From the NCBI GenBank assembly GCA_046735335.1, contig JBKPTE010000046.1, positions 32,080 to 96,079 on the forward strand: DNA of 64,000 bases. Reading direction: 5' to 3'. The DNA is from Acidobacteriota bacterium. GTDB lineage: Bacteria; Acidobacteriota; Vicinamibacteria; Vicinamibacterales; 2-12-FULL-66-21. The notes beneath the pieces are model-generated. The model was not told where the DNA came from. It saw nothing but the letters and a program-made list of their open reading frames with translations, and ran no database searches. Below, one piece after another: positions 1 to 64,000 of the stretch. A program made the translations under genes and the position numbers. The number at the start of each line of letters is the position of its first letter. Within the stretch, counting starts at the first letter, position 1.

Positions 1-1005
1 GCGTACCTGCGGTCGCAGCTCGAAGAGCGTTATCGCATCGACGGTCTCGTCGGCAGAAGCGGCGCGATGCGCAATCTGTTTCAACTGCTGGAGACCGTCG
101 CCGGCACGTCGAGCACCGTCCTCATCACCGGTGAGACCGGAACGGGCAAGGAGCTCGCCGCCCGCGCAATCCATCACAACAGCTCGCGGCGCTCGAGCAG
201 ATTCGTCGCGATCAACTGCAGCGCGATTCCGGAGACGCTGCTCGAAGCGGAGCTGTTCGGACACGTGCGCGGCGCCTTCACGGGCGCCGTCGGCGCGCGG
301 CAGGGGCGGCTCGAACAGGCCCACAAGGGAACGCTCTTCCTCGACGAAGTCGCCACGATGAGCCCCGCCCTGCAGGCAAAGCTGCTGCGCGTCCTCCAGG
401 AACGCGAGTTCGAGCGCGTTGGGGACTCTCACACGGTGAAGATCGACGTCCGCATCATCGCCGCAACCCATTCCGAGCTGTCCAAGATGGTCGCCGACGG
501 CTCGTTCCGCGAGGACCTCTACTACCGCTTGAACGTCATTCCCGTGCAGCTCCCGCCGCTTCGCGAACGCCGCGAAGACATTCCGCTCCTGGTGCAGCAC
601 TTCCTGCAGAAGCTCGGGGCCGACTACATCCCGCCGCGGACGGTGACGATGTCTCAGGAAGCGATGCGGCGTCTGATGGCGTACTCATGGCCGGGCAACG
701 TCCGTCAACTGGAGAACGTCGTCGAACGCGCGCTCACGTTCAGCCAGGGGCGCGCGCAGATCGAGATCGCCGATCTCGGGCCGGAGGTGGAGGCGCTGCC
801 GAACACGGGCGACGGCACGGACGACTGGTTCCCCGACGAAGGGATCGACCTGGAGCGGTACATGGAAGGGATCGAGCTGACGCTGATCAAACGCTCGCTC
901 GAGCGCACGCAGGGAAACAAGGTGCGCGCGGCACGACTGCTGAACCTCAAGCGCACGACACTGATCGAGAAACTCAAGCGGCTCGAACGACAGCCGGAAG
1001 CCTGA
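1..1005 (+). CDS. sigma-54-dependent transcriptional activator (bacterial enhancer-binding protein, NtrC family); 5' end outside the window
   Basis: The frame is open from nt 1 (AYLRSQLEERYRIDGLVGRSGAMRNL...), so the ATG at 67 in the ORF track is internal. AAA+ core with Walker A GETGTGKE, GAFTGA loop and Walker B LFLDEV. C-terminal Fis-type HTH (NKVRAARLLNLKRTTLIEKLKR). Confidence 0.9.
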   Translation, partial: AYLRSQLEERYRIDGLVGRSGAMRNLFQLLETVAGTSSTVLITGETGTGKELAARAIHHNSSRRSSRFVAINCSAIPETLLEAELFGHVRGAFTGAVGARQGRLEQAHKGTLFLDEVATMSPALQAKLLRVLQEREFERVGDSHTVKIDVRIIAATHSELSKMVADGSFREDLYYRLNVIPVQLPPLRERREDIPLLVQHFLQKLGADYIPPRTVTMSQEAMRRLMAYSWPGNVRQLENVVERALTFSQGRAQIEIADLGPEVEALPNTGDGTDDWFPDEGIDLERYMEGIELTLIKRSLERTQGNKVRAARLLNLKRTTLIEKLKRLERQPEA

Positions 1006-1008
1006 TCG

Positions 1009-1500
1009 ATGCCGCCCCGCCACGCGTTCTGGACGATCATCTACGGCAACGCGCCGACCTCGTTTCGTGCGGCAACGCGCGACGAGCTTCTGCCCACGCT
1101 GAAGCAGCTGCAGTCGAAACACCCAGACGCCGTGATGAAGTGGTTTGCCAGGGGGCGGCTCTGGACGTCTCCCGAGGAAGCGCGCGAAGCGTTGTTCCGC
1201 AAGCGCACGACGCGGCCTGAGAAGCGGGGCTGGCCCGGCGTAAAACACGAGAGGCACGATCAGAGTCCGGATCGCGAACGCGAGCATCGAGCGCCAGCGG
1301 CTCGGAGCGGCCGAAGCGCGGAAGGCCGGCGGACGGGCGAAGGGCACCGCGGGCGCGAGTGGCGTCCGGGGGGCGGCCACCGCGATCCGCGCGACCGCTT
1401 CAAGGTGCCGCGCGACGTGCGACGGAAGCGCTTCACCGCGCGCGTCCGGCGGAACGCCGCGCCGCTGAAGCCACCGCGCAAGAAGAAGGACGAGGAGTGA
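1009..1500 (+). CDS. hypothetical small basic protein (folded-looking N-terminal ~70 aa plus Arg/Lys-rich tail)
   Basis: 163-aa ORF. Its ATG lies 3 nt after the activator stop (TGAtcgATG) and its TGA overlaps the GTG of the next gene (GTGA). N-terminus FWTIIYGNAPTSFRAATRDELLPTLKQLQSKHPDAVMKWFARGRLW; the tail contains WRPGGGHRDPRDRF and KPPRKKKDEE. No family recognised. Confidence 0.55.
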   Translation: MPPRHAFWTIIYGNAPTSFRAATRDELLPTLKQLQSKHPDAVMKWFARGRLWTSPEEAREALFRKRTTRPEKRGWPGVKHERHDQSPDREREHRAPAARSGRSAEGRRTGEGHRGREWRPGGGHRDPRDRFKVPRDVRRKRFTARVRRNAAPLKPPRKKKDEE

Positions 1501-1859
1501 TCGCGCACGTCGTGCTGCTGTCCGTGCGTCAGGATCTGTCGCGGGCGGATCTGGAACGTGCGGCGGAGACGCTCGTGCGCGCCGCGCGGGAGATCCCTGG
1601 CATCCGCCGGTTCCGCGTCGGCCGGCGCATCACGCATGGCGTGCGCGGGTACGAGCAGCAGATGGTCACGAACTTCGATTACGCGCTGCTGCTCGAGTTT
1701 GACGACCGGTCCGCGCTGACGGACTACCTGCGCGCCCCGGCTCACGAGGCGCTCGGACATCTGTTTTCGACCGCAACGTCGAGCGCGCTCGCCTACGATT
1801 ACGAAATCGTTGAACCCGCCGATGCGCTGATGCTGCTCGGCGGAGAGCCTTCCGCCTAG
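1497..1859 (+). CDS. Dabb (stress-responsive dimeric alpha/beta-barrel) domain protein
   Basis: Track ORF 1359..1859 is over-extended. GTG 1497 gives VIAHVVLLSVRQDLSRADLERAAETLVRAAREIPGIRRFRVGRR...FDYALLLEFDDRSALTDYLRAPAHEAL, a typical Dabb pattern. Confidence 0.7.
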   Translation: MIAHVVLLSVRQDLSRADLERAAETLVRAAREIPGIRRFRVGRRITHGVRGYEQQMVTNFDYALLLEFDDRSALTDYLRAPAHEALGHLFSTATSSALAYDYEIVEPADALMLLGGEPSA

Positions 1860-1958
1860 AAGACCTTCCGCCTAAAGGCGGAAGCTACTGGCTTCCGGCC
1901 GTACTCCGTAGCTTCCGGATTCAGCCGGAAGCTGACGTATCCGCACACGGATGTGCGG
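1848..1958. repeat. three consecutive GC-rich hairpins after the Dabb gene; the first two are preceded by an extra direct copy of their 5' arm
   Basis: Hairpin 1: CCTTCCGCC at 1848 and 1864, loop TAAA, GGCGGAAG 1877..1884. Hairpin 2: GCTTCCGG at 1891 and 1911, loop ATTCAG, CCGGAAGC 1925..1932. Hairpin 3: CCGCACA-CGGA-TGTGCGG 1941..1958. No U-tract. Possible terminator stack. Confidence 0.7.
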
Positions 1959-2082
1959 CACGCGCCCAACCGCTCACCCCGTGCTCACTCCCTGACGCCA
2001 GAAGTTCATGACGTTGCGGGAGTTCTGTCCTGGCATCGCCAACGCAAGGAGAGCGCTCGTGCGGAAGCGAAAGGACGATTCG

Positions 2083-2541
2083 ATGCTGCGCGTCATTTTC
2101 CTGACATTGGCGGTCCTCATCGCTGGGGGCACAACCGCGCGTGCGGAGGAGTCGATGACGTCCGCCGCGCCGGTGGGCGCCGCCGTCGCAAAGGCTGCAG
2201 CCGCGACAAGGCTGGAGCTCCCCGCCTGGGCGGCGGATCGCGTCGATCGGCGTCCCGCGATGCTGCCGGCGCTCTACGGGACATATGCCGCCCTGCAGAC
2301 GCTCGATATCTATTCGACGCGGCGCGCGCTGGCCGCGGGGGCAGCCGAGGCCAACCCGCTGCTCCGCTCGGGCAGCACGGCAAGGACGATGGCCATCAAG
2401 GGAGCCGCGGGCGCGGCAACGGTCTTCTTTGCGGAACGCGCGTGGAAAAAGAACCGCGCGGGCGCAATCGTGCTGATGGCAATCCTGAATGGCACGACCG
2501 CCGCGATCGTCGCGCACAACGCGCACAACGCGCGGCGATAG
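2083..2541 (+). CDS. small secreted/membrane protein, DUF5658-like
   Basis: ATG 2083 gives a signal-like start MLRVIFLTLAVLIAGGTTARA (the track ORF starts at 2008). Motif LQTLDIYSTRRALAAGAAEANPLL plus hydrophobic C-terminal segments resemble DUF5658-type proteins. Family assignment is by eye only. Confidence 0.5.
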   Translation: MLRVIFLTLAVLIAGGTTARAEESMTSAAPVGAAVAKAAAATRLELPAWAADRVDRRPAMLPALYGTYAALQTLDIYSTRRALAAGAAEANPLLRSGSTARTMAIKGAAGAATVFFAERAWKKNRAGAIVLMAILNGTTAAIVAHNAHNARR

Positions 2542-2605
2542 GCACAGACAACGGCGCGATCACGGCCGACGGCTCGCTACGAAGATCGGAGGTCGTCGAC
2601 CCTCT

Positions 2606-3649
2606 TCACGCAGCCGCCGCTGACGACACCCCGAAGAACTCGTCGATGATCTCGCGGAGCCGCGGGATGGATTCCGCGGCGTTGATCGCGACGCGCAGGT
2701 GGGAGCCGTTCTCGATTCCCTTCGTGTACCAGGAGTTCAGTGCGCGCAGCTTGTTGATCACCCAGCGATCGTGTCCGCGCGCCGGGGAGGCCGCTGGCGA
2801 CTCGCCGGGCGCGACGTGCCGAAAGCCCTCGCCTTCGCCGGTGCGCTCGTGCTGCAGCAGATTGATGTACTCGAGGAGGAACCGTCCGCGAGCTTCCAGC
2901 GACGCGGGATCCGCGCTACGCCCCGTAGCCAGATCCGCCGCCTGCTGAAAGATCCACGGGTTGCGCAGCGCACCGCGGCCGACCAGCACGCCGCCGAGGC
3001 CGCCGTCGAGCCGCTCGATGAGCTGCGGCGCTTCCACGCAGTCGCCGCTGCCGAACACCGGGACGCCGACGGCGCCCGCTACGCGCGCGATCAGCTCCCA
3101 GTCGGAACTGCCCGTGTACGACTGCGCCGCGGTGCGCCCGTGGACTGCGATTGCTGCCGCGCCGACGTCCGCGACGCGCTTCGCGAGCTCCGGCGCGTTG
3201 ATCTGCCCCTCGTCCCAGCCGGCGCGCATCTTCACCGTGACCGGGATGCGGACCGCCTTCACCATGGCGTCGATGATCGCCTGCGCGTGCTCCGGCTCGC
3301 GCATCAGGCTGCACCCCGCGCTGTGCTTTGCAATCTTCGGCACCGGACAGCCCATGTTCACGTCCACGATGTCGGCGCCCATCTGCTCGACGATCTGCGC
3401 CGCCGCAGCCATCTTGGCCGGATCCCCCCCGAAGATCTGGATCGACACCGGGCGCTCCTCCTCGGTGTACTCGGCGTACTCGAGCGTCCGGTCGATCCCG
3501 CGAACGAGCCCTTCGGAGCTGACCATCTCGGTGACGACGAGACCGCAGCCGCCCTTGCGCTTCACGAGGCGGCGGAACGCCGTGTCGGTCATCCCCGCCA
3601 TCGGGGCGAGCGCGAACGGCGTGTCGAGTGTCAGGTCGCCAATTTTCAT
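2606..3649 (-). CDS. dus: tRNA-dihydrouridine synthase
   Basis: MKIGDLTLDTPFALAPMAGMTDTAFRRLVKRKGGCGLVVTEMVSSEGL..., a TIM-barrel Dus pattern including MGCPVPKI and HGRTAAQ. Start chosen at ATG 3649; the track ORF extends to 3703. Confidence 0.9.
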   Translation of the reverse strand: MKIGDLTLDTPFALAPMAGMTDTAFRRLVKRKGGCGLVVTEMVSSEGLVRGIDRTLEYAEYTEEERPVSIQIFGGDPAKMAAAAQIVEQMGADIVDVNMGCPVPKIAKHSAGCSLMREPEHAQAIIDAMVKAVRIPVTVKMRAGWDEGQINAPELAKRVADVGAAAIAVHGRTAAQSYTGSSDWELIARVAGAVGVPVFGSGDCVEAPQLIERLDGGLGGVLVGRGALRNPWIFQQAADLATGRSADPASLEARGRFLLEYINLLQHERTGEGEGFRHVAPGESPAASPARGHDRWVINKLRALNSWYTKGIENGSHLRVAINAAESIPRLREIIDEFFGVSSAAAA

Positions 3650-3699
3650 GATGATCTCAGTTCCGCGGAACCAAGGTTCCGCGCGACGAGCGTAGCGCT

Positions 3700-4218
3700 T
3701 CAATATGCCCGCACGTCCGCGGCATCCACTTCGACGCTGACCGCCTGCCCAATCAGATCGACGGCGAGCACGAGCCGCGCGTGCGCGCCTTTGCGCATCA
3801 GCCGGCCCACAACCCCTTTGAGCGGCCCGTGAACGACTTCAACCATCATGCCCTCCCGAATGAGCGGGCACGGGTCGTACTGGAGATCGCTCTCGACGAG
3901 CCTCCGGATGCCCTCGATCTCCTGGTCCGGTATCGGCGCGATGTCGCCGTTGAACGAAACGATGGTCACGACTCCTGAGCAGGACAGGATCGGCAGACGG
4001 CTCTGTCCTTCGAATCGCACGAAACAGTAGCCAGGAAAGAGCGGCCAGTCGATCTTCTTCCGCCGATCCTTCCAGCGGCTCCAGCGCGGGATCGTGGGAA
4101 GGAATGCTTCGTATCCCTTGCGTTCGATCTGATCGCGCACCGTCTGCTCGTGGCGCGAGCGCGTCCAGACCGCGTACCACGCGGCACCAGCCGGGCGGGA
4201 ACCGACGTCTGATGACAT
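3700..4218 (-). CDS. NusG-family paralog (NGN + KOW; RfaH/UpxY-like transcription antiterminator)
   Basis: NGN-like AWYAVWTRSRHEQTVRDQIERKGYEAFLPT...WPLFPGYCFVRFE and KOW-like GMMVEVVHGPLKGVVGRLMRK. ATG 4218..4216 shares its A with the TGA (4220..4218) of the upstream SurA-like gene. Confidence 0.8.
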   Translation of the reverse strand: MSSDVGSRPAGAAWYAVWTRSRHEQTVRDQIERKGYEAFLPTIPRWSRWKDRRKKIDWPLFPGYCFVRFEGQSRLPILSCSGVVTIVSFNGDIAPIPDQEIEGIRRLVESDLQYDPCPLIREGMMVEVVHGPLKGVVGRLMRKGAHARLVLAVDLIGQAVSVEVDAADVRAY

Positions 4219-5330
4219 CAGTTTCCGGCGGATGCCGCGGCAGCTTCGTCCGCCGCGAGCTGCTTCTCGTACGCCTTCTTCAGCTCTTCGTTCTTCCACT
4301 CGATCAGCGCCTGCGATCGAAGGCGCGTGAGGAACTTCCGCATCTCCGTCTGCGTCCGCGCCGATGCCACCTTGTCGGCGATCAAGTCGCGCACGCGGTC
4401 GAACGGCTGCAACGTCTCCGGCTTGACGGATTCGAGCTTCAGCAACTGATATCCGCGCGGCGTGCGCAGCGGCTGCGTCACGTCGCCGGGCTTCATCTTG
4501 TCGAGGAGCTCCTGCAGCTGCGGCGAGATGTCGTTGCGCGCGAACGGACCGATCAGCCCGCCGTTCGACTTCGACGAGGAATCGGACACCTCGCCAGCCA
4601 CCTTCGCGAAGTCCTCTCCCTTCGCGATCCGGGCACGCGCCGCCTCGATCTTCTTCATCGCCGCATCGTCGAGGCCGACGTTGAACGTGGTCTGCCCCTG
4701 CTGTCCCTTCTGCGAAGGCACGTCGACGACGATCTCGCGCAGCGTGATCGACGCGGGGTCGGTGAACTCCTTCGGATGCTGCTCGTAGTACTGCCGCGCC
4801 TCGGCTTCGGTGATCGTGAGCTTCGAGCCGACCTCCTGGCGCTGCACCTGCTCGATCAGCATCTGTCGTTCGAGCTGACGCCGCAGGTCGTCCATGGTCA
4901 TGTTCTCCTGCTTGAGCGCCGCCTGGAACTTCGCGTCGTCCTGCAGGTTCTGCTCTTTGCGGATGTTGTTGACCACCTGGCGGAACTGCTCGTCGCCCAG
5001 ATGGAAGCCCAGTTCCTTGCCGCGCTGCAGGAGCAGCAGCTCGTCGACGGCGTTCACCAGGACTTCCGGCGTGATCTCGGCGAGCAGCTTCTTCAGCTCC
5101 TCGTCGTTCTTCATCATCTCGGGATCGACCTTGCCGTTGAGGCGCTGCCGGAGCGCCGACACCTGGCGCTGCTCGAGATCGGTCTTGGTGATGATGTCGC
5201 CGTTCACCTTGACGAGAATCTGCTCGATGATTTCGCCCGCCGGGGCGGCGGCGCGGACGCCTGGGGCGGACCAGGCGACCGACAGGGCGGCTACGAGCCC
5301 CGCCGCGAGAAACTTCTTCATGTTGTACAT
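4218..5330 (-). CDS. periplasmic chaperone / peptidyl-prolyl isomerase, SurA-like (SurA_N + parvulin)
   Basis: Signal peptide MKKFLAAGLVAALSVAWSAPGVRA. SurA N-domain pattern (ILVKVNGDIITKTDLEQR). Parvulin domain (EDFAKVAGEVSDSSSKSNGGLIGPFARNDISPQLQELLDKMKPGDVTQPLRTPRGYQLLKLE). ATG 5321 is an alternative start. Confidence 0.8.
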   Translation of the reverse strand: MYNMKKFLAAGLVAALSVAWSAPGVRAAAPAGEIIEQILVKVNGDIITKTDLEQRQVSALRQRLNGKVDPEMMKNDEELKKLLAEITPEVLVNAVDELLLLQRGKELGFHLGDEQFRQVVNNIRKEQNLQDDAKFQAALKQENMTMDDLRRQLERQMLIEQVQRQEVGSKLTITEAEARQYYEQHPKEFTDPASITLREIVVDVPSQKGQQGQTTFNVGLDDAAMKKIEAARARIAKGEDFAKVAGEVSDSSSKSNGGLIGPFARNDISPQLQELLDKMKPGDVTQPLRTPRGYQLLKLESVKPETLQPFDRVRDLIADKVASARTQTEMRKFLTRLRSQALIEWKNEELKKAYEKQLAADEAAAASAGN

Positions 5331-5355
5331 CCGTAAATTGCTGTAATTCTGTATC

Positions 5356-8300
5356 TTAGCGCACTCCGACGCCCTCGCTCAACTCGCGCAGCAACCCGGA
5401 AAGGCGGCTGAAGAGGCCGCCCTCGCCGCGCGGATCCTCCTTCGCCGGCTTGAGGATCTCGTCGCGGCTGAACCCCGGCGTCACCTCGCCGGCAGTCGCT
5501 CGTGTGGTCCACCACGATGCTTTCGGCGGCGGCGCCTTCGCTCCCCCTACGGGGCGCGCGGCCGGCGTCGGGCGTCCGCCGCCCGTCGGCAGCTTCCGCA
5601 TGTCCAGCTTGAGCGTCGCCGGGGGCGTGAGCTGGATGTCCTGACGCTCCTGAACGAGCCGGAACAGCCACGCCGGATCGAGGCGCGCCTCCGGCCTGAA
5701 CTTTAAGACGACGACCTGCCCTTCCCGGTCGATGGACTCCACGCCGACGCCGTCCGCGAGAACCCGGATGAGCGCGTACTCGGCGAGGTTCTCGATTGAA
5801 GGGGGCGGCGAACCATAGCGGTCGCGCAGCTCGTCGAGGACGCGACGCAGCTCGGCTTCGGAGCGGACGCCGGCCATCCGCCGGTAGACCGTGAGCCGCT
5901 GGTTCATGTCGGGGATGTAGTTCTCGTCGATCCGCAGATCGACGCGGAGGTTGACGTTCGCGCGCGCCTCGTCCTCGATCTCTTCGCCCTTCAGCTCCTT
6001 GATCGTCTGCTCGAGTAGCTTCATGTACATGTCGAACCCTACGGCTTCGATGTGCCCGCTCTGTTCCCCGCCGAGCAGGTTGCCGGCCCCCCGGATCTCG
6101 AGATCCAGCGCCGCCACGCGAAAGCCGCTGCCCAGATCGCTGAACTCGCGGATGGCGGCGAGGCGTTTCTTCGCGACGGGCGACAACGCTTCTTCGGGCG
6201 GGATCAGCAGGTAGGCGTACGCGCGGCGGTCCGAACGGCCGACACGGCCGCGAAGCTGATAGAGCTGCGACAACCCGTAGCGATCGGCGCGATTGATCAC
6301 GATCGTGTTCGCATTCGGGATGTCGAGGCCGTTCTCGATGATCGTCGTCGCGAGGAGGACATCGTACTTGTGCCCGACGAAGTCGACCATCACGCGCTCG
6401 AGCGCATCCTCCGCCATCTGCCCGTGGCCGACCGCAATCCGCGCTTCGGGTACGAGCCGGGTGATCAGATTGCCCAGGGAGTAGATGGACTCGACCCGAT
6501 TGTGGACGAAGTACACCTGACCGCCGCGTTCGAGCTCGGTCCGGATCGCGCGCGAGATCACCGGCTGATCGAATTTGACGACGTTCGTCTGGATCGAGAG
6601 GCGGTCCTTCGGCGGCGTCTCGATGATCGACATGTCACGGATGCCCGCGAGCGACATGTTCAGCGTGCGCGGAATCGGCGTCGCTGTCATCGTCAAAACG
6701 TCGACGCGCTTCTTCAGTTGCTTGATCCGCTCCTTGTGAGCGACGCCGAACCGCTGCTCCTCGTCCACGATCAGCAGGCCGAGATCGCGGAACTTGACGT
6801 CCTTCGAGAGCAGCCGGTGCGTGCCGACGATGATCTCGACCTTACCGGCTTCCAAATCGCTGAGGATCTGTTTCTGTTCGGCCTTGCTGCGGAAGCGGCT
6901 CACCATCTCGATGCGCACGGGGAACGCCGCGAAACGATCCGTCAGCGTCTTCAGGTGCTGGAACGCGAGGACGGTCGTGGGCGCGAGCAAGGCGACCTGC
7001 TTGCCGTCCATCACGGCCTTGAATGCCGCGCGCATGGCCACCTCGGTCTTGCCGTACCCGACGTCGCCGCAGAGCAGTCGATCCATCGGCGAGGGCGCTT
7101 CCATGTCGCGCTTGATGTCGGCGATCGCGGACTGCTGGTCCGGCGTCAGCTCCCACTCGAAGGCCTCCTCGAACTCCTCCTGCCAGTGCGTGTCGGGGCT
7201 GAACGCGTGCCCGGAAACGGCGCGGCGCGACGCGTAGAGCTTCAGCAGCTCCTCCGCCATGTCGCGCATCGCCTTCTTGACGCGCGTCTTCGCCTTCTCC
7301 CACGTCGTTCCGCCGAGTCGATCCAGCGACGGGCGCGCCGCTCCGGTGTACTTCTGGACGAGATCGAGCCGTTCGACCGGCACGAACAGCTTGTCCTCGC
7401 CGGCATAACGGAGCTCCATGAACTCCTGCGGCTCGAGCCCGACCTCGATGCGCTTCAACCCGACGAAGACGCCGATGCCGTGGTCCACGTGGACCACGAG
7501 ATCGCCGACCTTCAGATCGCGAAAGTCCGAAAGGAAGGTCTGTGCGGCCGAGCGGCGGCGCTCGTGCGTGCGCCGCTCCTCGTCGAAGACGTCCGTCTCC
7601 GCCCAGAGCTGCAGAGTGGCATCGGGCAGCCGGAAGCCTTGGGAGAGGTGGCCGACCGTGACGAGCACGGCGCGCGCGTGCGAGTCCTCGCCGCGATCGA
7701 TCGGAGACGCGGGCACCTGATAATCCGCCAGCATTTCGATCACGCGCTCGGCGCGGCCCTGCGAGTGCGCGACGAACACGACCGTGTCGCCGCGCTCGCG
7801 GGTCCGCCGCAGCTCCGCGACCCAGTCGGGGACGCGGCCGGCGAACTCCATGGCGGGCTGACACGCGACGTGCACGCCGCCGTCGGATTCGACCGCGAGC
7901 GTCTGGAGTGGCGTACCGCGCTCGAGCAGTTCGGCCACATCGTCCGGCGCAATGACGAGCGATTCAGGCGGAGGCGCGGTTTGATTGCGGAGAACGGTCT
8001 CGCCGTAGCTGTCGTCGATCTGCGTTCGCAGCTTCGCGAGCGCCGCGCGGACTTCGTCGGGCTCCGAGACGAAGACGATCGGGCGCGCGGAGGCGAAGTA
8101 CTCGAGGATGGTCGCGGAACGATCCGGAGTGTCGGCGTCCGCCAGCAGCTCCTGAAGGGGAACGATGGCCGCCTGATCGAGCGGACGGGTGGAGCGTTGG
8201 GTCGACGCGTCGTAGGTGCGGAGCGACTCGATCGTGTCGCCGATGAACTCCAGCCGGATCGGTTGACGCGCTCCCGCGGGATAGAAGTCCACGACCCCGC

Positions 8301-8859
8301 CGCGCGCGGAGAATTCGCCGGGCTCATCCGTCGGATCTTCACGGCGGTAGCCCGACTCGACGAGACGATCGACGAGATCGAGGGGAGAGATGTCGTCGCC
8401 GGGACGGAGCAGCAGGCCCGTGCCCCGGAGGCGCGCGGGCGGGCTCAGCCGTGGGAGCAGCGCCGCCGCGGACGCAATCGCCACGCGCGCCGAACCGTCC
8501 GCCAGGCCGTACAGCGCACGCGCCCGAGCGGATGCGATGTCGAAGTGCGGCGCAAGCCCGCGATACGGATCGACCTCGTGAGACGGGAAGGGCAGGACTA
8601 CATGTGCCGCCTCGGCCTCCGACAAGCCGTCGAGCGCGCCGAGGAAGAAGCGCAGGTCGGCGGTGAGCTGCTCGACATCCGCATCGGACGGAACGACGAG
8701 CACGACCTTTTCGCGCGACGCGGCGGCCGCCGCGTAGAACGCCTTGGCGGCGGACGTCAGGCCCGCGACCGGCTGGCCCGGCGCGCTGCGCGGCAGGCGC
8801 GACGCCGCCGTCTTCAGGAGCGCGCGGAGCGAGAGCGAAGTCGATGTGGATGGTCCCAT
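5356..8859 (-). CDS. mfd: transcription-repair coupling factor
   Basis: 1167 aa from ATG 8859 (the track ORF runs on to 8982 through a repeat). SF2 translocase motifs LLCGDVGYGKTEVAMRAA and LLIVDEEQRFGV, a CarD-like RNAP-interaction region (GDLVVHVDHGIGVF), and a conserved C-terminal domain. Confidence 0.95.
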   Translation of the reverse strand: MGPSTSTSLSLRALLKTAASRLPRSAPGQPVAGLTSAAKAFYAAAAASREKVVLVVPSDADVEQLTADLRFFLGALDGLSEAEAAHVVLPFPSHEVDPYRGLAPHFDIASARARALYGLADGSARVAIASAAALLPRLSPPARLRGTGLLLRPGDDISPLDLVDRLVESGYRREDPTDEPGEFSARGGVVDFYPAGARQPIRLEFIGDTIESLRTYDASTQRSTRPLDQAAIVPLQELLADADTPDRSATILEYFASARPIVFVSEPDEVRAALAKLRTQIDDSYGETVLRNQTAPPPESLVIAPDDVAELLERGTPLQTLAVESDGGVHVACQPAMEFAGRVPDWVAELRRTRERGDTVVFVAHSQGRAERVIEMLADYQVPASPIDRGEDSHARAVLVTVGHLSQGFRLPDATLQLWAETDVFDEERRTHERRRSAAQTFLSDFRDLKVGDLVVHVDHGIGVFVGLKRIEVGLEPQEFMELRYAGEDKLFVPVERLDLVQKYTGAARPSLDRLGGTTWEKAKTRVKKAMRDMAEELLKLYASRRAVSGHAFSPDTHWQEEFEEAFEWELTPDQQSAIADIKRDMEAPSPMDRLLCGDVGYGKTEVAMRAAFKAVMDGKQVALLAPTTVLAFQHLKTLTDRFAAFPVRIEMVSRFRSKAEQKQILSDLEAGKVEIIVGTHRLLSKDVKFRDLGLLIVDEEQRFGVAHKERIKQLKKRVDVLTMTATPIPRTLNMSLAGIRDMSIIETPPKDRLSIQTNVVKFDQPVISRAIRTELERGGQVYFVHNRVESIYSLGNLITRLVPEARIAVGHGQMAEDALERVMVDFVGHKYDVLLATTIIENGLDIPNANTIVINRADRYGLSQLYQLRGRVGRSDRRAYAYLLIPPEEALSPVAKKRLAAIREFSDLGSGFRVAALDLEIRGAGNLLGGEQSGHIEAVGFDMYMKLLEQTIKELKGEEIEDEARANVNLRVDLRIDENYIPDMNQRLTVYRRMAGVRSEAELRRVLDELRDRYGSPPPSIENLAEYALIRVLADGVGVESIDREGQVVVLKFRPEARLDPAWLFRLVQERQDIQLTPPATLKLDMRKLPTGGGRPTPAARPVGGAKAPPPKASWWTTRATAGEVTPGFSRDEILKPAKEDPRGEGGLFSRLSGLLRELSEGVGVR

Positions 8860-8905
8860 GGGATGGCCGTGGCACAGGCCGCAACCGTACATTCTAACGC
8901 GGCGG

Positions 8906-8946
8906 GGTTGGAGGTTGGTTGTTGGAGGTTGGTTGTTGGATGTTGG
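8906..8946. repeat. tandem 14-nt repeat GGAGGTTGGTTGTT x2.6
   Basis: Identical copies at 8910..8923 and 8924..8937, then GGATGTTGG. Lies in the divergent mfd / PEP-CTERM spacer. No inverted partner seen nearby. Confidence 0.85.
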
Positions 8947-9117
8947 CTTGCCGGGCCGTAGCGCGAAGCGCGGCTTGTGCACCGTCGCGCGAAGCGCAGA
9001 GGTGGAAGGGCGGGCCTATGGCTCAGGTCCTGTCCTTTGCGTGCGCTCTGGGGCGCGCGGCGATCTACGGCGCTGATGGCAAACGTGTCGGGAATTGCCG
9101 GCAGAAAGGGGGGACTT

Positions 9118-9816
9118 ATGGGTAGCAGCCTGCTCTGGCGATCGCTACTGCTGCTCCCCGTCCTGACAGGCGCCTCGTGGGCGAAACCACCTGCTGCCCG
9201 CGCTGAAACGATCACGCTGGACCAGGGCTACGTCACCGTCGCGGACCAGCAATGGATGTTTCGCTTCGCGATTGGCAACGCCCAGTTCAGCGCCAGCATC
9301 CTGCCGCCGCTTCAGAGCTTCATCGGAAGCGGCTTCGACATCGGCTGCGCGGCGCTGGCATGCGTTCCGGGCCAGCACCTCGAGATGAACAACGGATCGG
9401 GGGGCTCCGTCCGGCTGGGGATCGGGAACGTCTACTATCACGGCACCCCGTTCAACGACGTCGCGTTCACGGGGCAGTGGCGGTTCCTCTCGCGCGGCGC
9501 AAATGCACCGCGCGATGGCTCGCCGACCTGGTCGCCGCGGGTGCCGTTCACGTTCTTCGGCACGCTCACCGGCACCAGCCAGGCGTCGCTCGGCCCGCTG
9601 GACGTGTTCTCCGTCCACGTCAGGGGGAATGGCGTCGCGCAGGCGGATCTGCTCCTTGAGGACCCCGGGTACGCGTTCGCTCCGGGCGGAACGTTCACGT
9701 ACAAGTTCGATGGCGGGTCAGTCACGCCCGAGCCGGCGTCGCTGCTGCTGATCGGGACGGGTGCGGCCGTGGCGTGGGGACGGCGGAGACTTACAGCCGG
9801 CGCACCTTCTCGATGA
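9118..9816 (+). CDS. PEP-CTERM sorting-domain protein (secreted, function unknown)
   Basis: RBS GAAAGGGGGG precedes ATG 9118. Signal peptide MGSSLLWRSLLLLPVLTGASWA. C-terminus VTPEPASLLLIGTGAAVAWGRRR is the PEP motif + TM helix + Arg cluster. Confidence 0.8.
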   Translation: MGSSLLWRSLLLLPVLTGASWAKPPAARAETITLDQGYVTVADQQWMFRFAIGNAQFSASILPPLQSFIGSGFDIGCAALACVPGQHLEMNNGSGGSVRLGIGNVYYHGTPFNDVAFTGQWRFLSRGANAPRDGSPTWSPRVPFTFFGTLTGTSQASLGPLDVFSVHVRGNGVAQADLLLEDPGYAFAPGGTFTYKFDGGSVTPEPASLLLIGTGAAVAWGRRRLTAGAPSR

Positions 9817-10258
9817 TCGCGCTCGTAGAGTAACCCGCCTCGATTGGTTCGCGGATCACGGCCCCGCCGCGCGCTTCGACCGTCTCGCGCCCCACTATTC
9901 CATCTTCGGGCCAGTCGGCCCCCTTCACGAGAACGTCCGGCGAGACGCGGCGAACGATTTCCGCTGGCGTGTCTTCGTCGAAGATCGACACCGCGGCCAC
10001 GCAGCCGAGCGCCGCCAGCACCTCGGCGCGCTCCAGTTCCGGATTGACCGGACGTCCTTCGCCCTTGTTCCGGCGCACCGACGCATCCGAGTTCAGGCCG
10101 ACGATCAGAAGGTCACCATGCGCGCGCGCCGCCTGCAGGTAGCGCACGTGGCCGGGATGAAGAATGTCGAACACCCCGTTGGTGAACACGATGCGCTGTC
10201 CGCGGCCGCGGGCGTCGCGGACGTACGCCTCGAGCGCGGCGTCGGAAAGAATCCTCAT
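9791..10258 (-). CDS. hldC: D-glycero-beta-D-manno-heptose 1-phosphate adenylyltransferase (stand-alone RfaE/HldE domain II)
   Basis: 155 aa. FTNGVFDILHPGHVRYLQAARAHGDLLIVGLNSDASVRRNKGEGRPVNPELERAEVLAAL...DVLVKGADW closely parallels the E. coli HldE C-terminal domain. Its ATG overlaps the upstream stop (ATGA at 10258..10255). Confidence 0.85.
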   Translation of the reverse strand: MRILSDAALEAYVRDARGRGQRIVFTNGVFDILHPGHVRYLQAARAHGDLLIVGLNSDASVRRNKGEGRPVNPELERAEVLAALGCVAAVSIFDEDTPAEIVRRVSPDVLVKGADWPEDGIVGRETVEARGGAVIREPIEAGYSTSAIIEKVRRL

Positions 10259-11625
10259 CCTCCGGAATCGGTCCGGCGGAACTCGACGCCGCCGCTGAAT
10301 CGCCAGGCATGACGCGGACGGTAGATTCCCACGTCCTTGGCGCGCGACTTCACGCGAAACGTGTAGAGCAGCCGATGATAGTCGTACGGGTACCCGTCGA
10401 TCTTGTGGACCGCGACATCGAGCTTGTAGGTGCCCTCCACGAGATCGATGGCCTCGATGGCAAACGTGATCTCGGCGTCGCCGCTCAGGCGCTCCGGAGC
10501 GAAGTCTTCGATCGCGGTGTTCGTGCCGTAGCAGCACGTCCCATCGGCATTGAAGATCCCGATGCCGACCACGAAGTCGTCGACGGGAAGCGGCGCACGC
10601 AGGCTGATGCGCAGCTGCATCGGGCTGCCCGCCTGGAACACGTGCGCCGGGACGTCGTCCCTTCCGAACAGCGAGACGCCAGTGATTTCCACCTCGCGCG
10701 AACCCCAGCGCCCTTCGGCCGCCCTGAACATGTCGTCCGGCGCGGTTGCCGCTTCCACGGGCGAATCGGGCAGGACCGCCGACGCGGGCTCGTCCGGGGA
10801 CACGATCGTTTCACTCGCGGCGGTCTGCGCGCGAGCGTCTCCCGCCGCCAGCTCCTGCTCCTCGCTCTCCTCGACGTTGGTGATGTACGCGCCCACCACC
10901 CGTTTGGGATCGCCCATCCCTTTGATCCTGCCGCTGTCGAGCCACAACGCCTCGTCGCAGAACCGCTCGACGAGGCCCAGCGAGTGCGTCACCAGCAGAA
11001 TCGTCTTGCCCCGCCGCTTGAACTCCGCGAACTTGTCGAGGCACTTGTGTGTGAAGCCCTCGTCGCCGACGGCGAGCACCTCGTCCACGAGCAGCACGTC
11101 AGGATCGACGTTGATCGCGACGGCAAACCCGAGCCGCATGTACATCCCTGACGAATAGGTCTTGACCGGAGCGTCGATGAATTCCCGCATTTCGGCGAAA
11201 TCGACGATCTCGTCGAACCGCCTGGCGACCTCGCGTTTCGACAGGCCGAGCATGATGCCGTTGATGAAGACGTTCTCCCGGCCCGAGATCTCGGGATGGA
11301 AGCCGGCGCCCAGCTCGATCAGCGCCGAAATGCGCCCGCGCACGTCGACCGTGCCCGCCGTCGGCTTCGTGATCCCCGCGACCAGCTTGAGGAGCGTGCT
11401 CTTGCCGGATCCGTTCCGGCCGATCACGCCCAGGGTCCGTCCGGCTGGAACGCTGAACGTGACGTCCTTCAGCGCGGCAAACGTCTCGTCGGGACTCAGG
11501 TCGCGCATGATGCTGCGGGAGAGCAGCGCGCTCTTGAGCGTCGCAAACTGCCGCTTGTGACTGTAGCGCCGGTAAATTTTCGATACGCCGGTCACCGCGA
11601 TCGCGGACGCGGGCCGCGCCATCAC
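10255..11625 (-). CDS. wzt: polysaccharide/O-antigen ABC exporter ATPase with C-terminal Wzt-type carbohydrate-binding domain
   Basis: Walker A GRNGSGKSTLLK, signature YSSGMYMRLGFA, Walker B LLVDEVLAVGD. It then has a ~180-aa beta-rich C-terminal domain (EVEITGVSLFG...GTYKLDVAVH). Start overlaps the permease stop by 4 nt. Confidence 0.85.
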   Translation of the reverse strand: MMARPASAIAVTGVSKIYRRYSHKRQFATLKSALLSRSIMRDLSPDETFAALKDVTFSVPAGRTLGVIGRNGSGKSTLLKLVAGITKPTAGTVDVRGRISALIELGAGFHPEISGRENVFINGIMLGLSKREVARRFDEIVDFAEMREFIDAPVKTYSSGMYMRLGFAVAINVDPDVLLVDEVLAVGDEGFTHKCLDKFAEFKRRGKTILLVTHSLGLVERFCDEALWLDSGRIKGMGDPKRVVGAYITNVEESEEQELAAGDARAQTAASETIVSPDEPASAVLPDSPVEAATAPDDMFRAAEGRWGSREVEITGVSLFGRDDVPAHVFQAGSPMQLRISLRAPLPVDDFVVGIGIFNADGTCCYGTNTAIEDFAPERLSGDAEITFAIEAIDLVEGTYKLDVAVHKIDGYPYDYHRLLYTFRVKSRAKDVGIYRPRHAWRFSGGVEFRRTDSGG

Positions 11626-12413
11626 ACTTCCTCCGCGAACGAATCACGCAACCGATCGAACACGAGATACCCGAAAAGAAAGAACACGACCGACAACACG
11701 CCGAGCAGCAGCAAGTACTTGAGATGCCCGAAGGGTCCGCGAAAGAAGAGCAGCTCCTGATACGACACGGCGAGGTGCGTGAACGGGTTGAGGTTCAGGA
11801 ATCGGCGAACGATCGGCGGCGCCTGAAACCAGGGATAGATGATCGGCGTGGCGAAAAACCAGAACGTGAGCACGTTCGCGAGAATGTCCCGGATATCGCG
11901 AAAGTGTACGGTCAGCGCCGACAGGATCAGTGCGAACCCGAGCGTCAGGATCAATTGGACGAGGACGACGAATGGAAGCCAGAGGATCGTGATCGTGGGA
12001 GGGAGCCGGTAATAGAGCAGGAACGCCGCGAGAATCGGCAGCCCGAGGAAGAAGTGCACCATGTTCGCGAGCACCGTGACGATCGGCAGAATCTCGGCCG
12101 GGAAGAGCACCTTCTTGATCAGGTTCCCGCCGGAGATCAGCACGTTCGACGATTCGGCGAGCGACGAGGCGAACCAGGTCCAGGGCAGGATTCCGCAGAA
12201 CATGAACAGCGCGTACGGCTCCAACTCGGGCCCGTGGCTGCCCGGCATCACATACTTGAACACGAGCGTGTAGATGACCAGCAGCAGGAGCGGGTTGATG
12301 AAGGACCAGAAGAAGCCGAGCACGGATCCGCGGTACCGCGCCTTCAGCTCGCGCGCCACCAGGCTGTGAATCAGGCCGCGGTAGCGTGCGAGCTTCGCGA
12401 GGTTACGGAGCAT
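11622..12413 (-). CDS. wzm: ABC-2 type polysaccharide exporter permease
   Basis: 263 aa, six hydrophobic segments, N-terminal YRGLIHSLVARELKARYRGSVLGFFWSFINPLL typical of Wzm/TagG permeases. Confidence 0.8.
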   Translation of the reverse strand: MLRNLAKLARYRGLIHSLVARELKARYRGSVLGFFWSFINPLLLLVIYTLVFKYVMPGSHGPELEPYALFMFCGILPWTWFASSLAESSNVLISGGNLIKKVLFPAEILPIVTVLANMVHFFLGLPILAAFLLYYRLPPTITILWLPFVVLVQLILTLGFALILSALTVHFRDIRDILANVLTFWFFATPIIYPWFQAPPIVRRFLNLNPFTHLAVSYQELLFFRGPFGHLKYLLLLGVLSVVFFLFGYLVFDRLRDSFAEEV

Positions 12414-13170
12414 CGACTTCGATGACGACGGTCGTCACGTTGTCGGGCCCCCCCGCATCGTTCGCGGCGGCAATCAGGCGCTCGCAGACCGCTTCGAGCG
12501 GCACGCGTTCCCCCAGCAGGCGGACGATCGTGTCGTGCGGGACGACCGTGAACAATCCGTCGGAGCAGAGGAGGAACCGCTCTCCCGCCTTCGGCGACAG
12601 TTCCACGATGTCGATCTCCGGATCGTCGCCGCCGGCGAGCGCACGCGTCACCACATTGCGCCACGGGTGCTGCCGCGCGGCCGTCTCCGTCATCGTTCCC
12701 GCGCGCACCTGTTCTTCGACCCATGAATGGTCGCTCGTAATCTGCTCGAGCTTGCCGGCGCGCAGCACGTAGATGCGGCTGTCCCCGACGTGCGCCACAC
12801 AGGCGCGCTCGCGCGAGGCGAGCAGGGCGGACGCCGTCGTTGCCATGCCGCGCAGATCGACGGCGTCGGACATCGCGTTGGCGATCTGGCGGTTGGCGAG
12901 GCGGAACGCCGCCTTCAGGCGGTTGCCGTCGAGGCTGATGGTCGGCTCGAACGGAAAGGGCCACGTACGGTTCTTGTCGGCGCCGGCGGTCTCGGCGATG
13001 AAGGTCTGAATCGTTTCCACCGCGATGCGGGAGGCGACTTCTCCGGCAACGTGTCCGCCCATGCCGTCGGCAACCACGAACAGCCCGATGTCGGCGCGGG
13101 TGCAGAAGCTGTCTTCGTTGCTGCTGCGGCGCAGGCCGGGGTCCGTGCGGACGGCCCAGGAAAGCTTCAT
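12403..13170 (-). CDS. PP2C-family Ser/Thr protein phosphatase
   Basis: From ATG 13170: MKLSWAVRTDPGLRRSSNEDSF...LFVVADGMGGHVAGEVAS...LLCSDGL...GGPDNVTTVVI. The track ORF 12403..13863 is over-extended across atpC. The 3' end overlaps the wzm start by 11 nt. Confidence 0.85.
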   Translation of the reverse strand: MKLSWAVRTDPGLRRSSNEDSFCTRADIGLFVVADGMGGHVAGEVASRIAVETIQTFIAETAGADKNRTWPFPFEPTISLDGNRLKAAFRLANRQIANAMSDAVDLRGMATTASALLASRERACVAHVGDSRIYVLRAGKLEQITSDHSWVEEQVRAGTMTETAARQHPWRNVVTRALAGGDDPEIDIVELSPKAGERFLLCSDGLFTVVPHDTIVRLLGERVPLEAVCERLIAAANDAGGPDNVTTVVIEVDAP

Positions 13171-13184
13171 CTCATTGACACGGT

Positions 13185-13642
13185 TCAACCCTGGGGCGGC
13201 GGCATGCGCTGCCGACCGACGCGCCCGGCGAGCTGGATCCGCGACGAGACCTGGAGACGCGTGAGTGATTTCATCAGTGCGGCGCGGGCTCGCTCGTAGT
13301 CGACTTCCGCCTTCGGCTGCGCGAGCCTCGTTTCCGCGCGCTTTCGCGCGTCTTCGGCCCTGGCAGGATCGATGTCTTCGGCGCGTTCCGCTATCTGGGC
13401 CAGAATTGTGACACGGTCGGGGAGGACTTCCGCAAACCCGAACGCGACGGACAGATAGGTCTTCTCCTGGCCCTTCCGGTACCACAGCTCGCCCACGGCG
13501 AGCGACGCCAGCAGCGGCGTGTGCCCCGGCAGCACGCCGAAATACCCTTCGCTCCCGGGGACCTCCACCTCGTCGACCTGCTCGCGCACGAGCAGCTTGT
13601 CGGGCATGACGATCTCGAGGTCGATGTGGGTTGGAAGCGCCA

Positions 13643-13643
<1 letters not shown>
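13185..13643 (-). CDS. atpC: F1 ATP synthase epsilon subunit
   Basis: LEIVMPDKLLVREQVDEVEVPGSEGYFGVLPGHTPLLASLAVGEL... followed by a C-terminal helical hairpin. Start abuts the atpD stop. Confidence 0.9.
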
Positions 13644-15121
<1,478 letters not shown>

Positions 15122-15134
15122 TCACTCACTCGTG

Positions 15135-15156
15135 GCTTCCGCCTTCAGGCGGAAGC
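15135..15156. repeat. GC-rich hairpin GCTTCCGCC-TTCA-GGCGGAAGC in the atpG-atpD spacer
   Basis: 9-bp perfect stem. The stem sequence is the same as in the hairpin at 1865..1884. Confidence 0.8.
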
Positions 15157-15160
15157 ACCA

Positions 15161-16042
15161 TTACAACGCCTCTGCGCCCGACACGACCTCGATGATCTCG
15201 CGCGTAATCGCCGCCTGTCGAACCTTGTTCATGTACAGCGTGAGCTGGTCGATCATCTCCGAGGCGTTCCGCGACGCCGAGTCCATCGCCGTCATCTGCG
15301 CGGCGTAGAACGCGGCGTTCGATTCGAGCAGCGCCCGGAATGCCTGCACCTCGACGTGCCGCGGGAGCAGCGTCGTGAACAGCTCCTCCGGCGTCGGCTC
15401 GTATAGATAATCCGTTGTGGGCAGGCCTCCAGCCGGCGCGGCCCCCTCGATTTCCAGCCTCGGAATCGGCAGCAATCGCTCGAGAACGATCCGCTGCTGG
15501 ATGACGGACTTGAACTCGTTGTACACGAGGTACACGCTGTCGACCTGGCCCCCCACGAACGCCTCGATCGCGGCCTGCGCGATATCCTGCGCGTGGCCGT
15601 ACTGCAGCGCCTGGAACAGGTTCACCTGCTCGTAGCGCACCTCGAACCCGCGCCGCGCGAAGAAGTCGCGGCCGCGGCGGCCGACGAGGCCGAGCGCCAC
15701 CTCGCGTGCCGGATCCTCGACGATGAACGTGCTGGCGGCCTTGATGGCGTTCGTGTTGAAGCTGCCGCACAGCCCGCGGTCCGCCGTGATCACGAACAAC
15801 AGCGCCTTGCCTCCGGCGCGCGGCGTCGCGCGCTCGTCGAGCAGCGGGTGCGATCCGGGATCCACGCGCGCGGCAAGGCTGTTGAGCACGCGCAGCATTT
15901 CGGTCGCGAACGGCCGCGCGTGCTGGATCCGTTCCTGGGCGCGGCGCAGTCGGGACGCCGCAACCATCTTCATGGCCTTGGTGATCTGCTGCGTCGATTT
16001 GACCGCGCGGATGCGGCGCCGAATGTCCAGGAGTGAGGGCAT
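15161..16042 (-). CDS. atpG: F1 ATP synthase gamma subunit
   Basis: MPSLLDIRRRIRAVKSTQQITKAMKMVAASRLRRAQ... and C-terminal LTLYMNKVRQAAITREIIEVVSGAEAL. Confidence 0.95.
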   Translation of the reverse strand: MPSLLDIRRRIRAVKSTQQITKAMKMVAASRLRRAQERIQHARPFATEMLRVLNSLAARVDPGSHPLLDERATPRAGGKALLFVITADRGLCGSFNTNAIKAASTFIVEDPAREVALGLVGRRGRDFFARRGFEVRYEQVNLFQALQYGHAQDIAQAAIEAFVGGQVDSVYLVYNEFKSVIQQRIVLERLLPIPRLEIEGAAPAGGLPTTDYLYEPTPEELFTTLLPRHVEVQAFRALLESNAAFYAAQMTAMDSASRNASEMIDQLTLYMNKVRQAAITREIIEVVSGAEAL

Positions 16043-16048
16043 GCGCCT

Positions 16049-17572
16049 CTATGCCGCCTTCTGCGCCGCCGCGAAGTCCCGTCCGTACTCCTCGAGCGCC
16101 GAATTCAACTCCGCCTTCATCGCATCGTCGATCTGCTTCTTCTCGGCGAGAGAGGAGAGCAGTTGCGCACGGCGCGTGTCGAGGAACTTGTAGAGCCCCT
16201 CTTCGTACGCGCGCACGGATTCGACCGCCACCGCATCGAGATAGCCGTTGGTCGCGGCGTAGATGATGGCGACCTGCTTTTCGACGGGCAGCGGTTGATA
16301 CTGCGGCTGCTTCAGCACCTCGACGAGCCGGCGTCCGCGATTGAGCTGATGGAGCGTCGCCTTGTCGAGATCCGATCCGAACTGCGCGAACGCCGCCAGC
16401 TCGCGGTACTGCGCGAGGTCCAGACGCAGCGTGCCCGCGACCTGCCGCATCGCTTTCACCTGCGCGGAGCCGCCGACGCGCGACACCGAGTTGCCGACGT
16501 TGATCGCCGGACGCACGCCCTGGTGGAAGAGATCGGACTCGAGGAAGATCTGGCCGTCGGTGATCGAGATGACGTTCGTCGGAATGTAGGCCGACAGGTC
16601 CCCGGCCTGGGTCTCGATGATCGGGAGCGCGGTCAGCGAGCCTCCCCCCAGCTCCTTCCGGAGCTTCGCCGCGCGCTCGAGCAGGCGCGAGTGCAGGTAG
16701 AAGACGTCGCCCGGATACGCCTCGCGGCCCGGCGGGCGCCGCAGCAGGAGCGAAATCTCGCGATACGCCTGTGCGTGCTTGGAGAGATCGTCGTAGATGC
16801 ACAGCGCGTGTCCGCCGTTGTCGCGGAAATATTCGCCCATCGTGCAGGCGGCATACGGGCTGATGTACAGGAGCGGCGCGGGATCGGATGCCCCGGCAGC
16901 GACGACGATCGTGTACTCCATCGCGCCCGTCTCTTCGAACGTCCGCACCACCTGCGCAATCGTGGACTGCTTCTGCCCGATCGCGTTGTAGAGACAGATG
17001 ACGTTCTGCCCTTTCTGATTGATGATCGTGTCGACCGCGACGGCGGTCTTGCCGGTCTGTCGGTCGCCGATGATCAGCTCGCGCTGCCCACGGCCGATCG
17101 GAACCATGGCGTCGATCGCCTTGAGGCCCGTCTGCATCGGCTCCTTCACGGGCTGGCGATCCACGACGCCAGGCGCGAGGCGCTCGATCGGCATCGACTG
17201 CTTCGAGACGATCGGCCCCTTGCCGTCGATCGGCTGCCCGAGCGCGTTCACGACGCGGCCCACGAGCTCGGGACCAACGGGGACGGAAATGATGCGCCCC
17301 GTCCGCTTGACCGTGTCCCCTTCGCGGATTTCGGAGTAGTCGCCGAGCAGCACGACGCCGACGCTCTCTTCTTCGAGATTCAGCGCGATGCCGTAGATCC
17401 CGTGCGGGAACTCGAGCATCTCGCCGGCCATCGTGTTTTCCACGCCGTGCACGCGCGCGATGCCGTCGCCGACCGACACGATCGTGCCGACCTCGGCGAC
17501 GTTGACGTCGACGGCGTAGCTGCCGATCTGGTCGCGGATGATCTTGGAGATTTCTTCTGCTTTGATGTCCAT
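16049..17572 (-). CDS. atpA: F1 ATP synthase alpha subunit
   Basis: From ATG 17572: [16 protein letters not shown]...; P-loop GDRQTGKTA. The track ORF extends 15 codons further, to 17617. Confidence 0.97.
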
Positions 17573-17613
17573 GTCCAAACTCGCGTGATCACGGCCGACG
17601 GCCGTCGATACGC

Positions 17614-18165
17614 TCACTCAGCCCCAGCGATCAAACTTTCCTTCATCTTCTCCAGCTGCGTCACGACGCTGCCGTCGTAGACCGTGCTTCCGAGCTTCGC
17701 CACAACGCCGCCGATGATCGCGGGATCCACCCGTGCCTTCAACGTGACGCGTCGTCCGGTGATGCGTCCGAGGCTCTCTTCGAGCGCCCGCAGCCGTGCG
17801 GCATCCAGCGGCACGGCGGTCGTGACGCCGCCGCGAATCACCTTCTGATGTTCCAGCAGGCGGTCGTCGTACGCGTCGGCCAGATCGGGCAACAGCAACA
17901 GGCGGTCGCGATCGGCGAGCAGCAGCAGCAGCTTCGCGAGCGGCGACGACACGGGCCCCGCCTTGTCGAGAAGCGCCTTCACGAGGCCATGCTTGCGTGC
18001 GGCGGGGATTGCGGGATTGCCAACGATGTTCCAGAGCGCCTCGTTCCCGCGCACGAGATCGGCGAATTGCCGCAGCTCCCCCTGGACCGGCTCCGCCGAT
18101 CCTTCCGCGAGCGCGACGTCGAACAACGCTCGCGCGTAGCGTTTCGCCGCCGCCCGGGCGGTCAT
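17614..18165 (-). CDS. atpH: F1 ATP synthase delta (OSCP) subunit
   Basis: From ATG 18165: [22 protein letters not shown]... ...[33 protein letters not shown] overlap with the atpF stop. Confidence 0.9.
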
Positions 18166-18839
18166 TGCGCGCCTCCGGCGATCTGCGAGGCGTAACGATC
18201 CACGAGCCGCGCCTGATCTTCCGGAGTCATCGTCTGCTTGATGCGATCGGACGCGACGGAGACGGCAAGCGTCGCGGTCTGTTCCAGGATCTGCCGCCGC
18301 GCCACGCGGTAATGCATCTCGATCTCGCGTCGGGTGTGCGCGAGCAGCCGCTGGCGCTCGGCCTCCGCGGCCTGTTCGATGCGCTGGCGCTCGGCCACGA
18401 TCTCCTCGGCCCCTCTCGCCTTGAGGGTCTCGAGCTCCGATGGCAGCGACTGCAGCTTCGCCTGAATGCCTGCGAGACGCCGGGATGCTTCCTCCCGCGT
18501 GGCGGCCGCGGCCACGAGGTCTTCGCGGACGCGCGAGATCCTCGACGAGAGGTACGTCGCGATCGGCGATTTCAGGAAGTACGCGAGCACGGCGACGAGC
18601 ACCGCGAAGTTGAAGATCTTCGCGATCGTCGCGAGCCACCCGGATCCGTGTTCCTCGCCTTCTTCGGACGGGTGAGCGGGTGCGGATGCGTGTGCCTCGA
18701 CGGGTGCGGATGCCGCTTCGTGCGGCTGTTGGGCGGTCACGCGTGCCGCGAGGGGAAGCGCAAAAACGAGCAACAGAATCGCGCACACCCACGCACACCC
18801 GCGCGCGGCGATTCGGCCAGAGGAAGGGTCGGATCTCAT
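18162..18839 (-). CDS. atpF: Fo ATP synthase b subunit with N-terminal signal-like extension
   Basis: From ATG 18839: signal-like MRSDPSSGRIAARGCAWVCAILLLVFALPLAARVTA, then a His/Glu/Ala-rich stretch, a TM helix (IFNFAVLVAVLAYFL) and a long coiled coil. The track ORF is over-extended to 19184. Confidence 0.85.
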   Translation of the reverse strand: MRSDPSSGRIAARGCAWVCAILLLVFALPLAARVTAQQPHEAASAPVEAHASAPAHPSEEGEEHGSGWLATIAKIFNFAVLVAVLAYFLKSPIATYLSSRISRVREDLVAAAATREEASRRLAGIQAKLQSLPSELETLKARGAEEIVAERQRIEQAAEAERQRLLAHTRREIEMHYRVARRQILEQTATLAVSVASDRIKQTMTPEDQARLVDRYASQIAGGAQ

Positions 18840-18876
18840 CACGAACGGATCAGTCTTCAAGGAAAATGTCCGGGAT

Positions 18877-19302
18877 TCAGGACGCCCGCCGGCCCAGGAT
18901 TCGCTCGGCCGCGGCAGCGCCGAGCGTTTGCGCATCTTCGGCGAGCCGGCGCCGCGCCTCGGCCGCTTCCGCGTCGAGACGTTTGATGGCGTCGTCGACG
19001 GCCGCCTCCGCCTGCGCGCGCGTCTCGGCGACGATCTCGGAACGCCGCGCGAGCGCCGACTTCCGCATCTCGTCCATCTCGCGATAGATCTCCGCGCGCG
19101 CCGCCGTGGTCTTCCGATCGAACTCGTCGGCCGCCGCCTGCGCCTCGGTCGCCGACCGCTGCGCGAGCGCGCGCGCCGATTCAATCGCCTCTTCGCGCTT
19201 GCGAATGACGCCCAGCACGGGCCGGAGCAGCAGCCGATCGATGACGACCGTCAGCACCAGCACCAGCACGATGACCCAGAAGACGGACAGATTGGGAAGC
19301 AC
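18877..19302 (-). CDS. atpF2: Fo ATP synthase b' subunit (second b-type stalk protein)
   Basis: GTG start. One TM helix (VFWVIVLVLVLTVVI) followed by LLRPVLGVIRKREEAI and an Ala/Glu/Arg-rich coiled coil. Confidence 0.8.
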   Translation of the reverse strand: MLPNLSVFWVIVLVLVLTVVIDRLLLRPVLGVIRKREEAIESARALAQRSATEAQAAADEFDRKTTAARAEIYREMDEMRKSALARRSEIVAETRAQAEAAVDDAIKRLDAEAAEARRRLAEDAQTLGAAAAERILGRRAS

Positions 19303-19362
19303 GGGGCGTCAGCAGACCTCGATCATCCAGCCGCACCTCTCGCGGCGTAGACAAAACATCAA

Positions 19363-19392
19363 TTTATACCATCATGGAGGGCGCCCTCTCAA
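19363..19392 (-). promoter_or_regulatory. candidate sigma-70-type promoter of the atp block (TTGAGA-N18-TATAAA)
   Basis: The minus strand reads TTGAGAgggcgccctccatgatggTATAAA. The perfect 12-bp palindrome GAGGGCGCCCTC (19377..19388) begins inside the -35 hexamer and extends into the spacer. About 55 nt upstream of the atpF2 GTG. Confidence 0.35.
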
Positions 19393-19394
19393 GC

Positions 19395-19439
19395 TTGTCG
19401 GGCACCTCTTTCATTGTCGGGCACCTCCTTGGAGGTGCC
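19395..19439. terminator. candidate selD terminator hairpin with duplicated 5' arm
   Basis: TTGTCGGGCACCTC at 19395 and 19414. GGCACCTC-CTTG-GAGGTGCC hairpin (8 bp) at 19420..19439, 15 nt past the selD stop. No U-tract. Confidence 0.4.
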
Positions 19440-19453
19440 TCAGAGCAGACGTC

Positions 19454-20488
19454 TCACCGCAGGCGCACGGCGTAACTCCCCCGGGGCGTCACCTCGCCGA
19501 CAACCCAGGCGCCCGCGCCGGCGGCGGACAGTGCCGCCGTCGCCTCCGGCAGCGCTGACGCGGCGATCGCCGCAAGCAGACCGCCGGAGGTCTGGGGATC
19601 GAACAGCACCTGGACGCGACGCGGATCGCCCCCGTGGTCGATGGCAACGCCGCCAGCAAAATGCTCGCGATTCGTGCGCCCGCCGCCGGGCGTGTTGCGC
19701 TCGACCAGATCCAGCACGGCTGGAAGGAGCGGAACGCTGTCGACGTCGATTTCGATCGAGCAGCCGCTCGCGTTGGCGATCTCCGTCGAATGGCCAATGA
19801 GCCCGAAGCCGGTGATGTCCGTGCACGCGTGCACCGCGTCCGGGGCAAGGTCGGCCAGCGCTTCGGCCGCGGCACGGTTCAGGGTCGTCATGATCTGAAT
19901 CGCCGCGTCGACCGCGTCGGCAGGCGCGCGTTCGAACTTGATGGCGGTGGCGATCACGCCGGTGCCGACAGGCTTCGTCAGCACGAGGCGATCGCCTGGC
20001 TGTGCCCCCGCATTCGTCCAGATGCGATTCGGATCGATCTCTCCGGTGACGGCGTACCCGAACTTGATTTCCGGATCCTGAACGGTGTGGCCGCCAAGGA
20101 GCGCGACGCCTGCAGCCTGCAGGACCTGGAGACCGCCGCGAAAGATGTCTCCCAGGAGCGCCGGATCCGCATCCTTCGGAAACCCGGCGATCGCGAGCGC
20201 CGTCAACGGCCGTCCGCCCATCGCGTAGACGTCGGACAACGCATTTGCCGCCGCAATCCGTCCGTACGTCAACGCATCGTCGACCACGGGCGTGAAGAAA
20301 TCGACCGTCTGCACCAGGGCGCGCGTTTCGTCCAGCCTGTACACACCCGCATCGTCCGCGGTGCGGTAGTCGACCAGCACGCGGGGATCGGACGGGACGG
20401 TCAGGGCGCCCAGCACCTGGGCGAGCTCGCCGGCGGCGAGTTTGCTCGCTCAACCAGCGCAGGCGGCGTAATCGGTAAGACGTTTCAT
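19454..20488 (-). CDS. selD: selenide, water dikinase (selenophosphate synthetase), selenocysteine-containing form
   Basis: Track ORF (19454..20416, GTG start) lacks the essential N-terminal loop. The upstream in-frame reading is ATG(20488) KRLTDYAACAG-TGA(20452..20450)-ASKLAAGELAQ. The TGA aligns with Cys17 and the following K with Lys20 of E. coli SelD (GAGCGCK). The rest of the protein is collinear with SelD (TDITGFGLIGH etc.). Confidence 0.88.
20407..20423 (-). promoter_or_regulatory. candidate bacterial SECIS hairpin
   Basis: mRNA CGCCCAG-GUG-CUGGGCG (7 bp), starting 27 nt after the UGA, with G/U in the apical loop. Alternative small hairpins lie nearer the UGA (GCGAG-CAAA-CUCGC; CUCGCC-GCC-GGCGAG). 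Not folded computationally. Confidence 0.4.
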
Positions 20489-20504
20489 TGGTTTCTTCGC
20501 TGTC

Positions 20505-20682
20505 GGTTCACAAGGTTCACGGGGTTCACAGGGTTCAGGGCTGGGTTCTCAGAGTTCCTGGTTCTCAGGTTCTTTGGTTCGCAGGTTCTCGGTTCGCAGC
20601 CCACGAACCCTGAAGAACCGATGAACCGCTGCGAACCCATGAACCCAGCCCTGAACCGCGTGAACGCCGTGAACCCCGAACC
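20505..20682. repeat. tandem-unit inverted repeat filling the parB-selD spacer (GGTTC x10 then GAACC x8)
   Basis: GGTTC at 20505, 20514, 20523, 20532, 20544, 20560, 20568, 20576, 20584, 20591. Centre GGTTCG-cagccca-CGAACC at 20591..20609. GAACC at 20605, 20615, 20623, 20633, 20641, 20653, 20671, 20678. A 17-nt exact complement pair: 20532..20548 with 20641..20657. Confidence 0.9.
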
Positions 20683-20688
20683 GCGGCT

Positions 20689-21540
20689 CTACGAATCAGT
20701 GAATCTCTCGTAGAGCCGCTGCAACTCCTCTTCGTTCCCGAAATCGATCTCGATCCGTCCGCCTTTGCCCTTGCGGACAATCCGGACGCGAGTGCCGAGC
20801 GAGAGCCGCAGCTTCTCTTCGGCGGCGCGCGTATGAACGTCCTTCACGGGCTCCGCTTTCGGCGCGGACGGCTGCTGCGCCTTGCGGATGCGCTCTTCCG
20901 TCTCGCGCACCGACAGATTCGCCGACGCGATGTCGCGCGCGAGCTGCAGCAGTAGGCCCTCGTCGGCGAGCCCGAGCAGCGCGCGCGCGTGTCCCATCGA
21001 CAACACGCCCGACGCGACGCTGGTGCGGATCTCCTGCGGCAGCCGGAGCAGCCGAAGGTAGTTCGCGATCGAAGAGCGATCCTTGCCCACGGCGTCCGCG
21101 ATCTCTTCCTGCGTGAGGTGGTAATCGTCCGCGAGGCGCCGGTACGCCTGCGCCTCTTCGATGGGATTCAGGTCCTGCCGCTGAATATTCTCGATGAGCG
21201 CCACCGCGAGCAGCCGGTCGTCGGGAATGTCACGCACGACGATCGGCACTTTGAGCAGGCCGGCGTGCTGGGCGGCCCTCCAGCGGCGCTCGCCCGCGAC
21301 GATCTCGTAGCTGCCGTCGACGCGGCGCACGACGATCGGTTGAATGATGCCGTTCGACCGGATGGAGCGAGACAGTTCCTCGATGCGCTCCTCGTCCATC
21401 TGCGTGCGCGGCTGAAAGCGATTCGGGCGCAGGAGATCGGTGTCGATCTCGAGCGCGCGCTCCGGCGGCGCACTGGGCAGGGGAGCATCGGGGATGAGCG
21501 CACTGAGTCCGCGGCCGAGGGCAGGACGTTTGTCAACCAT
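20689..21540 (-). CDS. parB: chromosome partitioning protein ParB
   Basis: From ATG 21540: MVDKRPALGRGLSALIP..., IVAGERRWRAAQHAGL, HTH LTQEEIADAVGKDRSSIANYLRLLRLP. Overlaps the parA stop by 8 nt. Confidence 0.95.
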   Translation of the reverse strand: MVDKRPALGRGLSALIPDAPLPSAPPERALEIDTDLLRPNRFQPRTQMDEERIEELSRSIRSNGIIQPIVVRRVDGSYEIVAGERRWRAAQHAGLLKVPIVVRDIPDDRLLAVALIENIQRQDLNPIEEAQAYRRLADDYHLTQEEIADAVGKDRSSIANYLRLLRLPQEIRTSVASGVLSMGHARALLGLADEGLLLQLARDIASANLSVRETEERIRKAQQPSAPKAEPVKDVHTRAAEEKLRLSLGTRVRIVRKGKGGRIEIDFGNEEELQRLYERFTDS

Positions 21541-22339
21541 GCTGAGGCTCCGGTGCTGCGGCCGCGCTCTCGCGGGCGAGCAGCTCGCGCGCGAGCGCGA
21601 GGTACGCCTCGGCGCCGCGCGATTTGACGTCGTAGAGGATGGCAGGGAGGCCGTGGCTCGGCGCTTCACCCAGCCGGATGTTGCGCGGAATCACCGTGGA
21701 GAAGACGCGATCCTGAAAGAACTCGCGGATGTCGCGCGCCACCTGCTGCCCCAGGTTCGTCCGCTCGTCGTACATCGTCATCAACACGCCGGCGATGTCG
21801 AGCGACGGGTTGAGCGCGCCGCGCACGCGCCGCAGCGTCGCCACGAGATCGGCGAGGCCTTCGAGCGCGAAGTACTCGCAGTTGAGCGGAATCAGCACGG
21901 CGTCCGCGGCGACGAGCGCATTCAACGTGAGGAGTCCGAGGGATGGGGGCGTGTCGATGAAGATGAAATCGAAGCGGTCGCGCAACGGCGTCAGCACGTC
22001 GCGCAGACGCCGCTCGCGATTCGTCATCGTGACGAGCTCCACCTCGGCGCCGGTGAGATTGCGATCGGCCGGCACCAGCGACAGCCCCTTGACGGAAGTT
22101 TCGAGGACGAACGCCGCGGGATCCTCGGCCGGCTCGGACCTCGTGAGCGCCTCGTACACGGTGCCCGCCTCGGATGCGCGCCCCTTGAGGCCGAATCCGC
22201 TCGTGAGGTTCCCCTGCGGGTCCATGTCGACGGCCAGGACCTTCTGCTTCGCCATCGCGAGCGCCGTCGCGAGGTTGATCGCGGTGGTCGTCTTGCCGAC
22301 GCCGCCTTTCTGATTTGCGACCGCGAATGTCCGACTCAT
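21533..22339 (-). CDS. parA: chromosome partitioning ATPase ParA/Soj
   Basis: Deviant Walker A AVANQKGGVGKTTTAINLA; IFIDTPPSLGLLTLNAL. Confidence 0.95.
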   Translation of the reverse strand: MSRTFAVANQKGGVGKTTTAINLATALAMAKQKVLAVDMDPQGNLTSGFGLKGRASEAGTVYEALTRSEPAEDPAAFVLETSVKGLSLVPADRNLTGAEVELVTMTNRERRLRDVLTPLRDRFDFIFIDTPPSLGLLTLNALVAADAVLIPLNCEYFALEGLADLVATLRRVRGALNPSLDIAGVLMTMYDERTNLGQQVARDIREFFQDRVFSTVIPRNIRLGEAPSHGLPAILYDVKSRGAEAYLALARELLARESAAAAPEPQHG

Positions 22340-23025
22340 TTGGTTATTCGACCAAATATGTTTGGCTGCTCTGATGTTCCACGTGGAACACTGCCGACGA
22401 CCTTGGCGAGCACCATCAGGCTACTTTGGTTGGCCGGGACAAGAGGATACCTCCCTACCTGACGTAAGGTCGAGGGGTAATCAGTGCGTTCCAATCTCTG
22501 AGATGCACCGAGGAAGAGCGCAACCCGGGATTGTCCCGTTACCGCGCCAGCGATGAGCTTCCAGCTATCGGGACCAAGCCGAACAGCCCGCGCCGAGATC
22601 ACCGTGGGCGATGGTAGTTGCGTTTCCCTCAGCACGTCGTCAAACCGCGCGGCTTCCACACGCGCCTGCAGGCCGAGTTCTCGGACAGCCTCGCGCAGAA
22701 ACGCCGCCTTCCGTGTTCGCGCCTCGATCATTTGAAGGCTAACGGCGCCAGACGCCAGCGCCAGGGGAATGGCAGGAGAGCCTCCGCCCGATCCCAGGTC
22801 AACCATGCTGGGGCCGCGGGGTAAGTGTGCAGCCGCCGCAACCGGTTCGAGCAGGAGCCGGTCAATCGCGGCGTCCGGCTCATCAAGAGAAGTGAGGTTG
22901 ATGACGGTGTTCCAGCGCGTGAGGAGCGCGTAGTACGCGAGCAAGCGCTCGACCAGCACGTCTGAAAGTGTCAGGTGTGCCGCCCCGGCACGGGCGTTGA
23001 ACCGGCCGCGGACTTCCTCGTCCAT
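22336..23025 (-). CDS. rsmG: 16S rRNA (guanine527-N7)-methyltransferase
   Basis: From ATG 23025 (the track ORF is over-extended to 23460). SAM motif VDLGSGGGSPAIPLAL. Sits in the conserved position between mnmG and parA. Confidence 0.9.
   Translation of the reverse strand: MDEEVRGRFNARAGAAHLTLSDVLVERLLAYYALLTRWNTVINLTSLDEPDAAIDRLLLEPVAAAAHLPRGPSMVDLGSGGGSPAIPLALASGAVSLQMIEARTRKAAFLREAVRELGLQARVEAARFDDVLRETQLPSPTVISARAVRLGPDSWKLIAGAVTGQSRVALFLGASQRLERTDYPSTLRQVGRYPLVPANQSSLMVLAKVVGSVPRGTSEQPNIFGRITK
22375..22390. promoter_or_regulatory. parS: parS centromere-like site TGTTCCACGTGGAACA
   Basis: Perfect 16-bp palindrome that differs from the common parS TGTTTCACGTGAAACA only by a symmetric T>C/A>G pair. 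Lies 36 nt upstream of the parA start, inside the rsmG 3' tail. Confidence 0.8.
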
Positions 23026-23030
23026 CTGGT

Positions 23031-24833
23031 CTATCGGTTCAGCCGGGCGGCAATCAAGGCGACGGCCGCCGGCGTGACGCCGGGTATTCGGCTGGCCTGG
23101 CCAAGCGTTTCCGGCCGAACGGCCGCGAGCCGCTCGACCATCTCCCTGGACAGGCCCGGAACTCCCCGATACGTGAACGTCGCCGGAATGCCGCGCGACT
23201 CCTGCTTCCGAAGCCGGTCGACGACGGTTAGCTGCCGGCGGAGATAGCCGGCGTAGCGAAACTCGGTTTCGAGCGTGGCCAGATCGATGTGGTGGCGGAT
23301 CTCGAGCGGTAGCGACCTGGCAATCCGGTCCACGTCCATACCCGGCCGCGCCATCGCTCGCGCCGCGCCGATGCGAATCCCGTCGACGACGACTGATGAC
23401 CGGCGGATCGTCTCGATGTTCCGCTCGAAACGCGTGCGGCGATCGACGAACGCCTCCCAACGGGGGTCGTCCACGAGACCCGCGCGGCGGCCCTGCGGTG
23501 TCAACCGCAAGTCCGCGTTGTCGGTCCGGAGCAGAAGGCGATGCTCGGCCCGCGACGTGAACATGCGGTACGGCTCGAGGCAGCCTCTCGTCGTGAGGTC
23601 ATCGACCATGACGCCGATGTAGGCTTCATCTCGGCCGAGGACGAGCGGATCCCGTCGGCGAACCGCCAGCGCCGCGTTGATGCCCGCCATGAGACCCTGA
23701 GCGGCCGCCTCCTCGTAGCCCGACGTGCCGTTGATCTGGCCAGCCAGAAACAAGCGACCTACCCGGTGGGTTTCGAGCGTCCGGCGCAGTTCCGTCGGCT
23801 GAATGAAATCGTATTCGACGGCGTACCCGGGCCGAAGCATCTCCGCGTCTTCCAGGCCGTTCATCGCGCGAACGACGTCCATCTGCACGCCGGCCGGCAG
23901 GCTCATCGAAAGACCGTTGACGTAGATTTCGGCCGCGTCGAGTCCCTCGGGCTCCAGGAAGATCTGGTGCCGCTCCCGGTGCGGGAACCGCATGATCTTG
24001 TCCTCGAGCGACGGGCAGTACCTCGGCCCGATGCCGGAGATCTGGCCGTTGTACAGCGGCGACTGACCGATGTGCGCCCGGACGAGGTCGTGGACACGCT
24101 CGGTCGTGTGGAGCAGGTGACAGGAGATCTGCGGACGATCGATCGCTTCTGTCAGAAAGGAGAAGGGAACCGGCGGGTCGTCCCCTCGCTCCTCCTGGAA
24201 CCGCGAAAAGTCGATGCTGCGGCGATGGAGCCGCGGAGGCGTCCCGGTCTTCAGCCGGCCCCACTCGAAACGGAACGACTTCAGCGATTCGGAGAGATCC
24301 CGTGAGGGTGGTTCGCCGGCGCGCCCCGCCGGCCGCTGCTCCGGACCGATGTGAACGAGGCCGTTGAGGAACGTGCCGGTCGTGACGATCAGCGCGTCGC
24401 AACCGTACGTGTCGCCGTCCTCCAGCGCGAGTCCGCGGACGCGGCCCTGTTGCACGAGGACCCGCCCCGCCTTACCGATGATCCATGAGAGATTGGGAAG
24501 CTCCTCGAGTGTCGCGCGGACCCAGCGGCCGTACTCGCGCTTGTCGGCCTGCGCACGCGGGGACCAGACGGCAGGACCGCGGCTCCGGTTCAGCAGCTTG
24601 AACTGGATGCCCGTGGCGTCGATGGCGAGCCCCATAATCCCGCCGAGCGCGTCGATTTCCCGAACCAGATGCCCCTTCGCCGTGCCGCCGATGGCGGGGT
24701 TGCACGGCATCTGCGCGACGGTGTCGCGGGACAGCGTGCAGACGGCCACGTCACATCCCATGCGCGCGGCGGCCCATGCGGCTTCGACCCCCGCGTGCCC
24801 GGCACCGATGACGATGATCTCGTGGCGCCGCAT
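23031..24833 (-). CDS. mnmG: tRNA uridine 5-carboxymethylaminomethyl modification enzyme MnmG (GidA)
   Basis: FAD motif [13 protein letters not shown]. 600 aa collinear with GidA, with the C-terminal ...[15 protein letters not shown] motif. Confidence 0.97.
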
Positions 24834-24851
24834 TGATGACTTACGTATGTC

Positions 24852-26195
24852 CTATTTGCCGATGCAGAACCGCTCGAAGATCGTGCGCAGCACCTCGTCC
24901 GGCGCGCGCGCGCCGGCGACGTCGTCGAAGCACGCGCGCGCCTCGTGCAGGTCCGCGAGCACCAGCTCCTCGGGCCGGCCTTCAGCCGCCGCAATCGCCG
25001 CACGCGCGATCGCCTCCTTCGCGCGAAGGAGCAGCGAGGCGTGCCGGACGTTCGCGATCGCGGGACGATCTCGTCCGGGCGACGGCGCAATCGTCTGTGT
25101 CAGCGCGGCGCGCAGCGCGTCGATGCCTTCGTCCGTCAACGACGAAACGGACAGCGCGCCGGCGTCCTCGCTCCGCCATGCGGCCGGCAGGTCCGACTTG
25201 CTCGCAACGATCACGCGCGCGCGATTGCGCGTCTCGCTCAGGAGCGATCTATCGATGTCGGAGAGCGGCTCGGAGCGATCCAGAACGACGAGCACCACAT
25301 CCGACGCAGCCGCCGCCTGACGTGCGCGCGTCATGCCTTCTTCTTCGATCGCATCGTCCGATGACTCGCGGAGGCCGGCGGTGTCGACGAGCGTCATTGG
25401 AACTCCGCCGATGTCGACGCGCTCCGTGACGAGGTCGCGCGTCGTTCCCGGCACGTCCGTCACGATGGCCCGCGCGGCGCCAATCAGCCGGTTGAACAGG
25501 CTCGACTTTCCAGCGTTCGGCCGCCCCGCGATCGCAACGGTGAGGCCCTCGCGAATGAGCCGGCCGCGAGCCGCGTCCGCCAGCAGCACGTCGAGATCGC
25601 CGGCAAGACTCACCAGCTCCGCTGATGTGCCGTTCGGGTCGCTGAAGTGATAGCCCTCTTCGGGAAAATCGAGTGACGCTTCGAGCGGCGCGATCGCGTC
25701 GAGCAACCGTGCGTCCAGCGCGCGCAGACGCCCGGTCAGCGTCCCTTCGAGTTGATCGAATGCAAGGCGCGCCTGCGCCGGTGTCACGGCATCGATGAGA
25801 TCGGCCACCGCTTCGGCCTGCACCAGATCGATTCGGCCGTTCAAATAGGCGCGCAGCGTGAACTCGCCAGGATTCGCCAGCCGCGCACCACCGCTCAGTG
25901 CCGCTCGAACGATCTGCTCGAGGATCGTCGGGCTGCCGTGCGCCGAGATTTCGACGAGGTCGTCGCCGGTATACGACCGCGGGCCCGGGAAGAACGTCAC
26001 GATGACCTCGTCGAGCGGACAGCCGTCGTGGTCGTGCACGTGCGCGAACGTCGCGAGGCGCGGCTCGACGGAGGCTCGACCCGTCAGCGCGCACGCGATA
26101 CTCGCCGCCACCGGCCCGCTCAGGCGGACGATGCCGATGGCCCCCCGGCCTGGGGGAGTCGCGATGGCCACGATTGTGTCGGCTGGCGAAAACAC
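24852..26195 (-). CDS. mnmE: tRNA modification GTPase MnmE (TrmE)
   Basis: GTG start. G1 motif GRPNAGKSSLFNRL, DTAGLR, and the C-terminal FCIGK tetrapeptide. Confidence 0.95.
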   Translation of the reverse strand: MFSPADTIVAIATPPGRGAIGIVRLSGPVAASIACALTGRASVEPRLATFAHVHDHDGCPLDEVIVTFFPGPRSYTGDDLVEISAHGSPTILEQIVRAALSGGARLANPGEFTLRAYLNGRIDLVQAEAVADLIDAVTPAQARLAFDQLEGTLTGRLRALDARLLDAIAPLEASLDFPEEGYHFSDPNGTSAELVSLAGDLDVLLADAARGRLIREGLTVAIAGRPNAGKSSLFNRLIGAARAIVTDVPGTTRDLVTERVDIGGVPMTLVDTAGLRESSDDAIEEEGMTRARQAAAASDVVLVVLDRSEPLSDIDRSLLSETRNRARVIVASKSDLPAAWRSEDAGALSVSSLTDEGIDALRAALTQTIAPSPGRDRPAIANVRHASLLLRAKEAIARAAIAAAEGRPEELVLADLHEARACFDDVAGARAPDEVLRTIFERFCIGK

Positions 26196-26354
26196 GGTTC
26201 TCGGGTTCTCTCGGGTTCTCAGGTTCTCAGGTTCTCGGGTTCTCAGGTTCTCGGGTTCTCAGGTTTCTCGGGTTCTCGGGTTCTCAGGTTCGAGAGGATC
26301 CCCGAACCCCCGAACGTGAGAACCTGAACCTGAGAACCTCAGAACCTTGGAACC
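26196..26354. repeat. tandem-unit inverted repeat filling the jag-mnmE spacer (GGTTCTCR x11-12 then GAGAACC-type x6)
   Basis: GGTTC at 26196, 26204, 26214, 26222, 26230, 26238, 26246, 26254, 26271, 26279, 26287 (GGTTTC at 26262), mostly on an 8-nt period. Centre GGTTCG-agaggatccc-CGAACC at 26287..26308. GAACC at 26304, 26320, 26326, 26334, 26342, 26350. Confidence 0.95.
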
Positions 26355-26366
26355 ACACAATTCAGG

Positions 26367-26816
26367 TTATCGCCGGCTGGAGATGATGACCGTCTTCAAG
26401 TACGCGTCGCCGATGCTCTCGGACGTCATCTGCGGATCTTCCGCGACGGTGAGGTGGACGAGCCGGCGGCAGTACGGATTTAGAGGCCCCATTTCCTGCG
26501 GCGAGCCGGACGTTCGCGCCTTCTCCATCATGAAGCGCGCCATCTGCCGCAGCTCGGCATCCTTGGCCTTGCGGTAATCCATGCAGTCGACGACGAAGCT
26601 GCGGTCGTCCTTCAACTCGCGGCGGAATCCCGTGTTGACGATTTGCTGCAGCGCATCGAGCGCCTCCGCCTTCCGGCGCAGCAGAATCTCGCCCCCCTCG
26701 CCGGATAGATCGATGCGAATCGCGTCTAGCGTGTCCTCCACGCGCACGTCGAGCGGTAGTTGCATCGCGGACAGGACGTCTTTCATGAAGGCGGCGACCT
26801 TGTGCTGCACGTCCAT
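26367..26816 (-). CDS. jag: RNA-binding protein Jag/KhpB (KH + R3H domains)
   Basis: Conserved position after yidC. R3H-type C-terminus LNPYCRRLVHLTVAEDPQMTSESIGD. Start is ATG 26816 (sharing its A with the yidC TGA) or GTG 26819. Confidence 0.85.
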   Translation of the reverse strand: MDVQHKVAAFMKDVLSAMQLPLDVRVEDTLDAIRIDLSGEGGEILLRRKAEALDALQQIVNTGFRRELKDDRSFVVDCMDYRKAKDAELRQMARFMMEKARTSGSPQEMGPLNPYCRRLVHLTVAEDPQMTSESIGDAYLKTVIISSRR

Positions 26817-28540
26817 CACTCGCGCTCCTTCGCTTGATCCGTCCGGCCGCTCCCGGCCTTCTTAATCCGTCGCTCCGCAGGCGGGCGCACGGTCCGCTGC
26901 TGCATCGGTCCGATCAGCCTGTTCGTGATCATCTGCTGCCCGATACCCCAGAGGTTGCTCACCGTCCAGTACAGCAGGAGACCGCTCGACCACCAGAGCG
27001 ACATCCCGGCGAGGACGACCGGCATGACCAGCATCATCTTCTGCTGCATCGGGTCGGCGGTCGTGGGCGTCATCCGCTGCTGGAAGAACATCGTCGCGCC
27101 CATGAGCACGGGAAGCACGTAGTACGGATCGGGCGCGACCAGATCGTGAATCCAGAGGATGAACGGCGCGCCGCGCAGCTCGATGGCGACGGCGAGCAGC
27201 GAGTAGAACGCGAACAGCACGGGGAACGTCAGCAGCATTGGGACGCAGCCGCTTGCGGGGTTGACGCCGCGCTCCCGATAGAGGTTCATCAGCTCGACGT
27301 TCATCTTCGAACGCGCGGGATCGCTCATCTTGAGCTTCGCGTAGCGATCCTGAATGGCTTTCACCTCGGGCTGAATCTCCTGCATCTTGCGCATGGAAAC
27401 CACGCTCTTGTGCCGGAGCGGGAACATCGCGAGATTGATCAGCACCGTGAGGATGATCACGGACCATCCGTAGTTGCCGACGAACCCGTTGATCCACTTG
27501 AGCGCGCGCAGCAGGGGGACGGCGAGCCACGCAAACATGCCGAAGTGGATCGCGCGGACGAGGTTGCGATCCACCGAGGCAAGGACGTCGAAATCCTTCG
27601 GCCCGAGGAAGAACGTCGCGTCCGTGGGCGGCGACGGGAACACCATCCACCAGCGGACGAAGTGGGCGCCCTCCGGATTCGACGGCATCTGGACGTTGAG
27701 CGGCTGGTACTCGACGCGAACGGGCGTCTTCGGCGCGACGAGCGCGTCCAGGAAGTAGTGGTCGTCCACGCCGACGAATCCGAACGTGCCTTCCTGGACG
27801 GCCTGCGCCGGAATCTTGTCCTGCGAGACGCGCGTGACGCTGCCGTCCTTGTAGAAGATCGGCTGGGAGGGGGGATTGTAGCTGCGCGAGTGCGGCACGA
27901 GGCCGCCGCCCAGCGACGGACCGCCGTGCACCGTGAAGCTCACGGGCTGGCCCGCGCGCGTCACGGACGCGGAGAACACGAGGACGTACGGCTGCGCGGC
28001 GGAGAGGACGAATGTCTTGTGCGCTTCGAGCCCGCCGGCGCCGCGGAAGTCCAATCGCAGCGTCTGCTGGCCTTGTTCGACGTGAAGGGCGTCGGCGCTT
28101 GCCGTGAAGCTGCCGTTCTCCAGCTCGTTCGAAAGCGCGGCATCCTGCACGCTCAACGTGAACGGCAGCGGCACGTCCGCGCCCACCGTCTGCGGGACGA
28201 GCTCCAGGGTGGCCCCTGCCGTATCGCGATACGTCTTCAGGCGCCAGCTCTTGAGCGCGCCGCCTCTCGTGGTGAATGTCGCGCGCACGTACGCGTTGTC
28301 CACGGTGATATCACGCCCCTCGATCGACGGTGCGCTGGCGGGCACGGGCGTCGCCGGCCGCTGCGTGGACGGCGCAGGCGGCGGCGATGAAGCCGGTGCG
28401 GCCGGATTCCCTGGCTGCGCGGCGGCGCCCGACGCCGGCGTTCTGGCCGCCGGCTGCTGCGGCTTGGACGGCAGAAGGAACTGGAAGCCTGCGATGACCA
28501 GGAACGAGAGGACGACGAACAGCAGAACGTTGCGCTGCAT
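26816..28540 (-). CDS. yidC: membrane protein insertase YidC
   Basis: From ATG 28540: N-terminal TM helix, large periplasmic domain, then a conserved core (YGWSVIILTVLINLAMFPLRHKS...MQEIQPEVKAIQDRY...GCVPMLLTFPVLFAFY). Confidence 0.95.
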   Translation of the reverse strand: MQRNVLLFVVLSFLVIAGFQFLLPSKPQQPAARTPASGAAAQPGNPAAPASSPPPAPSTQRPATPVPASAPSIEGRDITVDNAYVRATFTTRGGALKSWRLKTYRDTAGATLELVPQTVGADVPLPFTLSVQDAALSNELENGSFTASADALHVEQGQQTLRLDFRGAGGLEAHKTFVLSAAQPYVLVFSASVTRAGQPVSFTVHGGPSLGGGLVPHSRSYNPPSQPIFYKDGSVTRVSQDKIPAQAVQEGTFGFVGVDDHYFLDALVAPKTPVRVEYQPLNVQMPSNPEGAHFVRWWMVFPSPPTDATFFLGPKDFDVLASVDRNLVRAIHFGMFAWLAVPLLRALKWINGFVGNYGWSVIILTVLINLAMFPLRHKSVVSMRKMQEIQPEVKAIQDRYAKLKMSDPARSKMNVELMNLYRERGVNPASGCVPMLLTFPVLFAFYSLLAVAIELRGAPFILWIHDLVAPDPYYVLPVLMGATMFFQQRMTPTTADPMQQKMMLVMPVVLAGMSLWWSSGLLLYWTVSNLWGIGQQMITNRLIGPMQQRTVRPPAERRIKKAGSGRTDQAKERE

Positions 28541-28547
28541 GGACGAA

Positions 28548-28799
28548 TCAATTCGACGAAGCCGGTTCCTTCGGGGCGCGCGCCGGAACCGGATCGAGCC
28601 CGGACCCGCCGAGAGGGTGACACCGCGCGAGCCTGCGCAGCGCGAGCAGTCCGCCCCGCAGCGCGCCGTGCATCCGGACGGCATCCGCGGCGTAGACGGA
28701 GCAGGAGGGCACGAAGCGGCACGCGCCCCCAGTCATCGACGCCAAGGTCAACTGATACAATCGGATAGCGCCAAGCGCCAGTCGCGCGCTGATCGTCAT
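28548..28799 (-). CDS. yidD: membrane protein insertion efficiency factor YidD
   Basis: From ATG 28799: ...[53 protein letters not shown] overlap with the rnpA stop. Confidence 0.85.
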
Positions 28800-29176
28800 T
28801 TGTCGGCTGGGCGCCGGCAGCGCCGCAGCGTGGCCCGGAAGTCCTCCTGGACGGCGGACCACCGGGCATCGAGCAGGGCGGGCTTCGGGATCACGACGAG
28901 ATCGAGCGCGGGCCGGGATGGGGCTTCCGTTCTGAAGACTTCTCGGATCAGGCGTTTCGCGCGATTTCTCACGACGGCGCCCCCCAGCCGGCGCGAGGCG
29001 ACGATGCCGAGGCGCAGGACCTCGCGGCGGTCGGTGTCGTTGTTCACGGCGCGGTCACCGGAGGACGCGATGATCGTGAAATATCGGCCATGAACTCTGC
29101 GACCGGTGTCGAATACCCGCTGGAACTCGGTACGGCGGCGCAGCCGGCGGGCGCGGGGCAGGGTCAGGGATGGCAT
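28796..29176 (-). CDS. rnpA: ribonuclease P protein component
   Basis: [23 protein letters not shown]...[27 protein letters not shown]. Conserved position after rpmH. Confidence 0.85.
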
Positions 29177-29231
29177 GGATGACGCCGGGCGGTCCGAACC
29201 GCCTCCCGGACTGCCGATGTTGCGGTCCTCT

Positions 29232-29378
29232 TCAGCGGGACGTCGAAACGGTCAGGCGCTTTCGCCCCTTGGCGCGACGTCGCTTGAGCACGAGCCGCCC
29301 GTTTTTCGTGCTCATGCGCACGAGGAACCCGTGCGTGCGCTTCCGGTGCCGCCGATTCGGTTGATACGTCCGCTTCAT
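29232..29378 (-). CDS. rpmH: 50S ribosomal protein L34
   Basis: Not in the ORF track (48 aa). The minus strand translates to [48 protein letters not shown], stop TGA 29234..29232. Confidence 0.92.
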
Positions 29379-29424
29379 GATGATGCCAGCCTGCCGCGAA
29401 TGTCGCGCAAAGGGAGAAACCCAA

Positions 29425-29454
29425 ATACTAGCGAAGCGGGAAGAGTCCTGTCAA
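29425..29454 (-). promoter_or_regulatory. candidate rpmH promoter TTGACA-N18-TAGTAT
   Basis: The minus strand reads TTGACAggactcttcccgcttcgcTAGTAT, 46 nt upstream of the rpmH ATG. Confidence 0.45.
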
Positions 29455-29478
29455 TTCAGGCCCGGAAAATAAGGGCGT

Positions 29479-29508
29479 TTGTCACACTCGAAAACGCTAT
29501 GCTACAGT
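29479..29508 (+). promoter_or_regulatory. candidate dnaA promoter TTGTCA-N18-TACAGT
   Basis: Back-to-back with the rpmH promoter. The DnaA-box trio lies 36-67 nt downstream of the -10 element. Confidence 0.35.
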
Positions 29509-29543
29509 CCGTTCCCCGCGCGCGGTTGGGTCAGCCCCCGAAG

Positions 29544-29575
29544 TTTTCCACAGGTGTGGAAAAAAATGTGGAAAA
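29544..29575. promoter_or_regulatory. cluster of three perfect DnaA boxes (TTTTCCACA)
   Basis: TTTTCCACA at 29544..29552 (+). TGTGGAAAA at 29555..29563 and 29567..29575 (-). All match the TTWTNCACA consensus. Confidence 0.75.
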
Positions 29576-29690
29576 ACCCGGAGGCGAAGGTCGGAAACCC
29601 CTTGTAACTGGCGGCGAAAAATAAGAGCTGGGCGGCCGGCCGCCGTGGGAACAGGGTTCGCTGAAGGCGAAAGGTCCCGGAATCGTAATC

Positions 29691-31022
29691 ATGACGGGCA
29701 CTAATCTCTGGGATCAGGTCCTCTCCCGGATCGAAACCAAGGTCAACCGGCACAGCTTCTACACGTGGTTCAAGCCGACCGCGTACGTCGACGAGCGTGA
29801 CGAAGCGGTCCGCGTACGGGTGCCGAATGCGCTGTTTCGGGACTGGCTGACGAAGCACTACTCGGCCGTCATTCAGGAGGCGCTTGCCGAGCTGAATCAT
29901 CCGACGACCGCCGTATCGTACGTCACGGACGAGGCGCCCGCGGTCGTACCACCCGAACCGCCAGCGGTCGCCCTGCCCGAGCCCATCGAGGAAGCCGTCG
30001 AGGAGGGAGGGGCCCTCAGCGCCCGGTACTCCTTCGACACCTTCGTCGTCGGGCCCTCGAACCAGTTTGCGCACGCCGCCTGCCGGGCGGTCGCGGAAGC
30101 GCCGTCGCGTTCCTACAATCCGCTGTTCATCTACGGCGGGGTGGGGCTCGGCAAGACGCACCTGATGCACGCGATTGGGCACTACCTGGTGAACCATCTC
30201 AAGAACCTGAAGCTGACATACATCTCGTCCGAGCGCTTCATGAACGAGATGATCAACGCCGTCCGCTACGATCGCGTCCTCGACTTCCGCGAGCGTTATC
30301 GCAGCGTCGACGTGCTGCTCGTCGACGACATTCAGTTCCTCGCGGGCAAGGAAGGCACGCAGACCGAGTTCTTCCACACGTTCAACGCCCTGTACGACTC
30401 GCAGAAGCAGATCGTCATCAGCAGCGACTGCCCGCCGCACGAGATCCCGCAGCTCGAGGAGCGCCTGCGTTCGAGGTTCGAATGGGGCCTGATCGCCGAC
30501 ATCCAGGCGCCGGATCTCGAGACGAAGACGGCAATCCTGAAGAAAAAGGCGGAAACGGAAGGGATTCCGCTCCCGGACAACGTCGCGATCTACATCGCGG
30601 GCAAGATCAAGTCGAACATCCGCGAGCTCGAAGGATCGCTCATCCGGCTCATCGCCTACGCGTCGCTCACCGGCCGTGAGATGTCGCTGCCGCTCGCGCA
30701 GGACGTGCTGCGCAACGTCCTGCAGAACGACGAAAAGGCGATCACGATCGAGATCGTCCAGAAGGCGGTCGCCGACTACTACCAGCTGAAGCTCGCCGAT
30801 CTGAAGTCACGCAACAACTCGAAGTCGGTCGCGATGCCGCGCCAGATCGCCATGTATCTGTGCAAGACGCTCACGAACGCGTCGCTTCCGGAGATCGGCA
30901 AGAGCTTCGGCGGCAAACATCACTCGACCGTCATACACTCCATTCGCAAGATCGAAGATCTCCGGCAGCGCGAGGGAGATTTCAACACCCTCATCAACAA
31001 CTTCATGGAGTCGTTTCGCTGA
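29691..31022 (+). CDS. dnaA: chromosomal replication initiator protein DnaA
   Basis: GGVGLGKTHLMHAIG, DDIQFLAGKEGTQTEFFHTFN, and a C-terminal DNA-binding domain (HSTVIHSIRKIE). Confidence 0.97.
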   Translation: MTGTNLWDQVLSRIETKVNRHSFYTWFKPTAYVDERDEAVRVRVPNALFRDWLTKHYSAVIQEALAELNHPTTAVSYVTDEAPAVVPPEPPAVALPEPIEEAVEEGGALSARYSFDTFVVGPSNQFAHAACRAVAEAPSRSYNPLFIYGGVGLGKTHLMHAIGHYLVNHLKNLKLTYISSERFMNEMINAVRYDRVLDFRERYRSVDVLLVDDIQFLAGKEGTQTEFFHTFNALYDSQKQIVISSDCPPHEIPQLEERLRSRFEWGLIADIQAPDLETKTAILKKKAETEGIPLPDNVAIYIAGKIKSNIRELEGSLIRLIAYASLTGREMSLPLAQDVLRNVLQNDEKAITIEIVQKAVADYYQLKLADLKSRNNSKSVAMPRQIAMYLCKTLTNASLPEIGKSFGGKHHSTVIHSIRKIEDLRQREGDFNTLINNFMESFR

Positions 31023-31033
31023 GGCGAACGGCG

Positions 31034-31260
31034 TTTTCCACAGCACCCGCCGCATCCCGGCTGTGGACGTCCTGTGCGCGCTGTCCGGGGTCCGAAACCT
31101 CAACAGGAACCGCCTGAAATCCCCTCCGCGGACCCACCGATCCTTCCACAAGCTAAGTAACAGATTTTCAAGGACCTACGGCTGATATTTCGCTTTTCAA
31201 CAGCACCTCTTTCTTGTTATAATTCTTTGTTCCGGTTTCTCTCCCTATTTTCTGAGATCA
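31034..31260. other. oriC: candidate oriC segment: DnaA boxes plus AT-rich unwinding region in the dnaA-dnaN spacer
   Basis: Perfect box TTTTCCACA at 31034..31042. Degenerate boxes: TGTGGAC 31062..31068, CCTTCCACA 31142..31150, TTTTCAACA 31194..31202. Region 31141..31260 is 47/120 = 39% G+C by hand count. Confidence 0.5.
31215..31223 (+). promoter_or_regulatory. extended -10 element TGtTATAAT (candidate dnaN promoter)
   Basis: TGTTATAAT lies 43 nt upstream of the dnaN ATG, inside the AT-rich island. No convincing -35 element. Confidence 0.3.
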
Positions 31261-31265
31261 CCACT

Positions 31266-32381
31266 ATGGAACTGGTCGTCCGCAAGACCGATCTGCTGCG
31301 CGAACTTCAGCTCTTCCAGGGCATCGTCGAGCGCAAGAACACGATCCCCATCCTCGCGAACGTGCTGCTCGAAGCCAACGGCGAGGAAGTGAAGATGCTG
31401 GCGACCGATCTCGAGGTCGGCCTGCGCAGCCGCTGCACGGCGAACGTGTCCAAGGGCGGATCGCTCACGCTGCCGGCGAAGAAGCTCTACGAGATCGTGA
31501 AAGCGCTGCCGGAGACGGACGTCCGGATCGAGGAAGACAAGGGGGGCGTGAAGGTCGCAGCCGATCGGTTCGACTCGCGCATGCAGACGCTGCCGCGGGA
31601 AGACTTTCCGTCGCTGCCCGAGGCGAGCGGCACCTACAGTGCGACGCTGCCGCGCGACGTGCTGCGGCAGATGGTTTCGAAGACGCAGTTTGCCATCACC
31701 GGCGAAGACACGCGGTATTTCCTGAACGGCGCGCTGTTCATCCTGCGTCCCGACTCGATGAGCCTCGTGTCGACCGACGGCCATCGCCTCGCGCTCATCA
31801 CGGTGCCGCGCGAGACGGGCAGGAAAGGCAAGCCGGAAGACGACGTGCGGGTGATCCTCCCGAGGAAGACGCTCCTCGAGCTGGGACGCCTGCTGACGGA
31901 AGGCGAAGGACCGATCCAGTACGAGCGCGGCGAGAACCATCTGTTCTTCGACATCGGCGGACGGCTGTTGATCTCGCGCATGATCGACGGCCAGTTCCCC
32001 GCGTTCGAACGCGTGATCCCGAAGAGCAACGACAAGCGCGTCGAGTTCGATCGCGATCGGCTGACCAGCGCCGTCAGGCGCGTGGCGCTGCTGTCGAACG
32101 AGCGGTCGCGCGCGGTGAAATTCCAGATCGACAAGGGCAAGGTCGAGATCGCCTCGAGCAGCCCGGAGTTCGGCGAGGCCAAGGAAGTGCTGATGGTCGA
32201 CTACGCGGCCGCGCCGGTCACGATCTGCTTCAACGCGCAGTACGTGCTCGACTTTCTCGGTGTGGTCGAGACGGACATCGTATCCCTCGAGTTCAAGGAC
32301 GAAATGAGCCAGGCCGTGATGAAGCCGGTTGGCGCCGAGGGCTACGAATACACGTACGTGATCATGCCGATGCGCATCTGA
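31266..32381 (+). CDS. dnaN: DNA polymerase III beta sliding clamp
   Basis: From ATG 31266: MELVVRKTDLLRELQLFQGIVERKNTIPILANVLLEA... ...YVIMPMRI. The track ORF starts 13 codons earlier at a TTG. Confidence 0.95.
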   Translation: MELVVRKTDLLRELQLFQGIVERKNTIPILANVLLEANGEEVKMLATDLEVGLRSRCTANVSKGGSLTLPAKKLYEIVKALPETDVRIEEDKGGVKVAADRFDSRMQTLPREDFPSLPEASGTYSATLPRDVLRQMVSKTQFAITGEDTRYFLNGALFILRPDSMSLVSTDGHRLALITVPRETGRKGKPEDDVRVILPRKTLLELGRLLTEGEGPIQYERGENHLFFDIGGRLLISRMIDGQFPAFERVIPKSNDKRVEFDRDRLTSAVRRVALLSNERSRAVKFQIDKGKVEIASSSPEFGEAKEVLMVDYAAAPVTICFNAQYVLDFLGVVETDIVSLEFKDEMSQAVMKPVGAEGYEYTYVIMPMRI

Positions 32382-32390
32382 CCTGACTGA

Positions 32391-35035
<2,645 letters not shown>

Positions 35036-35036
<1 letters not shown>

Positions 35037-35116
35037 TGAATTGGTGAACTCGTGAATCGGTGAATCGAAATTCACCAACTCAATTCACCAACTCACCAAT
35101 TCACCAACCCACCAAT
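35036..35116. repeat. tandem-unit inverted repeat filling the gyrB-gyrA spacer (GTGAAYNN x4 then YYCACCAA x5-6)
   Basis: GTGAA at 35036, 35044, 35052, 35060 (8-nt period). Centre GGTGAAT-CGAA-ATTCACC at 35059..35076. YYCACCAA at 35071, 35084, 35092, 35100, 35108. Ends 5 nt before the gyrA ATG. Confidence 0.9.
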
Positions 35117-35121
35117 TACAG

Positions 35122-37602
35122 ATGTCAGAAATCGCCGCGACCCGCGTTCCCGTCAACATCGAGGACGAGATGAAGCGCTCGTACATGGATTACGCGATGA
35201 GCGTAATCATCGGGCGAGCGCTGCCGGACGTCCGCGACGGCCTGAAACCGGCGCATCGGCGCGTGCTGTACGGCATGCGGACGATGGGGCTCGCGTCGAA
35301 CCGCGCGTACCGCAAGTGCGCGAAGATCGTCGGCGAGGTGATGGGGAACTTCCATCCCCACGGCGACGCGTCGATCTACGACACGCTCGTCCGGCTCGCG
35401 CAGGAGTTCAACATGCGCTATCCCCTGGTCGACGGCCAGGGGAACTTCGGGTCGGTCGATGCGGATCCGCCGGCGGCCATGCGCTACACCGAGGCGCGCC
35501 CCGAGCCGCTCGCCGAAGCGATGATGGCGGATCTCGACAAGGAGACCGTCGACTTCGTCCCGAACTACGACGAGAGCACCGAAGAGCCGACCGTCCTTCC
35601 GACGACGTTTCCCAACCTGCTCGTGAACGGGTCGGCGGGCATCGCCGTCGGCATGGCGACCAACGTGCCGCCGCACAACATGCGCGAGGTCATCGACGGC
35701 GTCCTCGCGGCGATCGAGCATCGCGCCGGCACGAAGCAGGAGCGGCTCAAGGCGGTGCTCCGCGCCGTCCCCGGTCCGGACTTTCCGACCGGCGGCTTCA
35801 TCGTCGGGCGCACGGGCGTCTACCAGGCGTACACGACCGGCCGCGGCGCGATCACCGTCCGGGCACGCGTGACAACGGAGGAATCGAAAAAGGGAGAGAA
35901 GACCTCCCTCGTCGTGACGGAGATTCCGTATCAGGTCAACAAGAAGCGGCTCATCGAGAGCATCGCGGAGCTGCACCGCGAGAAGACCATCGAAGGGATC
36001 TCCGATCTGCGCGACGAATCCGATCGAGACGGCATGCGGATCGTCATCGAACTGAAGCGCGGCGAAGTGCCGGAGGTCGTCCTCAACAATCTCTACAAGC
36101 ACACCCAGCTTCAGACGACGTTCGGCGTGATCATGCTCGCGATCGCGGCGGGCCGGCCGAAGATCCTGACGCTCCTCGACGTCATCGAGAACTTCGTCGA
36201 GTTCCGCCGGGAGGTTGTGCGCCGGCGGACGGAATTCGAGCTGCGCAAGGCGGAAGCGCGCGCGCACATCCTCGAAGGCCTGAAGATCGCGCTCGACCAC
36301 CTCGACGAGGTGATTAAGCTCATTCGCGGATCGAAGAGTCCCGTGGAAGCGCGCGACGGCCTGATCGTGCAGTTCAAGCTGACGCAGATCCAGGCGCAGG
36401 CGATCCTCGACATGCAGCTCCAGCGGCTGACGGGCCTCGAGCGGCAGAAGATCCTCGACGAGCTCGTGGAGCTGATGAAGACGATCGAGCGGCTTCGCGC
36501 GATTCTCTCGAGCGACGAACTGTTGATGCAGGTCGTAATCGGCGAGCTGAAGGACGTGCGGCAGAAGTTCGGCGACGATCGCCGGACGGAGATCATCGAC
36601 GAGAGCGGCGAGTTCCGCATCGAAGATCTGATCGCCGACGAGGACATGGCGATCACGGTGACGAACACGGGGTACATCAAGCGCACCGCGATCTCCACGT
36701 ACCGCGCGCAGCGCCGCGGCGGGAAGGGGCGCATCGGGATGCGCACCCGCGAAGAGGATTACGTCAGCCATCTCTTCGTGGCGTCGACGCACGCGTACAT
36801 CATGATCTTCACGAATCGCGGCCGCGCCTACTGGCTGAAAGTCCACGAGGTCCCCGACGTCGGCCCCGGCGGCAAGGGGAAGGCGATTGCGAACCTGGTG
36901 CAGCTCGAGGAAGGAGAGCACATTGCGGCGCTCCTGACGGTCAAGGAGTTCCCGGCCGAGGACGGCCAGCAGTTCGTCGTGATGGGCACCCGGAAGGGTG
37001 TCGTGAAGAAGACGGACCTCTCATCGTTCCGCAATCCGCGCGCTGGCGGCATCATCGCGATGGGCATCGAGGACGGAGACGCGGTGATTGCCGTTGAGCT
37101 GTCCGACGGGCACGAGCAGATCTTCCTCGGCACGCACGACGGGATGGCCATTCGCTTCGACGAGAACGACGTCCGGTCGATGGGACGCGGCGCCTACGGC
37201 GTCCGCGGGATCAGCCTGCGCGAGGGGGACGAGGTCGTGGCGATGGAGGTCGTCCGCGAGGGCGGCACGCTCCTCACGGTCGCGCAGAACGGCTACGGCA
37301 AGCGTACGGGCCTCGACGAATACCGCCTGCAGTCCCGCGGCGGCGTCGGCATCATCAACATCCAGACGAGCGATCGGAACGGCAAAGTCGTCGGCATCGC
37401 GTACGTCCACGACGACGACGAGTTGATGCTGATCAGCCAGCAGGGCATGATCCTGCGCATGAAGGCGGGAGACATCCGGACGATCGGTCGCGCCACCCAG
37501 GGCGTGCGGCTGATCGAGATGGAAGAAGGCGACGCGGTCGTCAGCGTCGCGAAGCTCGCGGAGAAGGAAGGGGACGAAGAGAGCGAGCCTACGCCGGAGT
37601 GA
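35122..37602 (+). CDS. gyrA: DNA gyrase subunit A
   Basis: Active-site region AAMRYTEAR, GyrA-box/beta-pinwheel C-terminal domain, acidic tail. Confidence 0.97.
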
Positions 37603-39862
37603 GCTTCGCGAACTTCGCGAGGAGCTTCTTCTGACCGACTGAATTGAACCGGACGGTCACCTTCAGATCATCCGTGTGCTCGTCCACCGCGAGGACCGTC
37701 CCGACGCCGAACTGCGCGTGCCTGACGCGCATGCCGGGACGCAACGGCGCGGCCGACTGATCTTCGTTTTCGTACGAATAGGCAGGCGCGTCTTCGCGGA
37801 ATCTGGCGCCGCGTCCCTTCCGCCCGTACGGGTTCGTCCGGAACTCGTAATGGGCGTGCGTGAACGTTCCCTGATACGCCGGCCTCTCGGCGTCGATGCG
37901 CTCGACGAGCTCGGGAGGAATCTCGACGAGGAACCGTGACGGCTGTGTGCCCTGGTACTCGCCGAAGATCCGCCGCCGCGCGGCGCCGGTGAGGACGAGA
38001 CGCGATTCCGCTCGCGTCATCCCCACGTAGAAGAGCCGGCGCTCCTCTTCCATCTCCGCCTCGTCCTCCGACGAGCGCGAGTGCGGGAACAGCCCGTCCT
38101 CCATCCCCGCGATGATGACGACCGGGAACTCCAGCCCCTTTGCCGCGTGCATCGTCATCAGCCAGACCTTCGCCTCGCGGGTGCCGGCCTCCTCGTCTGC
38201 CTCCGAGAGCAGCGAGAGGCGATCGACGAACCCGCCGATGGACGCGTCGGCTTCACGCGTCTCGTATTCGCGCGCGGCCGAGACGAGCTCCATGAGGTTC
38301 TCGATGCGTTCGTTGGATTCCTCGGAGTTGTCGTCGCGGAGATCGTTCAAGTACCCCGTCTGGTCCAGCATCTTGCCGATCGCGATCGAGACGGGATCCT
38401 GCCGAGCGACTTGCGCGAGCCCGACGAGAAGATCGCGGAAGACGCGGAGGGACGCGACGGCGCGGTTTCCGAGCTTCCCTTCGTCCACGGCGTACACGAG
38501 GCGGGCCCAGAGCGAGCGCGCGGAGCTGACCTCGGCGAGGCCTGCGGCGAGGAGCGGCGGTGCATCGGCCGCGATCGCGTCGGGATCGATGGCCTGCAGC
38601 GCGTCCATCACGCCCTTGCCGATCCCGCGCGCCGGCACGTTGATCACCCGCCGAAGGCTCACATCGTCGTGCGGGTTGATGATCAACTTGAGGTACGCGA
38701 GCGCGTCCTTGATCTCCTTGCGTTCGTAGAACCGCACGCCGCCGATGATCTTGTAGGCGACGCCTTCTCGCATGAGCGAGTCTTCAATCGCGCGCGACTG
38801 CGCGTTCGTGCGATAGAGCACCGCGAGGGTGGCGTCGAGGTCCTCGGCGCGCGCCTGTTTCGTGGTGCGCGTGATGAAGTCCGCCTCTTCGAGCTCGTCG
38901 CCGCCTCGGAAGTAGAGGATCTTCCGCCCGCCTTTGCGCTCCGTCCACAGGCGCTTGTCCTTGCGATTGCGGTTCTGCTGGATGACCGCGGTGGCTGCGT
39001 CGAGGATCACTTGCGTGGAGCGATAGTTCTGTTCGAGCCGGACGATCTTCGCCTCGGGAAAGTCGTGCTCGAAATCGAGGATGTTTCTCAGGTCGGCGCC
39101 GCGCCACTTGTAGATCGACTGATCGGGATCGCCCACGACCGCAAGGTTGCGGTGGAGCTCTGACAACCGCCGGATGAGGAGGTACTGCGGGCGGTTCGTG
39201 TCCTGATACTCGTCGACCATCACGTAGCGGAACTTGCGCGCGTAGCGCTCGCGCGTCGCCGCGGACGTTTCGAACAGCTCGACGGTCTTCAGGAGCAGAT
39301 CGTCGAAGTCGAGGGCGTTCGAGTCCGCGAGCGCGCGGATGTAGCGTTCGTAGATCTTCGCGATCTGCTCGTCGCGCAGGTTCCACTGTCCGCGCAGCGA
39401 GTCGGGCCCTTCCATCCGGTTCTTCGCCTGGCTGATGCGCGCGAGCGCCATGCGCGGCGGCACGAGCTTGTCGTCGATCCCGAGCTCGCGCTCAGCCTGC
39501 TTCACGACGGCGACCTGGTCGGACGAATCGTAGATGACGAAGTCGCGGGAGAGGCCGATGTGCGGCGCCTCGCGCCTCAGCAGCCGCGCGCAGAGTGAAT
39601 GGAACGTCGACAGCCAGATGCCGTTGCACTCCTTGCCGAGGAGCGACTCCACGCGGTCGCGCATCTCCCCCGCCGCCTTGTTGGTGAAGGTGACGGCCAG
39701 CACCTCGTCCGCCTTCGCATGGCCATCGCCGACGATGTAGGCGATGCGGTAGGTGATGACGCGCGTCTTTCCCGAGCCCGCGCCCGCGAGGATGAGAAGG
39801 GGGCCGTCGATCTGCAGCACGGCCTCACGCTGCTCGGGGTTCAGGTTCGCGAGGAAAGACAT
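37589..39862 (-). CDS. uvrD: ATP-dependent DNA helicase UvrD/PcrA family
   Basis: From ATG 39862: MSFLANLNPEQREAVLQIDGPLLILAGAGSGKTRV, YVMVDEYQDTNRPQY, VVGDPDQSIYKWRGA. The track ORF is over-extended to 40246. The 3' end overlaps the gyrA 3' end by 14 nt (convergent). Confidence 0.9.
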   Translation of the reverse strand: MSFLANLNPEQREAVLQIDGPLLILAGAGSGKTRVITYRIAYIVGDGHAKADEVLAVTFTNKAAGEMRDRVESLLGKECNGIWLSTFHSLCARLLRREAPHIGLSRDFVIYDSSDQVAVVKQAERELGIDDKLVPPRMALARISQAKNRMEGPDSLRGQWNLRDEQIAKIYERYIRALADSNALDFDDLLLKTVELFETSAATRERYARKFRYVMVDEYQDTNRPQYLLIRRLSELHRNLAVVGDPDQSIYKWRGADLRNILDFEHDFPEAKIVRLEQNYRSTQVILDAATAVIQQNRNRKDKRLWTERKGGRKILYFRGGDELEEADFITRTTKQARAEDLDATLAVLYRTNAQSRAIEDSLMREGVAYKIIGGVRFYERKEIKDALAYLKLIINPHDDVSLRRVINVPARGIGKGVMDALQAIDPDAIAADAPPLLAAGLAEVSSARSLWARLVYAVDEGKLGNRAVASLRVFRDLLVGLAQVARQDPVSIAIGKMLDQTGYLNDLRDDNSEESNERIENLMELVSAAREYETREADASIGGFVDRLSLLSEADEEAGTREAKVWLMTMHAAKGLEFPVVIIAGMEDGLFPHSRSSEDEAEMEEERRLFYVGMTRAESRLVLTGAARRRIFGEYQGTQPSRFLVEIPPELVERIDAERPAYQGTFTHAHYEFRTNPYGRKGRGARFREDAPAYSYENEDQSAAPLRPGMRVRHAQFGVGTVLAVDEHTDDLKVTVRFNSVGQKKLLAKFAKLTPA

Positions 39863-39878
39863 GGGGAGGAAGTCAGTA

Positions 39879-39968
39879 TAGCGGGTGCGACGTGCCTCGT
39901 GCGGGTGCGTCGAGCGGCGTGCGGCGTGCGGGTGCGTGGCGCGGGTGCATTGGCGCGGTGTGTGAGAA
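39879..39968. repeat. GC-rich array of GCGGGTGCG-type units upstream of uvrD
   Basis: GCGGGTGCG at 39881, 39901, 39928; GCGGGTGCa at 39941; GCGCGGTGTGTG at 39954. Confidence 0.75.
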
Positions 39969-39974
39969 GGAGCA

Positions 39975-40400
39975 CTAGGCAGCGAATCGAAATAGGAAGA
40001 CGAACAAGAGGGACGCAGTCGCTTCCATGCTGGCAAGCACCTGCATCTTCTGGCGCCGCATCCCATAGAGCAGCTTCTGCAGCCGTTCGATCTGATCCTG
40101 GCGCGGCAAGGCCTGAACTGCTGTACATAGACAGAGCCGAACGGCGATTTCGAGCTGTGTATCGAGCTCGCACGACGAGCCGATTGCCGTGTTGATGAAC
40201 CGCAGCGTCCACTTAGGGGCCTTAATCGGCTGCCCTTCGGCGACATTCGAGAGAACGGATACGGCGGCTCTTCGCATTTGCGAGACCAGACCGTCGCGCT
40301 CCTCGTTTGGGAATTCGGCGGTCAACCGCTATGTCGACTCGACGACATCCATGCCCACTTACCCCGCCACGAGTTCTCGAAAACCTCGGTTTTCGCGCAT
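39975..40400 (-). pseudogene. four-helix-bundle protein gene (23S rRNA IVS / Avd-like family) inactivated by two nonsense codons
   Basis: AGGAGG lies 6 nt upstream of ATG 40400. Translation reads [16 protein letters not shown](40361..40359)[12 protein letters not shown](40331..40329)[32 protein letters not shown]... The stops fall where family members have Q and Y (F.dL.vWqkA..L...iYkLt..FP.eE). The track only shows the TTG-started remainder, 39975..40325. Confidence 0.65.
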
Positions 40401-40496
40401 CGTGATCCTCCTCGAGTACGCAGTTGGTGCGTACATCGCGCCCAAGTCAAAGAGCCGGGCGCTGGTGTTTCGGGACGAGGCAATTGCCGAGCCGTA

Positions 40497-40553
40497 CTCC
40501 GCACCCGCCCGCACACCGCGCGCCGCACTGCCCGCCGCACGCGCGTGCTACGA
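40497..40553. repeat. GC-rich array of the reverse-complement units (CGCACCCGC type) upstream of leuC
   Basis: CGCACCCGC at 40500..40508 is the exact reverse complement of GCGGGTGCG. It is followed by CCGCACACCGCGC and GCCGCAC...GCCGCACGCGCG. Confidence 0.65.
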
Positions 40554-40560
40554 TCCGCCA

Positions 40561-41958
40561 ATGGCCGCGACACTCCTGCAGAAGGTCTGGGACGCACACA
40601 CTGTCCGCCGGCTCCCGACAGGCCAGACGCAGCTCTTCATCGGCCTCCACCTCGTCCACGAGGTGACGAGCCCGCAGGCGTTCGACATGCTGCGCGCGCG
40701 CGGCGGCCATGTGGCTTTTCCCGATCGCACCCTCGCGACCGTCGACCACATCGTTCCGACGCGCGATCAGCGGCGGCCCTTCATCGATTTGATGGCCGAG
40801 GAGATGCTGTCGTCGCTCGAGCGCAACTGCGCGGAATATCACATCCGCCTGCTCGACCTCTCCAGCGGCAAGCAGGGCATCGTCCACGTCATCGGGCCGG
40901 AACTTGGCATCACGCAGCCGGGCATGACGATCGCCTGCGGCGACAGCCACACGTCCACACACGGCGCGTTCGGCGCGATCGCCTTCGGCATCGGGACGAC
41001 GCAGGTGCGCGACGTGCTGGCGTCACAGTGCCTGGCGATGGACCCATTGAAGGTGCGGCGAATCTCGGTACGCGGACGCCTGCAGCCCGGCGTCTACGCG
41101 AAGGACGTGATCCTCGAAATCATCCGGCGGCTCGGCGTGAAGGGAGGCGTCGGCTTCGCATACGAATACGCGGGCGACACCATCGAGCGCATGTCGATGG
41201 AAGAGCGCATGACCATCTGCAACATGTCGATCGAGGGGGGCGCGCGCGTCGGCTATGTCAACCCCGATCGCACGACGATCGAGTACCTGGGCGGGCGTCC
41301 GCTGGCGCCGCAAGGCGACGACTTCGAGCGCGCAGCGAACTGGTGGATGTCGATGGCCTCCGACCGCGACGCGCGATACGACGATGAGGTCACGCTCGAG
41401 GCCGCGAGCATCCGGCCGACCGTCACGTGGGGCATCAATCCTGGACAATCGGTCGCGATCGACGAACGGATTCCCGCGTCCGCCGACGACGAGGCGCTGT
41501 CGTTCATGGGCTTCGACCGCGGCCAGCCGCTGAAGGGGACGAAAATCGACGTCGCCTTCGTCGGGTCGTGCACCAACGGGCGTCTGTCGGACCTGCGCGA
41601 GGCCGCCCGCGTGGTTCAGGGGCAGCACGTCGCGCCGCACGTTCAGGCAATCGTCGTCCCGGGATCGCAGGCGGTCCGCGTGGCGGCCGAGCGGGAAGGC
41701 CTCGATCGCGTCTTCACCGACGCCGGCTTCGAATGGCGCGGCGCGGGCTGTTCGATGTGCCTCGCGATGAACCCCGATCGGCTCGAAGGCCGTCAGATCT
41801 GCGCGTCCTCCTCGAACAGGAATTTCAAGGGACGGCAGGGAAGCCCCACGGGACGGACGCTCCTCATGAGTCCGGCGATGGTCGCCGCGGCGGCGGTGGC
41901 GGGAGAAGTCGTCGACGTGCGCGAGTTCGCCACGACGGAGGTGGGCATTGGCCGTTGA
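40561..41958 (+). CDS. leuC: 3-isopropylmalate dehydratase large subunit
   Basis: From ATG 40561: [15 protein letters not shown]...[41 protein letters not shown]. The track ORF is over-extended to 40189. Confidence 0.95.
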
Positions 41959-42541
41959 ACGCATCCGCGAGATTTCCGGCACGGCGCTTCCGTTGCGAGG
42001 CGACGACATCGATACCGATCGGATCATCCCCGCCCGCTTTCTGAAGGCCATCACGTTCGAAGGGCTCGAGCAGCATCTGTTCGAAGACGAGCGGCGCCAG
42101 GCCCAGGCGCATCCCGTGTCCAATCCGAGGTACGCATCCGCGTCGCTCATGCTCGTGAACGCGAACTTCGGATGCGGTTCCTCGCGGGAGCACGCGCCTC
42201 AGGCGATCCGGCGCCGCGGCATCCGGGCGGTGATCGGGCAGTCCTTCTCGGAAATCTTCTTCGGCAACTCGGTCGCGCTCGGCATGCCGTGTCCGACCGC
42301 AACCCCGGACGCGATGGATACGCTCATGAATCTCGTCGAGCGCGATCCCGCGACGACGATCACGGTCGATCTGGAATCGATGCAGGTGAGCGCCGCCGGA
42401 CGCAGCTTTCCGGTGTCGCTGCCGTCTGCCGCGCGCGACGCATTCCTCAATGGAAGCTGGGATGCGACAGGCCTCCTGCTCGAGAACTTCGACGAGGTTC
42501 GAGCGGTAGCCGCCCGCTTGCCCTACGTGAGTGGTTGGTAA
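41948..42541 (+). CDS. leuD: 3-isopropylmalate dehydratase small subunit
   Basis: TTG start preceded by GGAGG (41937..41941). [27 protein letters not shown]. Confidence 0.9.
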
Positions 42542-42554
42542 GCGTCGCGCGTCG

Positions 42555-42595
42555 TTTCAGGGCCGGTCATCGGTCGCGCGGCCCTTTCAGGGCCG
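42555..42595. terminator. convergent-gene hairpins with repeated arm (leuD / LysR gene)
   Basis: TTTCAGGGCCG at 42555 and 42585. CGGCCCT at 42579..42585 can pair with either copy (7 bp with a 13-nt loop, or CGGCCC-TTTCA-GGGCCG). Confidence 0.45.
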
Positions 42596-42598
42596 CGA

Positions 42599-43516
42599 TC
42601 ACGCCGATCCCTTCAGCGCCGCCTGACCGTCCTTCGCCGGCGCCATCGCGCGCACGACTTCCAGGAATGCGTCGGCGGCGCGGCTGCGCTCGCCCGTCCG
42701 CCTGAACACGAGCCGCACCTGCCGCGTCGAGCCGAGATCGGGCACGCGCACCGCGGCAAGGTGGCCGCGCGCGATCTCGGTCAGCGCGCATCGGCGCGGC
42801 AGGAGCGCGACGCCGATCCCCATCTCCACCGCGCGCTTGATGCCGTCCAGGCTTGGAAGGGAAATCTGGATGTTGATCGACGTGCGGCGGCGCTCGTAGG
42901 CGCGCAGCACGCGATCCCGCGTCGGCGACGGATCGTTGTGCGCGATGACGACCTCGCGGCCGACCTCCTGCAGCGTCACGCGGGGACGCGACGCGAGCGG
43001 ATGACGCGGAGAGGTGAGCAGCACGAGCTCGTCGCCTCCGAGCAGCACCGTTTGAATGCCGCGATCGGCCGGCTGGAACGTCAGGACGCCGAAGTCGATC
43101 GAGCGATCGAGGACGACCTCCGCCATCTGGCGTGACGGCACGCGCCGGACGTCGATGGCGACGCCGGGGTGCAGCCTCGCGAAGCGATCGATTGCCGGCA
43201 GGAGGCTGTGCACGGCCGCCTCGTTCGCGCCGAGGATCACGCGCCCGCGCCTGACCTGCTGCAGCTCGCGCACCGCGACCTCCGCCTCGCCCGCGAGCGC
43301 GAGGAGGCGCTGTGCAAATCCGTGCAACAGCCGGCCCGCCTCGGTCAGCGTGCCGTCACGGGACGACCGATCGAAGAGGCGCTCCCCGAGCTCGTCTTCG
43401 ATGCGCCGGATGGCCTGGCTGATCGCCGGCTGGGTCCGATGGAGGCGTCGGGCAGCGGTCGAGAAGCTCCGATCCGCCGCAACCGCCAGAAAAGCCGCGA
43501 GATCCTGCAGCTGCAT
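42599..43516 (-). CDS. LysR-family transcriptional regulator
   Basis: From ATG 43516: MQLQDLAAFLAVAADRSFSTAARRLHRTQPAISQAIRRIEDELGERLF plus a substrate-binding domain. Divergent from leuA. The track ORF is over-extended to 44692. Confidence 0.9.
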   Translation of the reverse strand: MQLQDLAAFLAVAADRSFSTAARRLHRTQPAISQAIRRIEDELGERLFDRSSRDGTLTEAGRLLHGFAQRLLALAGEAEVAVRELQQVRRGRVILGANEAAVHSLLPAIDRFARLHPGVAIDVRRVPSRQMAEVVLDRSIDFGVLTFQPADRGIQTVLLGGDELVLLTSPRHPLASRPRVTLQEVGREVVIAHNDPSPTRDRVLRAYERRRTSINIQISLPSLDGIKRAVEMGIGVALLPRRCALTEIARGHLAAVRVPDLGSTRQVRLVFRRTGERSRAADAFLEVVRAMAPAKDGQAALKGSA

Positions 43517-43600
43517 AAGCAATGCTAATGTAAACCAAATAACTATAAATTGGACTTGTTCCGCGGGGCCATGTACAAGGGAAGAAGGAGGGTCCGAAAA

Positions 43601-44839
43601 ATGTCCGGCAATCGGCTGACTATCTTCGATACCACGTTGCGCGACGGAGAACAGGCGCCCGGTTTCTCGCTCCGCATCGTGGAGAAGCTGAAGATGGCGC
43701 ACCAGCTCCGCGCGCTCGGCGTCGACATCATCGAAGCCGGATTTCCGATTGCGTCCGACGCCGATGCGGAAGCAGTCCGCATGGTCGCGACGCACGTTCG
43801 CGGACCGGTCATTGCCGCCCTCGCGCGCTGCACGCCGCGAGACATCGAGCGCGCCGCATGGTCGCTCGAGCCCGCGCCGCGCCGGCGGATTCACGTCTTC
43901 ATCGCCACCTCCGACCTGCACCTCGAACGCAAGCTCCGCATGACGCGCGAAGAGTGCCTTCGCGCCGCGATGAGCGCCGTCCGTCTCGCGCGCCGCTACA
44001 CGGACGATGTGCAGTTTTCGGCGGAGGATGCGACGCGCACGGATTCCGATTTCCTGTGGCGCGTCGTCGAAGCGGTGATCCAGTCGGGCGCGAAGACGAT
44101 CAACCTGCCGGACACGGTCGGCTACTCGACCCCGGACGAGATTCGCGACTTCTTCCAGATGATCATCAATCGCGTGCCCAGCTCCGATCAGGTGACCTTC
44201 AGCGCGCACTGTCATGACGATCTCGGCCTGGCCACGGCGAACACGCTCTCGGCGATCGGCGCGGGCGCGCGGCAGATCGAGTGCACCATAAACGGCATCG
44301 GCGAGCGCGCGGGCAACGCGTCGCTCGAAGAAGTGGTGATGGCCATCCGCGTCCGCGCGGATCGGCTGCCGTTCGCGACGGCGATCAACACGCAGGAGAT
44401 CTATCCGTCGAGCCAGCTGCTCACATCGCTCACCGGAGAAGGCGTCCAGGCCAACAAGGCCATTGTCGGCCGCAATGCCTTCGCGCACGAAGCGGGGATT
44501 CACCAGGACGGCATGCTGAAGGATCGCCGTACCTACGAGATCATGCGGCCCGAGGAAGTCGGGGTTCCGCAGGCGACGCTCGTGCTGGGGAAGCATTCCG
44601 GTCGCCACGCGGTCCAGAAGCGGTGCGAGCAGATCGGGTGGACGCTGGACCGCCAGGCGCTCGACGAGGTGTACCGCGCCGTCATCGCGCACGCCGATCG
44701 CGAGAAGATCGTGAGCGACAGCGATCTCTCGGTCATCGTGTCACGCGTGATCGGATCGACGACGCCCGCGTCCGGCGGTGGCACCGTTCCCGACTTCGCC
44801 GCGACTCCCGCCGAATTCGGCTACGGCCACGGCGTGTAG
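43601..44839 (+). CDS. leuA: 2-isopropylmalate synthase family enzyme, short form lacking the C-terminal regulatory domain
   Basis: RBS GAAGGAGGG precedes ATG 43601. FDTTLRDGEQAPG, HCHDDLGLATAN, AFAHEAGIHQDG. At 412 aa it ends 7 nt before leuB, leaving no room for a LeuA_dimer domain. Confidence 0.8.
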   Translation: MSGNRLTIFDTTLRDGEQAPGFSLRIVEKLKMAHQLRALGVDIIEAGFPIASDADAEAVRMVATHVRGPVIAALARCTPRDIERAAWSLEPAPRRRIHVFIATSDLHLERKLRMTREECLRAAMSAVRLARRYTDDVQFSAEDATRTDSDFLWRVVEAVIQSGAKTINLPDTVGYSTPDEIRDFFQMIINRVPSSDQVTFSAHCHDDLGLATANTLSAIGAGARQIECTINGIGERAGNASLEEVVMAIRVRADRLPFATAINTQEIYPSSQLLTSLTGEGVQANKAIVGRNAFAHEAGIHQDGMLKDRRTYEIMRPEEVGVPQATLVLGKHSGRHAVQKRCEQIGWTLDRQALDEVYRAVIAHADREKIVSDSDLSVIVSRVIGSTTPASGGGTVPDFAATPAEFGYGHGV

Positions 44840-44845
44840 CGTCGG

Positions 44846-45901
44846 ATGAACGCACGCCTCGTTCTGTTGCCCGGCGATGGCGTCGGGCAAGAGGTGACCT
44901 CTGCCGCCCGCCTTGTCCTCCAGCGGGTCGCGGAGGTTTTCCGTCACTCCTTCGACTTTCGGACACATCTCATCGGCGGCGCGGCGCTTCGCGCGACCGG
45001 CGTGCCGCTGCCGGATGAGACCGTCGCGGCAAGTCTCGACGCCGACGGCATCCTGCTCGGAGCGGTCGGCCATCCCGATTTCGACTCGCATGCACCGCAC
45101 CAGAGACCCGAAGCAGCGCTGCTCCAGATCCGGCAGCAGCTCGGGCTGTACGCGAATCTCCGTCCGGCACGCGTGTGGAAGGGCCTCGAAGCCGCCGGGC
45201 CGCTCAAGCCTGAAGTCCTCGCGAACACCGACGTCCTCGTCGTCCGTGAGCTGACGGGCGGGCTGTACTACGGCGAGCCGCGGGGGCTCTCGCCTGAAGG
45301 GGACAGCGCGTGGAACACGATGCGCTACTCGCGCGCGGAGGTGACGCGCATCGCGCGCGTCGCGTTCGACGCGGCGAAGAGTCGCCGCAGGCACGTGACG
45401 TCGGTGGACAAGGCGAACGTGCTCGAGACGTCGCGCCTCTGGCGCGCGGTGGTCAATACGGTTGGGAGCGACTATCCGGACGTCCGCGTCGAGCACATGT
45501 ACGTCGATTCGTGCGCGATGCGCCTGGCGCTCGCGCCGGCGTCGTTCGATGTCGTCCTGACGGAGAACCTGTTCGGCGACATCCTTTCCGATGAAGCGGG
45601 CGCCGTGGTTGGGTCGCTCGGGCTGCTGCCGTCGGCCAGCCTCGGGGACAAGACCGGGTTGTTCGAGCCGGTGCACGGATCCGCGCCTGACATAGCGGGG
45701 TTGAACGCTGCGAATCCAATCGGCGCGATCCTGTCCGGCGCGATGCTGCTGCGCTACGCGCTGAAGCTCGAGACGGAGGCTGGCGCTGTCGAGGCGGCCG
45801 TCGAGCGTACGATCGCGGGTGGCCACAGGACGCGCGACATCGGAGGCACGGCGTCCTGCAGCGACATGGCAAAGGCGATCGCGGAGCGGATTCAGATGTA
45901 G
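44846..45901 (+). CDS. leuB: 3-isopropylmalate dehydrogenase
   Basis: LLPGDGVGQEV, NLFGDILSDEAG, GSAPDIAG. Confidence 0.95.
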   Translation: MNARLVLLPGDGVGQEVTSAARLVLQRVAEVFRHSFDFRTHLIGGAALRATGVPLPDETVAASLDADGILLGAVGHPDFDSHAPHQRPEAALLQIRQQLGLYANLRPARVWKGLEAAGPLKPEVLANTDVLVVRELTGGLYYGEPRGLSPEGDSAWNTMRYSRAEVTRIARVAFDAAKSRRRHVTSVDKANVLETSRLWRAVVNTVGSDYPDVRVEHMYVDSCAMRLALAPASFDVVLTENLFGDILSDEAGAVVGSLGLLPSASLGDKTGLFEPVHGSAPDIAGLNAANPIGAILSGAMLLRYALKLETEAGAVEAAVERTIAGGHRTRDIGGTASCSDMAKAIAERIQM

Positions 45902-45903
45902 GG

Positions 45904-45997
45904 CACGTCTTCAGACGTGTCTCCGCACGTCGCGGCGATCGTCACTGAGGCGCATCTTTAAGGCGCATCTAAAGATGCGCCCTACGAAGAATGCGCC
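45904..45997. terminator. hairpin pair between convergent leuB and SPFH gene, second one with 2 direct + 2 inverted unit copies
   Basis: CACGTC-TTCA-GACGTG at 45904..45919. AGGCGCATCT at 45948 and 45961; AGATGCGCC at 45973 and AGAATGCGCC at 45988. Central hairpin GGCGCATC-TAAA-GATGCGCC. Confidence 0.5.
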
Positions 45998-46002
45998 CCA
46001 GC

Positions 46003-46950
46003 TCAGGCCGGCTTCGCCGCGTCACCGCCGCGTGTGTCGGTGAGTGCCTGCTGGCGGAGCGCGGCCGCCCCGAGCAGGCCGCCCATGCCCATCGATTCCA
46101 CCGCGGTGCTCGGCACGAGCATCAGCGCGCCTTTCTCCTTCAGCCCTTCGTACAACATGTTCATCGCGCGTAGGTGAAGCGCCGTCGGATTCTCGCGATA
46201 CGATTCCGCCGCGCGCATGAACATGTTCGCGATTTCCTCCTCCGCCTGCCCCAGAATGATGCGCGCCTGTTTCTCGCGCGCCGCCTGAGCCTCGCGCGAC
46301 ATCGCGTCCTGCAGCGAGTCGGGGATCACCACGTCGCGCATTTCAACGGACTGGACCGTCACGCCCCAGGGAGTCGAGCGCTGATCGATCAGCTTCTGCA
46401 GTTCCTCCTCGATCCGCTCGCGGCCCTTCAGCAGATCGCCCAGCGACGTACGGCCGATGATGTCGCGAAGCGCCGTCTGCGCCGCCCAGCTCACCGCCTG
46501 CTCGTACTCCTGCACTTCGAGCGCTGCCTTCTCCGGGTCGTACACGAGCCAGAAGAGCACGGCGTCGACGTTGACGGGTACGGTGTCGGACGTCAGCGTC
46601 TGCTCCGCAGCAAAGCTCGTCGTGATGACGCGCTGATCGATCCAGCGCGTCACCGAGTCGACGAACGGGACGATCCAGAACAGCCCGGGACCGCGCAGCC
46701 CGACGTAGCGGCCCAGGCGCAGCACCACCCCGCGTTCCCACTGCTTCGCCACTTTCGGCGACTGCATGAGCACGACGCCGGCGATCGCGCCGGCGATCAG
46801 CGGCCAGGGCCCGTCGCTGGCGATGGTGCCCGCGATTCCAACGAGGATTGGAATCAGGAGCATCGCGAGCGCCACGACGTTGACGCGCGGACCATCGACC
46901 CCGGCGTCTTCATCCTTACGCTTCCGAATCGACAGCGGTACAACGGCCAC
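46003..46950 (-). CDS. SPFH/band-7 (stomatin/slipin-like) membrane protein
   Basis: N-terminal TM helices followed by an SPFH core (GVVLRLGRYVGLRGPGLFWIVPFVD...TSDTVPVNVDAVLFW...ALRDIIGRTSLGDLL). Confidence 0.85.
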   Translation of the reverse strand: MAVVPLSIRKRKDEDAGVDGPRVNVVALAMLLIPILVGIAGTIASDGPWPLIAGAIAGVVLMQSPKVAKQWERGVVLRLGRYVGLRGPGLFWIVPFVDSVTRWIDQRVITTSFAAEQTLTSDTVPVNVDAVLFWLVYDPEKAALEVQEYEQAVSWAAQTALRDIIGRTSLGDLLKGRERIEEELQKLIDQRSTPWGVTVQSVEMRDVVIPDSLQDAMSREAQAAREKQARIILGQAEEEIANMFMRAAESYRENPTALHLRAMNMLYEGLKEKGALMLVPSTAVESMGMGGLLGAAALRQQALTDTRGGDAAKPA

Positions 46951-46953
46951 GGC

Positions 46954-47346
46954 TCACGCTCCTTGTTGGCGCCGGCTCTCCAGCTCGGTCATCGCGTCAT
47001 CGACGCGGAAGCCGTGGGAGGAGAGATCGGCGAGAAAACGATCGACGAGACGGCGAAGCTCCACGGCGCGGGTTTCGGGATCGGGGGTCAGAGCACCAGC
47101 CGGCGCCACGAAGGTCCCGACCCCGCGCTTGGTCTCCAGCACCCCGATTCGCTCGAGGTGGGCATAGACCTTCGCGACTGTATTGGCATTTACCCTAAGG
47201 TCCACCGCAAGCTGTCGGACGGTGGGCAGTTGATCTCCGGGAACGAGGCGTCCGGACGCAAGCGCCGCTCGAATCCCGCGCTCCAGTTGCGCGTGAATGG
47301 GCGTTGCGTCCCCCGTGTCCAGACGAAAACCCGCCCACGGACTCAT
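46954..47346 (-). CDS. GntR-family (YtrA-like, short) transcriptional regulator
   Basis: Winged HTH GDQLPTVRQLAVDLRVNANTVAKVYAHLERIGVLETKRGVGTFV. 130 aa. 3-nt gap to the SPFH gene. Confidence 0.85.
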   Translation of the reverse strand: MSPWAGFRLDTGDATPIHAQLERGIRAALASGRLVPGDQLPTVRQLAVDLRVNANTVAKVYAHLERIGVLETKRGVGTFVAPAGALTPDPETRAVELRRLVDRFLADLSSHGFRVDDAMTELESRRQQGA

Positions 47347-47354
47347 CGGTGGCC

Positions 47355-47384
47355 AATGTACTACTACAGTAGAACAATTGTCAA
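47355..47384 (-). promoter_or_regulatory. candidate GntR-gene promoter TTGACA-N18-TACATT with embedded 20-bp imperfect palindrome (putative operator)
   Basis: The minus strand reads TTGACAattgttctactgtagtagTACATTggccaccgATG. The palindrome TGTACTACTA/CAGTAGAACA (47357..47376) has 8 of 10 positions symmetric. The -10 ends only 8 nt from the ATG, implying a (near-)leaderless mRNA. Confidence 0.4.
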
Positions 47385-47386
47385 TC

Positions 47387-47431
47387 GGGTCAGAGCTGAA
47401 GGAATGCTCTGACCCGCACGGGGGTCAGAGC
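47387..47431. repeat. 10-bp perfect hairpin plus third copy of the arm (X-X'-X)
   Basis: GGGTCAGAGC 47387..47396, GCTCTGACCC 47406..47415, GGGTCAGAGC 47422..47431. Lies in the GntR / OMP divergent spacer, 40 nt before the OMP GTG. Confidence 0.8.
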
Positions 47432-47471
47432 GCTTCAGTATGATGGGACCGGTCTCCTGCTGAGGTGCAAC

Positions 47472-48140
47472 GTGAAAGAAGCTCTTCTCGCTGCCGCTGT
47501 ATTGCTCGCCGCCACGCGGGCCGTCGCACAAGAATCGGCGGGGCCTTACCTGGTTGGTTCGGGGGGCGGCGTATTCGGGGACGCGCACACTACAGGCTCG
47601 CTGTCGGTAGGCTTCGGATATCTGACGCCGAGACGCGTCGGCCTGGAAGTGGACCTCGCGTGGTCGCCATCGGTGCTCGAGCAGCCGGACGTGCGGATCG
47701 CGACGACGCAGCCGATCTTCAGCGATATTGCCATCTTCCCTCCGTTCGAGCTTCGGGTGCGCTCCCGCCTTCTCACCCTTCAAACGAACGTCATTGGTGT
47801 TCTGCCCGGGTCCGGCTCGCGGCTGCGCGCCTTCGTTGAAGCCGGCGGCGGCATCGCCGATCTCCAGCGCAGGACGCACTACAAGGCGTCCATTCCTGTG
47901 CTGCCTCCGCTCGACGACATCTTTTCGCGTCCAGGCCTGCCCACCGTTACGTTCACCACCATCGATCGCGACTTCACATCGACCGACACGTCGCTCGTGC
48001 TCGGCGCGGGAGGCGGTTTCGAATACGGCGTCGGCGAGCACATGAGCGCCGGAACACACGTCCGCTACCAGCACCTGTTCACGAATGGCGAGGCCCTGGA
48101 CATGGCGCGCCTCGAGGGACGCGTGAGCTGGAAGTGGTGA
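47472..48140 (+). CDS. outer-membrane beta-barrel protein (OmpW/porin-like small barrel)
   Basis: GTG start. Signal peptide MKEALLAAAVLLAATRAVAQ, alternating beta-strand pattern, C-terminal ...EGRVSWKW ending in an aromatic residue. Confidence 0.6.
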   Translation: MKEALLAAAVLLAATRAVAQESAGPYLVGSGGGVFGDAHTTGSLSVGFGYLTPRRVGLEVDLAWSPSVLEQPDVRIATTQPIFSDIAIFPPFELRVRSRLLTLQTNVIGVLPGSGSRLRAFVEAGGGIADLQRRTHYKASIPVLPPLDDIFSRPGLPTVTFTTIDRDFTSTDTSLVLGAGGGFEYGVGEHMSAGTHVRYQHLFTNGEALDMARLEGRVSWKW

Positions 48141-48146
48141 CGCCGC

Positions 48147-49991
48147 TTACTCGACGGTGACGCTCTTCGCGAGGTTGCGCGGCTGATCGACGTCGCAGCC
48201 GCGCCTCACGGCGATGTGATACGCGAGCAGCTGCAGCGGCACGACCATCAGGACCGGCATCAGAAGGGGCTGCGCGGCGGGAACGGTGATCAGGAAATCC
48301 TGCGACGGGTCGAGGAGTTGACCGATGCCGTCGTTCCCTTCCGTCGTGAGCGCGATCACGGAACCGCCGCGCGCCTTCGCCTCCTGGATGTTGCCCATCA
48401 TCTTCTCGAAGACGTGATCGTGCGGCGCGATCGTGACGATGGGCATCTGCTCGTCGATGAGCGCGATCGGTCCGTGCTTCATCTCCCCCGCGGGATAGCC
48501 TTCCGCGTGAATGTACGAAATCTCCTTCAGCTTGAGCGCTCCTTCGAGCGCGATTGGATAATTGATGCCGCGCCCGAGGTAGAGGAAGTCGCTTCGCTGA
48601 TAGAAGCGCCGGGCGATTTCCTCCGTCAGCGGCTCGCACTTCAGCGTCTGCTCGAGCAGCAGCGGAAGCTGCGTCAGCGCGTCGAGGTGCGGCCGCGCAT
48701 CCTCGGGCGCCAGCACGCCGCGGATCTGGCCCAAGTAGATCGCGAGCAGGTGCAGCGCGACGAGCTGCGACGTGAACGCTTTCGTCGAGGCGACGCCGAT
48801 CTCAGGGCCTGCGTGCGTGTAGACGGTGCCGTCGCTCTCGCGCGTCGCCATGCTGCCGACGACGTTGCAGATGGCGATGCTGTGCGCCCCCTTCTTCTTC
48901 GCCTCCCGAAGCGCGGCGAGGGTGTCCGCCGTTTCCCCTGACTGGGTGATGACGACGGCAAGCGTGTTCTTCGGCACGATCGGGTCGCGGTAGCGATACT
49001 CGGAACCGTAGTCGACGTCGACCGGCACCCGCGCCAGCGATTCGAACAAGAACTTGCCGACGAGGCCGGCGTGCCACGACGTGCCGCACGCGAGGATGAT
49101 TACGCGCTCGGTCGCGCGCAGGACGTCGTCGGGGATCTGGATCTCCTGCAGGAACACGCGTCCGCGCTCGACCGATGCGCGCCCGAGCACCGTCTCCCTC
49201 ACCGCCCAGGGCTGCTCGAACACCTCCTTGAGCATGAAGTGCTTGTATCCGGCCTTCTCCGCCATGACCGGATCCCACGACACGCGCGTGCTCTTCTTCG
49301 AGACGCCGCGTCCGGAATAGTCGGTGAATTCCACGCCCGACGGCGTGATAACCGCCATCTCCTCGTCGCCCAGAAACACGACGTCTCTCGTGTGGGCGAG
49401 GATCGCCGGTATGTCGGATGCGACGAAGAACTCCCGATCGCCGAGGCCGACGACGATGGGCGGCCCGTTGCGGACGGTCACGATCTTGCGCGGATCGTCG
49501 GCGGAGATCAGGACGAGCGCGAACAGGCCGCGCATGTACAGCAGCGCACGCCTGACCGCGTTCTCGAGACCGTCGTCCTTCATCTCGCGTTCGACGAGAT
49601 GCGCGACGATCTCCGTATCGGTTTCCGTCACGAACACGTGGCCTTCCGACTGGAGCTGGCGCTTCAGATCGAGATAGTTCTCGATGATCCCGTTGTGGAC
49701 GACGACGATGCGGCCGGTGCAGTCGCGGTGAGGATGCGCGTTCTCTTCGGTGGGACGGCCGTGCGTGGCCCAGCGCGTGTGGCCGATCCCGTACTCGCCT
49801 TCGAGGGGATTGACGGCAATCGCTTCCTCGAGCCGCGCGAGCTTGCCCGCGCTGCGGCGCAGCTCGATCGCGCCGTCGCGCACGACGGCGACGCCCGCCG
49901 AGTCGTAGCCGCGGTACTCGAGCCGCCGCAGCCCGTCGATGAGGATCGGCAGGACCTGCTTCTGCCCGATGTAACCGATGATGCCGCACAT
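48147..49991 (-). CDS. glmS: glutamine--fructose-6-phosphate aminotransferase
   Basis: From ATG 49991: MCGIIGYIG (N-terminal Cys nucleophile), two SIS domains, C-terminal ...NLAKSVTVE. The track ORF is over-extended to 50222. Confidence 0.97.
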
Positions 49992-50010
49992 ATCGCTGAT
50001 GGTTGTCAAA

Positions 50011-50087
50011 GGCGAATGACGAACGACGAACGACGAATTTCGAGCTTCATCATTCGTCTTTCGCCGTTCGTCTTCCGTCGTTGAGTC
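50011..50087. repeat. tandem-unit inverted repeat at the glmU-glmS junction (7-nt register, GACGAAY x4 then TTCGTCN-type x6)
   Basis: Units start at 50011, 50018, 50025, 50032 (GGCGAAT GACGAAC GACGAAC GACGAAT), at 50039 (TTCGAGC), then at 50046, 50053, 50060, 50067, 50074, 50081 (TTCATCA TTCGTCT TTCGCCG TTCGTCT TCCGTCG TTGAGTC). Centre GACGAAT/ATTCGTC at 50032..50058. The right arm lies inside the last codons of glmU. Confidence 0.9.
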
Positions 50088-51456
50088 GCTTCTTCGCGTC
50101 CGCCCAGCCTTCTTTGTTGATCTGCTTCCCGCGCGCGATCCCGAGCGCGCCGGCCGGGACGTCGTCGGTGATCGACGATCCGGCGGCCACGTACGCGCCG
50201 CGCCCGACGCGCACCGGCGCAATGAGCTGCGTGTCGCTGCCGATGAACGCCTCGTCCTCGATGACGGTCGGGCTCTTCACGCGCCCGTCGTAGTTGCACG
50301 TAATCGTTCCGGCGCCGATGTTGACCTTCTCGCCGATCGTGGAATCCCCGAGGTAGGAAAGATGGCTGGCCTTCGAACCCTTTCCAAGCGTCGTCTTCTT
50401 CAACTCGACGAAGTTGCCGATCTTCGCGTGCTCTCCGACGTCGGAGTTCGGCCGCAGGCGCGCAAACGGCCCGACTTCCGCGCCGGCCCGGATGCGTGAT
50501 TGCTCGATGACGCAGAAGTTCTGAACGACCGCGCCGTCTTCGACGATGGCGTCCACGAGGCGTACGCAGGCCTGGATCTCGCAGCCGGAACCGATCGTCG
50601 TCTTTCCTTCGAGGTACACGTTTGGATGGAGCACGGTATCGGGGCCGACGGAGACGTCGGGGCCGACGAACGTCGACGCGGGATCGACGATCGTGACGCC
50701 CGCGGCCATCAGCTCCTCTACGCGTGCGGTTTTCAGGATGGCGTTCACGTCCGCGAGCTCCCTTCGACTGTTCACGCCAATGATTTCTCGTGCGTCCGCG
50801 GCCGTCACGGTCTCCACGCCGCGGCCGCGCGAACGGTAAATCCGCACGAGGTCGGGCAGGTAGTACTCCCCCTGCGCGTTGCCCGACCCAATCGACGCAA
50901 GCGCATCGAACAGCGGCGCGAGATCGAACGCGTAGACGCCGCTGTTGATCTCGTCGATGCGGCGCTCCTCCGGCGTTGCATCCCGATCTTCGACGATTGC
51001 CGCAATCGCCTCATCCCGTCGGACAATCCGGCCGTAGCCGGAGGGATCGGGCACGCGCGCCGTCAGCACGGTCGCGGCGGCCTGCGTCTCGACGTGTCGA
51101 TCGAGCAGCCGCCGCACCGTCGCGAGGCGCAGCAACGGCACGTCCCCCGACAACAGCAACACCGTACCCTTGCCCTCGGGGAGGTACGGACGCGCCTGCA
51201 GGAGCGCGTGACCGGTGCCGAGCTGAGGCTCCTGCAATGCAAAGCGCAGGCCCGGCCGAGCTCGCTGCGACGATTCGACGAGGGCCGCACCGTGTCCGAC
51301 AATCACCGTCGTCGTGGCGGGTTGCAGCGCCGCGGCGAGACGGAGCACGTGTTCGATGAGGGGCAGGCCGGCCGCCCGATGGAGGACTTTGGGCTGCGCG
51401 GATTTCATGCGCGTCCCCTTTCCCGCCGCGAGGACGACGACATGAAGCGGCGGCAT
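50050..51456 (-). CDS. glmU: bifunctional UDP-N-acetylglucosamine pyrophosphorylase / glucosamine-1-phosphate N-acetyltransferase
   Basis: [13 protein letters not shown], a left-handed beta-helix hexapeptide region, and a C-terminal tail ...[14 protein letters not shown] encoded by the repeat arm. Confidence 0.95.
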
Positions 51457-51490
51457 GGGGAGAACTGAAGGCGACGTGCCCGAGGTCAGT

Positions 51491-52237
51491 TCAACGCCGA
51501 TTCTTTCGCGGTCGCGATGACGATGAGGACGATACGGCCGGGCGGGCGGGCATGTCCGCGGGCGCGTCGATGGCCTGCCTGAAGGCTGGCTGGTCGCGTA
51601 ACGGTTCGAGGTCCGGATCCTGCCGCGCCAGCGACCGATTCTCGGGATTCAGGAGCACGGCGTTCTGCAGGTGCTCGAGCGCGTCGGACGCATTGCCCCG
51701 GCGCAGGTTCGCGACGGCCATCATGTAGTGCGCGTGATCGTGGCGCGCGTTCTCGCCGAGGGCGCGCTGCAGATGCTGCACCGCGAGCGCCTCGTTTCCG
51801 GAGTTCAGGGCAACGGTGGCCGCGTACACCCACTCGTCGGCCGTCTTCGGGGCGGGCTCGCGCGGCTCCAGCTCGCGCTCGCAGACCTTGAGGTACAAGC
51901 GGGCCCGCTCGAGCAGTTCGCGTTCGTCAGGATATTGCTGGATGACGGAGCGGAGCGCGTCGGCAGCGGCCGCAAAGTCGCGGCGCTGAAGGGCCTGGAG
52001 CCCGCGCTCGTACAGCGCAACCGCCTCGTGGTACGTGGGTTTTCGGGCAGGTGCCGTATCGACGGCGGGGGCAGCCTGCCGCTCCTGCGCCACAGGCCCG
52101 GTCGTCGTCCGAGCGGGGGCCTTACGGGCCCGTACCGGGCGGTTCCGCTTCGCCGCGGGCCGGCGGCGCGTCGTTTCGCGCTGCCGCGCGGGCTTCCGAG
52201 TTCTGCGGGCTGATGTCGCCCGGCGCGCCTTCGCCAT
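51491..52237 (-). CDS. TPR-repeat protein with highly basic N-terminal region
   Basis: From ATG 52237: MAKARRATSARRTRKPARQRETTRRRPAAKRNRP... followed by TPR-like helices (YHEAVALYERGLQALQRRDFAAAADALRSVIQQYP; AHYMMAVANLRRGNASDALEHLQNAVLLNP). The start is uncertain; the track ORF extends to 52345. Confidence 0.65.
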   Translation of the reverse strand: MAKARRATSARRTRKPARQRETTRRRPAAKRNRPVRARKAPARTTTGPVAQERQAAPAVDTAPARKPTYHEAVALYERGLQALQRRDFAAAADALRSVIQQYPDERELLERARLYLKVCERELEPREPAPKTADEWVYAATVALNSGNEALAVQHLQRALGENARHDHAHYMMAVANLRRGNASDALEHLQNAVLLNPENRSLARQDPDLEPLRDQPAFRQAIDAPADMPARPAVSSSSSSRPRKNRR

Positions 52238-52295
52238 CGCTGTTCTTCTCGAAACCTCTACGATTAGGCCGTGCCGAGCCGGCTGCGCGGCCCCG

Positions 52296-52345
52296 CCGGT
52301 TCCCCGAACCGGGGGACAGTAGCAAATCCGCAGACGCGGGGTCAA
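52296..52345 (-). promoter_or_regulatory. candidate promoter TTGACC-N18-TACTGT followed by hairpin CCGGTTC-CCC-GAACCGG
   Basis: The minus strand reads TTGACCccgcgtctgcggatttgcTACTGT (52345..52316). 7-bp hairpin at 52296..52312 in the predicted 5' UTR of the TPR gene. Confidence 0.3.
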
Positions 52346-52429
52346 GATGCTGGCGCGCTTTTCGCGTCAGCCTGTCGCAGATTTCGTCGTGGCCTCCTGG
52401 GCCATCTCTGCCACGAATGGTCGATTAAC

Positions 52430-53266
52430 CTAATCACCTGCGCGCTCCAAGCGGCGATAGACCTCGTTCGCGGCGAGTCCGTGGCGCTTTCCTACCTGGC
52501 GCATAGCCTCCCGGCGAGAAATACCCAGCGATTCTGTTACATGACCGACTTCTGCCGCCAGTGCCTCGACGCTAATACTCTCGGTGGGTGCGACGGCGGG
52601 AGCTGCGGTCGGCAGCAGGATCGTGAACTCTCCCCTGGGGTCAGTAAATTGTTCCAGAATCGCTGATATTGGCTGAACGACCAATTCCTCGTGCGCTTTG
52701 GTCAATTCCCGGGCGATCCCAACGACTCTGTCCCCCACTATTGTCGCCAGCTCCTCCATCGTCGCCCTGAAGCGGTGGGGCGCTTCGTAGAAGATCACGA
52801 GCCGAGGCTCGTCGGCAATGCGCCGGAGCCAGGCGATTCTGGCTTTCGACCGAGACGGCGGGAACCCCACGAACGTGAACTCGTCAGCTGGCAAGCCCGC
52901 GGCAGCCAGCGCCGCGACAACGGCGCTCGGCCCGGGGATCGGCTCGACGCGTACGCCCGCATCGCGCGCGGCGGCCACGAGCCCCTGACCCGGGTCGGAG
53001 ATGACGGGCGTCCCGGCGTCCGAGACGAGCGCGATGGAGTCGCCGGCGAGCAGACGCTCGACGAGCGAGCCAGTTTTCTGACGCTCGTTGTGTTCGTGAA
53101 GGCTCGTCGTCGGCGTCGAGATGGAGTAGTGTTGAAGAAGCCGGCTGGTCCGGCGGGTGTCCTCGGCCGCGATCAGGGAAACATCGCGCAGGATTCTGAG
53201 CGCCCGCAGCGTGACATCTTCGAGGTTGCCGATGGGAGTGGCGACCACGTACAGGGTGCCGGGCAT
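52430..53266 (-). CDS. rsmI: 16S rRNA (cytidine1402-2'-O)-methyltransferase
   Basis: From ATG 53266: MPGTLYVVATPIGNLEDVTLRALRILRDVSLIAAEDTR...SDAGTPVISDPG. The track ORF is over-extended to 54463. Confidence 0.9.
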   Translation of the reverse strand: MPGTLYVVATPIGNLEDVTLRALRILRDVSLIAAEDTRRTSRLLQHYSISTPTTSLHEHNERQKTGSLVERLLAGDSIALVSDAGTPVISDPGQGLVAAARDAGVRVEPIPGPSAVVAALAAAGLPADEFTFVGFPPSRSKARIAWLRRIADEPRLVIFYEAPHRFRATMEELATIVGDRVVGIARELTKAHEELVVQPISAILEQFTDPRGEFTILLPTAAPAVAPTESISVEALAAEVGHVTESLGISRREAMRQVGKRHGLAANEVYRRLERAGD

Positions 53267-53290
53267 GCGCGGGCCGCAGATTCTACCAGA

Positions 53291-54949
53291 ATGTATTCCG
53301 CCGAACCCTTGCCGCATTTCGTCGACGAGTATCTGGCGTGGCTGCACGAGACGCACCCCACCAACGCAACGTTCGACGGCGTTCACCTGCACGACGATCT
53401 GCTCGAAGATCTGAGCCGGCCGGCCATTGACGCGCAAGTGCGCGCGCTTGGCGGGTTCGCGCGCCGGCTCGCCGCGATCGATCCGGCGCGCCTCACGGAC
53501 ACCGAGCGGCTCGAGCGTCCCGCGCTCGACGCGAATATCCGCGCCCGCCTCCTCGAGCTCGAACAGGTCCGGACCTGGGAACGCAACCCGCAGCATTACG
53601 GCGACCTGCTGTCCACGAGCCTCGCGGGCCAGGCGCTGTTCGACTACGCACCGCTCCCGGAGCGCGCGCGCCGGGTGCTGTCGAAGCTGCGGCAGGTCGG
53701 GCGCTTGATGCAGTCGGCGCGCGACAACATCAAGGACCCCCCCGGCATCTTCCTGAAGTTCGGCCTGGAGAGCCTGCGCGGCGCGCAACGGTTCATCGAG
53801 GAGGATCTGCCGCGGGTATTCGGCGATCTCGACGACCTCCACGTGCTCGGCGATCTCGCCGACGCGTCGACCGAAGCGTCGCACGCGATCGGTGCGTACC
53901 TGACCTTCCTCGAAGAGGATGTCGCCCCGCGGGCCCGCGGCTCGTTCAGGCTCGGACGCGAACGCCTGGCCCAGAAGCTCGAGCTCGACGAAGGCCTCAC
54001 GCTCGACCACGAACGGCTGCTCGCAATTGCGACGCGGGAGCTGCACGCCATTCAGGAAGAGTTCCGCCGCGCGGCGTCGCGCCTCGACGGCAAGGATCCC
54101 TTCGGCGCATGGGCGCGTGCGAAGGCGGACCACCCGGCGCCCGGCGAGGTGGTGGCCACCGCGCAGGCGCAGCTCGAGGAGCTGGAGACCTTCATCCGCC
54201 GGCAGGATCTCGTGACGGTGCCGGAGTCCGCGCAGGTGCAGGTGGCCCCGACTCCGCGCTTCTATCGCTGGACGTTTGCCAGCATGTGGACGCCCGGGCC
54301 GTTCGAGGCGCGGCCGCTGCGCGCGTACTACTACATCACGGACGTCGATCCCGCATGGCCGGCGGAACGCCAGGAGGAACATCTGCGGGACTTCAGCTAC
54401 GGCGCGCTCTGGGCCATCTCCGTCCACGAGGTGTTTCCCGGACACTTCCTCCATTACCAGCACCTGCGGCGCCTCACCTCGTCACTGCGCAAGTCGATTC
54501 TCTTCTCGTCGGCGGCAATGGTGGAGGGCTGGGCGCACTATGCGGAGCACATGATGGTGGAGGCGGGGTTCCGCAGGCAGGATCCGGCAATCAAGCTTGG
54601 ACAGCTCGCCGAAGCCCTCATCCGCATCTGCCGCCTCATAGTCGGCCTGCGGCTCCACTGCGAGGACCTGTCCGTCGAGCAGGGCGTCAGGATTTTCCGC
54701 GAGGAGGCGTACCTCGAAGAATCCGCGGCGCGGCGTGAGGCCGAGCGCGGGACGTTCGATCCTTCGTACGTGCTCTACTCGCTCGGAAAGCTGATGGTCC
54801 TCAAGCTGCGCGAAGACTGCAAGGCGCACGCGGACGGACGCTTCTCTCTGCGCGACTTCCACGACGCGCTGCTCGGCAACGGCACGGTCCCGCTGTGGCT
54901 CCAGCGCAACCTGCTGCTGGGCGAAAACAACGGCGCGATGCTCGAGTGA
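53291..54949 (+). CDS. DUF885-family protein (putative metallopeptidase-like)
   Basis: From ATG 53291. The pattern ...P.ATFDGVH.HDD.L.D.S... and the HEVFPGHFLHYQH motif are typical of DUF885. Only 24 nt from the divergent rsmI start. Confidence 0.8.
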   Translation: MYSAEPLPHFVDEYLAWLHETHPTNATFDGVHLHDDLLEDLSRPAIDAQVRALGGFARRLAAIDPARLTDTERLERPALDANIRARLLELEQVRTWERNPQHYGDLLSTSLAGQALFDYAPLPERARRVLSKLRQVGRLMQSARDNIKDPPGIFLKFGLESLRGAQRFIEEDLPRVFGDLDDLHVLGDLADASTEASHAIGAYLTFLEEDVAPRARGSFRLGRERLAQKLELDEGLTLDHERLLAIATRELHAIQEEFRRAASRLDGKDPFGAWARAKADHPAPGEVVATAQAQLEELETFIRRQDLVTVPESAQVQVAPTPRFYRWTFASMWTPGPFEARPLRAYYYITDVDPAWPAERQEEHLRDFSYGALWAISVHEVFPGHFLHYQHLRRLTSSLRKSILFSSAAMVEGWAHYAEHMMVEAGFRRQDPAIKLGQLAEALIRICRLIVGLRLHCEDLSVEQGVRIFREEAYLEESAARREAERGTFDPSYVLYSLGKLMVLKLREDCKAHADGRFSLRDFHDALLGNGTVPLWLQRNLLLGENNGAMLE

Positions 54950-54954
54950 TCCTC

Positions 54955-55284
54955 ATGCCCCTATACGAATATCAGTGCGACGCCTGCCATCATCGATTCG
55001 AACGCATTCGGAAGTTTTCCGATCCCCCCGTGGATGTGTGCCCGAACTGCGGCAAGGGGCCGGTAAGAAAGCTTCTCTCCTCGCCCGCGATTCAGTTCAA
55101 GGGATCCGGCTGGTACGTGACGGATTACGCGAGGAAGTCGTCGGCGGCGGCCGATACGAAGGGGAAGGACTCGAAAGACGGCACGGCTCCAGCCGGCAAG
55201 TCGGGTGACTCGCCCTCGTCGGAATCGTCCGCGTCGAAAGCAAGACCTGCCGAAGCGTCGACGGCCGCGGAGAAGAAATCCTAG
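54955..55284 (+). CDS. FmdB-family zinc-ribbon protein
   Basis: MPLYEYQCDACHHRFERIRKFSDPPVDVCPNCGKGPVRKLLSSPAIQFKGSGWY (CxxC...CxxC) followed by a Ser/Ala/Lys-rich tail. Confidence 0.8.
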   Translation: MPLYEYQCDACHHRFERIRKFSDPPVDVCPNCGKGPVRKLLSSPAIQFKGSGWYVTDYARKSSAAADTKGKDSKDGTAPAGKSGDSPSSESSASKARPAEASTAAEKKS

Positions 55285-56175
55285 TCAGCGTGCGCTTGTC
55301 GTCTGGCCGAGATCGATCCCGCGAAGGTAGTCGCGGAAGGGATCGGCGAGATCGGGCCTGCGCAGCGCGAAATACACGACCGCTCGCAGAAATCCCAGCT
55401 TGTTGCCCGTGTCGTGCCGGACGCCGTCGATCCGGCAGCCGTAGATCGGCCGCCTCTTGAGAAGCCGCCGCAGGCCGTTCGTGAGCTGGATTTCGCCCGT
55501 GCGATCCTTGGCCGTTTCCTCGAGGGCGGGGAAGATGTCGGGGGTGAGGACGTAGCGGCCGATGATCGCGAGGTTCGACGGAGCTTCGTCGCGCGGGGGC
55601 TTCTCCACGAGATCGCGGATGCGGTAGACGCCGGGCCGCACCTCGTCGGCGTCGATGATGCCGTACGCGCTCACGTCCTGCTTCGGCACCTCCTCGATCG
55701 CGAGCACCGGGCCGTCCAGCTCCTCGAAGACGTCGATCATCTGCTTCAGCGCCGGTGGCCTGGCGTCGATGACGTCGTCGCCCAGGATGACCGCGAACGG
55801 CTCCTGGCCGACGAGCGTCCGCGTCACGAGCACGGCGTGCCCGAGGCCGAGCGGTTCCCCCTGCCGCACGTACGAGAAGTTGATCAGGTTCGAGATCTTC
55901 CGGATCTCGGCGAGCAGCTCCGTCTTTCCCCGCGCCTCGAGGAACGTTTCGAGCTCGACCGACACGTCGAAGTGGTCCTCGATGGCGTTCTTGCCTCGCC
56001 CGGTCACCAGGATGATGTTGTCGACGCCCGAGGCGAGCGCCTCTTCGACGCCGTACTGGATGATTGGCTTGTCGACGAGCGGCAGCATCTCCTTGGGCTG
56101 CGCCTTCGTCGCCGGGAGGAAGCGCGTGCCCAGGCCGGCCGCAGGAAAGACGGCTTTTCGCACGGGAGAGGTCAT
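55285..56175 (-). CDS. galU: UTP--glucose-1-phosphate uridylyltransferase
   Basis: From ATG 56175: VRKAVFPAAGLGTRFLPATKAQPKEMLPLVDKPIIQY, VRQGEPLGLGHAV. Its stop codon abuts the FmdB-gene stop with no gap. Confidence 0.9.
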   Translation of the reverse strand: MTSPVRKAVFPAAGLGTRFLPATKAQPKEMLPLVDKPIIQYGVEEALASGVDNIILVTGRGKNAIEDHFDVSVELETFLEARGKTELLAEIRKISNLINFSYVRQGEPLGLGHAVLVTRTLVGQEPFAVILGDDVIDARPPALKQMIDVFEELDGPVLAIEEVPKQDVSAYGIIDADEVRPGVYRIRDLVEKPPRDEAPSNLAIIGRYVLTPDIFPALEETAKDRTGEIQLTNGLRRLLKRRPIYGCRIDGVRHDTGNKLGFLRAVVYFALRRPDLADPFRDYLRGIDLGQTTSAR

Positions 56176-56223
56176 GTCCGCATCGTATCTCAGGACCCTC
56201 GGGCCCGGTATAGGATTTAACGA

Positions 56224-57507
56224 ATGCTCGATCCGGCGTACGTTCGAGACCACATCGACGCGGTGCGTACCGCGCTTCGGAGCCGCGGCCAGAACCCCGA
56301 TGCGGAGCTGGAGCAGCTGGCGTCGCTCGATGCCACGCGGCGGCGGGTGATCCCCGAGGTCGAAGGACTGAAGCGAGAACAGAACGCGTCAGGCGAGGAG
56401 ATCGCGCGCGCGAAGCGCCAGGGCCAGGATCCCTCCGCGATCTTCGCGGCGAACAAGGCGCGCGCGCAGCGCATTCGAGAGCTGGAGACAGATCTCGAGC
56501 GCGTCGAGACCGAACGGTTGCAGCTCCTCATGACGCTGCCGAACCTGCCGCACGCGACGGTGCCGATCGGCGCGTCCGCCAAGGACAACCAGGAGGTGCG
56601 CCGCCACGGCACGCCTCGCGAGTTCGACTTCGAGCCGAAGCCGCACTGGGAGCTGGGCCCGGCGCTCGGGATCCTGGACTTCGAGCGCGCGACACGGATG
56701 TCCGGCGCGCGCTTCTCCGTGTTGATGGGCGCGGGGGCGCGTCTCTCTCGCGCGCTGATCAATTTCATGCTCGATCTGCACTCGCGCGAGCATGGTTATC
56801 TCGAGGTCGAGCCGCCCTTCCTCGTCAACGGTGACGCCCTGCGCGGGACCGGGAACCTTCCGAAATTCGAGGAGGACCTGTTCAAGATCGCGGGCGACTG
56901 GGACCTTTATCTGATTCCGACCGCCGAAGTGCCGCTCACCAATCTCCATCGCACGGAGATTCTCGACGGCCGCACGCTGCCGCTCCGTTACACGGCCTAC
57001 ACGCCGTGCTTCCGCAGCGAAGCCGGATCGTACGGCGCCGACGTGCGCGGCCTCATTCGTCAGCATCAGTTCGACAAGGTGGAGCTGGTGAAGCTGACGA
57101 CCCCGGAGCAGTCGTACGACGAGCTGGAGTCGCTCACGTCCAACGCGGAGGAGGTGCTGCGGCGGCTGGAGCTGCCGTACCGCACGGTCGTGTTGTGCAC
57201 GGGCGACATGGGGTTCGCGTCTGCGAAGACGTACGACATCGAGGTGTGGCTCCCGAGCGGGCGCACGTACCGCGAGATTTCGTCCTGCAGCAACACCGAA
57301 GCGTTTCAGGCGCGGCGCGCGAACATCAAGTTCCGCCCCCAGGGGAGCGGCAAAGCGGAGTTCGTGCACACGCTGAACGGCTCCGGCCTCGCCGTCGGCC
57401 GTACGCTGATTGCGATCCTCGAGAATTTTCAGCAGAAGGACGGATCCGTCGTCATCCCCTCGGCGCTGCGGCCGTTCTTCGGCGCGAATCGGATCGCACC
57501 GCAGTAA
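56224..57507 (+). CDS. serS: seryl-tRNA synthetase
   Basis: N-terminal coiled-coil arm, then class II motifs (FRSEAGSYG..., [20 protein letters not shown]). Confidence 0.97.
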
Positions 57508-57617
57508 ACGCAGCCGTACATTCGTGAGCGCGCGCTTTCGAATTGGTCAGCGCCGCTGTGCCGAACGGTGCACATCCGGGCCACCGTGGGACGCATGCTG
57601 TTTGCAGCAGGAGCGCA

Positions 57618-58619
57618 ATGGTGAAGCGTGCTCTCCTCATCGGGCTTGCCGGTGCGCTGGCGGCATGCGGCGGCTCCGGCTCGAAGAACCCCGCGGCGCC
57701 CGAATCGCCTCGCGTCCTGCAGGGTCAGACGGTGAGCGCGATCGACGGCAGCCCCTCGGGCGGGTTGACCGTCGCCGTCGGAACCCACTTCGCCGTCGCA
57801 AGCGACGCGAACGGCAATTTCCAGGTGGACGTCGGTGGTCCGGGCGCCTATGACACGCAGGTGATCGGAACGCCCATCGTCGAGCGGCATACGACGCTGA
57901 CCGGTCCATCCATCGATCGCCTGAAGGTCTCGTTGATCCCCGCGAGCTTCGACCTGGCCGCCTTCGACGAGATGTTCCGCACGGCGAACAGCCGCCTGCA
58001 GCGGTGGACATCGCGTCCCACCCTCGTCATCGTCGCATCCGTGATGAAGTACGCCTCGAACGAGAGCGAACACTTTCCTGCGACCGCCGACCAGTTGACC
58101 GACGACGAGGTGACGGCCCTGACCGCGCACCTGGCCGAGGGCCTGAGCCTCCTGACGGCGGGAACGTTCACCAGCTTTGCATCCGTCTCCGTGGAGCGTC
58201 CGCAGGCGGGCGAGCAGGTCAACGTTCGCCGCGCGGGAGCGATTGTGGTCGGGCGCTACACCGGGATCACCACGCTCGCGAACACGATTGGCTACGGCAA
58301 CTGGGCCGAGCAGCCCGACGGCACGATCGTCGGCGGGACGATGTGGCTGGATCGGGACTTCGATCGGGATGATTCGCGTCGCCGGCTGCTCAGGATCCAC
58401 GAGCTTGGCCACGCGCTCGGGTACAACCACGTGACCCTCCGGACGTCGATCATGAATCCGGCAATCGGTCCCGAGCCAACCGACTTCGATCGCGCGGGTT
58501 CGGCGATCGCATTCCAGCGTCCCGTCGGCAATGTTGCGCCGGACACTGATCCCGCGACGGGGCGCCGCACCTTCTCCGTGAGCGACGGCGGTCTCCGGTG
58601 GAGCACGCCGATCCGGTAA
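57618..58619 (+). CDS. lipoprotein zinc metalloprotease (metzincin-type HExxHxxGxxH) with N-terminal carboxypeptidase-regulatory-like domain
   Basis: RBS AGGAG precedes ATG 57618. Lipobox LAGALAAC. Active-site motif HELGHALGYNH. The segment GLTVAVGTHFAVASDANGNFQVDV resembles CarboxypepD_reg. Confidence 0.65.
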   Translation: MVKRALLIGLAGALAACGGSGSKNPAAPESPRVLQGQTVSAIDGSPSGGLTVAVGTHFAVASDANGNFQVDVGGPGAYDTQVIGTPIVERHTTLTGPSIDRLKVSLIPASFDLAAFDEMFRTANSRLQRWTSRPTLVIVASVMKYASNESEHFPATADQLTDDEVTALTAHLAEGLSLLTAGTFTSFASVSVERPQAGEQVNVRRAGAIVVGRYTGITTLANTIGYGNWAEQPDGTIVGGTMWLDRDFDRDDSRRRLLRIHELGHALGYNHVTLRTSIMNPAIGPEPTDFDRAGSAIAFQRPVGNVAPDTDPATGRRTFSVSDGGLRWSTPIR

Positions 58620-58704
58620 TCGAGGTTCTTCCAAATTGCGCGCTCCGACGCGTCCTCTTGCCGAGAGGCGCCGATCCATCGGTCTGTGCGAGAATTTCCT
58701 GAGC

Positions 58705-58794
58705 GGAGAGATGGCCGAGTGGTCGATGGCGGTGGTCTTGAAAACCACTGTACCCGAAAGGGTACCGGGGGTTCGAATCCCTCTCTCTCCGCCA
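58705..58794 (+). tRNA. tRNA-Ser (anticodon UGA), CCA encoded
   Basis: Acceptor GGAGAGA/TCTCTCC. Anticodon stem GTGGT/ACCAC with loop CTTGAAA (anticodon TGA). Long variable arm GTACCC-GAAA-GGGTAC. T-loop TTCGAAT. 3' GCCA. Confidence 0.92.
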
Positions 58795-58832
58795 ATCTTC
58801 GCCAAGCGCTCGCCTTCGCTCGCCGGCTCCGG

Positions 58833-59082
58833 ATGGCAGGCCAGCGCCCGCTCATTCGAACGATTCGCGCTGCCGTTCTCGGCGACCTGACGGAAGCCGA
58901 TGCGGCAGATCGCCGGGCGCACCTCACCACAGCGGCGGCACACTGGAACGTGCTGAGACGCGATCCACCTGGCGTCCGCTCTAATCGCGCGGTCCGCTCT
59001 GCCCGGTCTCGAAGTGCTCAGCCTCGACGATCGGATCCGCACGGTGGCAAAGAAACTGGGATTCCGCGTTGAACCGCCGTGA
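58833..59082 (+). pseudogene. relic of a PIN-domain (VapC-like) toxin gene, truncated and frameshifted
   Basis: The last 41 codons (58957..59082) read DAIHLASALIARSALPGLEVLSLDDRIRTVAKKLGFRVEPP*, a typical PIN C-terminus. An upstream piece in another frame (...PLIRTIRAAVLGDLTEADAADRRAHL...) resembles the middle PIN helix. The N-terminal third is absent because the tRNA occupies that space. Confidence 0.45.
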
Positions 59083-59098
59083 GGAACGAACTCCGCCT

Positions 59099-59488
59099 TC
59101 ACTTCAGCACGCGAAACGCCTTCGTCTCGACGGGTTTGCCGTCGAACGACACCTCGGCAGTGTAGTCCCCGGTCGGAAACCCGGCGGCGCCCTTCAAACT
59201 GAAGTCAGTCGCCGCGCGGTCCTTGTACGAGACCTGCTTGCTCGCCTCGTTCACGAGGCGGTCGCCGAACTTCCAGCGGACGCCGATCGTTGCGGAACCG
59301 ATCCCCGACGTGAGCACCGCTATGTAGACGGTATCGGTTGGCCCGAATGTGGTTGCGGTGATTCCCACGGTCTCGTCGGCGTTCAGCGTCCGACCGATTT
59401 GAACCTCCGTGACCCGGAGCGTGTGCGGCGAGCAGGCCGCGAGCAATGCCGCCAGACCCAGGATGATTGCGCGCCATTTCGTAGACAT
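59099..59488 (-). CDS. hypothetical lipoprotein
   Basis: From ATG 59488: MSTKWRAIILGLAALLAAC (lipobox) followed by a beta-rich 110-aa domain. No family recognised. Confidence 0.6.
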   Translation of the reverse strand: MSTKWRAIILGLAALLAACSPHTLRVTEVQIGRTLNADETVGITATTFGPTDTVYIAVLTSGIGSATIGVRWKFGDRLVNEASKQVSYKDRAATDFSLKGAAGFPTGDYTAEVSFDGKPVETKAFRVLK

Positions 59489-59555
59489 AGGTGTAGCAGT
59501 GTAACGTCCAGCGAACCTCTCGTTGCGGACGCGAGTCTCAGACATAATCTCATTC

Positions 59556-60083
59556 ATGGACCAGCAATCCCTGCGTGCGCGTCAGGCACCGCTGAAGGAC
59601 CGGTATCGAACCGATCCGCAATCGGCATTGATTACGCTACGTGCACACGGTGCGCTCGGGGAGGGCGTCACGTGCAGCGTCGAAACGGGCCGTGCCCTCG
59701 TCGAGGCCGGCCTGCATCCCGCGACGGGCGGCAGCGGGATGGCCGCGTGCTCGGGCGACATGCTGCTGCAGGCCCTCGTCGCGTGCGCGGGGGTGACGAT
59801 GAATGCGGTCGCGACGGCGCTGGCGATAGATGTCCGTGGACGCGTCAGCGCAGAGGGCGATCTGGATTTCCGCGGCACGCTCGGCGTTGCGAAAGATGTG
59901 CCGGTCGGTTTCCGCGACGTCCGCCTGCGGTTCGACATCGTCAGCAGCGCGCCGCCGGATCAACTCGAGAAGCTGCGCCAGTTGACCGAACGCTACTGCG
60001 TCGTCTACCAGACGTTGAAGTCGTCGCCCGCGATCACGGTGTCGCTCGCCGCGCGCGGCGACGATGGTCAGACGTCGGCGTAA
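59556..60083 (+). CDS. OsmC/Ohr-family peroxiredoxin-like protein
   Basis: From ATG 59556. Size and the two-Cys pattern (ACSGDMLLQALVAC ... ERYCVVYQTL) fit the OsmC family. Confidence 0.8.
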   Translation: MDQQSLRARQAPLKDRYRTDPQSALITLRAHGALGEGVTCSVETGRALVEAGLHPATGGSGMAACSGDMLLQALVACAGVTMNAVATALAIDVRGRVSAEGDLDFRGTLGVAKDVPVGFRDVRLRFDIVSSAPPDQLEKLRQLTERYCVVYQTLKSSPAITVSLAARGDDGQTSA

Positions 60084-60102
60084 CGCCGAAAAGAGAGGCA
60101 CC

Positions 60103-61707
60103 ATGCGCAGCACTGGCATCGGCGTCCTGGCGATCGCGGCCGCGATTGGCGGCGGCGCGATGGCCGGCACGACGGAGCAGTCCCCATCGGCCGTCCCGGT
60201 GAATCCCGCGAGCCTGCGGCGCATCGGCACGGTAGAGGATCGGTATCAGTCGTACAACGTCGAGATGCTCGAAGTGACCGGCGGCCGGTTCTGGCGGCCG
60301 TATGGTCCCGAGTTCGATGCGATCCTCAAAGAGGGCAGGCCCGCGTCGGCGCCCGGCGGTCAGACGCCGGCGGGGATGGATCCGCGCCTCTACGAATACC
60401 GGCCGCCGATCGATCTGGGCAACGCGCGGCTGCGCAAACTCGCCGCGGCGCTGGGTCCAGCCTACGTCCGCGTCAGCGGCACGTGGGCGAACACGACGTA
60501 TCTCGCCGATGCGGATCAACCGCCCTCGTCGCCGCCGCCCGGCTACGGTGCGGTGCTGACGCGGCAGCAATGGCAAGGCGTGATCGATTTCTCGCGCGCG
60601 GTGAACGCGCGCATCGTGACCTCGTTTGCAACGGGAGCGGGGACGCGCGATGCCACGGGCGCGTGGACGCCGAAGGAGGCGAAGCGCTTCGTCGAGTACA
60701 CGACGGCGGCAGGCGGCAGCATCGCCGCGGCCGAGTTCATGAACGAGCCCAACATCGCGGCGATGGGCGGCGCGCCGAAGGGCTACGATGCCGCGGCATA
60801 CGGACGCGACTTCAAGACGTTCGAGACATTCGCCCGCGAGTCCACCCACGGCATGATGATTCTCGGTCCGGGATCCGTGGGCGAGGGCAACCTCATCTCC
60901 GAATCCTCGTCGACGCCCATGCCGATCATCAGGAGCCGCGACATGCTCGGGGCGTCGGCCCCCGCGTCGGTCGACGCAGTCTCGTATCACCACTACGGCG
61001 CCGTGTCGCGGCGGTGTGCGGCGATGGGCATGCAGACCACGCCGGAGGCCGCGCTCTCCGAAGAGTGGCTTCGCCGCACGGGCGACACGCTCGCCTTCTA
61101 CCGCAAGCTGCGCGACGAGTTCGCGCCGGGAAAACCATTCTGGCTGACGGAGACCGCTGATGCGGCGTGCGGCGGCAACCCCTGGGGCAAGACCCTCCTC
61201 GACAGCTTTCGCTATCTCGATCAGCTCGGGCGCCTCGCCCGAGAGGACGTCCGCGTGGTGATTCACAATACGCTTGCGGCGAGCGATTACGGCCTGCTCG
61301 ACGAGAAGACCTTCACGCCGCGGCCGAACTACTGGGCCGCGCTGTTGTGGCGAAAGCTGATGGGTCCGACGGTGCTCGATGCAGGCATCCCCATCAAGGA
61401 AGGACTGCATGTTTACGCACAGTGCCTTCGGGGAGCCCAGGGCGGCGTCGCGCTCCTGGCCATCAACAACAGCCGGACGGACGCGCACGCGCTCGCGCTT
61501 CCCCTCGCGGCCGATCGCTATACGTTGACTGGACAGCCGCTCGACACGGGCGACGTCCGGTTGAACGGACAACCGCTTGCTCTGCGGCCCGGTGATGAGC
61601 TGCCGGACATGGCAGGAGACCGCGTTGCGGCCGGCACCGTTCCGCTCCCTGCTGCGAGCATCACGTTTCTCGCGATTCCCGACGCGGCAAATCCGAGCTG
61701 CCGCTGA
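60103..61707 (+). CDS. secreted glycoside hydrolase family 79 (heparanase / beta-glucuronidase-like)
   Basis: RBS AAGAGAGG precedes ATG 60103. Signal peptide. Acid/base motif AAEFMNEPN. The nucleophile region FWLTETADAACGGNPWGKTLLDSFRYLDQLGRLAR parallels heparanase WLGETSSAYGGG...WLDKLG. Confidence 0.75.
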   Translation: MRSTGIGVLAIAAAIGGGAMAGTTEQSPSAVPVNPASLRRIGTVEDRYQSYNVEMLEVTGGRFWRPYGPEFDAILKEGRPASAPGGQTPAGMDPRLYEYRPPIDLGNARLRKLAAALGPAYVRVSGTWANTTYLADADQPPSSPPPGYGAVLTRQQWQGVIDFSRAVNARIVTSFATGAGTRDATGAWTPKEAKRFVEYTTAAGGSIAAAEFMNEPNIAAMGGAPKGYDAAAYGRDFKTFETFARESTHGMMILGPGSVGEGNLISESSSTPMPIIRSRDMLGASAPASVDAVSYHHYGAVSRRCAAMGMQTTPEAALSEEWLRRTGDTLAFYRKLRDEFAPGKPFWLTETADAACGGNPWGKTLLDSFRYLDQLGRLAREDVRVVIHNTLAASDYGLLDEKTFTPRPNYWAALLWRKLMGPTVLDAGIPIKEGLHVYAQCLRGAQGGVALLAINNSRTDAHALALPLAADRYTLTGQPLDTGDVRLNGQPLALRPGDELPDMAGDRVAAGTVPLPAASITFLAIPDAANPSCR

Positions 61708-61711
61708 TCGC

Positions 61712-62497
61712 GTGTCCCGCTATTCGGAAAGGTTCGATCGCTGGCTTGCCGCGCTCGAGTCGCGGCACCTCGCGAACCTCACACGTTCCGAGCTGACCCG
61801 CGCCCTCCGCGCGTTGTCATCCTGTTACGTCGAACGCCGCGGCCGGCTCGCTCGCGGCGGAGCGCTCGATTCCGCCGGCAAGCGCGCCGCCTTTGCACTC
61901 TTCTACGCGCCGCTGCACTTTTTGACGACGCGAGCGATCGTCGAGGCGCTCGGGCTCGGTCGGGTGACCGTGCCGCAGATCGTGGACGCGGGCTGCGGCA
62001 CTGGCGCTGCAGGTGCCGCGTGGGCGCTCGCCGTTGCCGACCGGCCGTCGGTGCGCGGTCTCGATCTGAACCCCTGGGCCGTGCAGGAGGCGAACTGGAC
62101 CTATGAGCAACTGGCAATCAACGGACGGGCAGTGCAGGCAGACGTCGCCTCGCCCAACTTGCGGGTTGTCGCGTCGAGTGCGCTCCTGCTCGGGTACACG
62201 GTCAACGAGCTGCCGGAGACCAAACGCGCCGCCGTCCTCGCGACTGTCGACGCCGCGATCGGCCGTCGCGCGCCCGTGCTCATCATCGAGCCAATCGCAC
62301 GGCGCGTTGCACCCTGGTGGACCGGGTGGGCGCGCACGCTCACTGCCGCGGGCGCGCGGGAGGAGGAGTGGCGGTTCCCGGCGGCACTTCCGACGCTCCT
62401 CGCCGATCTCGCCAGGGGTGCGGGGCTGCGCCCTCACGAGCTCACCGCACGAACCATTTCGTTCGGACCGCAGCACACGACGCGTTCGAACTTGTGA
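61712..62497 (+). CDS. class I SAM-dependent methyltransferase (Rsm22-like)
   Basis: GTG 61712 lies 5 nt after the GH79 stop. SAM motif IVDAGCGTGAAG. LLLGYTVNELPE is typical of the Rsm22 family. The start codon is uncertain. Confidence 0.6.
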   Translation: MSRYSERFDRWLAALESRHLANLTRSELTRALRALSSCYVERRGRLARGGALDSAGKRAAFALFYAPLHFLTTRAIVEALGLGRVTVPQIVDAGCGTGAAGAAWALAVADRPSVRGLDLNPWAVQEANWTYEQLAINGRAVQADVASPNLRVVASSALLLGYTVNELPETKRAAVLATVDAAIGRRAPVLIIEPIARRVAPWWTGWARTLTAAGAREEEWRFPAALPTLLADLARGAGLRPHELTARTISFGPQHTTRSNL

Positions 62498-62596
62498 TCG
62501 CCGCGTCGAAAATCGCACACGGCAGGCTGGGCAATCGCCGTAAGTCGTTGAGGCGCAAGATCGAGCCGCGGCACGCGGGGTGCTGCTGCGCACACG

Positions 62597-63820
62597 ATGC
62601 GCTTCAGGGTGAGCGGCCGGCACGATTCGTTGCTCCTGGCTGGCTTTGCCTTCGCCCTCCTGCTGGTCTTTCAGCGATCGCTCCAGTACCTCCTGAACAT
62701 CGCCACCGACATCGAGCACACGTATGGGGTCGCGCTGGTGCCGGCGCTCCTCGTCCTGAGCGTGATGTTCGTGTTCCACCTGCACGCGAACCGCCGCGAG
62801 ATGCGCGCGGAAGCAGCCGCCGCGGCGGCTGAAGCCCGGCTCGCGCGCGCGCAGGCGGCGGAGCTCACGGAGTTGATGACGTTCGGTCAGGCGCTGAGCC
62901 GCGCTTTGACGGTCGATGCCCTGCACGAGGCCGTCTGGCGGCACCTTCCCATTCTCGCGAAGGGCACCGATATCTGGGTCCTGCTGCGCCGCGAAGGCGA
63001 GTGGGAACGCGTCACGGATCGCGGGCATGCCCGCTGGCGATCCGGTGAGCTGGAAGCCATCGCCGACCGCATCGTTCGTCTGCCGTCGGAACGTCTGGCG
63101 AGCGGCGATGCGATTCCCTGCGATGGCTTCATGTGCCACGTGATCACCGTGGGTGGCGGCCCTGCGGGGATCGTCGGAATCGGCGAGCACCATGCGTCCG
63201 ACGACGCGCGCCGCGCCGTCGGGACCGCGATCACGCTGGTGGGGATCGCGCTCCGGAACGTACAGCTCTTCGCCGAGATGCGGGCCACGGCGCTCCGTGA
63301 CGAGCTGACCGGCTGCTTCAATCGCGCGCACGCGCTCGAGTCGCTCGAAGCGGAGCTGACGCGCTCGCGTCGTACGAACGCGCCGCTCTCGGTCATCATG
63401 CTCGACATCGATCACTTCAAACGCATCAACGACGAGCACGGGCACCTCTTCGGCGATCAGGTGCTCGCGGCCATCGGCCATCGCGTGCGGCAGGTGCTTC
63501 GGAGGAGCGATCTGCGCTGTCGATACGGCGGCGACGAGTTTCTGATCCTGCTCCCCGAAACGCCGGCAACCGGCGCCCATCACGTAGCCCAGTGGCTGCG
63601 CAGCGAGCTTGGAGGCGAGGACGTCACCGCCGACGGCGTCACGATCCGGCCGTCGGTGAGCATCGGCGTCGCCACGTGTCAGCCGGGGGATCGCGCCGAA
63701 GCGCTCGTCGACCGGGCGGATCGCGCGCTGTACGCGGCAAAGGCGGCCGGGCGGAACTGCGTCCGCGTCGCGTTCAACGCTCCGCGCGCTGTCGTGCCGG
63801 CTGCGGTGGTGAACCGCTAG
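62597..63820 (+). CDS. membrane-anchored diguanylate cyclase (2 TM + GAF-like sensor + GGDEF)
   Basis: DELTGCFNRAHAL, IMLDIDHFKRINDEHGH, RYGGDEFLILL, RADRALYAAKAAGRN. Confidence 0.9.
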   Translation: MRFRVSGRHDSLLLAGFAFALLLVFQRSLQYLLNIATDIEHTYGVALVPALLVLSVMFVFHLHANRREMRAEAAAAAAEARLARAQAAELTELMTFGQALSRALTVDALHEAVWRHLPILAKGTDIWVLLRREGEWERVTDRGHARWRSGELEAIADRIVRLPSERLASGDAIPCDGFMCHVITVGGGPAGIVGIGEHHASDDARRAVGTAITLVGIALRNVQLFAEMRATALRDELTGCFNRAHALESLEAELTRSRRTNAPLSVIMLDIDHFKRINDEHGHLFGDQVLAAIGHRVRQVLRRSDLRCRYGGDEFLILLPETPATGAHHVAQWLRSELGGEDVTADGVTIRPSVSIGVATCQPGDRAEALVDRADRALYAAKAAGRNCVRVAFNAPRAVVPAAVVNR

Positions 63821-64000
63821 CGCCCGTCGCTCCGGCGCGATACGCGGCGAGAATTTCGCTCATCCCAATCACGCCCACCAGCCGCGACGGGTCTGCCCGG
63901 TGCACGACGGGCAGGTACGGATAATCGGCGATCAGCTTGAGCGCGATGTCGAGGCTCTGGTCCGGGTAAACGGAAGGCAGCGGCTCGGCGACGCCCAGAA
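63774..64000 (-). CDS. CBS-domain protein, 3' end only (gene continues beyond the window)
   Basis: Not in the ORF track (no start codon in the window). The minus frame reads ...LGVAEPLPSVYPDQSLDIALKLIADYPYLPVVHRADPSRLVGVIGMSEILAAYRAGATGASGSPPQPARQRAER*, with stop TGA at 63776..63774. Overlaps the cyclase 3' end by 47 nt. Confidence 0.6.
   Translation of the reverse strand, partial: LGVAEPLPSVYPDQSLDIALKLIADYPYLPVVHRADPSRLVGVIGMSEILAAYRAGATGASGSPPQPARQRAER

Follow-up and report, generated by a model that had tools for sequence, protein, structure and literature searches.

The spacer between parB and selD in the window analysed here (a stretch of 64,000 nucleotides from a Vicinamibacterales contig) carries one copy of a dispersed, fast-changing family of intergenic repeats that is apparently undescribed; a literature search for GGTTC arrays or Vicinamibacter repeats found nothing relevant. 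The copy is an array of short units with the core GGTTC followed by an array of units with the inverse core GAACC, and because of this order either strand can fold into a long hairpin. The first-pass annotation had described the spacer as an imperfect hairpin of about 180 nt made of GGTTC units and their complements, which the core positions and the folding both support, and all of its coordinates and counts for 20505-20682 are correct. The ten GGTTC cores start at 20505, 20514, 20523, 20532, 20544, 20560, 20568, 20576, 20584 and 20591 (spacings of 9, 9, 9, 12, 16, 8, 8, 8 and 7 nt), the eight GAACC cores start at 20605, 20615, 20623, 20633, 20641, 20653, 20671 and 20678, and the centre reads GGTTCG-cagccca-CGAACC at 20591-20609. 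The exact 17-nt complementarity reported between 20532-20548 and 20641-20657 is present and sits within a 35-nt arm pair of 91% complementarity. The distances given, 6 nt from the parB stop codon to the element and 16 nt from the element to the selD ATG, are likewise right. Tandem repeats were recognized by TRF with periods of 8-9 and 3.7-7.1 copies per arm. Read along the coding (minus) strand, the GAACC arm comes first, as the 5' arm, and shows GGTTC units, and the GGTTC arm follows as the 3' arm with GAACC units. The features of the locus and of its sister elements are given in Table 1.

Table 1. Coordinates of the parB-selD element, its parts and neighbours, and the related elements of the window
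Feature	Position	Sequence or size	Remarks
parB-selD element (el1)	20505-20682	178 nt	10 GGTTC and 8 GAACC exact cores
GGTTC arm	20505..20596		10 exact cores and one degenerate AGTTC; linkers 2-7 nt
Apical loop	20597..20603	cagccca	closing stem GGTTCG / CGAACC, 20591-20609
GAACC arm	20604..20682		8 exact cores and one degenerate GAACG
Complementary block	20532..20548	GGTTCAGGGCTGGGTTC	exact complement of 20641-20657; chief contributor to mirrored unit order
Complementary block	20641..20657	GAACCCAGCCCTGAACC	partner of 20532-20548
selD leader, outside the array	20489..20504	16 nt	coding strand GACAGCGAAGAAACCA, then ATG
parB	20689..21540	about 283 aa	minus strand; homologues 283 aa; stop codon 20689-20691
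selD	19454..20488		minus strand; ATG 20486-20488; in-frame TGA (selenocysteine) codon 13, 20450-20452
jag(R3H)-mnmE element (el2)	26196..26354		11 GGTTC and 6 GAACC cores
gyrB-gyrA spacer element	35033..35117	four GTGAATNG units, then ATTCACCA-type units	fills the spacer

The neighbouring genes were confirmed as those for ParB (Pfam) and SelD (TIGR00476, 360 bits), and their order is conserved among relatives, one of which (L005) has a Cys codon in place of the TGA in its selD orthologue. An exact-protein look-up of the window's ParB, entered as a GTG-extended open reading frame, returned no record, because that frame is not the called gene. A similar GAGCGA(A/G)-like motif is present in the selD leaders of relatives, which suggests that it is a putative ribosome-binding region.

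The 18 GGTTC and GAACC pentamers of the element compare with 0.38 expected per 178 nt on the background of the rest of the window (Poisson P = 3e-24), and chance is therefore excluded. Folded as RNA, the coding strand reaches -117.4 kcal/mol against -70 in dinucleotide shuffles (z = -10.0) and the plus strand -120.4 kcal/mol against -67 (z = -11.3), and none of 200 such shuffles matched the element; folded as DNA, the values are -66 and -33 (z = -9.9). Either strand gives one long interrupted hairpin, and the thermodynamic advantage over shuffled sequence, whose absence would have refuted the first-pass annotation, is large. Under a stricter control, in which whole units were permuted within the arms, the observed value of -110.1 stands against -94.8 +/- 7.6 (z = -2.0, 6 of 300), and the jag-mnmE element treated in the same way has no folding excess (z = -0.15). 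Because unit-permuted arms still fold, stability comes mostly from a GGTTC array facing a GAACC array, and the mirrored order of the units contributes only a little more. Pairing between the arms is mostly core to core; the linkers are mirrored neither in order nor in length, no more so than after permutation, and are complementary between the arms only as a class (57-62%). Without its flanks the element folds about equally well in sense (-111.1) and antisense (-110.1).

The observation that the GGTTC core and the central stem are shared with the jag-mnmE element 5.6 kb away, and that the unit suffixes differ, holds. The two elements are 69% identical, essentially through the core alone, and the jag-mnmE units and the inner parB-selD units are both of the form GGTTCTC[AG]. 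The last jag-mnmE unit adjoins the GTG start codon of mnmE at 26195. The central GGTTCG...CGAACC stem is not a feature of the family, and the loops that separate the arms elsewhere range from 6 to more than 100 nt. The gyrB-gyrA spacer holds an element with the architecture of the GGTTC elements but another unit (GTGAAT / ATTCAC). Short-unit arrays occur in five of the 22 spacers of at least 60 nt in the window, about one in four, and the neighbours of the arrays named here (parB-selD, jag-mnmE and gyrB-gyrA) are core genes. An Rfam cmscan of positions 18000-37000 (E <= 1) gave no match on the parB-selD or jag-mnmE element; the gyrB-gyrA hairpin had only sub-threshold matches to plant miRNA precursors.

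Beyond the window, further GGTTC arrays are numerous, contrary to what would have refuted the first-pass annotation. When 185,579 species genomes were searched for runs of four GGTTC cores 7-9 nt apart, at least 118 stretches matched, compared with about 10 expected by chance (our own estimate), and about 36 among the matches listed are from MAGs of Vicinamibacterales or other Acidobacteriota. A further 115 stretches were found in IMG/VR viral contigs. The arrays are common in Vicinamibacterales (Acidobacteriota) MAGs and present in other phyla and in viral contigs. They are spread over whole chromosomes (one copy, for example, lies at 3.76 Mb of a 5.2-Mb genome), and they are intergenic in 48 of 49 cases in Acidobacteriota DNA and in all 12 viral hairpins examined, a 13th viral pair (L239) being an identical copy of L232. 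They occur in every type of intergenic region, divergent promoter regions included (L037, L057 and L064 lie between divergent genes), and are distributed over co-directional, convergent and divergent spacers about as the numbers of such spacers predict.

Paired arrays always run from GGTTC to GAACC: 30:0 overall, with 13:0 in Acidobacteriota, 4:0 in other bacteria and 13:0 in viral contigs. Unpaired arrays are commoner than paired ones (42 versus 13), and downstream of stop codons they have GGTTC in sense by 13:4 (hand tally). Pairing is a property of this core. There are 13 pairs among the 115 viral GGTTC stretches, whereas the composition-matched control cores GGTCT, GTGTC and GGCTT (49, 45 and 82 viral stretches) gave convergent/divergent pairs of 0/0, 0/1 and 0/1, that is, none convergent and two divergent among 176. 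In arms not used for selection the core mismatch is 3.6% per position, whereas linker positions 6 and 7 deviate within arrays by 24% and 33%; the cores are thus about 7-9 times better conserved than the linkers. Unit length has a mode of 8, and most units are 7-9 nt long. The type of linker is genome-specific, being shared within L008 (three elements), L076 (three), L036/L099, L060/L098 and L048 (two). In viral hairpins the arrays reach the apex, the tip being a truncated GGTT...AACC. Other unit types, including paired ones, are found in the same genomes (ATGGCAG, AGGCAATG, CAGGGTGCC and GTGAAT). To judge from the copies compared, the conserved core and the fixed polarity show apparent constraint at the level of the family.

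Among relatives whose ParB is 78-91% identical, the array at the parB-selD locus spans sizes from about 180 nt down to almost nothing. In L127 (ParB 88%) the first units are as in the window copy and the contig then ends inside the array; L126 (89%) has about 65 nt with four GGTTC and one GAACC; L124 and L125 (91%) have a degenerate 2+2 form; and L001 (90%) has a 113-nt version made of GGTTCC/GGAACC. L002 (78%) and L005 (79%) keep parB-selD, and the element is absent. A metagenome scan with the junction of parB stop and array, GTAGAGSCGYGGTTCGGGGTTC, yielded two unrelated coding matches only and no population-level copies.

The closest described relatives of the family are the convergent GGGAATC heptamer arrays of Xanthomonas, which were reported together with the GGGGA(C/T)T heptamer arrays of Nostoc (Rehm et al. 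2015, PMC4692102). In a Xanthomonas genome, 70-75 pairs of arrays converge on opposite strands and can form stem-loops (PMC4692102). Both systems have tandem units of about 7 nt and a strong intergenic bias, both have the G-rich strand in sense after stop codons and in antisense before start codons, and in both the position is conserved while length and sequence are highly variable in close relatives. In contrast, GGTTC units measure 7-9 nt with free linkers, whereas the Xanthomonas unit is a fixed heptamer; GGTTC arrays are found in Vicinamibacterales, several other phyla and viral contigs, unlike the Xanthomonas system; and spacers between divergent genes, in which the Xanthomonas repeats are under-represented, do contain GGTTC elements. 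The GGTTC family thus shows the head-to-tail units in at least three to four copies, the convergent G-rich-first pair, the intergenic position and the variability of the Xanthomonas type, but not its G-quadruplex property of runs of at least three G per unit, as GGTTC units contain GG only. Since the core has no G-tracts, the quadruplex explanation cannot apply to it.

Other repeat systems are less similar. Long simple sequence repeats (SSRs) of 5-11 nt and the short tandemly repeated heptamers of cyanobacteria share with GGTTC arrays the head-to-tail short units, and long SSRs, like GGTTC arrays, are over-represented in the large, GC-rich genomes of non-pathogens (Mrazek et al. 2007, as related in PMC4679880 and PMC4692102). 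As those accounts present them, long SSRs consist of homogeneous units, whereas GGTTC arrays have a conserved 5-nt core, a variable linker and pairing of fixed polarity. The TAACTGA repeats of marine Beggiatoaceae, cyanobacteria and Bacteroidetes (MacGregor 2015, PMC4679880) are also short intergenic direct repeats that are scattered over unrelated phyla and lie a few nucleotides from start codons in spacers that lack a canonical Shine-Dalgarno sequence, and a post-transcriptional role has been proposed for them; TAACTGA, however, is a fixed heptamer that is almost never inverted (169 direct sets and one indirect; PMC4679880), whereas GGTTC arrays pair inverted. REP, BIME and REPIN sequences, as they are characterized in PMC3116915 and PMC3733652, resemble GGTTC elements in being dispersed, intergenic hairpins of inverted doublets with genome-specific variants and dispensable single copies, but REPs are imperfect palindromes of 20-40 bp with a GTAG/CGTC tag and a link to RAYT (Y1) transposases, whereas GGTTC arms are tandem arrays of a 5-nt core. 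Identity with REP or REPIN was rejected on the same ground, the arms of the parB-selD and jag-mnmE elements being such arrays without a GTAG or CGTC tag. A CRISPR array, with repeats of 23-47 nt and unique spacers of similar length, was also rejected; the units here are 7-9 nt and the linkers 2-4 nt.

The reading that we favour, tentatively and at slightly below an even chance, is that the parB-selD element is a copy of a hypervariable family of cis-elements, resized by slippage, that forms a stem-loop in the parAB-selD transcript upstream of the ribosome-binding region of selD. A GGTTC array followed by the inverse GAACC array can give a long, internally bulged hairpin from either strand, and such arrays probably lengthen and shorten by replication slippage, the accepted mechanism of growth of 5-11-nt SSRs according to Mrazek et al. 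(2007) as related in PMC4679880 and PMC4692102. The element is probably part of a parA-parB-selD message, because the parB stop codon is 6 nt and the selD ATG 16 nt away and there is no recognisable promoter. A scan of the coding strand detected nothing like a promoter or a terminator within the element or next to it, which also supports a reading at the transcript, as do the conserved parB-selD gene order, the viral arrays that reach the hairpin apex and the prevalence of sense GGTTC among unpaired arrays after stop codons. A stem-loop of about -117 kcal/mol would then stand in the message directly before the ribosome-binding region of selD, and any action would probably be exerted there, for example as a processing site, a barrier to decay or a modulator of downstream translation, each single copy presumably being dispensable. 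Early and late mRNAs of phage T7 contain intercistronic RNase III hairpins, which are long, internally looped and placed between co-directional genes. In these, as at the parB-selD element, the ribosome-binding site of the next gene follows, but the T7 sites, unlike GGTTC elements, are not known to have a repeated core or a polarity rule.

Several observations count against action at the transcript. A test of G-U versus A-C asymmetry gave no bias that would point to selection on the RNA in sense orientation; across 16 hairpins between co-directional genes, the sense folding energy minus the antisense averaged +2 kcal/mol, with nine less and seven more stable in sense; and with flanks included the antisense strand folds at least as well as the sense strand in all three window elements. 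Elements between divergent genes need not be transcribed. Unpaired arrays outnumber paired ones, linkers are unmirrored and hairpin length is not conserved. Slippage alone, moreover, leaves the contrast between core and linker, the absolute polarity and the GGTTC-specific pairing unexplained; the constraint could stem from a trans-acting factor that reads GGTTC, or from the mode by which the elements propagate.

It is unlikely, though worth serious thought, that a trans-acting factor reads GGTTC or GGUUC and uses the arrays as binding sites. The reader could recognize double-stranded, operator- or centromere-like arrays, as ribbon-helix-helix (RHH) proteins do on contiguous direct and inverted units of 7-8 bp, or single-stranded RNA or DNA, where occupation of the 5' GGUUC arm would release the 3' arm together with the start region downstream of it. 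An invariant 5-nt core among varying linkers, the polarity and pairing peculiar to this core, the genome-specific linkers, the presence in all intergenic types including divergent promoter regions, and the mnmE start codon adjoining the 3' arm of its element all agree with a reader. The 7-9-nt period and direct-then-inverted layout, too, resemble the omega heptad parS arrays of pSM19035, in which 4-10 units of 7 bp, in direct and inverted orientation, are bound by RHH-ParB (PMC9499535). However, those arrays are plasmid-local and the RHH system requires gapless contiguous repeats (PMC9499535), whereas GGTTC arrays are irregular (7-16 nt between cores in the parB-selD element), are dispersed over chromosomes and have no known RHH partner; no candidate gene lies near the parB-selD element, whose neighbours, HTH-ParB and SelD, are not RHH proteins. 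One core across several phyla and viruses would also demand a very widespread undescribed reader, and binding to double-stranded DNA does not need arrays that extend to the hairpin apex. An RHH heptad array in the strict sense, with at least four gapless contiguous units (PMC9499535), was rejected as an identity of the parB-selD element on its core spacings of 7, 8, 9, 12 and 16 nt.

The elements might instead be functionless by-products of slippage in the unconstrained spacers of a large GC-rich genome, with template switching occasionally making an inverse array, an explanation that we consider improbable but credible. It would account for the extreme variation in size and presence among close relatives, for the many other unit types, paired ones included, in the same genomes and for a distribution that follows the numbers of spacers, and it accords with the abundance of long 5-11-nt SSRs in large high-GC genomes (Mrazek et al. 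2007, as related in PMC4679880 and PMC4692102). Yet uniform mutation and slippage should not vary the core by 3.6% and the linkers by 24-33%, a 30:0 polarity is unexpected, composition-matched cores do not pair as GGTTC does, and one core is reused across phyla. Single arms fail to fold on themselves as DNA (-1.7 to -5.8 kcal/mol, no better than GAACC arms), which leaves a snap-back origin by G-T pairing within the GGTTC arm unsupported.

That the family is a non-autonomous mobile element, like a REPIN or a MITE with subterminal repeats, seems to us quite improbable. A transposase would then read the GGTTC cores, and their orientation to the element ends would fix the polarity. Dispersal with genome-specific variants, presence or absence among relatives, fixed polarity and copies on viral contigs are in its favour; unpaired arrays could be decayed halves, and REPINs, as PMC3116915 outlines them, are likewise hairpin-forming inverted doublets in intergenic DNA. 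Against it, the parB-selD and jag-mnmE elements have no distinct terminal inverted repeat, target-site duplication or conserved termini, unit number differs between arms and between relatives, the ancestral jag-mnmE spacer including its ribosome-binding region has been wholly replaced and not interrupted, and an unsystematic look noticed no transposase gene beside any copy. A MITE was rejected at the parB-selD locus, where the flanks TGGTTTCTTCGCTGTC / element / GCGGCTCTACGA carry no duplication and no conserved termini are common to the jag-mnmE element.

A locus-specific signal (a parAB terminator, a parS-like ParB-binding array, a selD/selenocysteine element or a Chi-like array guarding a palindrome) is very improbable: the element does lie immediately behind parB, close to the region of the replication origin and ahead of a selenoprotein gene, its GGTTCAC / GTGAACC units resemble parS half-sites, and G-rich first is the order in which Chi sites would, by our own reasoning, protect both ends of a break at a hairpin tip, but selD has no room for a promoter of its own, copies are scattered over entire chromosomes, parB-selD persists in relatives that lack the element, and the element lies upstream and not downstream of the UGA codon. 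Individual candidates were rejected as follows. The coding strand continues after the stem with GACAGCGAAGAAACCAATG, which has no U-tract of a canonical intrinsic terminator, and a terminator scan was empty there. The sole match in the window to the 16-bp parS palindrome TGTTNCACGTGAAACA with up to three mismatches is TGTTCCACGTGGAACA at 22375-22390, outside the element. As for a Chi-like motif, GGTTC/GAACC counts outside the arrays in the 64 kb are 26/32 to the left and 37/39 to the right of dnaA, about the mononucleotide expectation, with neither over-representation nor a replichore skew. Rho loading on a C-rich arm was set aside, the hand tally of unpaired arrays (about 12 with sense GGTTC to 8 with sense GAACC) being not decisive.

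Vicinamibacterales are abundant soil bacteria with little experimental study. The Xanthomonas heptamers, the sole well-described analogue, were explained through G-quadruplexes; the GGTTC family, which lacks G-tracts, matches them in architecture and in its rules of orientation, which argues that it is the inverted-array layout itself, and not the quadruplex, that needs explaining. The 30:0 polarity, the contrast between core and linker and the lack of pairing of the control cores offer handles for finding a reader or a mechanism of propagation. In practice, such arrays break short-read assemblies (as in L127) and can mislead gene-start calls. A bolder reading, which we regard as distinctly doubtful, is that GGTTC arrays are the cis half of an unrecognised widespread system, in which a conserved trans factor or a dedicated mobilising enzyme reads GGTTC/GGUUC and the obligatory inverted layout, GGTTC first, forms a switchable hairpin that gates the downstream gene. 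If this is true, the gated genes would include selD, mnmE, whose start codon adjoins an arm, and phage genes with a ribosome-binding site after the 3' arm, and hundreds of spacers per Vicinamibacterales genome, together with those of other phyla and phages, would share one regulatory or propagation logic.

The first-pass annotation had described the spacer between parB and selD as an imperfect hairpin made of GGTTC units and their complements, and its description is correct as to both the sequence and the layout. The listed core positions give ten GGTTC cores at spacings of 9, 9, 9, 12, 16, 8, 8, 8 and 7 nt, then the centre GGTTCG-cagccca-CGAACC (20591-20609), and then eight GAACC cores. The exactly complementary block of 17 nt lies inside a pair of 35-nt arms that a repeat finder scores as 91% complementary, and the selD ATG is indeed 16 nt from the element. 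The two pentamers occur 18 times in the element, compared with 0.38 per 178 nt predicted from the rest of the window (P = 3e-24). All surrounding genes lie on the minus strand. A 10-bp stem, which takes in the end of the parB coding sequence and its stop codon, is retained with changes in the relatives L124, L126 and L127, and may either extend the element outwards or be a small hairpin in its own right. Codon 13 of selD, a gene whose start the ORF finders place too late (at 20416), is an in-frame TGA within the motif AACAG-U-ASK; because this TGA is common to the orthologues of L001 and L002, and L005 has TGT (Cys) there, the SelD of the window is, judged from its sequence, itself a selenoprotein.

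Features of the window and of related loci (window positions unless a locus is named; L-numbers denote loci of other genomes)
Feature	Position	Strand	Description
parB-selD element	20505-20682		178 nt, ten GGTTC + eight GAACC cores
parB	stop 20689-20691	minus	Pfam ParB_N, HTH_ParB, ParB_C
selD	19454-20488, start at 20488	minus	TIGR00476, 360 bits
selD in-frame TGA	20450-20452	minus	codon 13
10-bp stem	20683-20715	minus	GGCTCTACGA...TCGTAGAGCC
Promoter-like box	19352-19372; L002 ~10000-10020; L004 ~10000-10020	minus (window)	GGTATAAATTGATGTTTTGTC
parS-like site	22375-22390		TGTTCCACGTGGAACA, rsmG/parA junction
Sister element	26196-26354		jag (R3H)-mnmE spacer, 11 GGTTC + 6 GAACC cores
gyrB-gyrA element	35033-35117		four GTGAATNG units, then ATTCACCA-type units
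Tandem-only array	8906-8946		GGTTGGA x 5.9, spacer between divergent genes
Tandem-only array	39881-39958		GCGGGTGCGTC-like unit, periods 7, 13, 20 nt, spacer between divergent genes
parB-selD spacer, L127			ParB identity 88%; first units as in window, then contig stops within array
parB-selD spacer, L126			ParB identity 89%; four GGTTC + one GAACC
parB-selD spacer, L124/L125			ParB identity 91%; degenerate two + two
parB-selD spacer, L001			ParB identity 90%; 113-nt hairpin, GGTTCC/GGAACC units
parB-selD spacer, L002			ParB identity 78%; ~20 nt, without array
parB-selD spacer, L005			ParB identity 79%; ~20 nt, without array
Distant convergent arrays	L008 945-1526		GGTTCTG units
Viral hairpins	L232 4521-4582; L210 695-779 and 7326-7402		GGTTC...GAACC

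Folded as RNA, the coding strand of the element reaches -117.4 kcal/mol and the opposite strand -120.4 kcal/mol; the element as DNA gives -66 kcal/mol. Each of these values is some 10 standard deviations better than those of dinucleotide shuffles. A harder control, in which whole units were permuted inside each arm, gave -94.8 +/- 7.6 compared with the observed -110.1 (z = -2.0), and the same control on the sister element in the jag-mnmE spacer gave no difference from the observed value. Because the excess over the shuffles is large and that over unit permutation is small, the hairpin is real, and its stability comes mainly from a GGTTC array standing opposite a GAACC array rather than from a base-for-base mirror. 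Taken as a class, the linkers of one arm are complementary to those of the other (57–62%); neither their order nor their lengths are mirrored, and the arm sizes correlate only loosely (r = 0.69).

Short-unit arrays are present in five of the 22 window spacers of at least 60 nt. The sister element had been said to share its core and not its unit suffixes with the parB-selD element, and alignment confirms that only the core is common (69% global identity); its last unit directly adjoins the GTG at which mnmE starts (26195), leaving no separate Shine-Dalgarno region for that gene. The gyrB-gyrA element has the same build with a different unit, fills its spacer between the stop codon and a point 4 nt short of the ATG (35122), and folds far better antisense than sense (-55 vs -29 kcal/mol).

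By its ParB homologues the window belongs to Vicinamibacterales (Acidobacteriota). Among relatives the gene order yidC, parB, selD, atp genes is kept; the parB-selD spacer itself is not conserved. Without the element the window spacer would measure 22 nt, similar to the spacers of L002 and L005. The jag-mnmE spacers of the relatives follow a different pattern: they are about 105 nt long and unrelated to that of the window, with an unrelated plain hairpin in L001, a hairpin of GGCTCA/TGAGCC units in L002 and nothing obvious in L005. In L004 a conserved promoter-like box downstream of selD is immediately preceded by eleven GAACCTGA units. From the comparison of these three spacers, the elements are old enough to be common to close relatives, yet they quickly change size, unit type and presence. 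The box, which resembles an extended -10 promoter, lies upstream of the atp cluster in all relatives, and the sequence from selD to the box is lineage-specific, comprising in the window a small hairpin and a duplicated AGGTGCCCGACAA. Short-read contigs of close relatives stop inside the array (L127) or 300 nt after it (L001), and such elements probably fragment metagenome assemblies.

The parB-selD element is one copy of a widespread, hypervariable family of inverted arrays with a GGTTC core. Further arrays, for which the first-pass annotation had advised a search, are numerous: when 185,579 species genomes were scanned for runs of four GGTTC cores at intervals of 7–9 nt, at least 118 stretches matched. 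About 36 of those listed are from Vicinamibacterales or other Acidobacteriota MAGs, and the others listed are from Desulfobacterales, Bacteroidota, Bdellovibrionota, Chloroflexota, Actinomycetota, cyanobacteria and others, by the taxa in the record titles. In the Acidobacteriota stretches the arrays directly adjoin gene ends; 48 of 49 elements are intergenic according to a simple GC3-based heuristic gene caller, and they are found between co-directional, convergent and divergent genes. Every locus is a tile of fixed length (8 kb), and some of the arrays are truncated at tile edges. TRF found 94 arrays of period 6–10 in 376 kb of Acidobacteriota DNA, including paired arrays of such different units as ATGGCAG, AGGCAATG and CAGGGTGCC. 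Viral contigs from IMG/VR (38–59% GC) carry compact GGTTC...GAACC hairpins with 3–5 units per arm. These hairpins end at the apex in a truncated GGTT-loop-AACC and are often followed at once by a ribosome-binding site of the GGAG type; in several the arm periods differ (7 vs 8 nt).

The closest description is that of the intergenic GGGAATC heptamer arrays of Xanthomonas, of which 70–75 per genome form convergent inverted pairs and which vary greatly between Xcc and Xac (Rehm et al. 2015, PMC4692102). The GGTTC family is an inverted short-unit SSR array of this kind, new in its variant. Like the heptamers, unpaired GGTTC arrays show matching orientation tendencies at stops and starts; unlike them, GGTTC cannot form the G-quadruplexes on which that study centred. 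The wider background includes long SSRs of 5–11 nt, to which a slippage origin is ascribed (Mrazek 2007, as cited in PMC4679880 and PMC4692102), and TAACTGA repeats close to start codons (PMC4679880). REP/REPIN sequences and RHH-ParB heptad arrays (PMC9499535) serve as analogies, and tests for their defining sequence features in the parB-selD element were negative. Rfam gave no match to the element, and our literature searches brought up no paper about GGTTC arrays or Vicinamibacterales repeats.

Because only 16 nt separate the element from the selD ATG and no promoter-like site occurs there, we infer that selD must be read through from upstream. By hand tally, unpaired arrays after stop codons are GGTTC sense in 13:4 and those before starts are GAACC sense in 8:5; these tendencies suggest some transcript-level constraint. 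Counts of unpaired arrays are overestimates, because paired arms can be far apart, as in the scan match L008, where two convergent arrays lie about 465 nt apart in one spacer between co-directional genes. Selection on the sense RNA was not apparent in 16 hairpins between co-directional genes, whose sense strands fold less stably than the antisense strands by a mean of 2 kcal/mol (weaker in nine, stronger in seven). The arrays would resize by slippage, and the parB-selD element would be transcribed inside the parAB-selD message, fold into a bulged stem-loop immediately ahead of the selD ribosome-binding region and act, if at all, on the transcript; we put this whole mechanism at slightly below an even chance, and membership in the family is much more certain than any role at the RNA level. 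The element is not parS, since the sole parS-like site of the window, a perfect palindrome two mismatches from the consensus and likely the parS of this chromosome, lies outside it. GGTTC as a Chi-like motif is rejected by its lack of excess or skew outside the arrays in the 64-kb window, and a canonical terminator by the lack, on the coding strand, of a U-tract after the element and of any terminator-like site there. A snap-back origin is not supported, as single arms do not self-fold.

Wherever GGTTC and GAACC arrays lie within 150 nt of each other, GGTTC comes first, in all 13 pairs from Acidobacteriota, all 4 from other bacteria and all 13 from viral contigs (30:0 in total). Since the element is a palindrome this order is identical on both strands, so that neither the direction of replication nor that of transcription can as such account for the polarity. 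Pairs with other cores in Acidobacteriota genomes also have the G-rich arm first. Composition-matched control cores, searched with the same geometry in the viral collection, gave 49 (GGTCT), 45 (GTGTC) and 82 (GGCTT) stretches compared with 115 for GGTTC, with zero convergent pairs and only two divergent ones. In arms not used for selection the core mismatch is 3.6% per position, mostly at the first G, whereas 24% and 33% of units depart from the majority of their array at linker positions 6 and 7, respectively; arrays from one genome tend toward a common linker type. Slippage alone does not explain the polarity, the core specificity or the contrast between core and linker. That the core is conserved, the polarity is 30:0 and pairing is specific to this core shows that the family is under constraint. 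Either a reader of GGTTC or a mechanism of propagation could impose it, and the interest of the finding lies in this constraint and its source.

Follow-up and report, generated by a model that had tools for sequence, protein, structure and literature searches.

The closest described relatives of the arrays analysed here are the tandem heptamers GGGAATC of Xanthomonas and GGGGA(C/T)T of Nostoc. These are about 90% intergenic and lie mostly between co-directional, aligned ORFs, with a G-rich strand after the stop codon and, <50 bp from the next start, a C-rich sense strand, and they vary in length and sequence at the same loci between close relatives (Rehm et al., 2015; PMC4692102). The arrays that we find in intercistronic spacers of the Vicinamibacterales, an order of soil Acidobacteriota, share these features, and are therefore the same kind of element rather than the unnamed class that the original prediction, made for four spacers in one genome, had considered possible. 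They also differ in several ways. Xanthomonas carries 70–75 convergent (G-first) inverted pairs per genome, a minority of its repeats, and Nostoc has few paired repeats (PMC4692102), whereas about two thirds of our array-bearing spacers are two-armed. A genome in our set contains several unit families, not one consensus. Although Rehm et al. (2015; PMC4692102) proposed that the repeats of Xanthomonas and Nostoc form quadruplexes, most units in our arrays are unable to do so (a canonical G3 motif occurs in 3 of 36 G-rich arrays, and in none of the G-rich arms of the 64-kb window described below), and four copies are not preferred. The TAACTGA repeats of Beggiatoaceae, Cyanobacteria and Bacteroidetes are likewise heptamer arrays a few nt 5′ of starts, but they have a single fixed, A/T-rich unit, and 169 direct sets against one inverted (MacGregor, 2015; PMC4679880).

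Other intergenic repeats are less similar. Mycobacterial MIRUs are also tandem repeats of strain-variable copy number in the intercistronic spacers of operons; unlike our arrays, they have 40–100-bp units, contain small ORFs overlapping the flanking stop and start codons, and lack an opposed arm. REP/BIME elements are intergenic, palindromic, often placed between co-transcribed genes and divided into genome-specific families, but REPs are single 20–40-bp imperfect palindromes with a conserved GTAG or CGTC head, associated with RAYTs and without internal 7–9-nt tandem units; the roles suggested for REP/BIME elements are gyrase binding and stabilisation of mRNA. The cyanobacterial STRR heptamers (CCCCAGT, TTGGTCA and CAACAGT), reportedly described by Mazel and colleagues in 1990 as lineage-wide families defined by hybridisation, likewise lie scattered through non-coding DNA as tandem heptamers, with a few families per genome, and the unit of three of our loci (L019, L036 and L148; CAGTCCC/GGGACTG) is a rotation of STRR1. 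To our knowledge, however, the STRR definition includes neither an opposed-arm architecture nor placement from stop to start. Eukaryotic foldback (FB) transposons share with our arrays the long inverted arms of short tandem sub-repeats and the variable centre; they are kilobase-scale and demonstrably mobile, whereas the arrays described here are at most putatively mobile.

Opposed unit arrays in the window

The window is the whole 64-kb stretch analysed, taken from the origin region of a Vicinamibacterales genome. The original prediction singled out four of its spacers (S1–S4, Table 1) as holding a unit array followed by the reverse-complement array. Pfam confirms all four flanking pairs of housekeeping genes, and all four perfect central hairpins lie at the places first given for them. 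A 5-mer scan of the entire window, requiring at least 3 left copies and at least 3 reverse-complement right copies, returned S1, S2 and S3 only, plus a weak coding match at 36240, and triplet-shuffled sequence gave zero elements with two periodic arms. S1 (−118.1 kcal/mol in mRNA sense, z −9.6), S2 (−91.2 kcal/mol, z −7.5) and S3 (z −5.1) are strong outliers within the window. The case for S4 is marginal, with 3 units and a z-score of −2.2; 5 of 200 shuffles fold equally well, and the scan missed it. The G/U-rich arm was said always to come first, which holds for S1 and S2, but the first arm of S4 in mRNA sense is G/A-rich. That the four have no sequence in common is only partly true, since S1 and S2 have a common unit family, GGTTC-YC. 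Two one-armed arrays in the window were missing from the original list (last rows of Table 1).

Table 1. Array elements of the window and their flanking genes (TRF, period of the tandem unit; arm length and complementarity refer to the inverted arms).
Feature	Positions	Strand	Basis	Description
S1	20489–20688	−	direct reading, RNA fold	entire parB>selD spacer, 200 nt, two-armed array; TRF 9 and 8; arms 35 nt, 91%
S1 arm	20505–20599			11 GTTC cores on + strand, units GGTTCACRG, GGTTCTCAG, GGTTCGCAG; C/A-rich 3′ arm in mRNA sense, ends 16 nt before selD ATG
S1 centre	20591–20609			perfect hairpin GGTTCG / 7-nt loop / CGAACC
S1 arm	20605–20682			9 GAAC cores on + strand; G/U-rich 5′ arm in mRNA sense, begins 6 nt past parB stop
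S1 flanks	19454–21669	−	Pfam	parB 20689–21669, then selD 19454–20488 (AIRS domains; ATG at 20488; in-frame TGA at 20450–20452)
S2	26196–26366	−	direct reading, RNA fold	entire jag>mnmE spacer, 171 nt, two-armed array; TRF 8 (11.6 copies); arms 29 nt, 86%
S2 arm	26196–26293			GGTTCTC(A/G)G, 11.6 copies on + strand; C/A-rich 3′ arm in mRNA sense, adjoins mnmE GTG at 26195
S2 centre	26287–26308			perfect hairpin GGTTCG / 10-nt loop / CGAACC
S2 arm	26304–26354			7 GAAC cores on + strand; G/U-rich 5′ arm in mRNA sense, begins 12 nt past jag stop
S2 flanks	24852–26819	−	Pfam	jag (R3H domain) 26367–26819, then mnmE 24852–26195
S3	35037–35121	+		entire gyrB>gyrA spacer, 85 nt; GTGAAYNG x4, hairpin, CCAAYTCA x5, stopping ~4–6 nt ahead of gyrA ATG; TRF 8; arms 25 nt, 84%
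S3 centre	35059–35076			perfect hairpin GGTGAAT-CGAA-ATTCACC
S3 flanks	32391–37602	+	Pfam	gyrB 32391–35036, then gyrA 35122–37602
S4	50006–50084	−		marginal glmU>glmS element; GACGAAY x3–4 at 50006–50038 opposite TTCGYC copies at 50052–50084, the latter in the last codons of the glmU frame (actual spacer just 49992–50049); TRF 7 (3.6 copies); arms 33 nt, 82%
S4 centre	50032–50058			perfect hairpin
S4 flanks	48147–51456	−	Pfam	glmU 50050–51456, then glmS 48147–49991
One-armed array	8906–8946	−		7-nt GGTTGGA/GTTGGTT x6 on + strand; C/A-rich in mfd sense, immediately 5′ of probable mfd start
One-armed array	39881–39958	−		GTGCGGG-like on + strand; C-rich in sense of the uvrD/pcrA-like gene 37589–39862(−), directly 5′ of that gene

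Recurrence and turnover of the arrays

The architecture is not a set of four coincidences. Arrays, usually with other units in the same layout, are frequent at the orthologous spacers of about 160 related loci throughout the order: gyrB>gyrA carries one in 35 of 80 cases, jag>mnmE in 38 of 142, parB>selD in 7 of 33 and dnaN>gyrB in 4 of 51, all these loci being the origin-proximal ~20 kb of each genome, where divergent and convergent spacers are few. About one third of array-bearing spacers are one-armed. In array-free relatives the spacers are merely 1–40 nt long, which implies that no essential signal is lodged in them. That arrays reach 44% at one spacer, in a sample of many species, might be due to selection favouring them and not to a high birth rate.

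Units are biased towards 7 nt: among 125 arrays, the period is 7 nt in 68, 8 nt in 24, 9 nt in 11 and 6 nt in 2, and an independent metagenome set (n=60) gave 33, 14, 7 and 0. The 125 arrays use 102 distinct units with no universal motif. Copy numbers fit slippage, one of the three original hypotheses: arrays of 3 to 8 copies number 57, 24, 14, 7, 2 and 1 (plus two arrays of 11), a near-geometric fall-off without a peak at four units, and two loci that are 99.7% identical (L126 and L127) differ by an 8-nt, one-unit indel. Indel density is ~17-fold greater inside arrays than in the remaining, mostly coding, aligned sequence. The one-unit indel is the only unit-sized one observed among strain-level pairs, so that the slippage rate is barely measured. 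Slippage is thus supported on evolutionary time; the arrays do not qualify as fast phase-variable loci, since the majority are unchanged between strains at least 99.5% identical.

Polarity and placement

Whichever DNA strand is read, the arm rich in G lies 5′ and the arm rich in C 3′. Two-armed elements are G-first rather than C-first by 24:5 (p=5e-4), and by 32:7 in a second count (p=7e-5). Adjacent to a start, C-rich arrays outnumber G-rich ones 27:1 (replicate, 17:1). The upstream stop codon is a median of 4 nt from the array, with G-rich arrays beginning at −3 to +17 nt relative to it in 31 of 36 cases, and at the other end the arrays stop a short way ahead of the next start. The spacers contain neither a promoter nor a terminator consensus.

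Origin of the arrays

We lean towards the view that these order-wide intergenic arrays owe their origin and later changes to slippage and inverted copying of the DNA itself, with a selection filter near starts. Replication slippage would amplify a 7–9-nt unit, and the opposed arm could then arise either when the array is copied in inverted orientation, a hairpin having caused fold-back or a template switch, or by expansion of a small palindrome on both sides. Each arm would later drift and homogenise separately, and unit families may spread into other spacers of the genome. Selection would chiefly filter where arrays persist, namely in non-coding gaps from just past a stop to a few bases before a start, and it is very rare for the G-rich strand to face a start codon. 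If co-transcribed with the flanking genes, such arrays would give the mRNA long imperfect hairpins and a G-poor stretch before the next gene. Against this DNA-level model, the G-first polarity lacks a demonstrated neutral cause; the start-codon filter and self-priming of G-rich 3′ ends are candidate explanations. Some means of copying would also be required for one unit family to reach several spacers.

The alternative that fares best, although we consider it unlikely, is an adaptive intercistronic RNA hairpin with an imperfect stem of 30–90 bp, acting as an RNase III/E processing site, a 3′ stabiliser or a translational coupler. The predicted folds of S1–S3 are highly stable, and because the arrays span the gap from the stop codon to near the next start, the stem base would join the two; in the coupling form, a ribosome terminating upstream could melt the stem base and expose the region before the next start. 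Persistence at gyrB>gyrA, whose products are needed in equal amounts, and spacers devoid of promoter or terminator consensus, as expected with co-transcription, are consistent with this. However, we found no sign of selected mRNA pairing in mismatch types, sense/antisense folding or mirrored linkers. Arm mismatches comprise 38 of G:U type and 55 of A:C type, a G:U share of 0.41 (95% CI 0.31–0.52), in a test that is weaker if arms re-homogenise faster than selection acts. Sense RNA is the more stable in 24 elements and the less stable in 22 (p=0.30), and S3 folds far better as antisense (−42.6, against −22.4 in sense). Linker variants are specific to one arm and unmirrored (mirror order 24, reversed 23, permuted 22.5), which implies that the arms evolve semi-independently. 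Finally, many relatives do with spacers of 1–30 nt, and about one third of arrays are one-armed. For the processing or attenuation sites of the original prediction, the missing terminator or promoter consensus is a further lack of support; the idea is weakened accordingly.

Alternatively, the arm that is rich in C/A and poor in G, or else an array with a single arm, might serve just 5′ of the start codon as an unstructured landing site for initiation independent of a Shine–Dalgarno (SD) sequence, as was also first suggested; we regard this as rather improbable. The strong excess of C-rich arrays beside starts fits, as do the two one-armed arrays of the window, which follow the same rule, and there are precedents for such a role in proposals on the Beggiatoaceae TAACTGA heptamers (PMC4679880) and on start-proximal heptamers in Nostoc (bioRxiv 10.1101/2022.06.06.494920). 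SD use in the lineage is low: of 982 predicted starts, 24% have GGAG/GAGG at −18 to −4, the figure for a control window being 9%. By the same token, its absence ahead of the four downstream starts, correctly noted at the outset, is ordinary. Moreover, selD has an SD in short-spacer relatives, and several array-bearing selD spacers retain an AAAGGAG SD between array and start. Folding predictions for two-armed elements leave the C arm paired instead of free, no unit sequence is common across elements, and a purely negative filter, in which G-rich arrays are harmful beside a start, would give the same polarity.

Unit families are shared within genomes: different spacers have a repeated 6-mer in common in 10 of 61 same-genome pairs and in 76 of 3020 pairs between genomes (p=5e-6). 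This invites a mobile or machine-made origin, in which foldback/MITE-like elements, or a HUH/RAYT-like or 3′-end repeat-adding enzyme, copy a genome-specific unit family, an explanation to which we give a small chance. The S3 unit family is also present in L048, L114, L115, L126 and L127, and in the last three, copies of a GGTGAATT element flank gyrB on both sides with cores that are, by our own inspection, partly homologous. The polarity, too, places two G-strands running 5′ to 3′ into the centre, the pattern that addition of one and the same unit to the two 3′ ends at a break would be expected to leave. Against this, the central cores show no conservation from element to element, no target-site duplications were seen at S1–S3, many different units occur within 20–64 kb of one genome, and no transposase gene was noticed beside any element in an unsystematic look at ~20 kb per genome.

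A functional DNA structure, such as a cruciform or G-quadruplex/i-motif acting as a supercoiling sensor, gyrase site or transcription block, seems very unlikely. The symmetric mismatches and equal sense and antisense folding do fit the DNA level, and arrays are commonest at gyrB>gyrA, on both sides of gyrB in some genomes; but jag>mnmE and parB>selD host them equally well, the arm-specific linkers weaken long perfect cruciforms, and the scarcity of canonical quadruplex motifs and the lack of a preference for four units, both noted above, speak against quadruplexes.

There is next to no chance that the arrays are an assembly artefact or low-complexity sequence arisen by chance: although one short-read contig (L084) stops inside S2, indicating that assemblers have trouble at such arrays, shuffled sequence produces none, independent assemblies that show the architecture number well over 100, many with contigs of 0.2–4 Mb, and S2 is identical base for base (100%) in an independent metagenome contig (L081).

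Tandem-unit elements in the origin region

The gene content of the window (rnpA-yidD-yidC-jag-mnmE-mnmG and parA-parB-selD on the minus strand, dnaA-dnaN-gyrB-gyrA on the plus strand) marks it as a chromosomal origin region. Its G+C content is 66%, and the nearest dnaA loci in a collection of species-level genomes all belong to Vicinamibacterales/Acidobacteriota MAGs, with 65-86% DnaA identity. Direct reading of the sequence confirmed the four predicted spacers and their flanking genes, parB>selD (S1), jag>mnmE (S2), gyrB>gyrA (S3) and glmU>glmS (S4), together with a perfect hairpin at the center of each. TRF reported periods of 9 and 8 for S1, 8 for S2 (11.6 copies), 8 for S3 and 7 for S4 (3.6 copies), and an inverted-repeat finder gave arms, that is, runs of tandem units, of 35, 29, 25 and 33 nt with 91%, 86%, 84% and 82% complementarity, respectively. 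S1, S2 and S3 stood out in a window-wide 5-mer scan, along with one weak coding match, and shuffled sequence yielded no element with two periodic arms. As mRNA-sense RNA, these three fold at -118 (z -9.6), -91 (z -7.5) and -31 kcal/mol (z -5.1).

The proposal that all four spacers share one architecture holds for S1, S2 and S3 but only marginally for S4, which has three units and a z of -2.2 (5 of 200 shuffles fold equally well), and whose second arm falls within the last glmU codons; judged on the window alone, S4 is a marginal element. That the spacers do not share one sequence is likewise true in part: units differ among them, with at least three families in the window (GGTTCYC, GTGAAY and GACGAAY, plus GGTTGGA and GTGCGGG), but S1 and S2 are both built on GGTTC-YC. 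The finding stands for three of the four spacers and belongs to something far larger than the window. The coordinates of all features discussed here are collected in the table.

Coordinates of arrays and other features (L numbers denote related loci from the origin-proximal ~20 kb)
Feature	Sequence	Positions	Remark
S1 central hairpin	window	20591-20609	
S2 central hairpin	window	26287-26308	
S3 central hairpin	window	35059-35076	
S4 central hairpin	window	50032-50058	
One-armed array upstream of mfd	window	8906-8946	C-rich in mfd sense; absent from original prediction
One-armed array upstream of uvrD-like gene	window	39881-39958	C-rich in that gene's sense; absent from original prediction
Mechanical glmS ORF	window	48147-50222	
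Mechanical mfd ORF	window	5356-8982	
Giant one-armed array	L032	1-201	~22 copies of GGGTGCCCR, from parB stop codon to locus end
Contig end inside S2 array	L084	1-62	
C-first element	L005	6362-6473	jag>mnmE; CAACTCC.../GGGAGTTG...
C-first element	L024	17823-17913	convergent spacer after gyrA; CACCGAG/CTCGGTG
Paired copies around gyrB	L115	180-400, 2960-3180	
Paired copies around gyrB	L126/L127	640-840, 3440-3640	
GGGACTG/CAGTCCC sites	L019	11757-11826, 17537-17668	
GGGACTG/CAGTCCC site	L036	7811-7930	
GGGACTG/CAGTCCC site	L148	490	
In-frame TGA of selD	window	20450-20452	minus strand; ...YAACAG-U-ASKLAAGEL
Repeat and hairpin downstream of selD	window	19303-19453	
parS-like palindrome	window	22375-22390	upstream of parA
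DnaA-box-like sequences	window	29544-29575, 31034-31042	either side of dnaA
AT-rich stretch	window	about 31190-31265	directly before dnaN
REP-like hairpins	window	1866-1885, 15135-15156, 42560-42598, 45902-46002	also L001, L035 and L038 spacers

Recurrence across the order

Orthologous spacers were taken from 80 genome loci and 79 metagenome loci. A periodic array occupies the gyrB>gyrA spacer in 35 of 80 loci, and in 22 of these it is two-armed (an array followed by its reverse complement); the corresponding frequencies are 38/142 for jag>mnmE, 7/33 for parB>selD and 4/51 for dnaN>gyrB. Relatives free of arrays have spacers of only 1-40 nt. The units vary by species (e.g., GGGTGCC, GGGGCTG, GGGACTG, GGTGCGA, GGTCGTCC, CAGGAAT, CCAGTT, TAGGGC, GAGGGA, TAGAAGT, GATCTGGT and TTGATTG), while the same two-armed layout with the G-rich arm first recurs at gyrB>gyrA and jag>mnmE in dozens of species, bearing out the predicted combination of recurrent architecture and differing units.

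Unit length was similar in both collections: in the main set 7-nt units account for 54% of arrays (68/125), 8-nt units for 19% and 9-nt units for 9%, with 6-nt units almost never seen, and in the independent metagenome set the values are 55% (33/60), 23%, 12% and 0%. From 3 copies on, arrays become rarer in a roughly geometric way as copy number rises, with no excess at 4. The coding fraction of every convincing element is near 0, and most of these elements lie in ++ or -- spacers, in a set that holds only 14 divergent spacers of 50-260 nt. A loose two-arm detector run on whole spacers scored ~11% hits even after shuffling, since many long "spacers" are genes that had been missed, and was replaced by detectors of periodic spacing. 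The strict detector found 33 two-armed elements in 2.15 Mb; control sequences of 150 kb (a Ralstonia megaplasmid) and 50 kb (E. coli) contained none, in a small sample where ~2-3 would be expected at Vicinamibacterales density.

Placement and polarity

Within co-directional spacers, read in mRNA sense, 31 of 36 G-rich arrays start at -3 to +17 nt from the upstream stop. C-rich arrays outnumber G-rich ones by 27:1 near downstream starts (17:1 in the replicate), and near stops the G-rich arrays prevail by 35:17 and 21:6. Two-armed elements are predominantly G-first, by 24:5 with the strict detector and 32:7 in hairpin alignments. Since a two-armed element is identical when read on both strands, this bias represents a true handedness and not a strand effect; a G-first pair fits the rule "G after stop, C before start" however the genes are arranged, so a rule set by the genes cannot here be told apart from one intrinsic to the DNA. 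The rare C-first elements in L005 and L024 could be informative test cases.

Sharing and turnover of units

Spacers within a genome have a repeated 6-mer in common more often (10/61 pairs) than spacers from different genomes (76/3020 pairs; odds ratio 7.6, p=5e-6), and we roughly estimate that the between-genome sharing is near the chance level for 7-nt units. The S3 family (GGTGAATT/AATTCACC) is also found in L048, L114, L115, L126 and L127, whose GyrB proteins are 80-87% identical to that of the window. In L115, L126 and L127 the element is present in two copies around gyrB, one in dnaN>gyrB and one in gyrB>gyrA, with central cores that by inspection are partly homologous. These paired copies suggest that whole elements, beyond units, can reach nearby spacers, and they are the best hint of whole-element copying between spacers.

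Across seven pairs of loci that are >=99.5% identical, the sole difference in ~850 nt of arrays is one 8-nt unit (L126 vs L127). At ~97% identity, pairs have more array indels, some of them unit-sized, and the indel density in arrays is ~17-fold that of the remaining aligned sequence (mostly coding). The suggestion that the spacers are variable and prone to slippage is therefore apt for whole-unit changes over evolutionary time, but the closest pairs do not behave as rapid phase-variation switches.

Relation to known repeat arrays

Bacterial spacers have been known to contain heptamer arrays since 1990 (STRR). The GGGACTG/CAGTCCC unit of L019, L036 and L148 is a rotated form of CCCCAGT, the STRR1 heptamer of cyanobacteria, a likeness that could reflect convergence or shared bias. 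The GGGAATC arrays of Xanthomonas and GGGGA(C/T)T arrays of Nostoc are heptameric and ~90% intergenic, chiefly between aligned ORFs and under-represented between divergent ORFs; convergent pairs number 70-75 per Xanthomonas genome, with few paired repeats in Nostoc, the arrays differ between Xcc and Xac, and no function was established (Rehm et al. 2015, PMC4692102). TAACTGA heptamers lie directly upstream of starts that lack canonical ribosome-binding sites (MacGregor 2015, PMC4679880), and a preprint on Nostoc places heptamers close to start codons, with unsettled effects (bioRxiv 10.1101/2022.06.06.494920). Our literature search found neither a report of such arrays in Acidobacteria nor later work settling the function of heptamer arrays.

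The arrays described here resemble this broad Xanthomonas/Nostoc/STRR kind in having tandem 6-9-nt units, heptamers being commonest (periods 7, 8 and 9 in the window), in their non-coding placement mainly between co-directional ORFs, in carrying the G-rich strand after the stop and the C-rich sense strand before the start, and in the occurrence of convergent (G-first) inverted pairs. They differ from the strict GGGNATC quadruplex repeats (Rehm 2015) in that their units mostly lack quadruplex capacity, show no preference for four units and have no single genome-wide consensus, only partial sharing within a genome. The idea of an unnamed class does not survive this comparison: the arrays are an unusually unit-diverse, mostly two-armed variant of the Xanthomonas/cyanobacteria heptamer arrays, not a new class. 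In architecture, their separation from REP/BIME and CRISPR was correctly foreseen, the former being a single 20-40-bp imperfect palindrome with a conserved GTAG or CGTC head and the latter 23-47-nt repeats with unique spacers of similar length, whereas the arms here are headless runs of contiguous 7-9-nt units. MIRU, with 40-100-bp units whose ORFs overlap the flanking stop and start, differ in the same respect.

Origin of the arrays

Three features call for explanation: why the units are 7 nt long, what gives the arrays their polarity, and why they sit where they do relative to stops and starts. The gyrB>gyrA and jag>mnmE gaps, sharing a layout in dozens of species with differing units, provide a natural experiment. 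Conservation extends to architecture, unit length and polarity but not to sequence, which narrows the possible explanations for a type of repeat unexplained for decades; useful contrasts are offered by arm swaps, by two-armed versus one-armed elements, and by array-bearing spacers versus the 3-nt spacers of close relatives. We lean toward a reading in which arrays are generated and remodeled at the DNA level and then filtered by selection. The arrays would be made and reshaped by slippage of 7-9-nt units, combined with copying in inverted orientation or with expansion to either side of a small palindrome, and selection would clear them from coding sequence and clear G-rich ones from the vicinity of start codons. 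We infer both how the arrays arise, step by step, and what causes their polarity.

An alternative is that the elements are adaptive RNA hairpins, serving processing or translational coupling. If pairing in the mRNA were maintained, G:U-compatible mismatches should dominate and sense RNA should out-fold antisense, and neither was found: arm mismatches comprise 38 of the G:U type and 55 of the A:C type, and the more stable strand is the sense in 24 elements and the antisense in 22 (p=0.30), with S3 itself at -22.4 kcal/mol (sense) versus -42.6 (antisense) in this comparison. Linker nucleotides between conserved cores are uniform within an arm and different between arms. Mirrored linker variants, as register-specific pairing or recent whole-arm duplication would leave, were rejected, the observed order being like the permuted order. 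We conclude that the arms grow and homogenize separately and that exact register pairing is not kept. The mismatch, strand-fold and linker results are evidence against strong RNA-level selection, yet no proof that the RNA lacks function, and we consider adaptive hairpins unlikely. No promoter or terminator consensus was found on the gene strand of S1-S3; the elements lack the GC-rich hairpin plus T/U run that defines an intrinsic terminator, the total of such structures across 19000-38000 equals the shuffle expectation, and an Rfam scan of the 64 kb window at the gathering threshold matched a single tRNA and no glmS ribozyme.

Rather less probable is a C/A-rich platform for initiation. The four downstream genes do lack a Shine-Dalgarno motif, as had been noted, but this is ordinary, the motif occurring at only 24% of 982 predicted starts (9% background). 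In several array-bearing selD spacers, AAAGGAG is retained between array and start.

We also doubt that the arrays are a mobile or enzyme-written element. A MITE or foldback transposon has terminal inverted repeats, a target-site duplication and many copies with a conserved interior; beyond degenerate units, no MITE-like central core is shared across 32 elements, and no obvious target-site duplications were seen at S1-S3, although the paired copies around gyrB do have partly homologous cores. Similarly speculative is the more specific proposal that a dedicated genome-specific agent writes the arrays, in place of passive slippage, and that the resulting stop-to-start palindromes tune how strongly neighboring operon genes are expressed relative to one another. 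Such an agent would be, for example, a HUH/RAYT-like enzyme or templated repeat addition, acting on the 3' ends present at breaks or stalled forks; it would account for both strands running G-rich 5'>3' into the center, for genome-favored unit families and for whole elements recurring in neighboring spacers.

A functional cruciform or quadruplex is very improbable. The canonical G3 motif is present in only 3 of 36 G-rich arrays and in none of the window's G-rich arms, and a common layout built from differing, mostly non-quadruplex units speaks against explaining the arrays in general by a quadruplex or a sequence-specific binder. No universal sequence motif was found, and trinucleotide composition is only mildly skewed (GGA, GAA and AAT up ~1.6-1.8-fold; CGC, ATG and ATA down). 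GGTTCAC was rejected as a parS half-site, with one base missing per half; the parS-like palindrome of the window lies elsewhere.

That the arrays are an assembly artifact can be dismissed: S2 is 100% identical in an independent JGI contig, while a short-read contig from the window's own population (L084) breaks within it, so the arrays are real but awkward for assemblers. An exact-protein look-up with DnaA returned three short contigs of the same population that confirm S2 and add no variation; the look-up with Jag returned no match. In practice, such arrays fragment short-read assemblies and lengthen ORF calls. Mechanical ORFs for glmS (691 aa vs 614 aa) and mfd run through upstream arrays, which can thereby inflate N-termini in automatic annotation.

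Other features of the window

The in-frame TGA of selD is a selenocysteine codon, which is why mechanical ORF lists show a split ORF; the position is TGA in most relatives and TGC (Cys) in L049 and L067. Downstream of selD, two copies of the direct repeat TTGTCGGGCACCTC overlap the hairpin GGCACCTCC-TT-GGAGGTGCC, which may be a terminator-like structure. The parS-like palindrome, TGTTCCACGTGGAACA, is perfect and recurs beside an array in L041. The DnaA-box-like sequences (TTTTCCACA / TGTGGAAAA) and the AT-rich stretch together look like a bipartite oriC candidate. Finally, simple REP-like hairpins with CTTCAG or TTCA-type loops (e.g., GCTTCCGCC-TTCA-GGCGGAAGC and GGCCCGGGCTTCAGCCCGGGC) are repeated in many spacers and form a family separate from the tandem-unit arrays.

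Follow-up and report, generated by a model that had tools for sequence, protein, structure and literature searches.

In the 64-kb window (by which we mean the whole stretch of DNA analysed, 64,000 nucleotides from a soil acidobacterium of the order Vicinamibacterales), jag and mnmE are neighbours on the minus strand, flanked by yidC and mnmG in a co-directional yidC-jag-mnmE-mnmG string. The upstream cistron, jag (26367..26819, -), encodes an R3H domain, ends with a stop codon at 26367-26369 and overlaps yidC (26816-28684). The downstream cistron, mnmE (24852..26195, -), encodes the TrmE_N, MnmE_helical and MMR_HSR1 domains and starts with a GTG at 26193-26195, which fits the MFS... N-terminus of its orthologues. 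Between the jag stop and this GTG lie 171 nt, 159 of which are occupied by an array of short repeats whose first base adjoins the GTG and whose last base is 12 nt from the jag stop codon. The array thus nearly fills the spacer, as the original prediction had claimed.

Read on the plus strand, the array opens with a long arm of about 12 tandem GGTTCTCR octamers (26196..26291), for which TRF reports a period of 8, 11.6 copies, 85% matches and a score of 130. In mRNA sense these units read YGAGAACC and form the 3′ arm, which abuts the mnmE GTG. GGTTC cores are located at 26196, 26204, 26214, 26222, 26230, 26238, 26246, 26254, 26271, 26279 and 26287, with a variant GGTTTC core at 26262; two units are irregular, with lengths of 10 nt at 26204 and 9 nt at 26262, and a 16-nt super-period, GGTTCTCA GGTTCTCG, runs inside the arm. 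A centre or loop, GAGAGGATCCC (26292..26302), which includes the 6-nt palindrome GGATCC, separates it from a short arm of 6-7 inverted (Y)GAGAACC-type units (26303..26354), the 5′ arm in mRNA sense, with GAACC cores at 26304, 26320, 26326, 26334, 26342 and 26350. The short-arm units (CCGAACC, CCCGAACG, TGAGAACC, TGAACC, TGAGAACC, TCAGAACC and TTGGAACC) are more degenerate and give a weaker period-8 array (26304-26347 by TRF), the long arm being much the more homogeneous of the two. This is the predicted layout, 11-12 octamers followed by about six inverted units, with all cores located, a GGTTCG-AGAGGATCCC-CGAACC centre at 26287-26308 and arms that are as asymmetric as proposed (about 12 against 6-7 units).

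The array is flanked by two copies of ACAC (26192..26195 and 26355..26358; the mRNA reads GTGT, and the first copy takes in the mnmE start codon), which may faintly hint at a duplication-like 4-nt direct repeat. No comparable duplication flanks the other three repeat-built elements of the window, and no second copy of the jag-mnmE element was found within the window. An exact-sequence look-up with the window Jag and MnmE yielded no contig encoding them. A metagenome contig, L081, is 99.46% identical to the window over 4.4 kb; its 62 array bases nearest mnmE are identical to ours, and the contig then stops inside the array. It lends independent but partial support to the array sequence, for those 62 bases.

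Several known kinds of element were considered for the spacer and rejected. The sole open reading frame across the array is a 70-aa antisense one (26174-26386, +) in which the octamers fall in rotating frames, in keeping with the claim that no credible ORF is present. The array is not a CRISPR array, as had also been maintained, because its contiguous units are 8 nt long and without spacers, where repeats of ~23-50 nt and unique spacers would be needed. A parS/ParB array was likewise discarded: the 16-bp palindrome TGTTNCACGTGAAACA matches the window once, at 22375-22390, and the arrays are without parS. In two relatives, L072 and L033, the GGTTCCAC units are similar to the half-site of the parS found in the source genome. 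A search of the whole window against Rfam 15 at the gathering score returned one tRNA and no other match, and at E<=1 solely sub-threshold matches to generic miRNA hairpins, which we take as chance.

REP and BIME elements are intergenic, hairpin-forming repeats inside operons that act as mRNA decay barriers and allow differential expression within operons. They offer a functional analogy for the intercistronic role proposed below for the jag-mnmE hairpin. They differ from it in structure, since REPs have 20-40-nt units with a conserved GTAG/CGTC head, are not built of 7-8-nt tandem units and, as outlined in PMC3733652, owe their many copies to RAYT transposases. No 20-40-nt palindrome with such a head is present here, the arms being 8-nt tandem units, and we rejected a REP/BIME assignment.

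The inverted arms are complementary over up to 29 nt at 86% and over 21 nt at 95%. Comparison with shuffled controls, a check that accompanied the original prediction, came out clearly in its favour: the region 26180-26380 folds far better than its shuffles, with z = -6.8 in mRNA sense and -10.3 on the plus strand, and with z = -6.95 when folded as DNA. The mRNA-sense strand is the less stable of the two (-94.8 vs -114.3 kcal/mol). Furthermore, 17 GGTTC/GAACC cores fall within the 159 nt of the array, whereas the remaining ~64 kb has about 136, the two arrays excluded. Core density, arm complementarity and fold z are more than chance.

The minimum free energy structure has a frequency of 0.004 in the folding ensemble, which contains many alternative, slipped registers. 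Within it the 5′ arm pairs with the middle units of the long arm, whose surplus lies in part near the apex. Only the ~28 nt closest to the GTG are ~50-80% unpaired; averaged over positions -30..-1, the probability of being unpaired is 0.47. It had been proposed that several units must stay unpaired directly ahead of the mnmE start; this holds in part, since not all of the surplus is left open there.

The jag-mnmE element is not alone in the window, where four repeat-built hairpins, this one included, all lie between co-directional genes. The first sister (20505..20682; z = -8.1) separates parB from an AIRS-family gene, both on the minus strand; it begins 6 nt past the parB stop, upstream of the AIRS-family gene, and is made of GGTTCACR/GGTTCTCA units and, after them, inverted ones of the GAACC type. 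The second (35033..35117; z = -6.9), between gyrB and gyrA on the plus strand, consists of GTGAATYG/GTGAACTC units and then inverted ATTCAC/CACCAA, overlaps the gyrB TAG and ends 4 nt ahead of the gyrA ATG. The third (50012..50090; z = -3.0), between glmU and glmS on the minus strand, is built of CGAACGA heptamers and their inverse, and its 5′ arm doubles as coding sequence for the final ~10 codons of glmU. Across the 64 kb covered, GGTTC-type units thus occur at two of the four elements and the other two use different units; three of the four fold better antisense, and in all four the 5′ arm has more G than C. Among the window gaps listed, hairpin elements are found in 4 of ~12 co-directional gaps vs none of ~6 convergent and none of ~6 divergent ones. 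A one-armed array, (GGTTGGW)n (8906..8946; CCAACMW in mfd sense), is found in a divergent gap ~45 nt upstream of the mfd start. An ordinary hairpin is present in one convergent gap.

We then compared the orthologous spacers of relatives. From 152 related loci with both genes we obtained 138 distinct spacers, and analysed the 73 that measure 55-260 nt against 73 length-matched coding sequences, detecting repeats by TRF and reverse-complement alignment together with a 24-nt lag-identity score; the surveyed loci are not phylogenetically independent. Our results show short-period arrays in 26 of the 73 spacers (21 of period 7 and 3 of period 8) and folds with z<=-3 in 32, whereas none of the 73 coding controls has either. 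An inverted partner array with the same unit accompanies 16 of the 26 arrays, while those at L036, L082, L090 and L137 are one-armed. The units differ by lineage (GGTGGCT, GGCTCAR, GGTTTTG, AGTCGAT, GATTGCT, GTGATCTN, GGGGATT and ACGRAGNN), and cores of the GGTTC, ACGAAG and GGTGGCT types recur across genomes. The comparison of orthologous spacers, which the original prediction had asked for, thus found repeat-built hairpins again, with units that change from lineage to lineage. The closest relative, L001, has no array, and the array is missing from about half of the orthologues. Many of them manage with spacers of 0-30 nt and no hairpin, and the element is therefore dispensable; in such short spacers there is no canonical Shine-Dalgarno sequence ahead of mnmE.

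Where hairpins occur, the stem covers a median 90% of the spacer, leaving a median of 2.5 nt on the side of the stop codon and 6.5 nt on that of the start codon, figures that are affected by the folding of isolated spacers, which biases stems toward the ends. The 5′ arm has more G than C in 26 of 31 orthologous hairpins (p=0.0002), which leaves the arm beside the start codon rich in C and A. Selection acting on the RNA in sense orientation would be expected to favour G.U over A.C mismatches and so to make the sense strand more stable than the antisense one. No such preference is seen: sense and antisense stability are tied at 16:16 across the 32 orthologous hairpin spacers (Wilcoxon p=0.92), so that there is no sign of selection for structure specifically in the mnmE mRNA. 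The pairing could accordingly be of recent origin, or be kept up solely at the DNA level, without RNA function. The jag-mnmE element is not special to its spacer but belongs to a class found throughout the intergenic spacers of the source genome and of Vicinamibacterales.

Comparison of closely related loci gives a view of how the arrays change. Between L132 and L133, whose flanks are identical over 900 nt, one arm shows an indel of 21 nt (3 x 7), and L144/L153 and L015/L113 differ by 7- and 14-nt indels at 97.5% flank identity. Such unit-number indels between contigs with identical flanks point to slippage. L045, L107 and L138 have kept their pairing: the arms are ~93% identical vs 82-85% for the coding flanks, three pairs are altered on both sides, and the centres are non-homologous.

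Paired inverted arrays of hepta- and octanucleotides have already been described in Xanthomonas and in Geobacter metallireducens, and by its sequence the jag-mnmE element belongs with them: it has an 8-nt unit in far more than the three copies that, with units of 7-8(9) nt, mark the kind, an opposite-strand partner, a co-directional intergenic position and a G-rich-first polarity. The GGGAATC heptamer repeats of Xanthomonas include, in each genome, 70-75 inverted pairs of 'convergent' type (Rehm et al. 2015, PMC4692102); their length and sequence vary between close relatives and their function is unknown. They too are intergenic 7-nt arrays, mostly between same-direction ORFs, and their opposite-strand arrays are often convergent (G-rich-first, the polarity seen in Vicinamibacterales) and capable of forming a stem-loop or cruciform (PMC4692102). 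Contrary to the Xanthomonas repeats, which are dominated by one genome-wide G-tract unit studied as a G-quadruplex former (PMC4692102), the units here are of 8 nt (7 nt in most relatives), with several unrelated ones per genome and mostly without G-tracts, and the arrays fill the spacer from stop to start. The 'global regulator binding sites' of G. metallireducens, classes 1-3 (GTTGCTYN, TCTCCGTS[Y] and MTYCTGA, on opposite strands; Aklujkar et al. 2009, PMC2700814), consist of 3-5 tandem octa- or heptanucleotides on one strand and a partner set on the other, at variable spacing, with several classes per genome and intergenic sites that include intra-operon ones such as proB-proA (PMC2700814). 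Some of their cores resemble the Vicinamibacterales units GATTGCT and CTCCGT. Each Geobacter class is however multicopy with a conserved unit (8-24 pairs) and is read as a site for IHF/HU-type proteins (PMC2700814), whereas jag-mnmE-type arrays are longer (up to ~12 units) and asymmetric, and the 64 kb covered did not reveal a multicopy family.

Two further kinds of repeat share part of this description. LSSRs, as summarized in PMC4679880 and PMC4692102 (Mrazek et al. 2007), are tandem units of 5-11 nt, beyond chance and mostly intergenic, in large free-living genomes; heptamers are the commonest and slippage has been proposed. The jag-mnmE array likewise runs head to tail in units of this size over more than a chance length, and period 7 is dominant in relatives of the source organism too; the LSSR concept, as summarized there, has no inverted partner array, and those two summaries do not name Acidobacteriota among the LSSR-rich genomes. 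The TAACTGA direct heptamers of marine Beggiatoaceae and cyanobacteria, for which a translational role has been proposed (MacGregor 2015, PMC4679880), lie inside operons, end at or a few nt from start codons and replace the Shine-Dalgarno sequence. The G-poor arm next to the mnmE GTG looks similar to them, as do the one-armed arrays of the four relatives named above, but TAACTGA is a single conserved unit, inverted in 1 of 170 cases and not hairpin-forming (PMC4679880). A search of the literature on repeat hairpins in Vicinamibacterales or Acidobacteria retrieved nothing specific.

The occurrence of these elements across a mostly uncultured order of soil Acidobacteriota shows that paired 7-8-nt arrays, recorded in Xanthomonas and Geobacter but without explanation, are phylogenetically broad. 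Here they can be followed in one orthologous operon spacer, with units replaced by lineage and unit-number polymorphism within populations. The orthologous spacers hence form a ready-made series of comparisons, in which one can ask if selection acts on the hairpin, on the unit or on neither.

The explanation that we favour, and hold with about as much belief as doubt, is that the jag-mnmE element is a palindromic simple-sequence repeat of DNA-level origin which is transcribed as an intercistronic hairpin. Its origin and remodelling at the DNA level are the firm part of this account: whole units are gained and lost by replication slippage, intrastrand templating or duplication of some form makes and homogenizes the inverted arm, and the unit sequence turns over between lineages while the class fills intergenic spacers throughout Vicinamibacterales genomes. 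The position of the element in the co-directional yidC-jag-mnmE-mnmG string suggests that it is transcribed in a polycistronic mRNA, and its co-transcription, its processing and any effect on mnmE are put forward on this basis. In the mRNA the arms would pair into a long, imperfect and register-sliding stem-loop, folding away most of the ~160-nt insert, so that roughly a dozen unpaired bases would part the jag stop from the mnmE start. The stem would probably be a generic intercistronic structure, that is, a decay barrier, possibly a target for double-strand RNases, and a brake on the Shine-Dalgarno-less initiation of mnmE. The surplus C/A-rich, G-poor units beside the GTG would stay partly open, and changes in unit number would alter the extent of this open leader. 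The model implies no sequence-specific signal.

A more ambitious version of this account seems rather unlikely to us. It holds that the repeat palindromes of Vicinamibacterales are a lineage-wide, continually regenerated intercistronic class in which DNA templating keeps the arms complementary and unit number serves as a tunable knob of operon expression; the knob might be read by some factor that binds 7-8-nt periodic single strands. If true, one principle would underlie the paired arrays of Xanthomonas and Geobacter too.

The alternative that survives best, possible although we doubt it, is that the element is a neutral by-product: a self-expanding microsatellite palindrome, made by slippage and template switching, tolerated in non-coding room and invisible to selection. 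Unit-number indels between identical flanks, the turnover of units by lineage and the lack of an array in the closest relative and in about half of the orthologues are all consistent with it, as are the strand symmetry of the complementarity and the expansion of arrays up to or over coding ends (the gyrB stop, the glmU C-terminus, the mnmE GTG). The predominance of heptamers was moreover earlier ascribed to polymerase slippage (Mrazek 2007, as summarized in PMC4679880 and PMC4692102). Random expansion alone, however, does not give the inverted partner seen in 16 of the 26 array-bearing spacers, nor would it account readily for the strong arm polarity, the confinement of the window hairpin elements to co-directional gaps, or the arms of L045, L107 and L138, which are better kept than their coding flanks and carry double-sided changes. 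A stem of -80 to -150 kcal/mol abutting a start codon is also unlikely to be without effect on expression.

We regard as unlikely that the arrays act at the DNA level as binding sites for nucleoid-associated proteins or global regulators, or as cruciform or other non-B DNA. There is precedent and a published proposal for protein binding in Geobacter metallireducens (PMC2700814), and strand-symmetric complementarity, consistently convergent arm polarity, the recurrence of GGTTC, ACGAAG and GGTGGCT cores across genomes and the parS-like look of the GGTTCCAC units would all agree with it. Nevertheless, at least five different units are present in the 64-kb window and dozens at the same locus across relatives, which argues against one sequence-specific protein. 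A spacing of 7-8 bp, furthermore, places consecutive sites on different faces of B-DNA, and the arrays lie between stop and start codons within operons, not in promoter regions.

We consider very unlikely a terminator or attenuator parting jag from mnmE, whether it were formed by the hairpin and GUGUUUUCG or by C-rich unpaired units serving as a Rho entry site. An intrinsic terminator was rejected outright: a scan for promoter and terminator consensus found no site at 26196-26366, the sole U-run is coding sequence of mnmE, and the element lies inside a co-directional gene string. The claim that no U-tract is present holds for the spacer, but not beyond it, as the hairpin is directly followed by GUGUUUUCG, the first codons of mnmE. 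This very stable stem followed by a U-rich stretch, and the C/A-rich, G-poor surplus arm, are what speaks for termination. Against this, orthologues mostly have TTC where mnmE has its U-run codons, there is neither room nor signal for an mnmE promoter downstream of the hairpin, and such elements also part obligately co-expressed pairs such as gyrB-gyrA. Convergent gaps of the window, furthermore, hold no SSR hairpin, the one hairpin there being ordinary.

Highly improbable, in our view, is a MITE-like insertion, that is, a short non-autonomous transposable element whose long terminal inverted repeats would consist of short units. The ACAC repeat flanks the array exactly, excision of the element with one ACAC would leave a jag-mnmE spacer of 8 nt, inside the range of relatives, and L045, L107 and L138 have conserved TIR-like arms around unrelated centres. 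Yet the other three window elements are without a flanking duplication, the arm sequences vary by locus with no second copy in the window, and the indels are of whole units within arms, as slippage predicts.

The chance that the unit number or the entire array stems from misassembly of a low-complexity region is next to negligible: the short-read contig L081 does break inside the array, so assemblers struggle there, and the count of ~12 vs 6 units rests on assembly, but the 62 array bases of L081 match the window exactly, similar arrays are present in many assemblies made independently, among them megabase-scale contigs (L008, L036, L072 and L004), and an inverted arm with a unique centre is unlike the products of repeat collapse or expansion. 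Such elements also have practical consequences for MAG quality, gene calling and the prediction of expression, because they lie against the start codons of essential genes. Indeed, they break short-read assemblies, one contig ending inside the jag-mnmE array, and can run over the ends of genes, the C-terminus of glmU being a case in point.

The jag-mnmE element (26196-26354) is real, and the original prediction described it accurately. On the plus strand GGTTC stands at all eleven stated positions and GAACC at all six. The GGTTTC claimed for 26262 is there, as is the central GGTTCG-AGAGGATCCC-CGAACC. Tandem Repeats Finder reports a period of 8 over the long arm (26196-26291; 11.6 copies as assembled, 85% matches, score 130) and a second, weaker period-8 array at 26304-26347, on the jag side. 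Pfam places mnmG (23031-24833), mnmE (24852-26195), jag/R3H (26367-26819) and yidC (26816-28684) on the minus strand, and the mnmE GTG at 26193-26195 fits the MFS... N-terminus of orthologues. Given this gene string and the orthologue-backed start, the repeats account for 159 of the 171 nt from the jag stop to the mnmE start. Against dinucleotide shuffles, the region 26180-26380 folds with z = -6.8 as mRNA-sense RNA and z = -10.3 as plus-strand RNA; as single-stranded DNA the jag-mnmE region yields z = -6.95. The long arm is near-homogeneous, with a 16-nt super-period, and the short arm is degenerate toward its outer end, which suggests a recent expansion of one arm.

Three more elements of the window share the plan (unit)n - centre - (inverted unit)n, all in co-directional gene gaps: 20505-20682, from parB to an AIRS-family gene (units GGTTCACR/GGTTCTCA, z = -8.1); 35033-35117, overlapping the gyrB stop and ending 4 nt before the gyrA ATG (GTGAATYG, z = -6.9); and 50012-50090, from glmU to glmS (CGAACGA, z = -3.0). 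In the last, the glmU ORF terminates within the 5' arm of the hairpin (50050-50090); its last ~10 codons come from the CGAACGA-type array, and the GlmU C-terminus has thus apparently been replaced or lengthened by repeat sequence. Upstream of mfd, at 8906, there is an array with one arm only, (GGTTGGW)n. A rough tabulation covered 26 intergenic gaps of 40 nt or more: repeat hairpins occupy 4 of about 12 co-directional gaps and none of the listed convergent (about 6) or divergent (about 6) ones. By contrast, the strong hairpin in the convergent gap 45902-46002 (z about -5.8) is non-repetitive and probably an ordinary bidirectional terminator. We also observed a G-rich degenerate tandem array at 39881-39958 (GCGGGTGCG..., periods 7/13/20/27), adjoining a possible minus-strand start at 39860-39862.

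The closest MnmE relatives of the window belong to the Acidobacteriota, order Vicinamibacterales (best identity 81%). Genome and metagenome collections supplied 152 related loci in which we located both the jag stop and the mnmE start; these gave 138 distinct spacers (median length 57.5 nt). In the 55-260 nt range there are 73 distinct spacers: a strong short-period array is found in 26 (period 7 in 21, period 8 in 3), a fold with z <= -3 in 32, and both in 16, against 0/73 for array and 0/73 for fold in length-matched segments inside mnmE. The unit varies from lineage to lineage: GGTGGCT/GGTAGCT (L011, L038, L110, L142), GGCTCAR (L008, L092, L154), GGTTTTG (L015, L025, L113), AGTCGAT (L040), CAGTCGT (L013), GATTGCT (L031, L132, L133), GTGATCTN (L063), GGTGATTT (L083), GGGGATT (L102) and, as long near-perfect hairpins, ACGRAGNN (L045, L107, L138). 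The 81-nt spacer of the closest relative, L001, is free of repeats, and in many relatives the spacer is only 0-30 nt. One orthologous operon gap is repeatedly filled by repeat-built hairpins, with unit turnover, unit-number polymorphism, strand-symmetric pairing and consistent arm polarity, and the interest rests more on this comparative series than on the jag-mnmE spacer alone.

Such elements also occur in the mnmE-mnmG spacer of some genomes, more rarely than between jag and mnmE. In L040 (MAG RIFCSPLOWO2_02_FULL_65_29), 7-8-nt arrays fill every rpmH-rnpA-yidD-yidC-jag-mnmE spacer, and the region after mnmE is array-bearing too (L040 600-5593); they comprise an AGTCAAC hairpin, (CACGAAGA)n of up to ~20 copies, TAGAAGT, CGAACG and an AGTCGAT hairpin. 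In L102, two long hairpins of unrelated units flank mnmE: the upstream one is built of GGGGATT (205 nt), a unit examined as a G-quadruplex former in Nostoc (PMC4692102), and the downstream one of CAGTCGT (180 nt, near-perfect). The 435-nt jag-mnmE spacer of L004 (3566-4000) is not a simple hairpin but a complex repeat with a period of roughly 50 nt and CGCGGAACA and CTGTGAAATAG modules.

Near-identical loci differ by whole units. L132 and L133 are identical over 900 nt of flank, and one arm differs between them by a 21-nt indel, precisely three heptamers; the pairs L144/L153 and L015/L113 (97.5% flank identity) show indels of 7 and 14 nt. Such indels are the hallmark of slipped-strand mispairing. 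They also show that the two arms vary in length independently, which accounts for asymmetric elements such as the 12 versus 6 units assembled here.

Arm identity in L045, L107 and L138 is ~93%, as compared with 82-85% for the coding flanks; their centres show no relationship, and L138 has three pairs altered on both sides. Across the 32 hairpin spacers the main stem spans a median 90% of the spacer, starting 2.5 nt after the stop and ending 6.5 nt before the start (medians), values obtained on isolated spacers, whose folding favours end pairing. Arm conservation and stem span both favour the view that pairing is retained. Selection on the sense transcript would be expected to tolerate G.U, purge A.C and leave the sense strand more stable. 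Our results show no sense advantage in the 32 hairpin spacers (16:16, Wilcoxon p = 0.92), and the antisense strand folds better in 3/4 window elements, the jag-mnmE element among them. The tie counts against selection on mRNA in particular. Complementarity is hence strand-symmetric, which fits a DNA-level origin (slippage and intrastrand templating) or simply youth. A purely neutral by-product is the foremost alternative, possible if rather unlikely.

The 5' arm has more G than C in 26/31 orthologous hairpins (binomial p = 0.0002) and in 4/4 window elements. Since a palindrome is identical read from either strand, this polarity does not tell which strand is transcribed. Its consequence is that the arm adjoining the downstream start codon is rich in C and A and poor in G. 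Most one-armed arrays that precede start codons share the low G content (L036, L082, L090, L137, L040 and window 8906).

Read as mRNA, the short GGUUC arm precedes the long one and is predicted to pair, along essentially its full length, with middle units of the long arm. Surplus long-arm units had been expected to stay unpaired directly before mnmE; in the predicted fold the ~28 nt that immediately precede the GUG are indeed ~50-80% unpaired, but part of the surplus is apical. Mean unpaired probability over -30..-1 is 0.47 in the predicted ensemble, and numerous slipped registers coexist (MFE frequency 0.004). No canonical Shine-Dalgarno precedes mnmE, here or in short-spacer relatives. We favour, at about even chances as a whole, a palindromic simple-sequence repeat made and remodelled at the DNA level and transcribed within the yidC-jag-mnmE-mnmG message. 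The DNA-level origin is well supported. As for function, we infer that the RNA would fold as a long sliding hairpin, hiding the insert and holding stop and start close; it would probably be an intercistronic structure of a generic kind, serving as decay barrier or processing site and also as a brake on SD-less initiation, the C/A-rich leader being partly open.

The element fits long simple sequence repeats with 5-11-nt units, among which heptamers are commonest and for which polymerase slippage has been proposed (Mrazek 2007, as relayed in PMC4679880 and PMC4692102). Its paired inverted arrangement is that of the GGGAATC arrays of Xanthomonas campestris and X. axonopodis, paired, convergent and on opposite strands 70-75 times per genome, mostly between same-direction ORFs and differing in length between the two species (PMC4692102). 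It is also that of Geobacter metallireducens, with three classes of opposite-strand paired sites of 3-5 tandem GTTGCTYN, TCTCCGTS[Y] or MTYCTGA units, including a pair between proB and proA; global regulators, possibly IHF/HU, were proposed to bind these sites (PMC2700814). Protein-binding or non-B-DNA arrays of this kind are an improbable account here. TAACTGA repeats of Beggiatoaceae likewise adjoin start codons, standing where an SD would be (PMC4679880). Our search of the open-access literature yielded no account of elements like these from Acidobacteriota. The jag-mnmE element is an instance of this class, not a singular regulatory device for mnmE: the kind is known and functionally uncharacterised, and what is new is the phylum, the octamer unit and the marked arm asymmetry.

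The element matches neither a CRISPR array, an intrinsic terminator, a REP/BIME nor a parS site, and no Rfam family fits it; that it acts as a terminator or attenuator is very doubtful. Slightly less credible still is a MITE-like insertion, whose sole hint, a flanking 4-nt ACAC duplication, has no counterpart at the sister elements. An assembly artefact can practically be dismissed: the independent metagenome contig L081 (99.46% identity over 4.4 kb) matches the 62 array bases nearest mnmE without difference, backing the array sequence, and analogous arrays also stand on megabase-scale contigs (L008, L036, L072), so that no single assembly method accounts for them. L081 then ends within the array, indicating that short-read assemblers break here.

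Elsewhere, L081 lacks 20 nt found in the window mnmG (23074-23093; L081 ~3166), which would frameshift its mnmG, whereas the window gene is intact, MnmG C-terminal domain included; the mnmE-mnmG spacers differ by a 1-nt indel. One mnmE locus appears twice, inverted (L086/L087), on the 46.5-kb metagenome contig Ga0137375_10000387, which may be an assembly palindrome. Finally, a canonical parS palindrome, TGTTCCACGTGGAACA, lies at 22375-22390, in the gap that separates the parA start from the rsmG-like ORF upstream. The parS half-site GTTCCAC is similar to the GGTTCCAC(A/G) units of L072 and L033 and bears a looser likeness to the GGTTCAC/GGTTCTC units of the window arrays.

Follow-up and report, generated by a model that had tools for sequence, protein, structure and literature searches.

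The 85-nt spacer between gyrB and gyrA in a soil acidobacterium (Acidobacteriota, Vicinamibacterales; genome of 5.41 Mb, 66.5% G+C, here G000) is occupied by one member of a dispersed family of hairpin elements, and the same family includes a cassette that carries a PF05635 gene. The explanation considered best, with a probability of roughly 65%, is that the spacer copy derives, in gene-less form, from a PF05635 cassette, and is selfish or nearly neutral, not required by gyrA, and a plausible substrate of RNase III. The next paragraphs present the element itself, its family and the cassettes, the situation in related genomes, and the alternatives.

The DNA analysed, here called the window, is 64,000 nt long and corresponds to positions 32080-96079 of contig C46 of G000; coordinates are those of the window unless a contig is named. 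The taxonomic position of G000 follows from the relatives of its GyrA. The identities of dnaA, dnaN, gyrB and gyrA within it were confirmed with NCBIfam. The repeat element extends from 35036 to 35119, its first base being the third of the gyrB stop codon. The junction consists of the following parts:

32391..35036, + strand: gyrB, DNA gyrase subunit B (NCBIfam, 1174 bits), with the stop codon TAG at 35034-35036
35036..35067, + strand: 5' arm, four 8-nt units, GTGAATTG, GTGAACTC, GTGAATCG and GTGAATCG (TRF, period 8, 4.0 copies)
35066..35069, + strand: CGAA loop of the central perfect 7-bp hairpin GGTGAAT/ATTCACC at 35059-35076 (sequence and folding)
35070..35114, + strand: 3' arm, ATTCACCA, ACTCA, ATTCACCA, ACTCACCA, ATTCACCA and ACCCACCA (TRF, MFE and pair probabilities)
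35112..35119, + strand: right terminus typical of the family, CCAATTAC (comparison with other GGTGAATT loci)
35122..37602, + strand: gyrA, DNA gyrase subunit A (NCBIfam, 1216 bits), whose N-terminus aligns with those of relatives (...PVNIEDEM)

A previous sequence-only reading of this spacer had described GTGAA units at 35036, 35044, 35052 and 35060 on an exact 8-nt period, and a perfect GGTGAAT-CGAA-ATTCACC hairpin at 35059-35076; both can be read directly in the sequence, and TRF calls both arms. The statement that the units begin within the gyrB stop codon applies to the last G of the TAG, which is shared with the first unit, the rest of the stop lying outside it. As for the five to six YYCACCAA units counted in the 3' arm, they are found where they had been placed (TTCACCAA at 35071, 35084 and 35100, CTCACCAA at 35092 and CCCACCAA at 35108), but a partial unit of 5 nt, ACTCA (35078-35082), breaks the period, with a 13-nt step from 35071 to 35084. 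In that phasing the last unit ends at 35115, that is, 6 nt (TTACAG) before the ATG at 35122 and not 5 nt as had been stated; in the division listed above, the last 3'-arm unit is followed by ATTACAG and then by the gyrA ATG. Overall, GTGAA/TTCAC occurs 7 times in 70 nt at the spacer, compared to 1.97 per kb genome-wide. This density, the TRF calls and the folding energy given below show that the pattern did not arise by chance.

The two arms differ in their relation to reading frames. The 5' arm has TGA at 35037, 35045, 35053 and 35061, and so provides stops in all three frames within 24 nt; the TAG of gyrB is followed by a second in-frame stop, the TGA at 35037-35039, supplied by the first unit. 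The 3' arm is free of stops in every frame. Among the termini, the right one is present and the canonical left one, GTAATTG, is absent from the gyrB-gyrA copy. With regard to the other end of the gene, the gyrB ORF is 881 aa long and its NCBIfam match begins at residue 37, so that the true start may lie 3' of 32391; a later start would enlarge the 9-nt gap between dnaN and gyrB.

No GGAGG-like motif occurs in the 25 nt before the gyrA ATG, which agrees with the earlier remark that gyrA has no Shine-Dalgarno sequence. This is nothing special in G000, where an SD core (GGAG, GAGG or AGGA, at -18 to -4) precedes 28% of the predicted starts and 11% of random coding 15-mers. The gene set (4408 genes, 88% coding) was obtained with a crude codon-usage caller, and for this reason the SD frequency and the distances to starts are approximate; within the accuracy of these start calls, the figures suggest that initiation in the lineage is mostly SD-independent.

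Folding predicts a stem of about 25 bp with a 4-nt loop. The MFE of the spacer RNA is -31.2 kcal/mol, compared to -16.3 +/- 2.9 kcal/mol for 200 dinucleotide shuffles (z = -5.07, 0 of 200 as good), and the stem is retained when the spacer is folded in a 300-nt context. Pairing with the 5' arm takes up about the first 30 nt of the 3' arm, whose last two units are predicted to stay open; in the 300-nt context the mean unpaired probability is 0.73 for 35101-35121 and 0.70 for the gyrA AUG. Folding thus predicts what had been proposed, a C/A-rich leader left single-stranded by the greater length of the 3' arm. A gene for RNase III was found in G000.

Other signals were searched for in the same region. 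The consensus scan returned no promoter or terminator consensus in the spacer and no intrinsic terminator in 34700-35400, and on this basis both a promoter for gyrA within the operon and Rho-independent termination were rejected; the stem is followed by CAACCCACCAAUUACAG, which does not contain the U-tract of a Rho-independent terminator. A G-quadruplex was likewise rejected because the GGTGAATT unit holds GG doublets only, with no tract of three or more G. Searching Rfam 15 at the gathering score gave nothing in the spacer, the sole match in the window being a tRNA at 58705.

The gyrB-gyrA element presents the traits of an inverted tandem array, namely units of 7-9 nt in at least three copies, a nearby reverse-complement array with which they pair, and dispersed intergenic copies. 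Genome-wide TRF revealed an excess of periods 7 and 8, with some 400 short-period arrays made of a handful of unit families. When an array locus is defined over the whole genome as a TRF array whose period is 7-10 and whose copy number is 3.5 or more, G000 contains 356 loci, 298 of which (84%) are intergenic, although intergenic DNA is 11.6% of the genome; these loci make up 3.6% of the intergenic DNA. As for the orientation of the neighbouring genes, co-directional, convergent and divergent pairs are represented in approximately background proportions; many loci are single-armed, and ten unit families account for 324 of the 356.

The GGTGAATT/AATTCACC family comprises 36 loci, 32 of them two-armed, which are 80-160 nt long and have predicted folding energies from -16 to -70 kcal/mol. 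These elements usually span their gap almost from end to end, with about 10 nt left before the neighbour gene on either side, and their copies have the common ends GTAATTG...CAATTAC. Pattern searches gave 82 hits in G000, compared to 0 for the control, and 36 of the 40 clusters of hits are intergenic. Because the same element is found at 36 loci between unrelated genes, the gyrB-gyrA hairpin is not gyrase-specific. Over the whole family there is a weak signal of cognate pairing between the arms (17.2 versus 15.8, permutation p = 3.5e-4); the gyrB-gyrA copy ranks 17 of 32, its arms pairing no better with each other than with those of other copies. The asymmetry of arm length with respect to the direction of transcription, 13 versus 6 by hand count, is not significant across the family.

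The window holds 5 array loci in 64 kb, the genome as a whole one in every 15 kb on average, and there is no enrichment near the origin. Two of them share the architecture of the gyrB-gyrA spacer with a different unit, as had been noticed from the sequence:

20505..20678, no strand assigned: member of the family with GGTTC units, parB-selD gap (TRF); the congener G004 has a short remnant only
26196..26347, no strand assigned: GGTTCTCR x 12 followed by GAGAACC-type x 6, jag-mnmE gap (TRF); no array in G004

Other array units are GGTTCTAG and GGAGGTT. The latter family is represented at 8906-8946 by a single-armed array (GGTTGGA x 6), located between a gene ending at 8859 and a gene starting near 9076, and the orthologous interval of G004 has no array. 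The genomes compared are metagenome-assembled and several contigs end in arrays; contigs C100, C147, C22, C5, C64, C144 and C93 begin or end inside tandem arrays, and since arrays break the assembly, their copy numbers are probably underestimated.

At some loci the arms are separated by a small gene. Eight PF05635 matches and three GxxExxY loci were found in G000, and every one of these 11 is enclosed by inverted tandem arrays, the unit differing from locus to locus. Chance would hardly produce this, because an estimated 4% of the genome is within 250 nt of an array. A gene-bearing copy exists for 9 of the 10 array families. The same arrangement holds outside G000, as inverted arrays flank 9 of 9 PF05635 loci sampled in nine further genomes of Vicinamibacterales, and the 20 small-gene loci examined in detail are all two-armed.

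For the GGTGAATT family, the gene-bearing copy is in the recX-alaS gap. C70:3174-3464 is a PF05635 gene (36.4 bits against a cut-off of 33.8; match to PDB 2rld with E = 0.002), with a GGTGAATT/TTCACCAA hairpin on one side and a further TTCACCAA arm ending in CAATTAC on the other. The gyrB-gyrA copy has the inverted arrays of one unit that form the cassette arms, and it is classed as a derivative and not as a cassette because it has a 4-nt loop and no gene inside. As the C70 gene has GGTGAATT arms, the spacer looks like a gene-less copy of this cassette, and sequence comparison suggests that it is a miniature of it. At the same locus (C70:2994-3575, locus L108), recX ends inside the GGTGAATT element, with N-W-stop encoded by AAT TGG TGA, and the same occurs in G012; G004, which has no element at recX-alaS, has a longer recX tail. 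The right end CCAATTAC at C70 overlaps a TACAAT box 5' of alaS, and this box is kept in G004, G005, G009 and G012.

A second cassette lies in the window itself, in the uvrD-leuC gap:

39881..40535, - strand: PF05635 pseudogene cassette (81.5 bits), with the gene at 40062-40355 interrupted by one TAG
39881-39948 and 40499-40535: arms of this cassette, of the GCGGGTGCG type and of the CGCACCCGC type, respectively (GCGGGTG / CGCACCC arrays)

In G004 the same gap contains a different, intact PF05635 gene with GGAGGTT arms. The two proteins are 42-44% identical and show no similarity at the DNA level, the flanking genes being about 87% identical. A closer match to the G004 protein, with 73% identity, is the protein of C84 in G000, which also has GGAGGTT arms and is at another locus. 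Along the same line, only one of 24 relatives, G012, has a close homologue of the C70 protein (65% identity), in the same recX-alaS gap and with GGTGAATT arms; in the recX-alaS gap of G004 there is no cassette. These comparisons show, at the level of sequence, that protein subtype and arm unit travel together across genomes and loci. Three genomes, G014, G009 and G006, have the GGTGAATT family and no close homologue of the C70 protein, with the qualification that G009 is 77% complete and G006 has no match to alaS. Because G004, L014 and L008 also have a PF05635 cassette in the uvrD-leuC gap, with arms of other types, this gap is a long-term cassette site.

In the whole G000 genome no transposase, no reverse transcriptase (PF00078) and no RAYT (PF01797) was found. 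Accordingly, a REP/RAYT system was rejected for want of a PF01797 match, and a mechanism resembling that of DGRs, with Avd plus reverse transcriptase, for want of a PF00078 match. With respect to MITEs, the partner gene of the GGTGAATT family is not a recognisable transposase. The family has inverted termini, and no target-site duplication is definable from pairs of filled and empty sites whose flanks are about 87% identical; at this divergence, about 13%, the boundaries of insertion and the target duplications are illegible.

Further information came from the comparison with 2.07 Mb of the congener G004. It contains 80 array loci, 38.7 per Mb compared to 65.8 per Mb in G000, and the families differ. 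No GGTGAATT array, a type with 36 loci in G000, was found in these 2.07 Mb; the GGTTCT family, with 65 loci in G000, is represented by stray GGTTC-type remnants only. Families of G004 that were not seen in G000 are AACTCCC/GGGAGTT, AAATGTTCA and GGTAGTC. The gaps are nonetheless shared to a considerable extent, as 35 of the 102 arrayed gaps of G000 with a G004 orthologue (34%) are arrayed there too, versus 23 of 262 control gaps (8.8%). The odds ratio for co-occupancy is 5.4 (p = 1.6e-8), and about half of the co-occupied gaps hold a different family. Eighteen GGTGAATT loci have an orthologue in G004, nine being empty there and nine having a hairpin of another family; at some of the re-occupied sites the right boundary in G004 is identical to the base.

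Because of this co-occupancy and exchange of families, particular gaps are long-term homes of hairpins with turnover of the family present. Re-occupancy may be caused by replacement targeted to hairpins, by conversion from a master copy, or by a scarcity of gaps that tolerate hairpins.

The junction itself was inspected in two sets of relatives, and the comparison of spacers that had been suggested for it confirms that the array architecture recurs. In the first set, 15 Vicinamibacterales-type relatives, arrays of 7-9-nt units fill the gyrB-gyrA gap in eight, with the units GGTGCCAA, GGTGCT, GTGCGNN, GGGCRCA, GGGGTTC, GGGYTC and GGGRCTG, and with GGTGAATT in L014; of the remaining relatives one has 20-nt units and six have short, array-less spacers. 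About eight of the 20 GTDB relatives of the second set have junction arrays, among them G012 with a miniature GGTGAATT element and G006 with a remnant. Taken together, about half of 34 relatives have an array at the junction, mostly built of other units; in the closest GyrA clade, which has five members, every junction is arrayed. G004, of the same genus and with a GyrA N-terminus 99% identical, has the junction TAA-GGATTC-ATG. Because this congener does with a 6-nt array-less spacer, the element would appear dispensable for gyrA expression.

The distribution of the units is patchy. Over 25 genomes, the GGTGAATT pattern gave 82 hits in G000, then 135, 63, 45 and 14 in four others, 2 in G024 and 0 in 19, the congener included; the controls gave 0-1. 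In G001, the unit at the junction, GGTGCCNN, is that of this genome's own abundant family, with 141 hits compared to 0-2 for the control, and is near background in two other relatives.

On the reading preferred here, the design of the element would explain how a selfish or nearly neutral insertion survives between gyrB and gyrA. The 5' arm would end translation in all three frames within 24 nt, and the 3' arm, stop-free, C/A-rich and in part unpaired, would keep the next start codon accessible in a genome where SD sequences are rarely used. The element would be tolerated from either side of transcription because it is palindromic, and transcription would read through it because the stem has no U-tract. 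The gyrBA mRNA would then carry a stem of about 25 bp, by analogy a plausible substrate of RNase III, which probably cuts it and so separates the gyrB and gyrA halves of the message. Several findings count against this explanation: no mobility gene was found and no target-site duplication was definable, the left terminus is missing in the gyrB-gyrA copy, G014, G009 and G006 have the family and no close homologue of the C70 protein, and the junction is arrayed in about half of the relatives, versus roughly 7-9% of gaps in general. Such a high occupancy could reflect selection for a hairpin at this place, beyond mere tolerance.

The last point leads to the function that the sequence-only reading had implied, a device for gyrA expression or gyrBA processing. 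In its general form, a selected cis-regulatory RNA of the gyrBA operon would set gyrA translation or the GyrB:GyrA ratio, possibly by uncoupling translation, by protecting the gyrB 3' end after cleavage, or by offering the ribosome an unstructured C/A-rich leader, the unit sequence being free to vary while the hairpin persists. This would suit the junction arrays of 8 of 15 relatives (plus the one with 20-nt units) and about 8 of 20, made of at least seven different units and complete in the closest GyrA clade (5 of 5), given that only about 7% of the gaps of G000 and 8.8% of the control gaps of G004 are arrayed; the stem and the unpaired leader are also confidently predicted, and a heptamer hairpin processed by RNase III is known to control the expression of hmw1A (PMC12721329). 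This proposal is nevertheless unlikely, as the element also sits in 35 other gaps, between unrelated genes and in every orientation, and hairpin-tolerant gaps are co-occupied genome-wide and not only at gyrBA. The same-genus genome has a 6-nt spacer with no copy of the family, and at least 13 relatives have short array-less spacers, those of 8-50 nt or with a 1-nt stop/start overlap among them. Furthermore, relatives do not retain the greater length of the 3' arm (10.6 versus 7.6 units in L001, 5.4 versus 5.4 in L006), and the arms at gyrB-gyrA show no locus-specific complementarity (rank 17 of 32).

Another way to account for the arrays would need no mobile element: replication slippage and hairpin-templated copying would create and alter them where they stand, in which case the families would reflect mutational bias or gene conversion and the small genes would merely be trapped between arrays. 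Orthologous gaps do stay filled while the unit changes (34% arrayed in G004, about half with another family), the gyrBA units of the closest clade share a GGTG core (GGTGAATT, GGTGCCAA and GGTGCT), single-armed arrays are common and no transposase was found in G000. This origin is quite unlikely, however, as the protein subtype follows the arm unit to another locus in another genome (73% versus 42% identity), the termini are conserved across dispersed copies, a family of 36 loci is missing from the congener with half of its sites cleanly empty, and 20 of 20 small-gene loci have two arms. Action at the DNA level, with the element as a cruciform that senses or absorbs negative supercoiling or as an array bound by a protein (a PF05635 pentamer, a nucleoid protein or gyrase), would make sense of a long near-perfect palindrome inside the gyrase operon near oriC and of the physical linkage of PF05635 genes and arrays; E. 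coli REP/BIME elements bind gyrase. It is very improbable, since neither gyrase nor the origin shows an enrichment of arrays in its vicinity, the helical repeat differs from periods of 7-10 nt, and the congener lacks the element.

Several known systems resemble the GGTGAATT element in part. The closest in form are the heptamer arrays described by Rehm et al. (2015, PMC4692102), with the unit GGGAATC in Xanthomonas and GGGGAYT in Nostoc; each Xanthomonas genome has 70-75 convergent inverted pairs. Their unit number varies among related genomes, the single or inverted-pair type is usually kept, and they have no known function (PMC4692102); they have been discussed as G-quadruplexes, and a link with cassettes is not mentioned (PMC4692102). 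The likeness lies in the short tandem units, intergenic and dispersed, often arranged as an array followed by an inverted array and capable of forming a stem-loop. The differences are the length of the unit, 7 nt there and 8 nt here, the lack of G-quadruplex potential in GGTGAATT, and the presence here of about ten families per genome, nearly each tied to a gene-bearing cassette. The cyanobacterial STRR sequences, attributed to Mazel and colleagues in 1990, are reportedly tandem heptamers of several families, intergenic and with no known function; they belong to another phylum and have other units.

The cassettes recall the intervening sequences (IVS) of the 23S rRNA of Coxiella and Leptospira, in which an S23p (PF05635) ORF lies between terminal inverted repeats and the whole is excised by RNase III (Warrier et al. 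2016, PMC4990558). The S23p-bearing IVS are regarded as selfish and have no known means of movement (PMC4990558). Full-length cassettes share with them a PF05635 gene enclosed by inverted repeats, which pair into a long stem; the spacer copy, however, is gene-less and lies between protein genes and not in rRNA, the arms are tandem arrays here and a unique 28-bp repeat there, and cleavage by RNase III is inferred here. PF05635 proteins are also related to Avd, the accessory protein of DGRs (PMC10053308), so that the cassette protein and Avd have a fold family in common, with the difference that G000 has no reverse transcriptase.

With regard to the possible action of the hairpin, the 5'-UTR of hmw1A in Haemophilus influenzae forms a hairpin on (ATCTTTC)n that is cut by RNase III, and cleavage raises expression (Rapun-Araiz et al. 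2025, PMC12721329). There, too, a transcribed tandem array just 5' of a gene is one arm of a long hairpin, and by this analogy hmw1A could be the best experimental model of what the hairpin might do next to gyrA; in hmw1A, however, a single phase-variable locus is involved, the right arm is a unique G-rich segment, and there is no dispersed family. Finally, REP/BIME-RAYT systems and MITEs are likewise short intergenic palindromes dispersed in tens to hundreds of copies, with few gene-bearing copies between the same repeats. Compared to REP/BIME-RAYT, there is no RAYT here, the partner is a four-helix bundle or a GxxExxY protein, and the arms are tandem arrays. Set against the Xanthomonas arrays, the GGTGAATT element is a new family, in a new phylum, with an octamer unit, no G-quadruplex and a demonstrable gene-bearing relative.

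The STRR and Xanthomonas arrays on one side, and the S23p proteins on the other, are two old puzzles of obscure function and origin, and the comparison of G000 with its congener links them in a testable manner. The link is based on the near one-to-one relation of cassettes and families, on the subtype that travels with the unit, and on the absence of the family where the master is missing; the same gaps, including the junction of an essential operon, are taken over by different families. A literature search of limited reach returned no paper tying PF05635/S23p or GxxExxY genes to tandem-array arms, and such a link may have been published. Tentatively, and with appreciably less than an even chance of being right, PF05635 and GxxExxY genes with cognate array arms may represent a widespread, undescribed class of selfish cassettes that seeds most bacterial heptamer and octamer hairpin arrays. 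If so, there would be a match between each cassette protein and the unit that it recognises, hairpins with no gene would be transient offspring, lost once the master copy is gone, as in the congener, and new families would target existing hairpins and repeatedly seize the same gaps. The gyrB-gyrA junction of Vicinamibacterales would be a long-term landing site, at which a hairpin cut by RNase III would set the GyrB:GyrA balance. For annotation, the lesson is that the rest of the genome should be checked before a hairpin in an operon is called a gene-specific regulator.

A minor observation concerns the CGATTGS family, which has 34 loci and no gene-bearing copy in G000. In relatives, GATTGNN/CAATCNN arms accompany PF05635 genes whose products share 31-41% identity with the C70 protein (loci L112-L115 and L117). 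The sequences hint that related proteins may go with related units.
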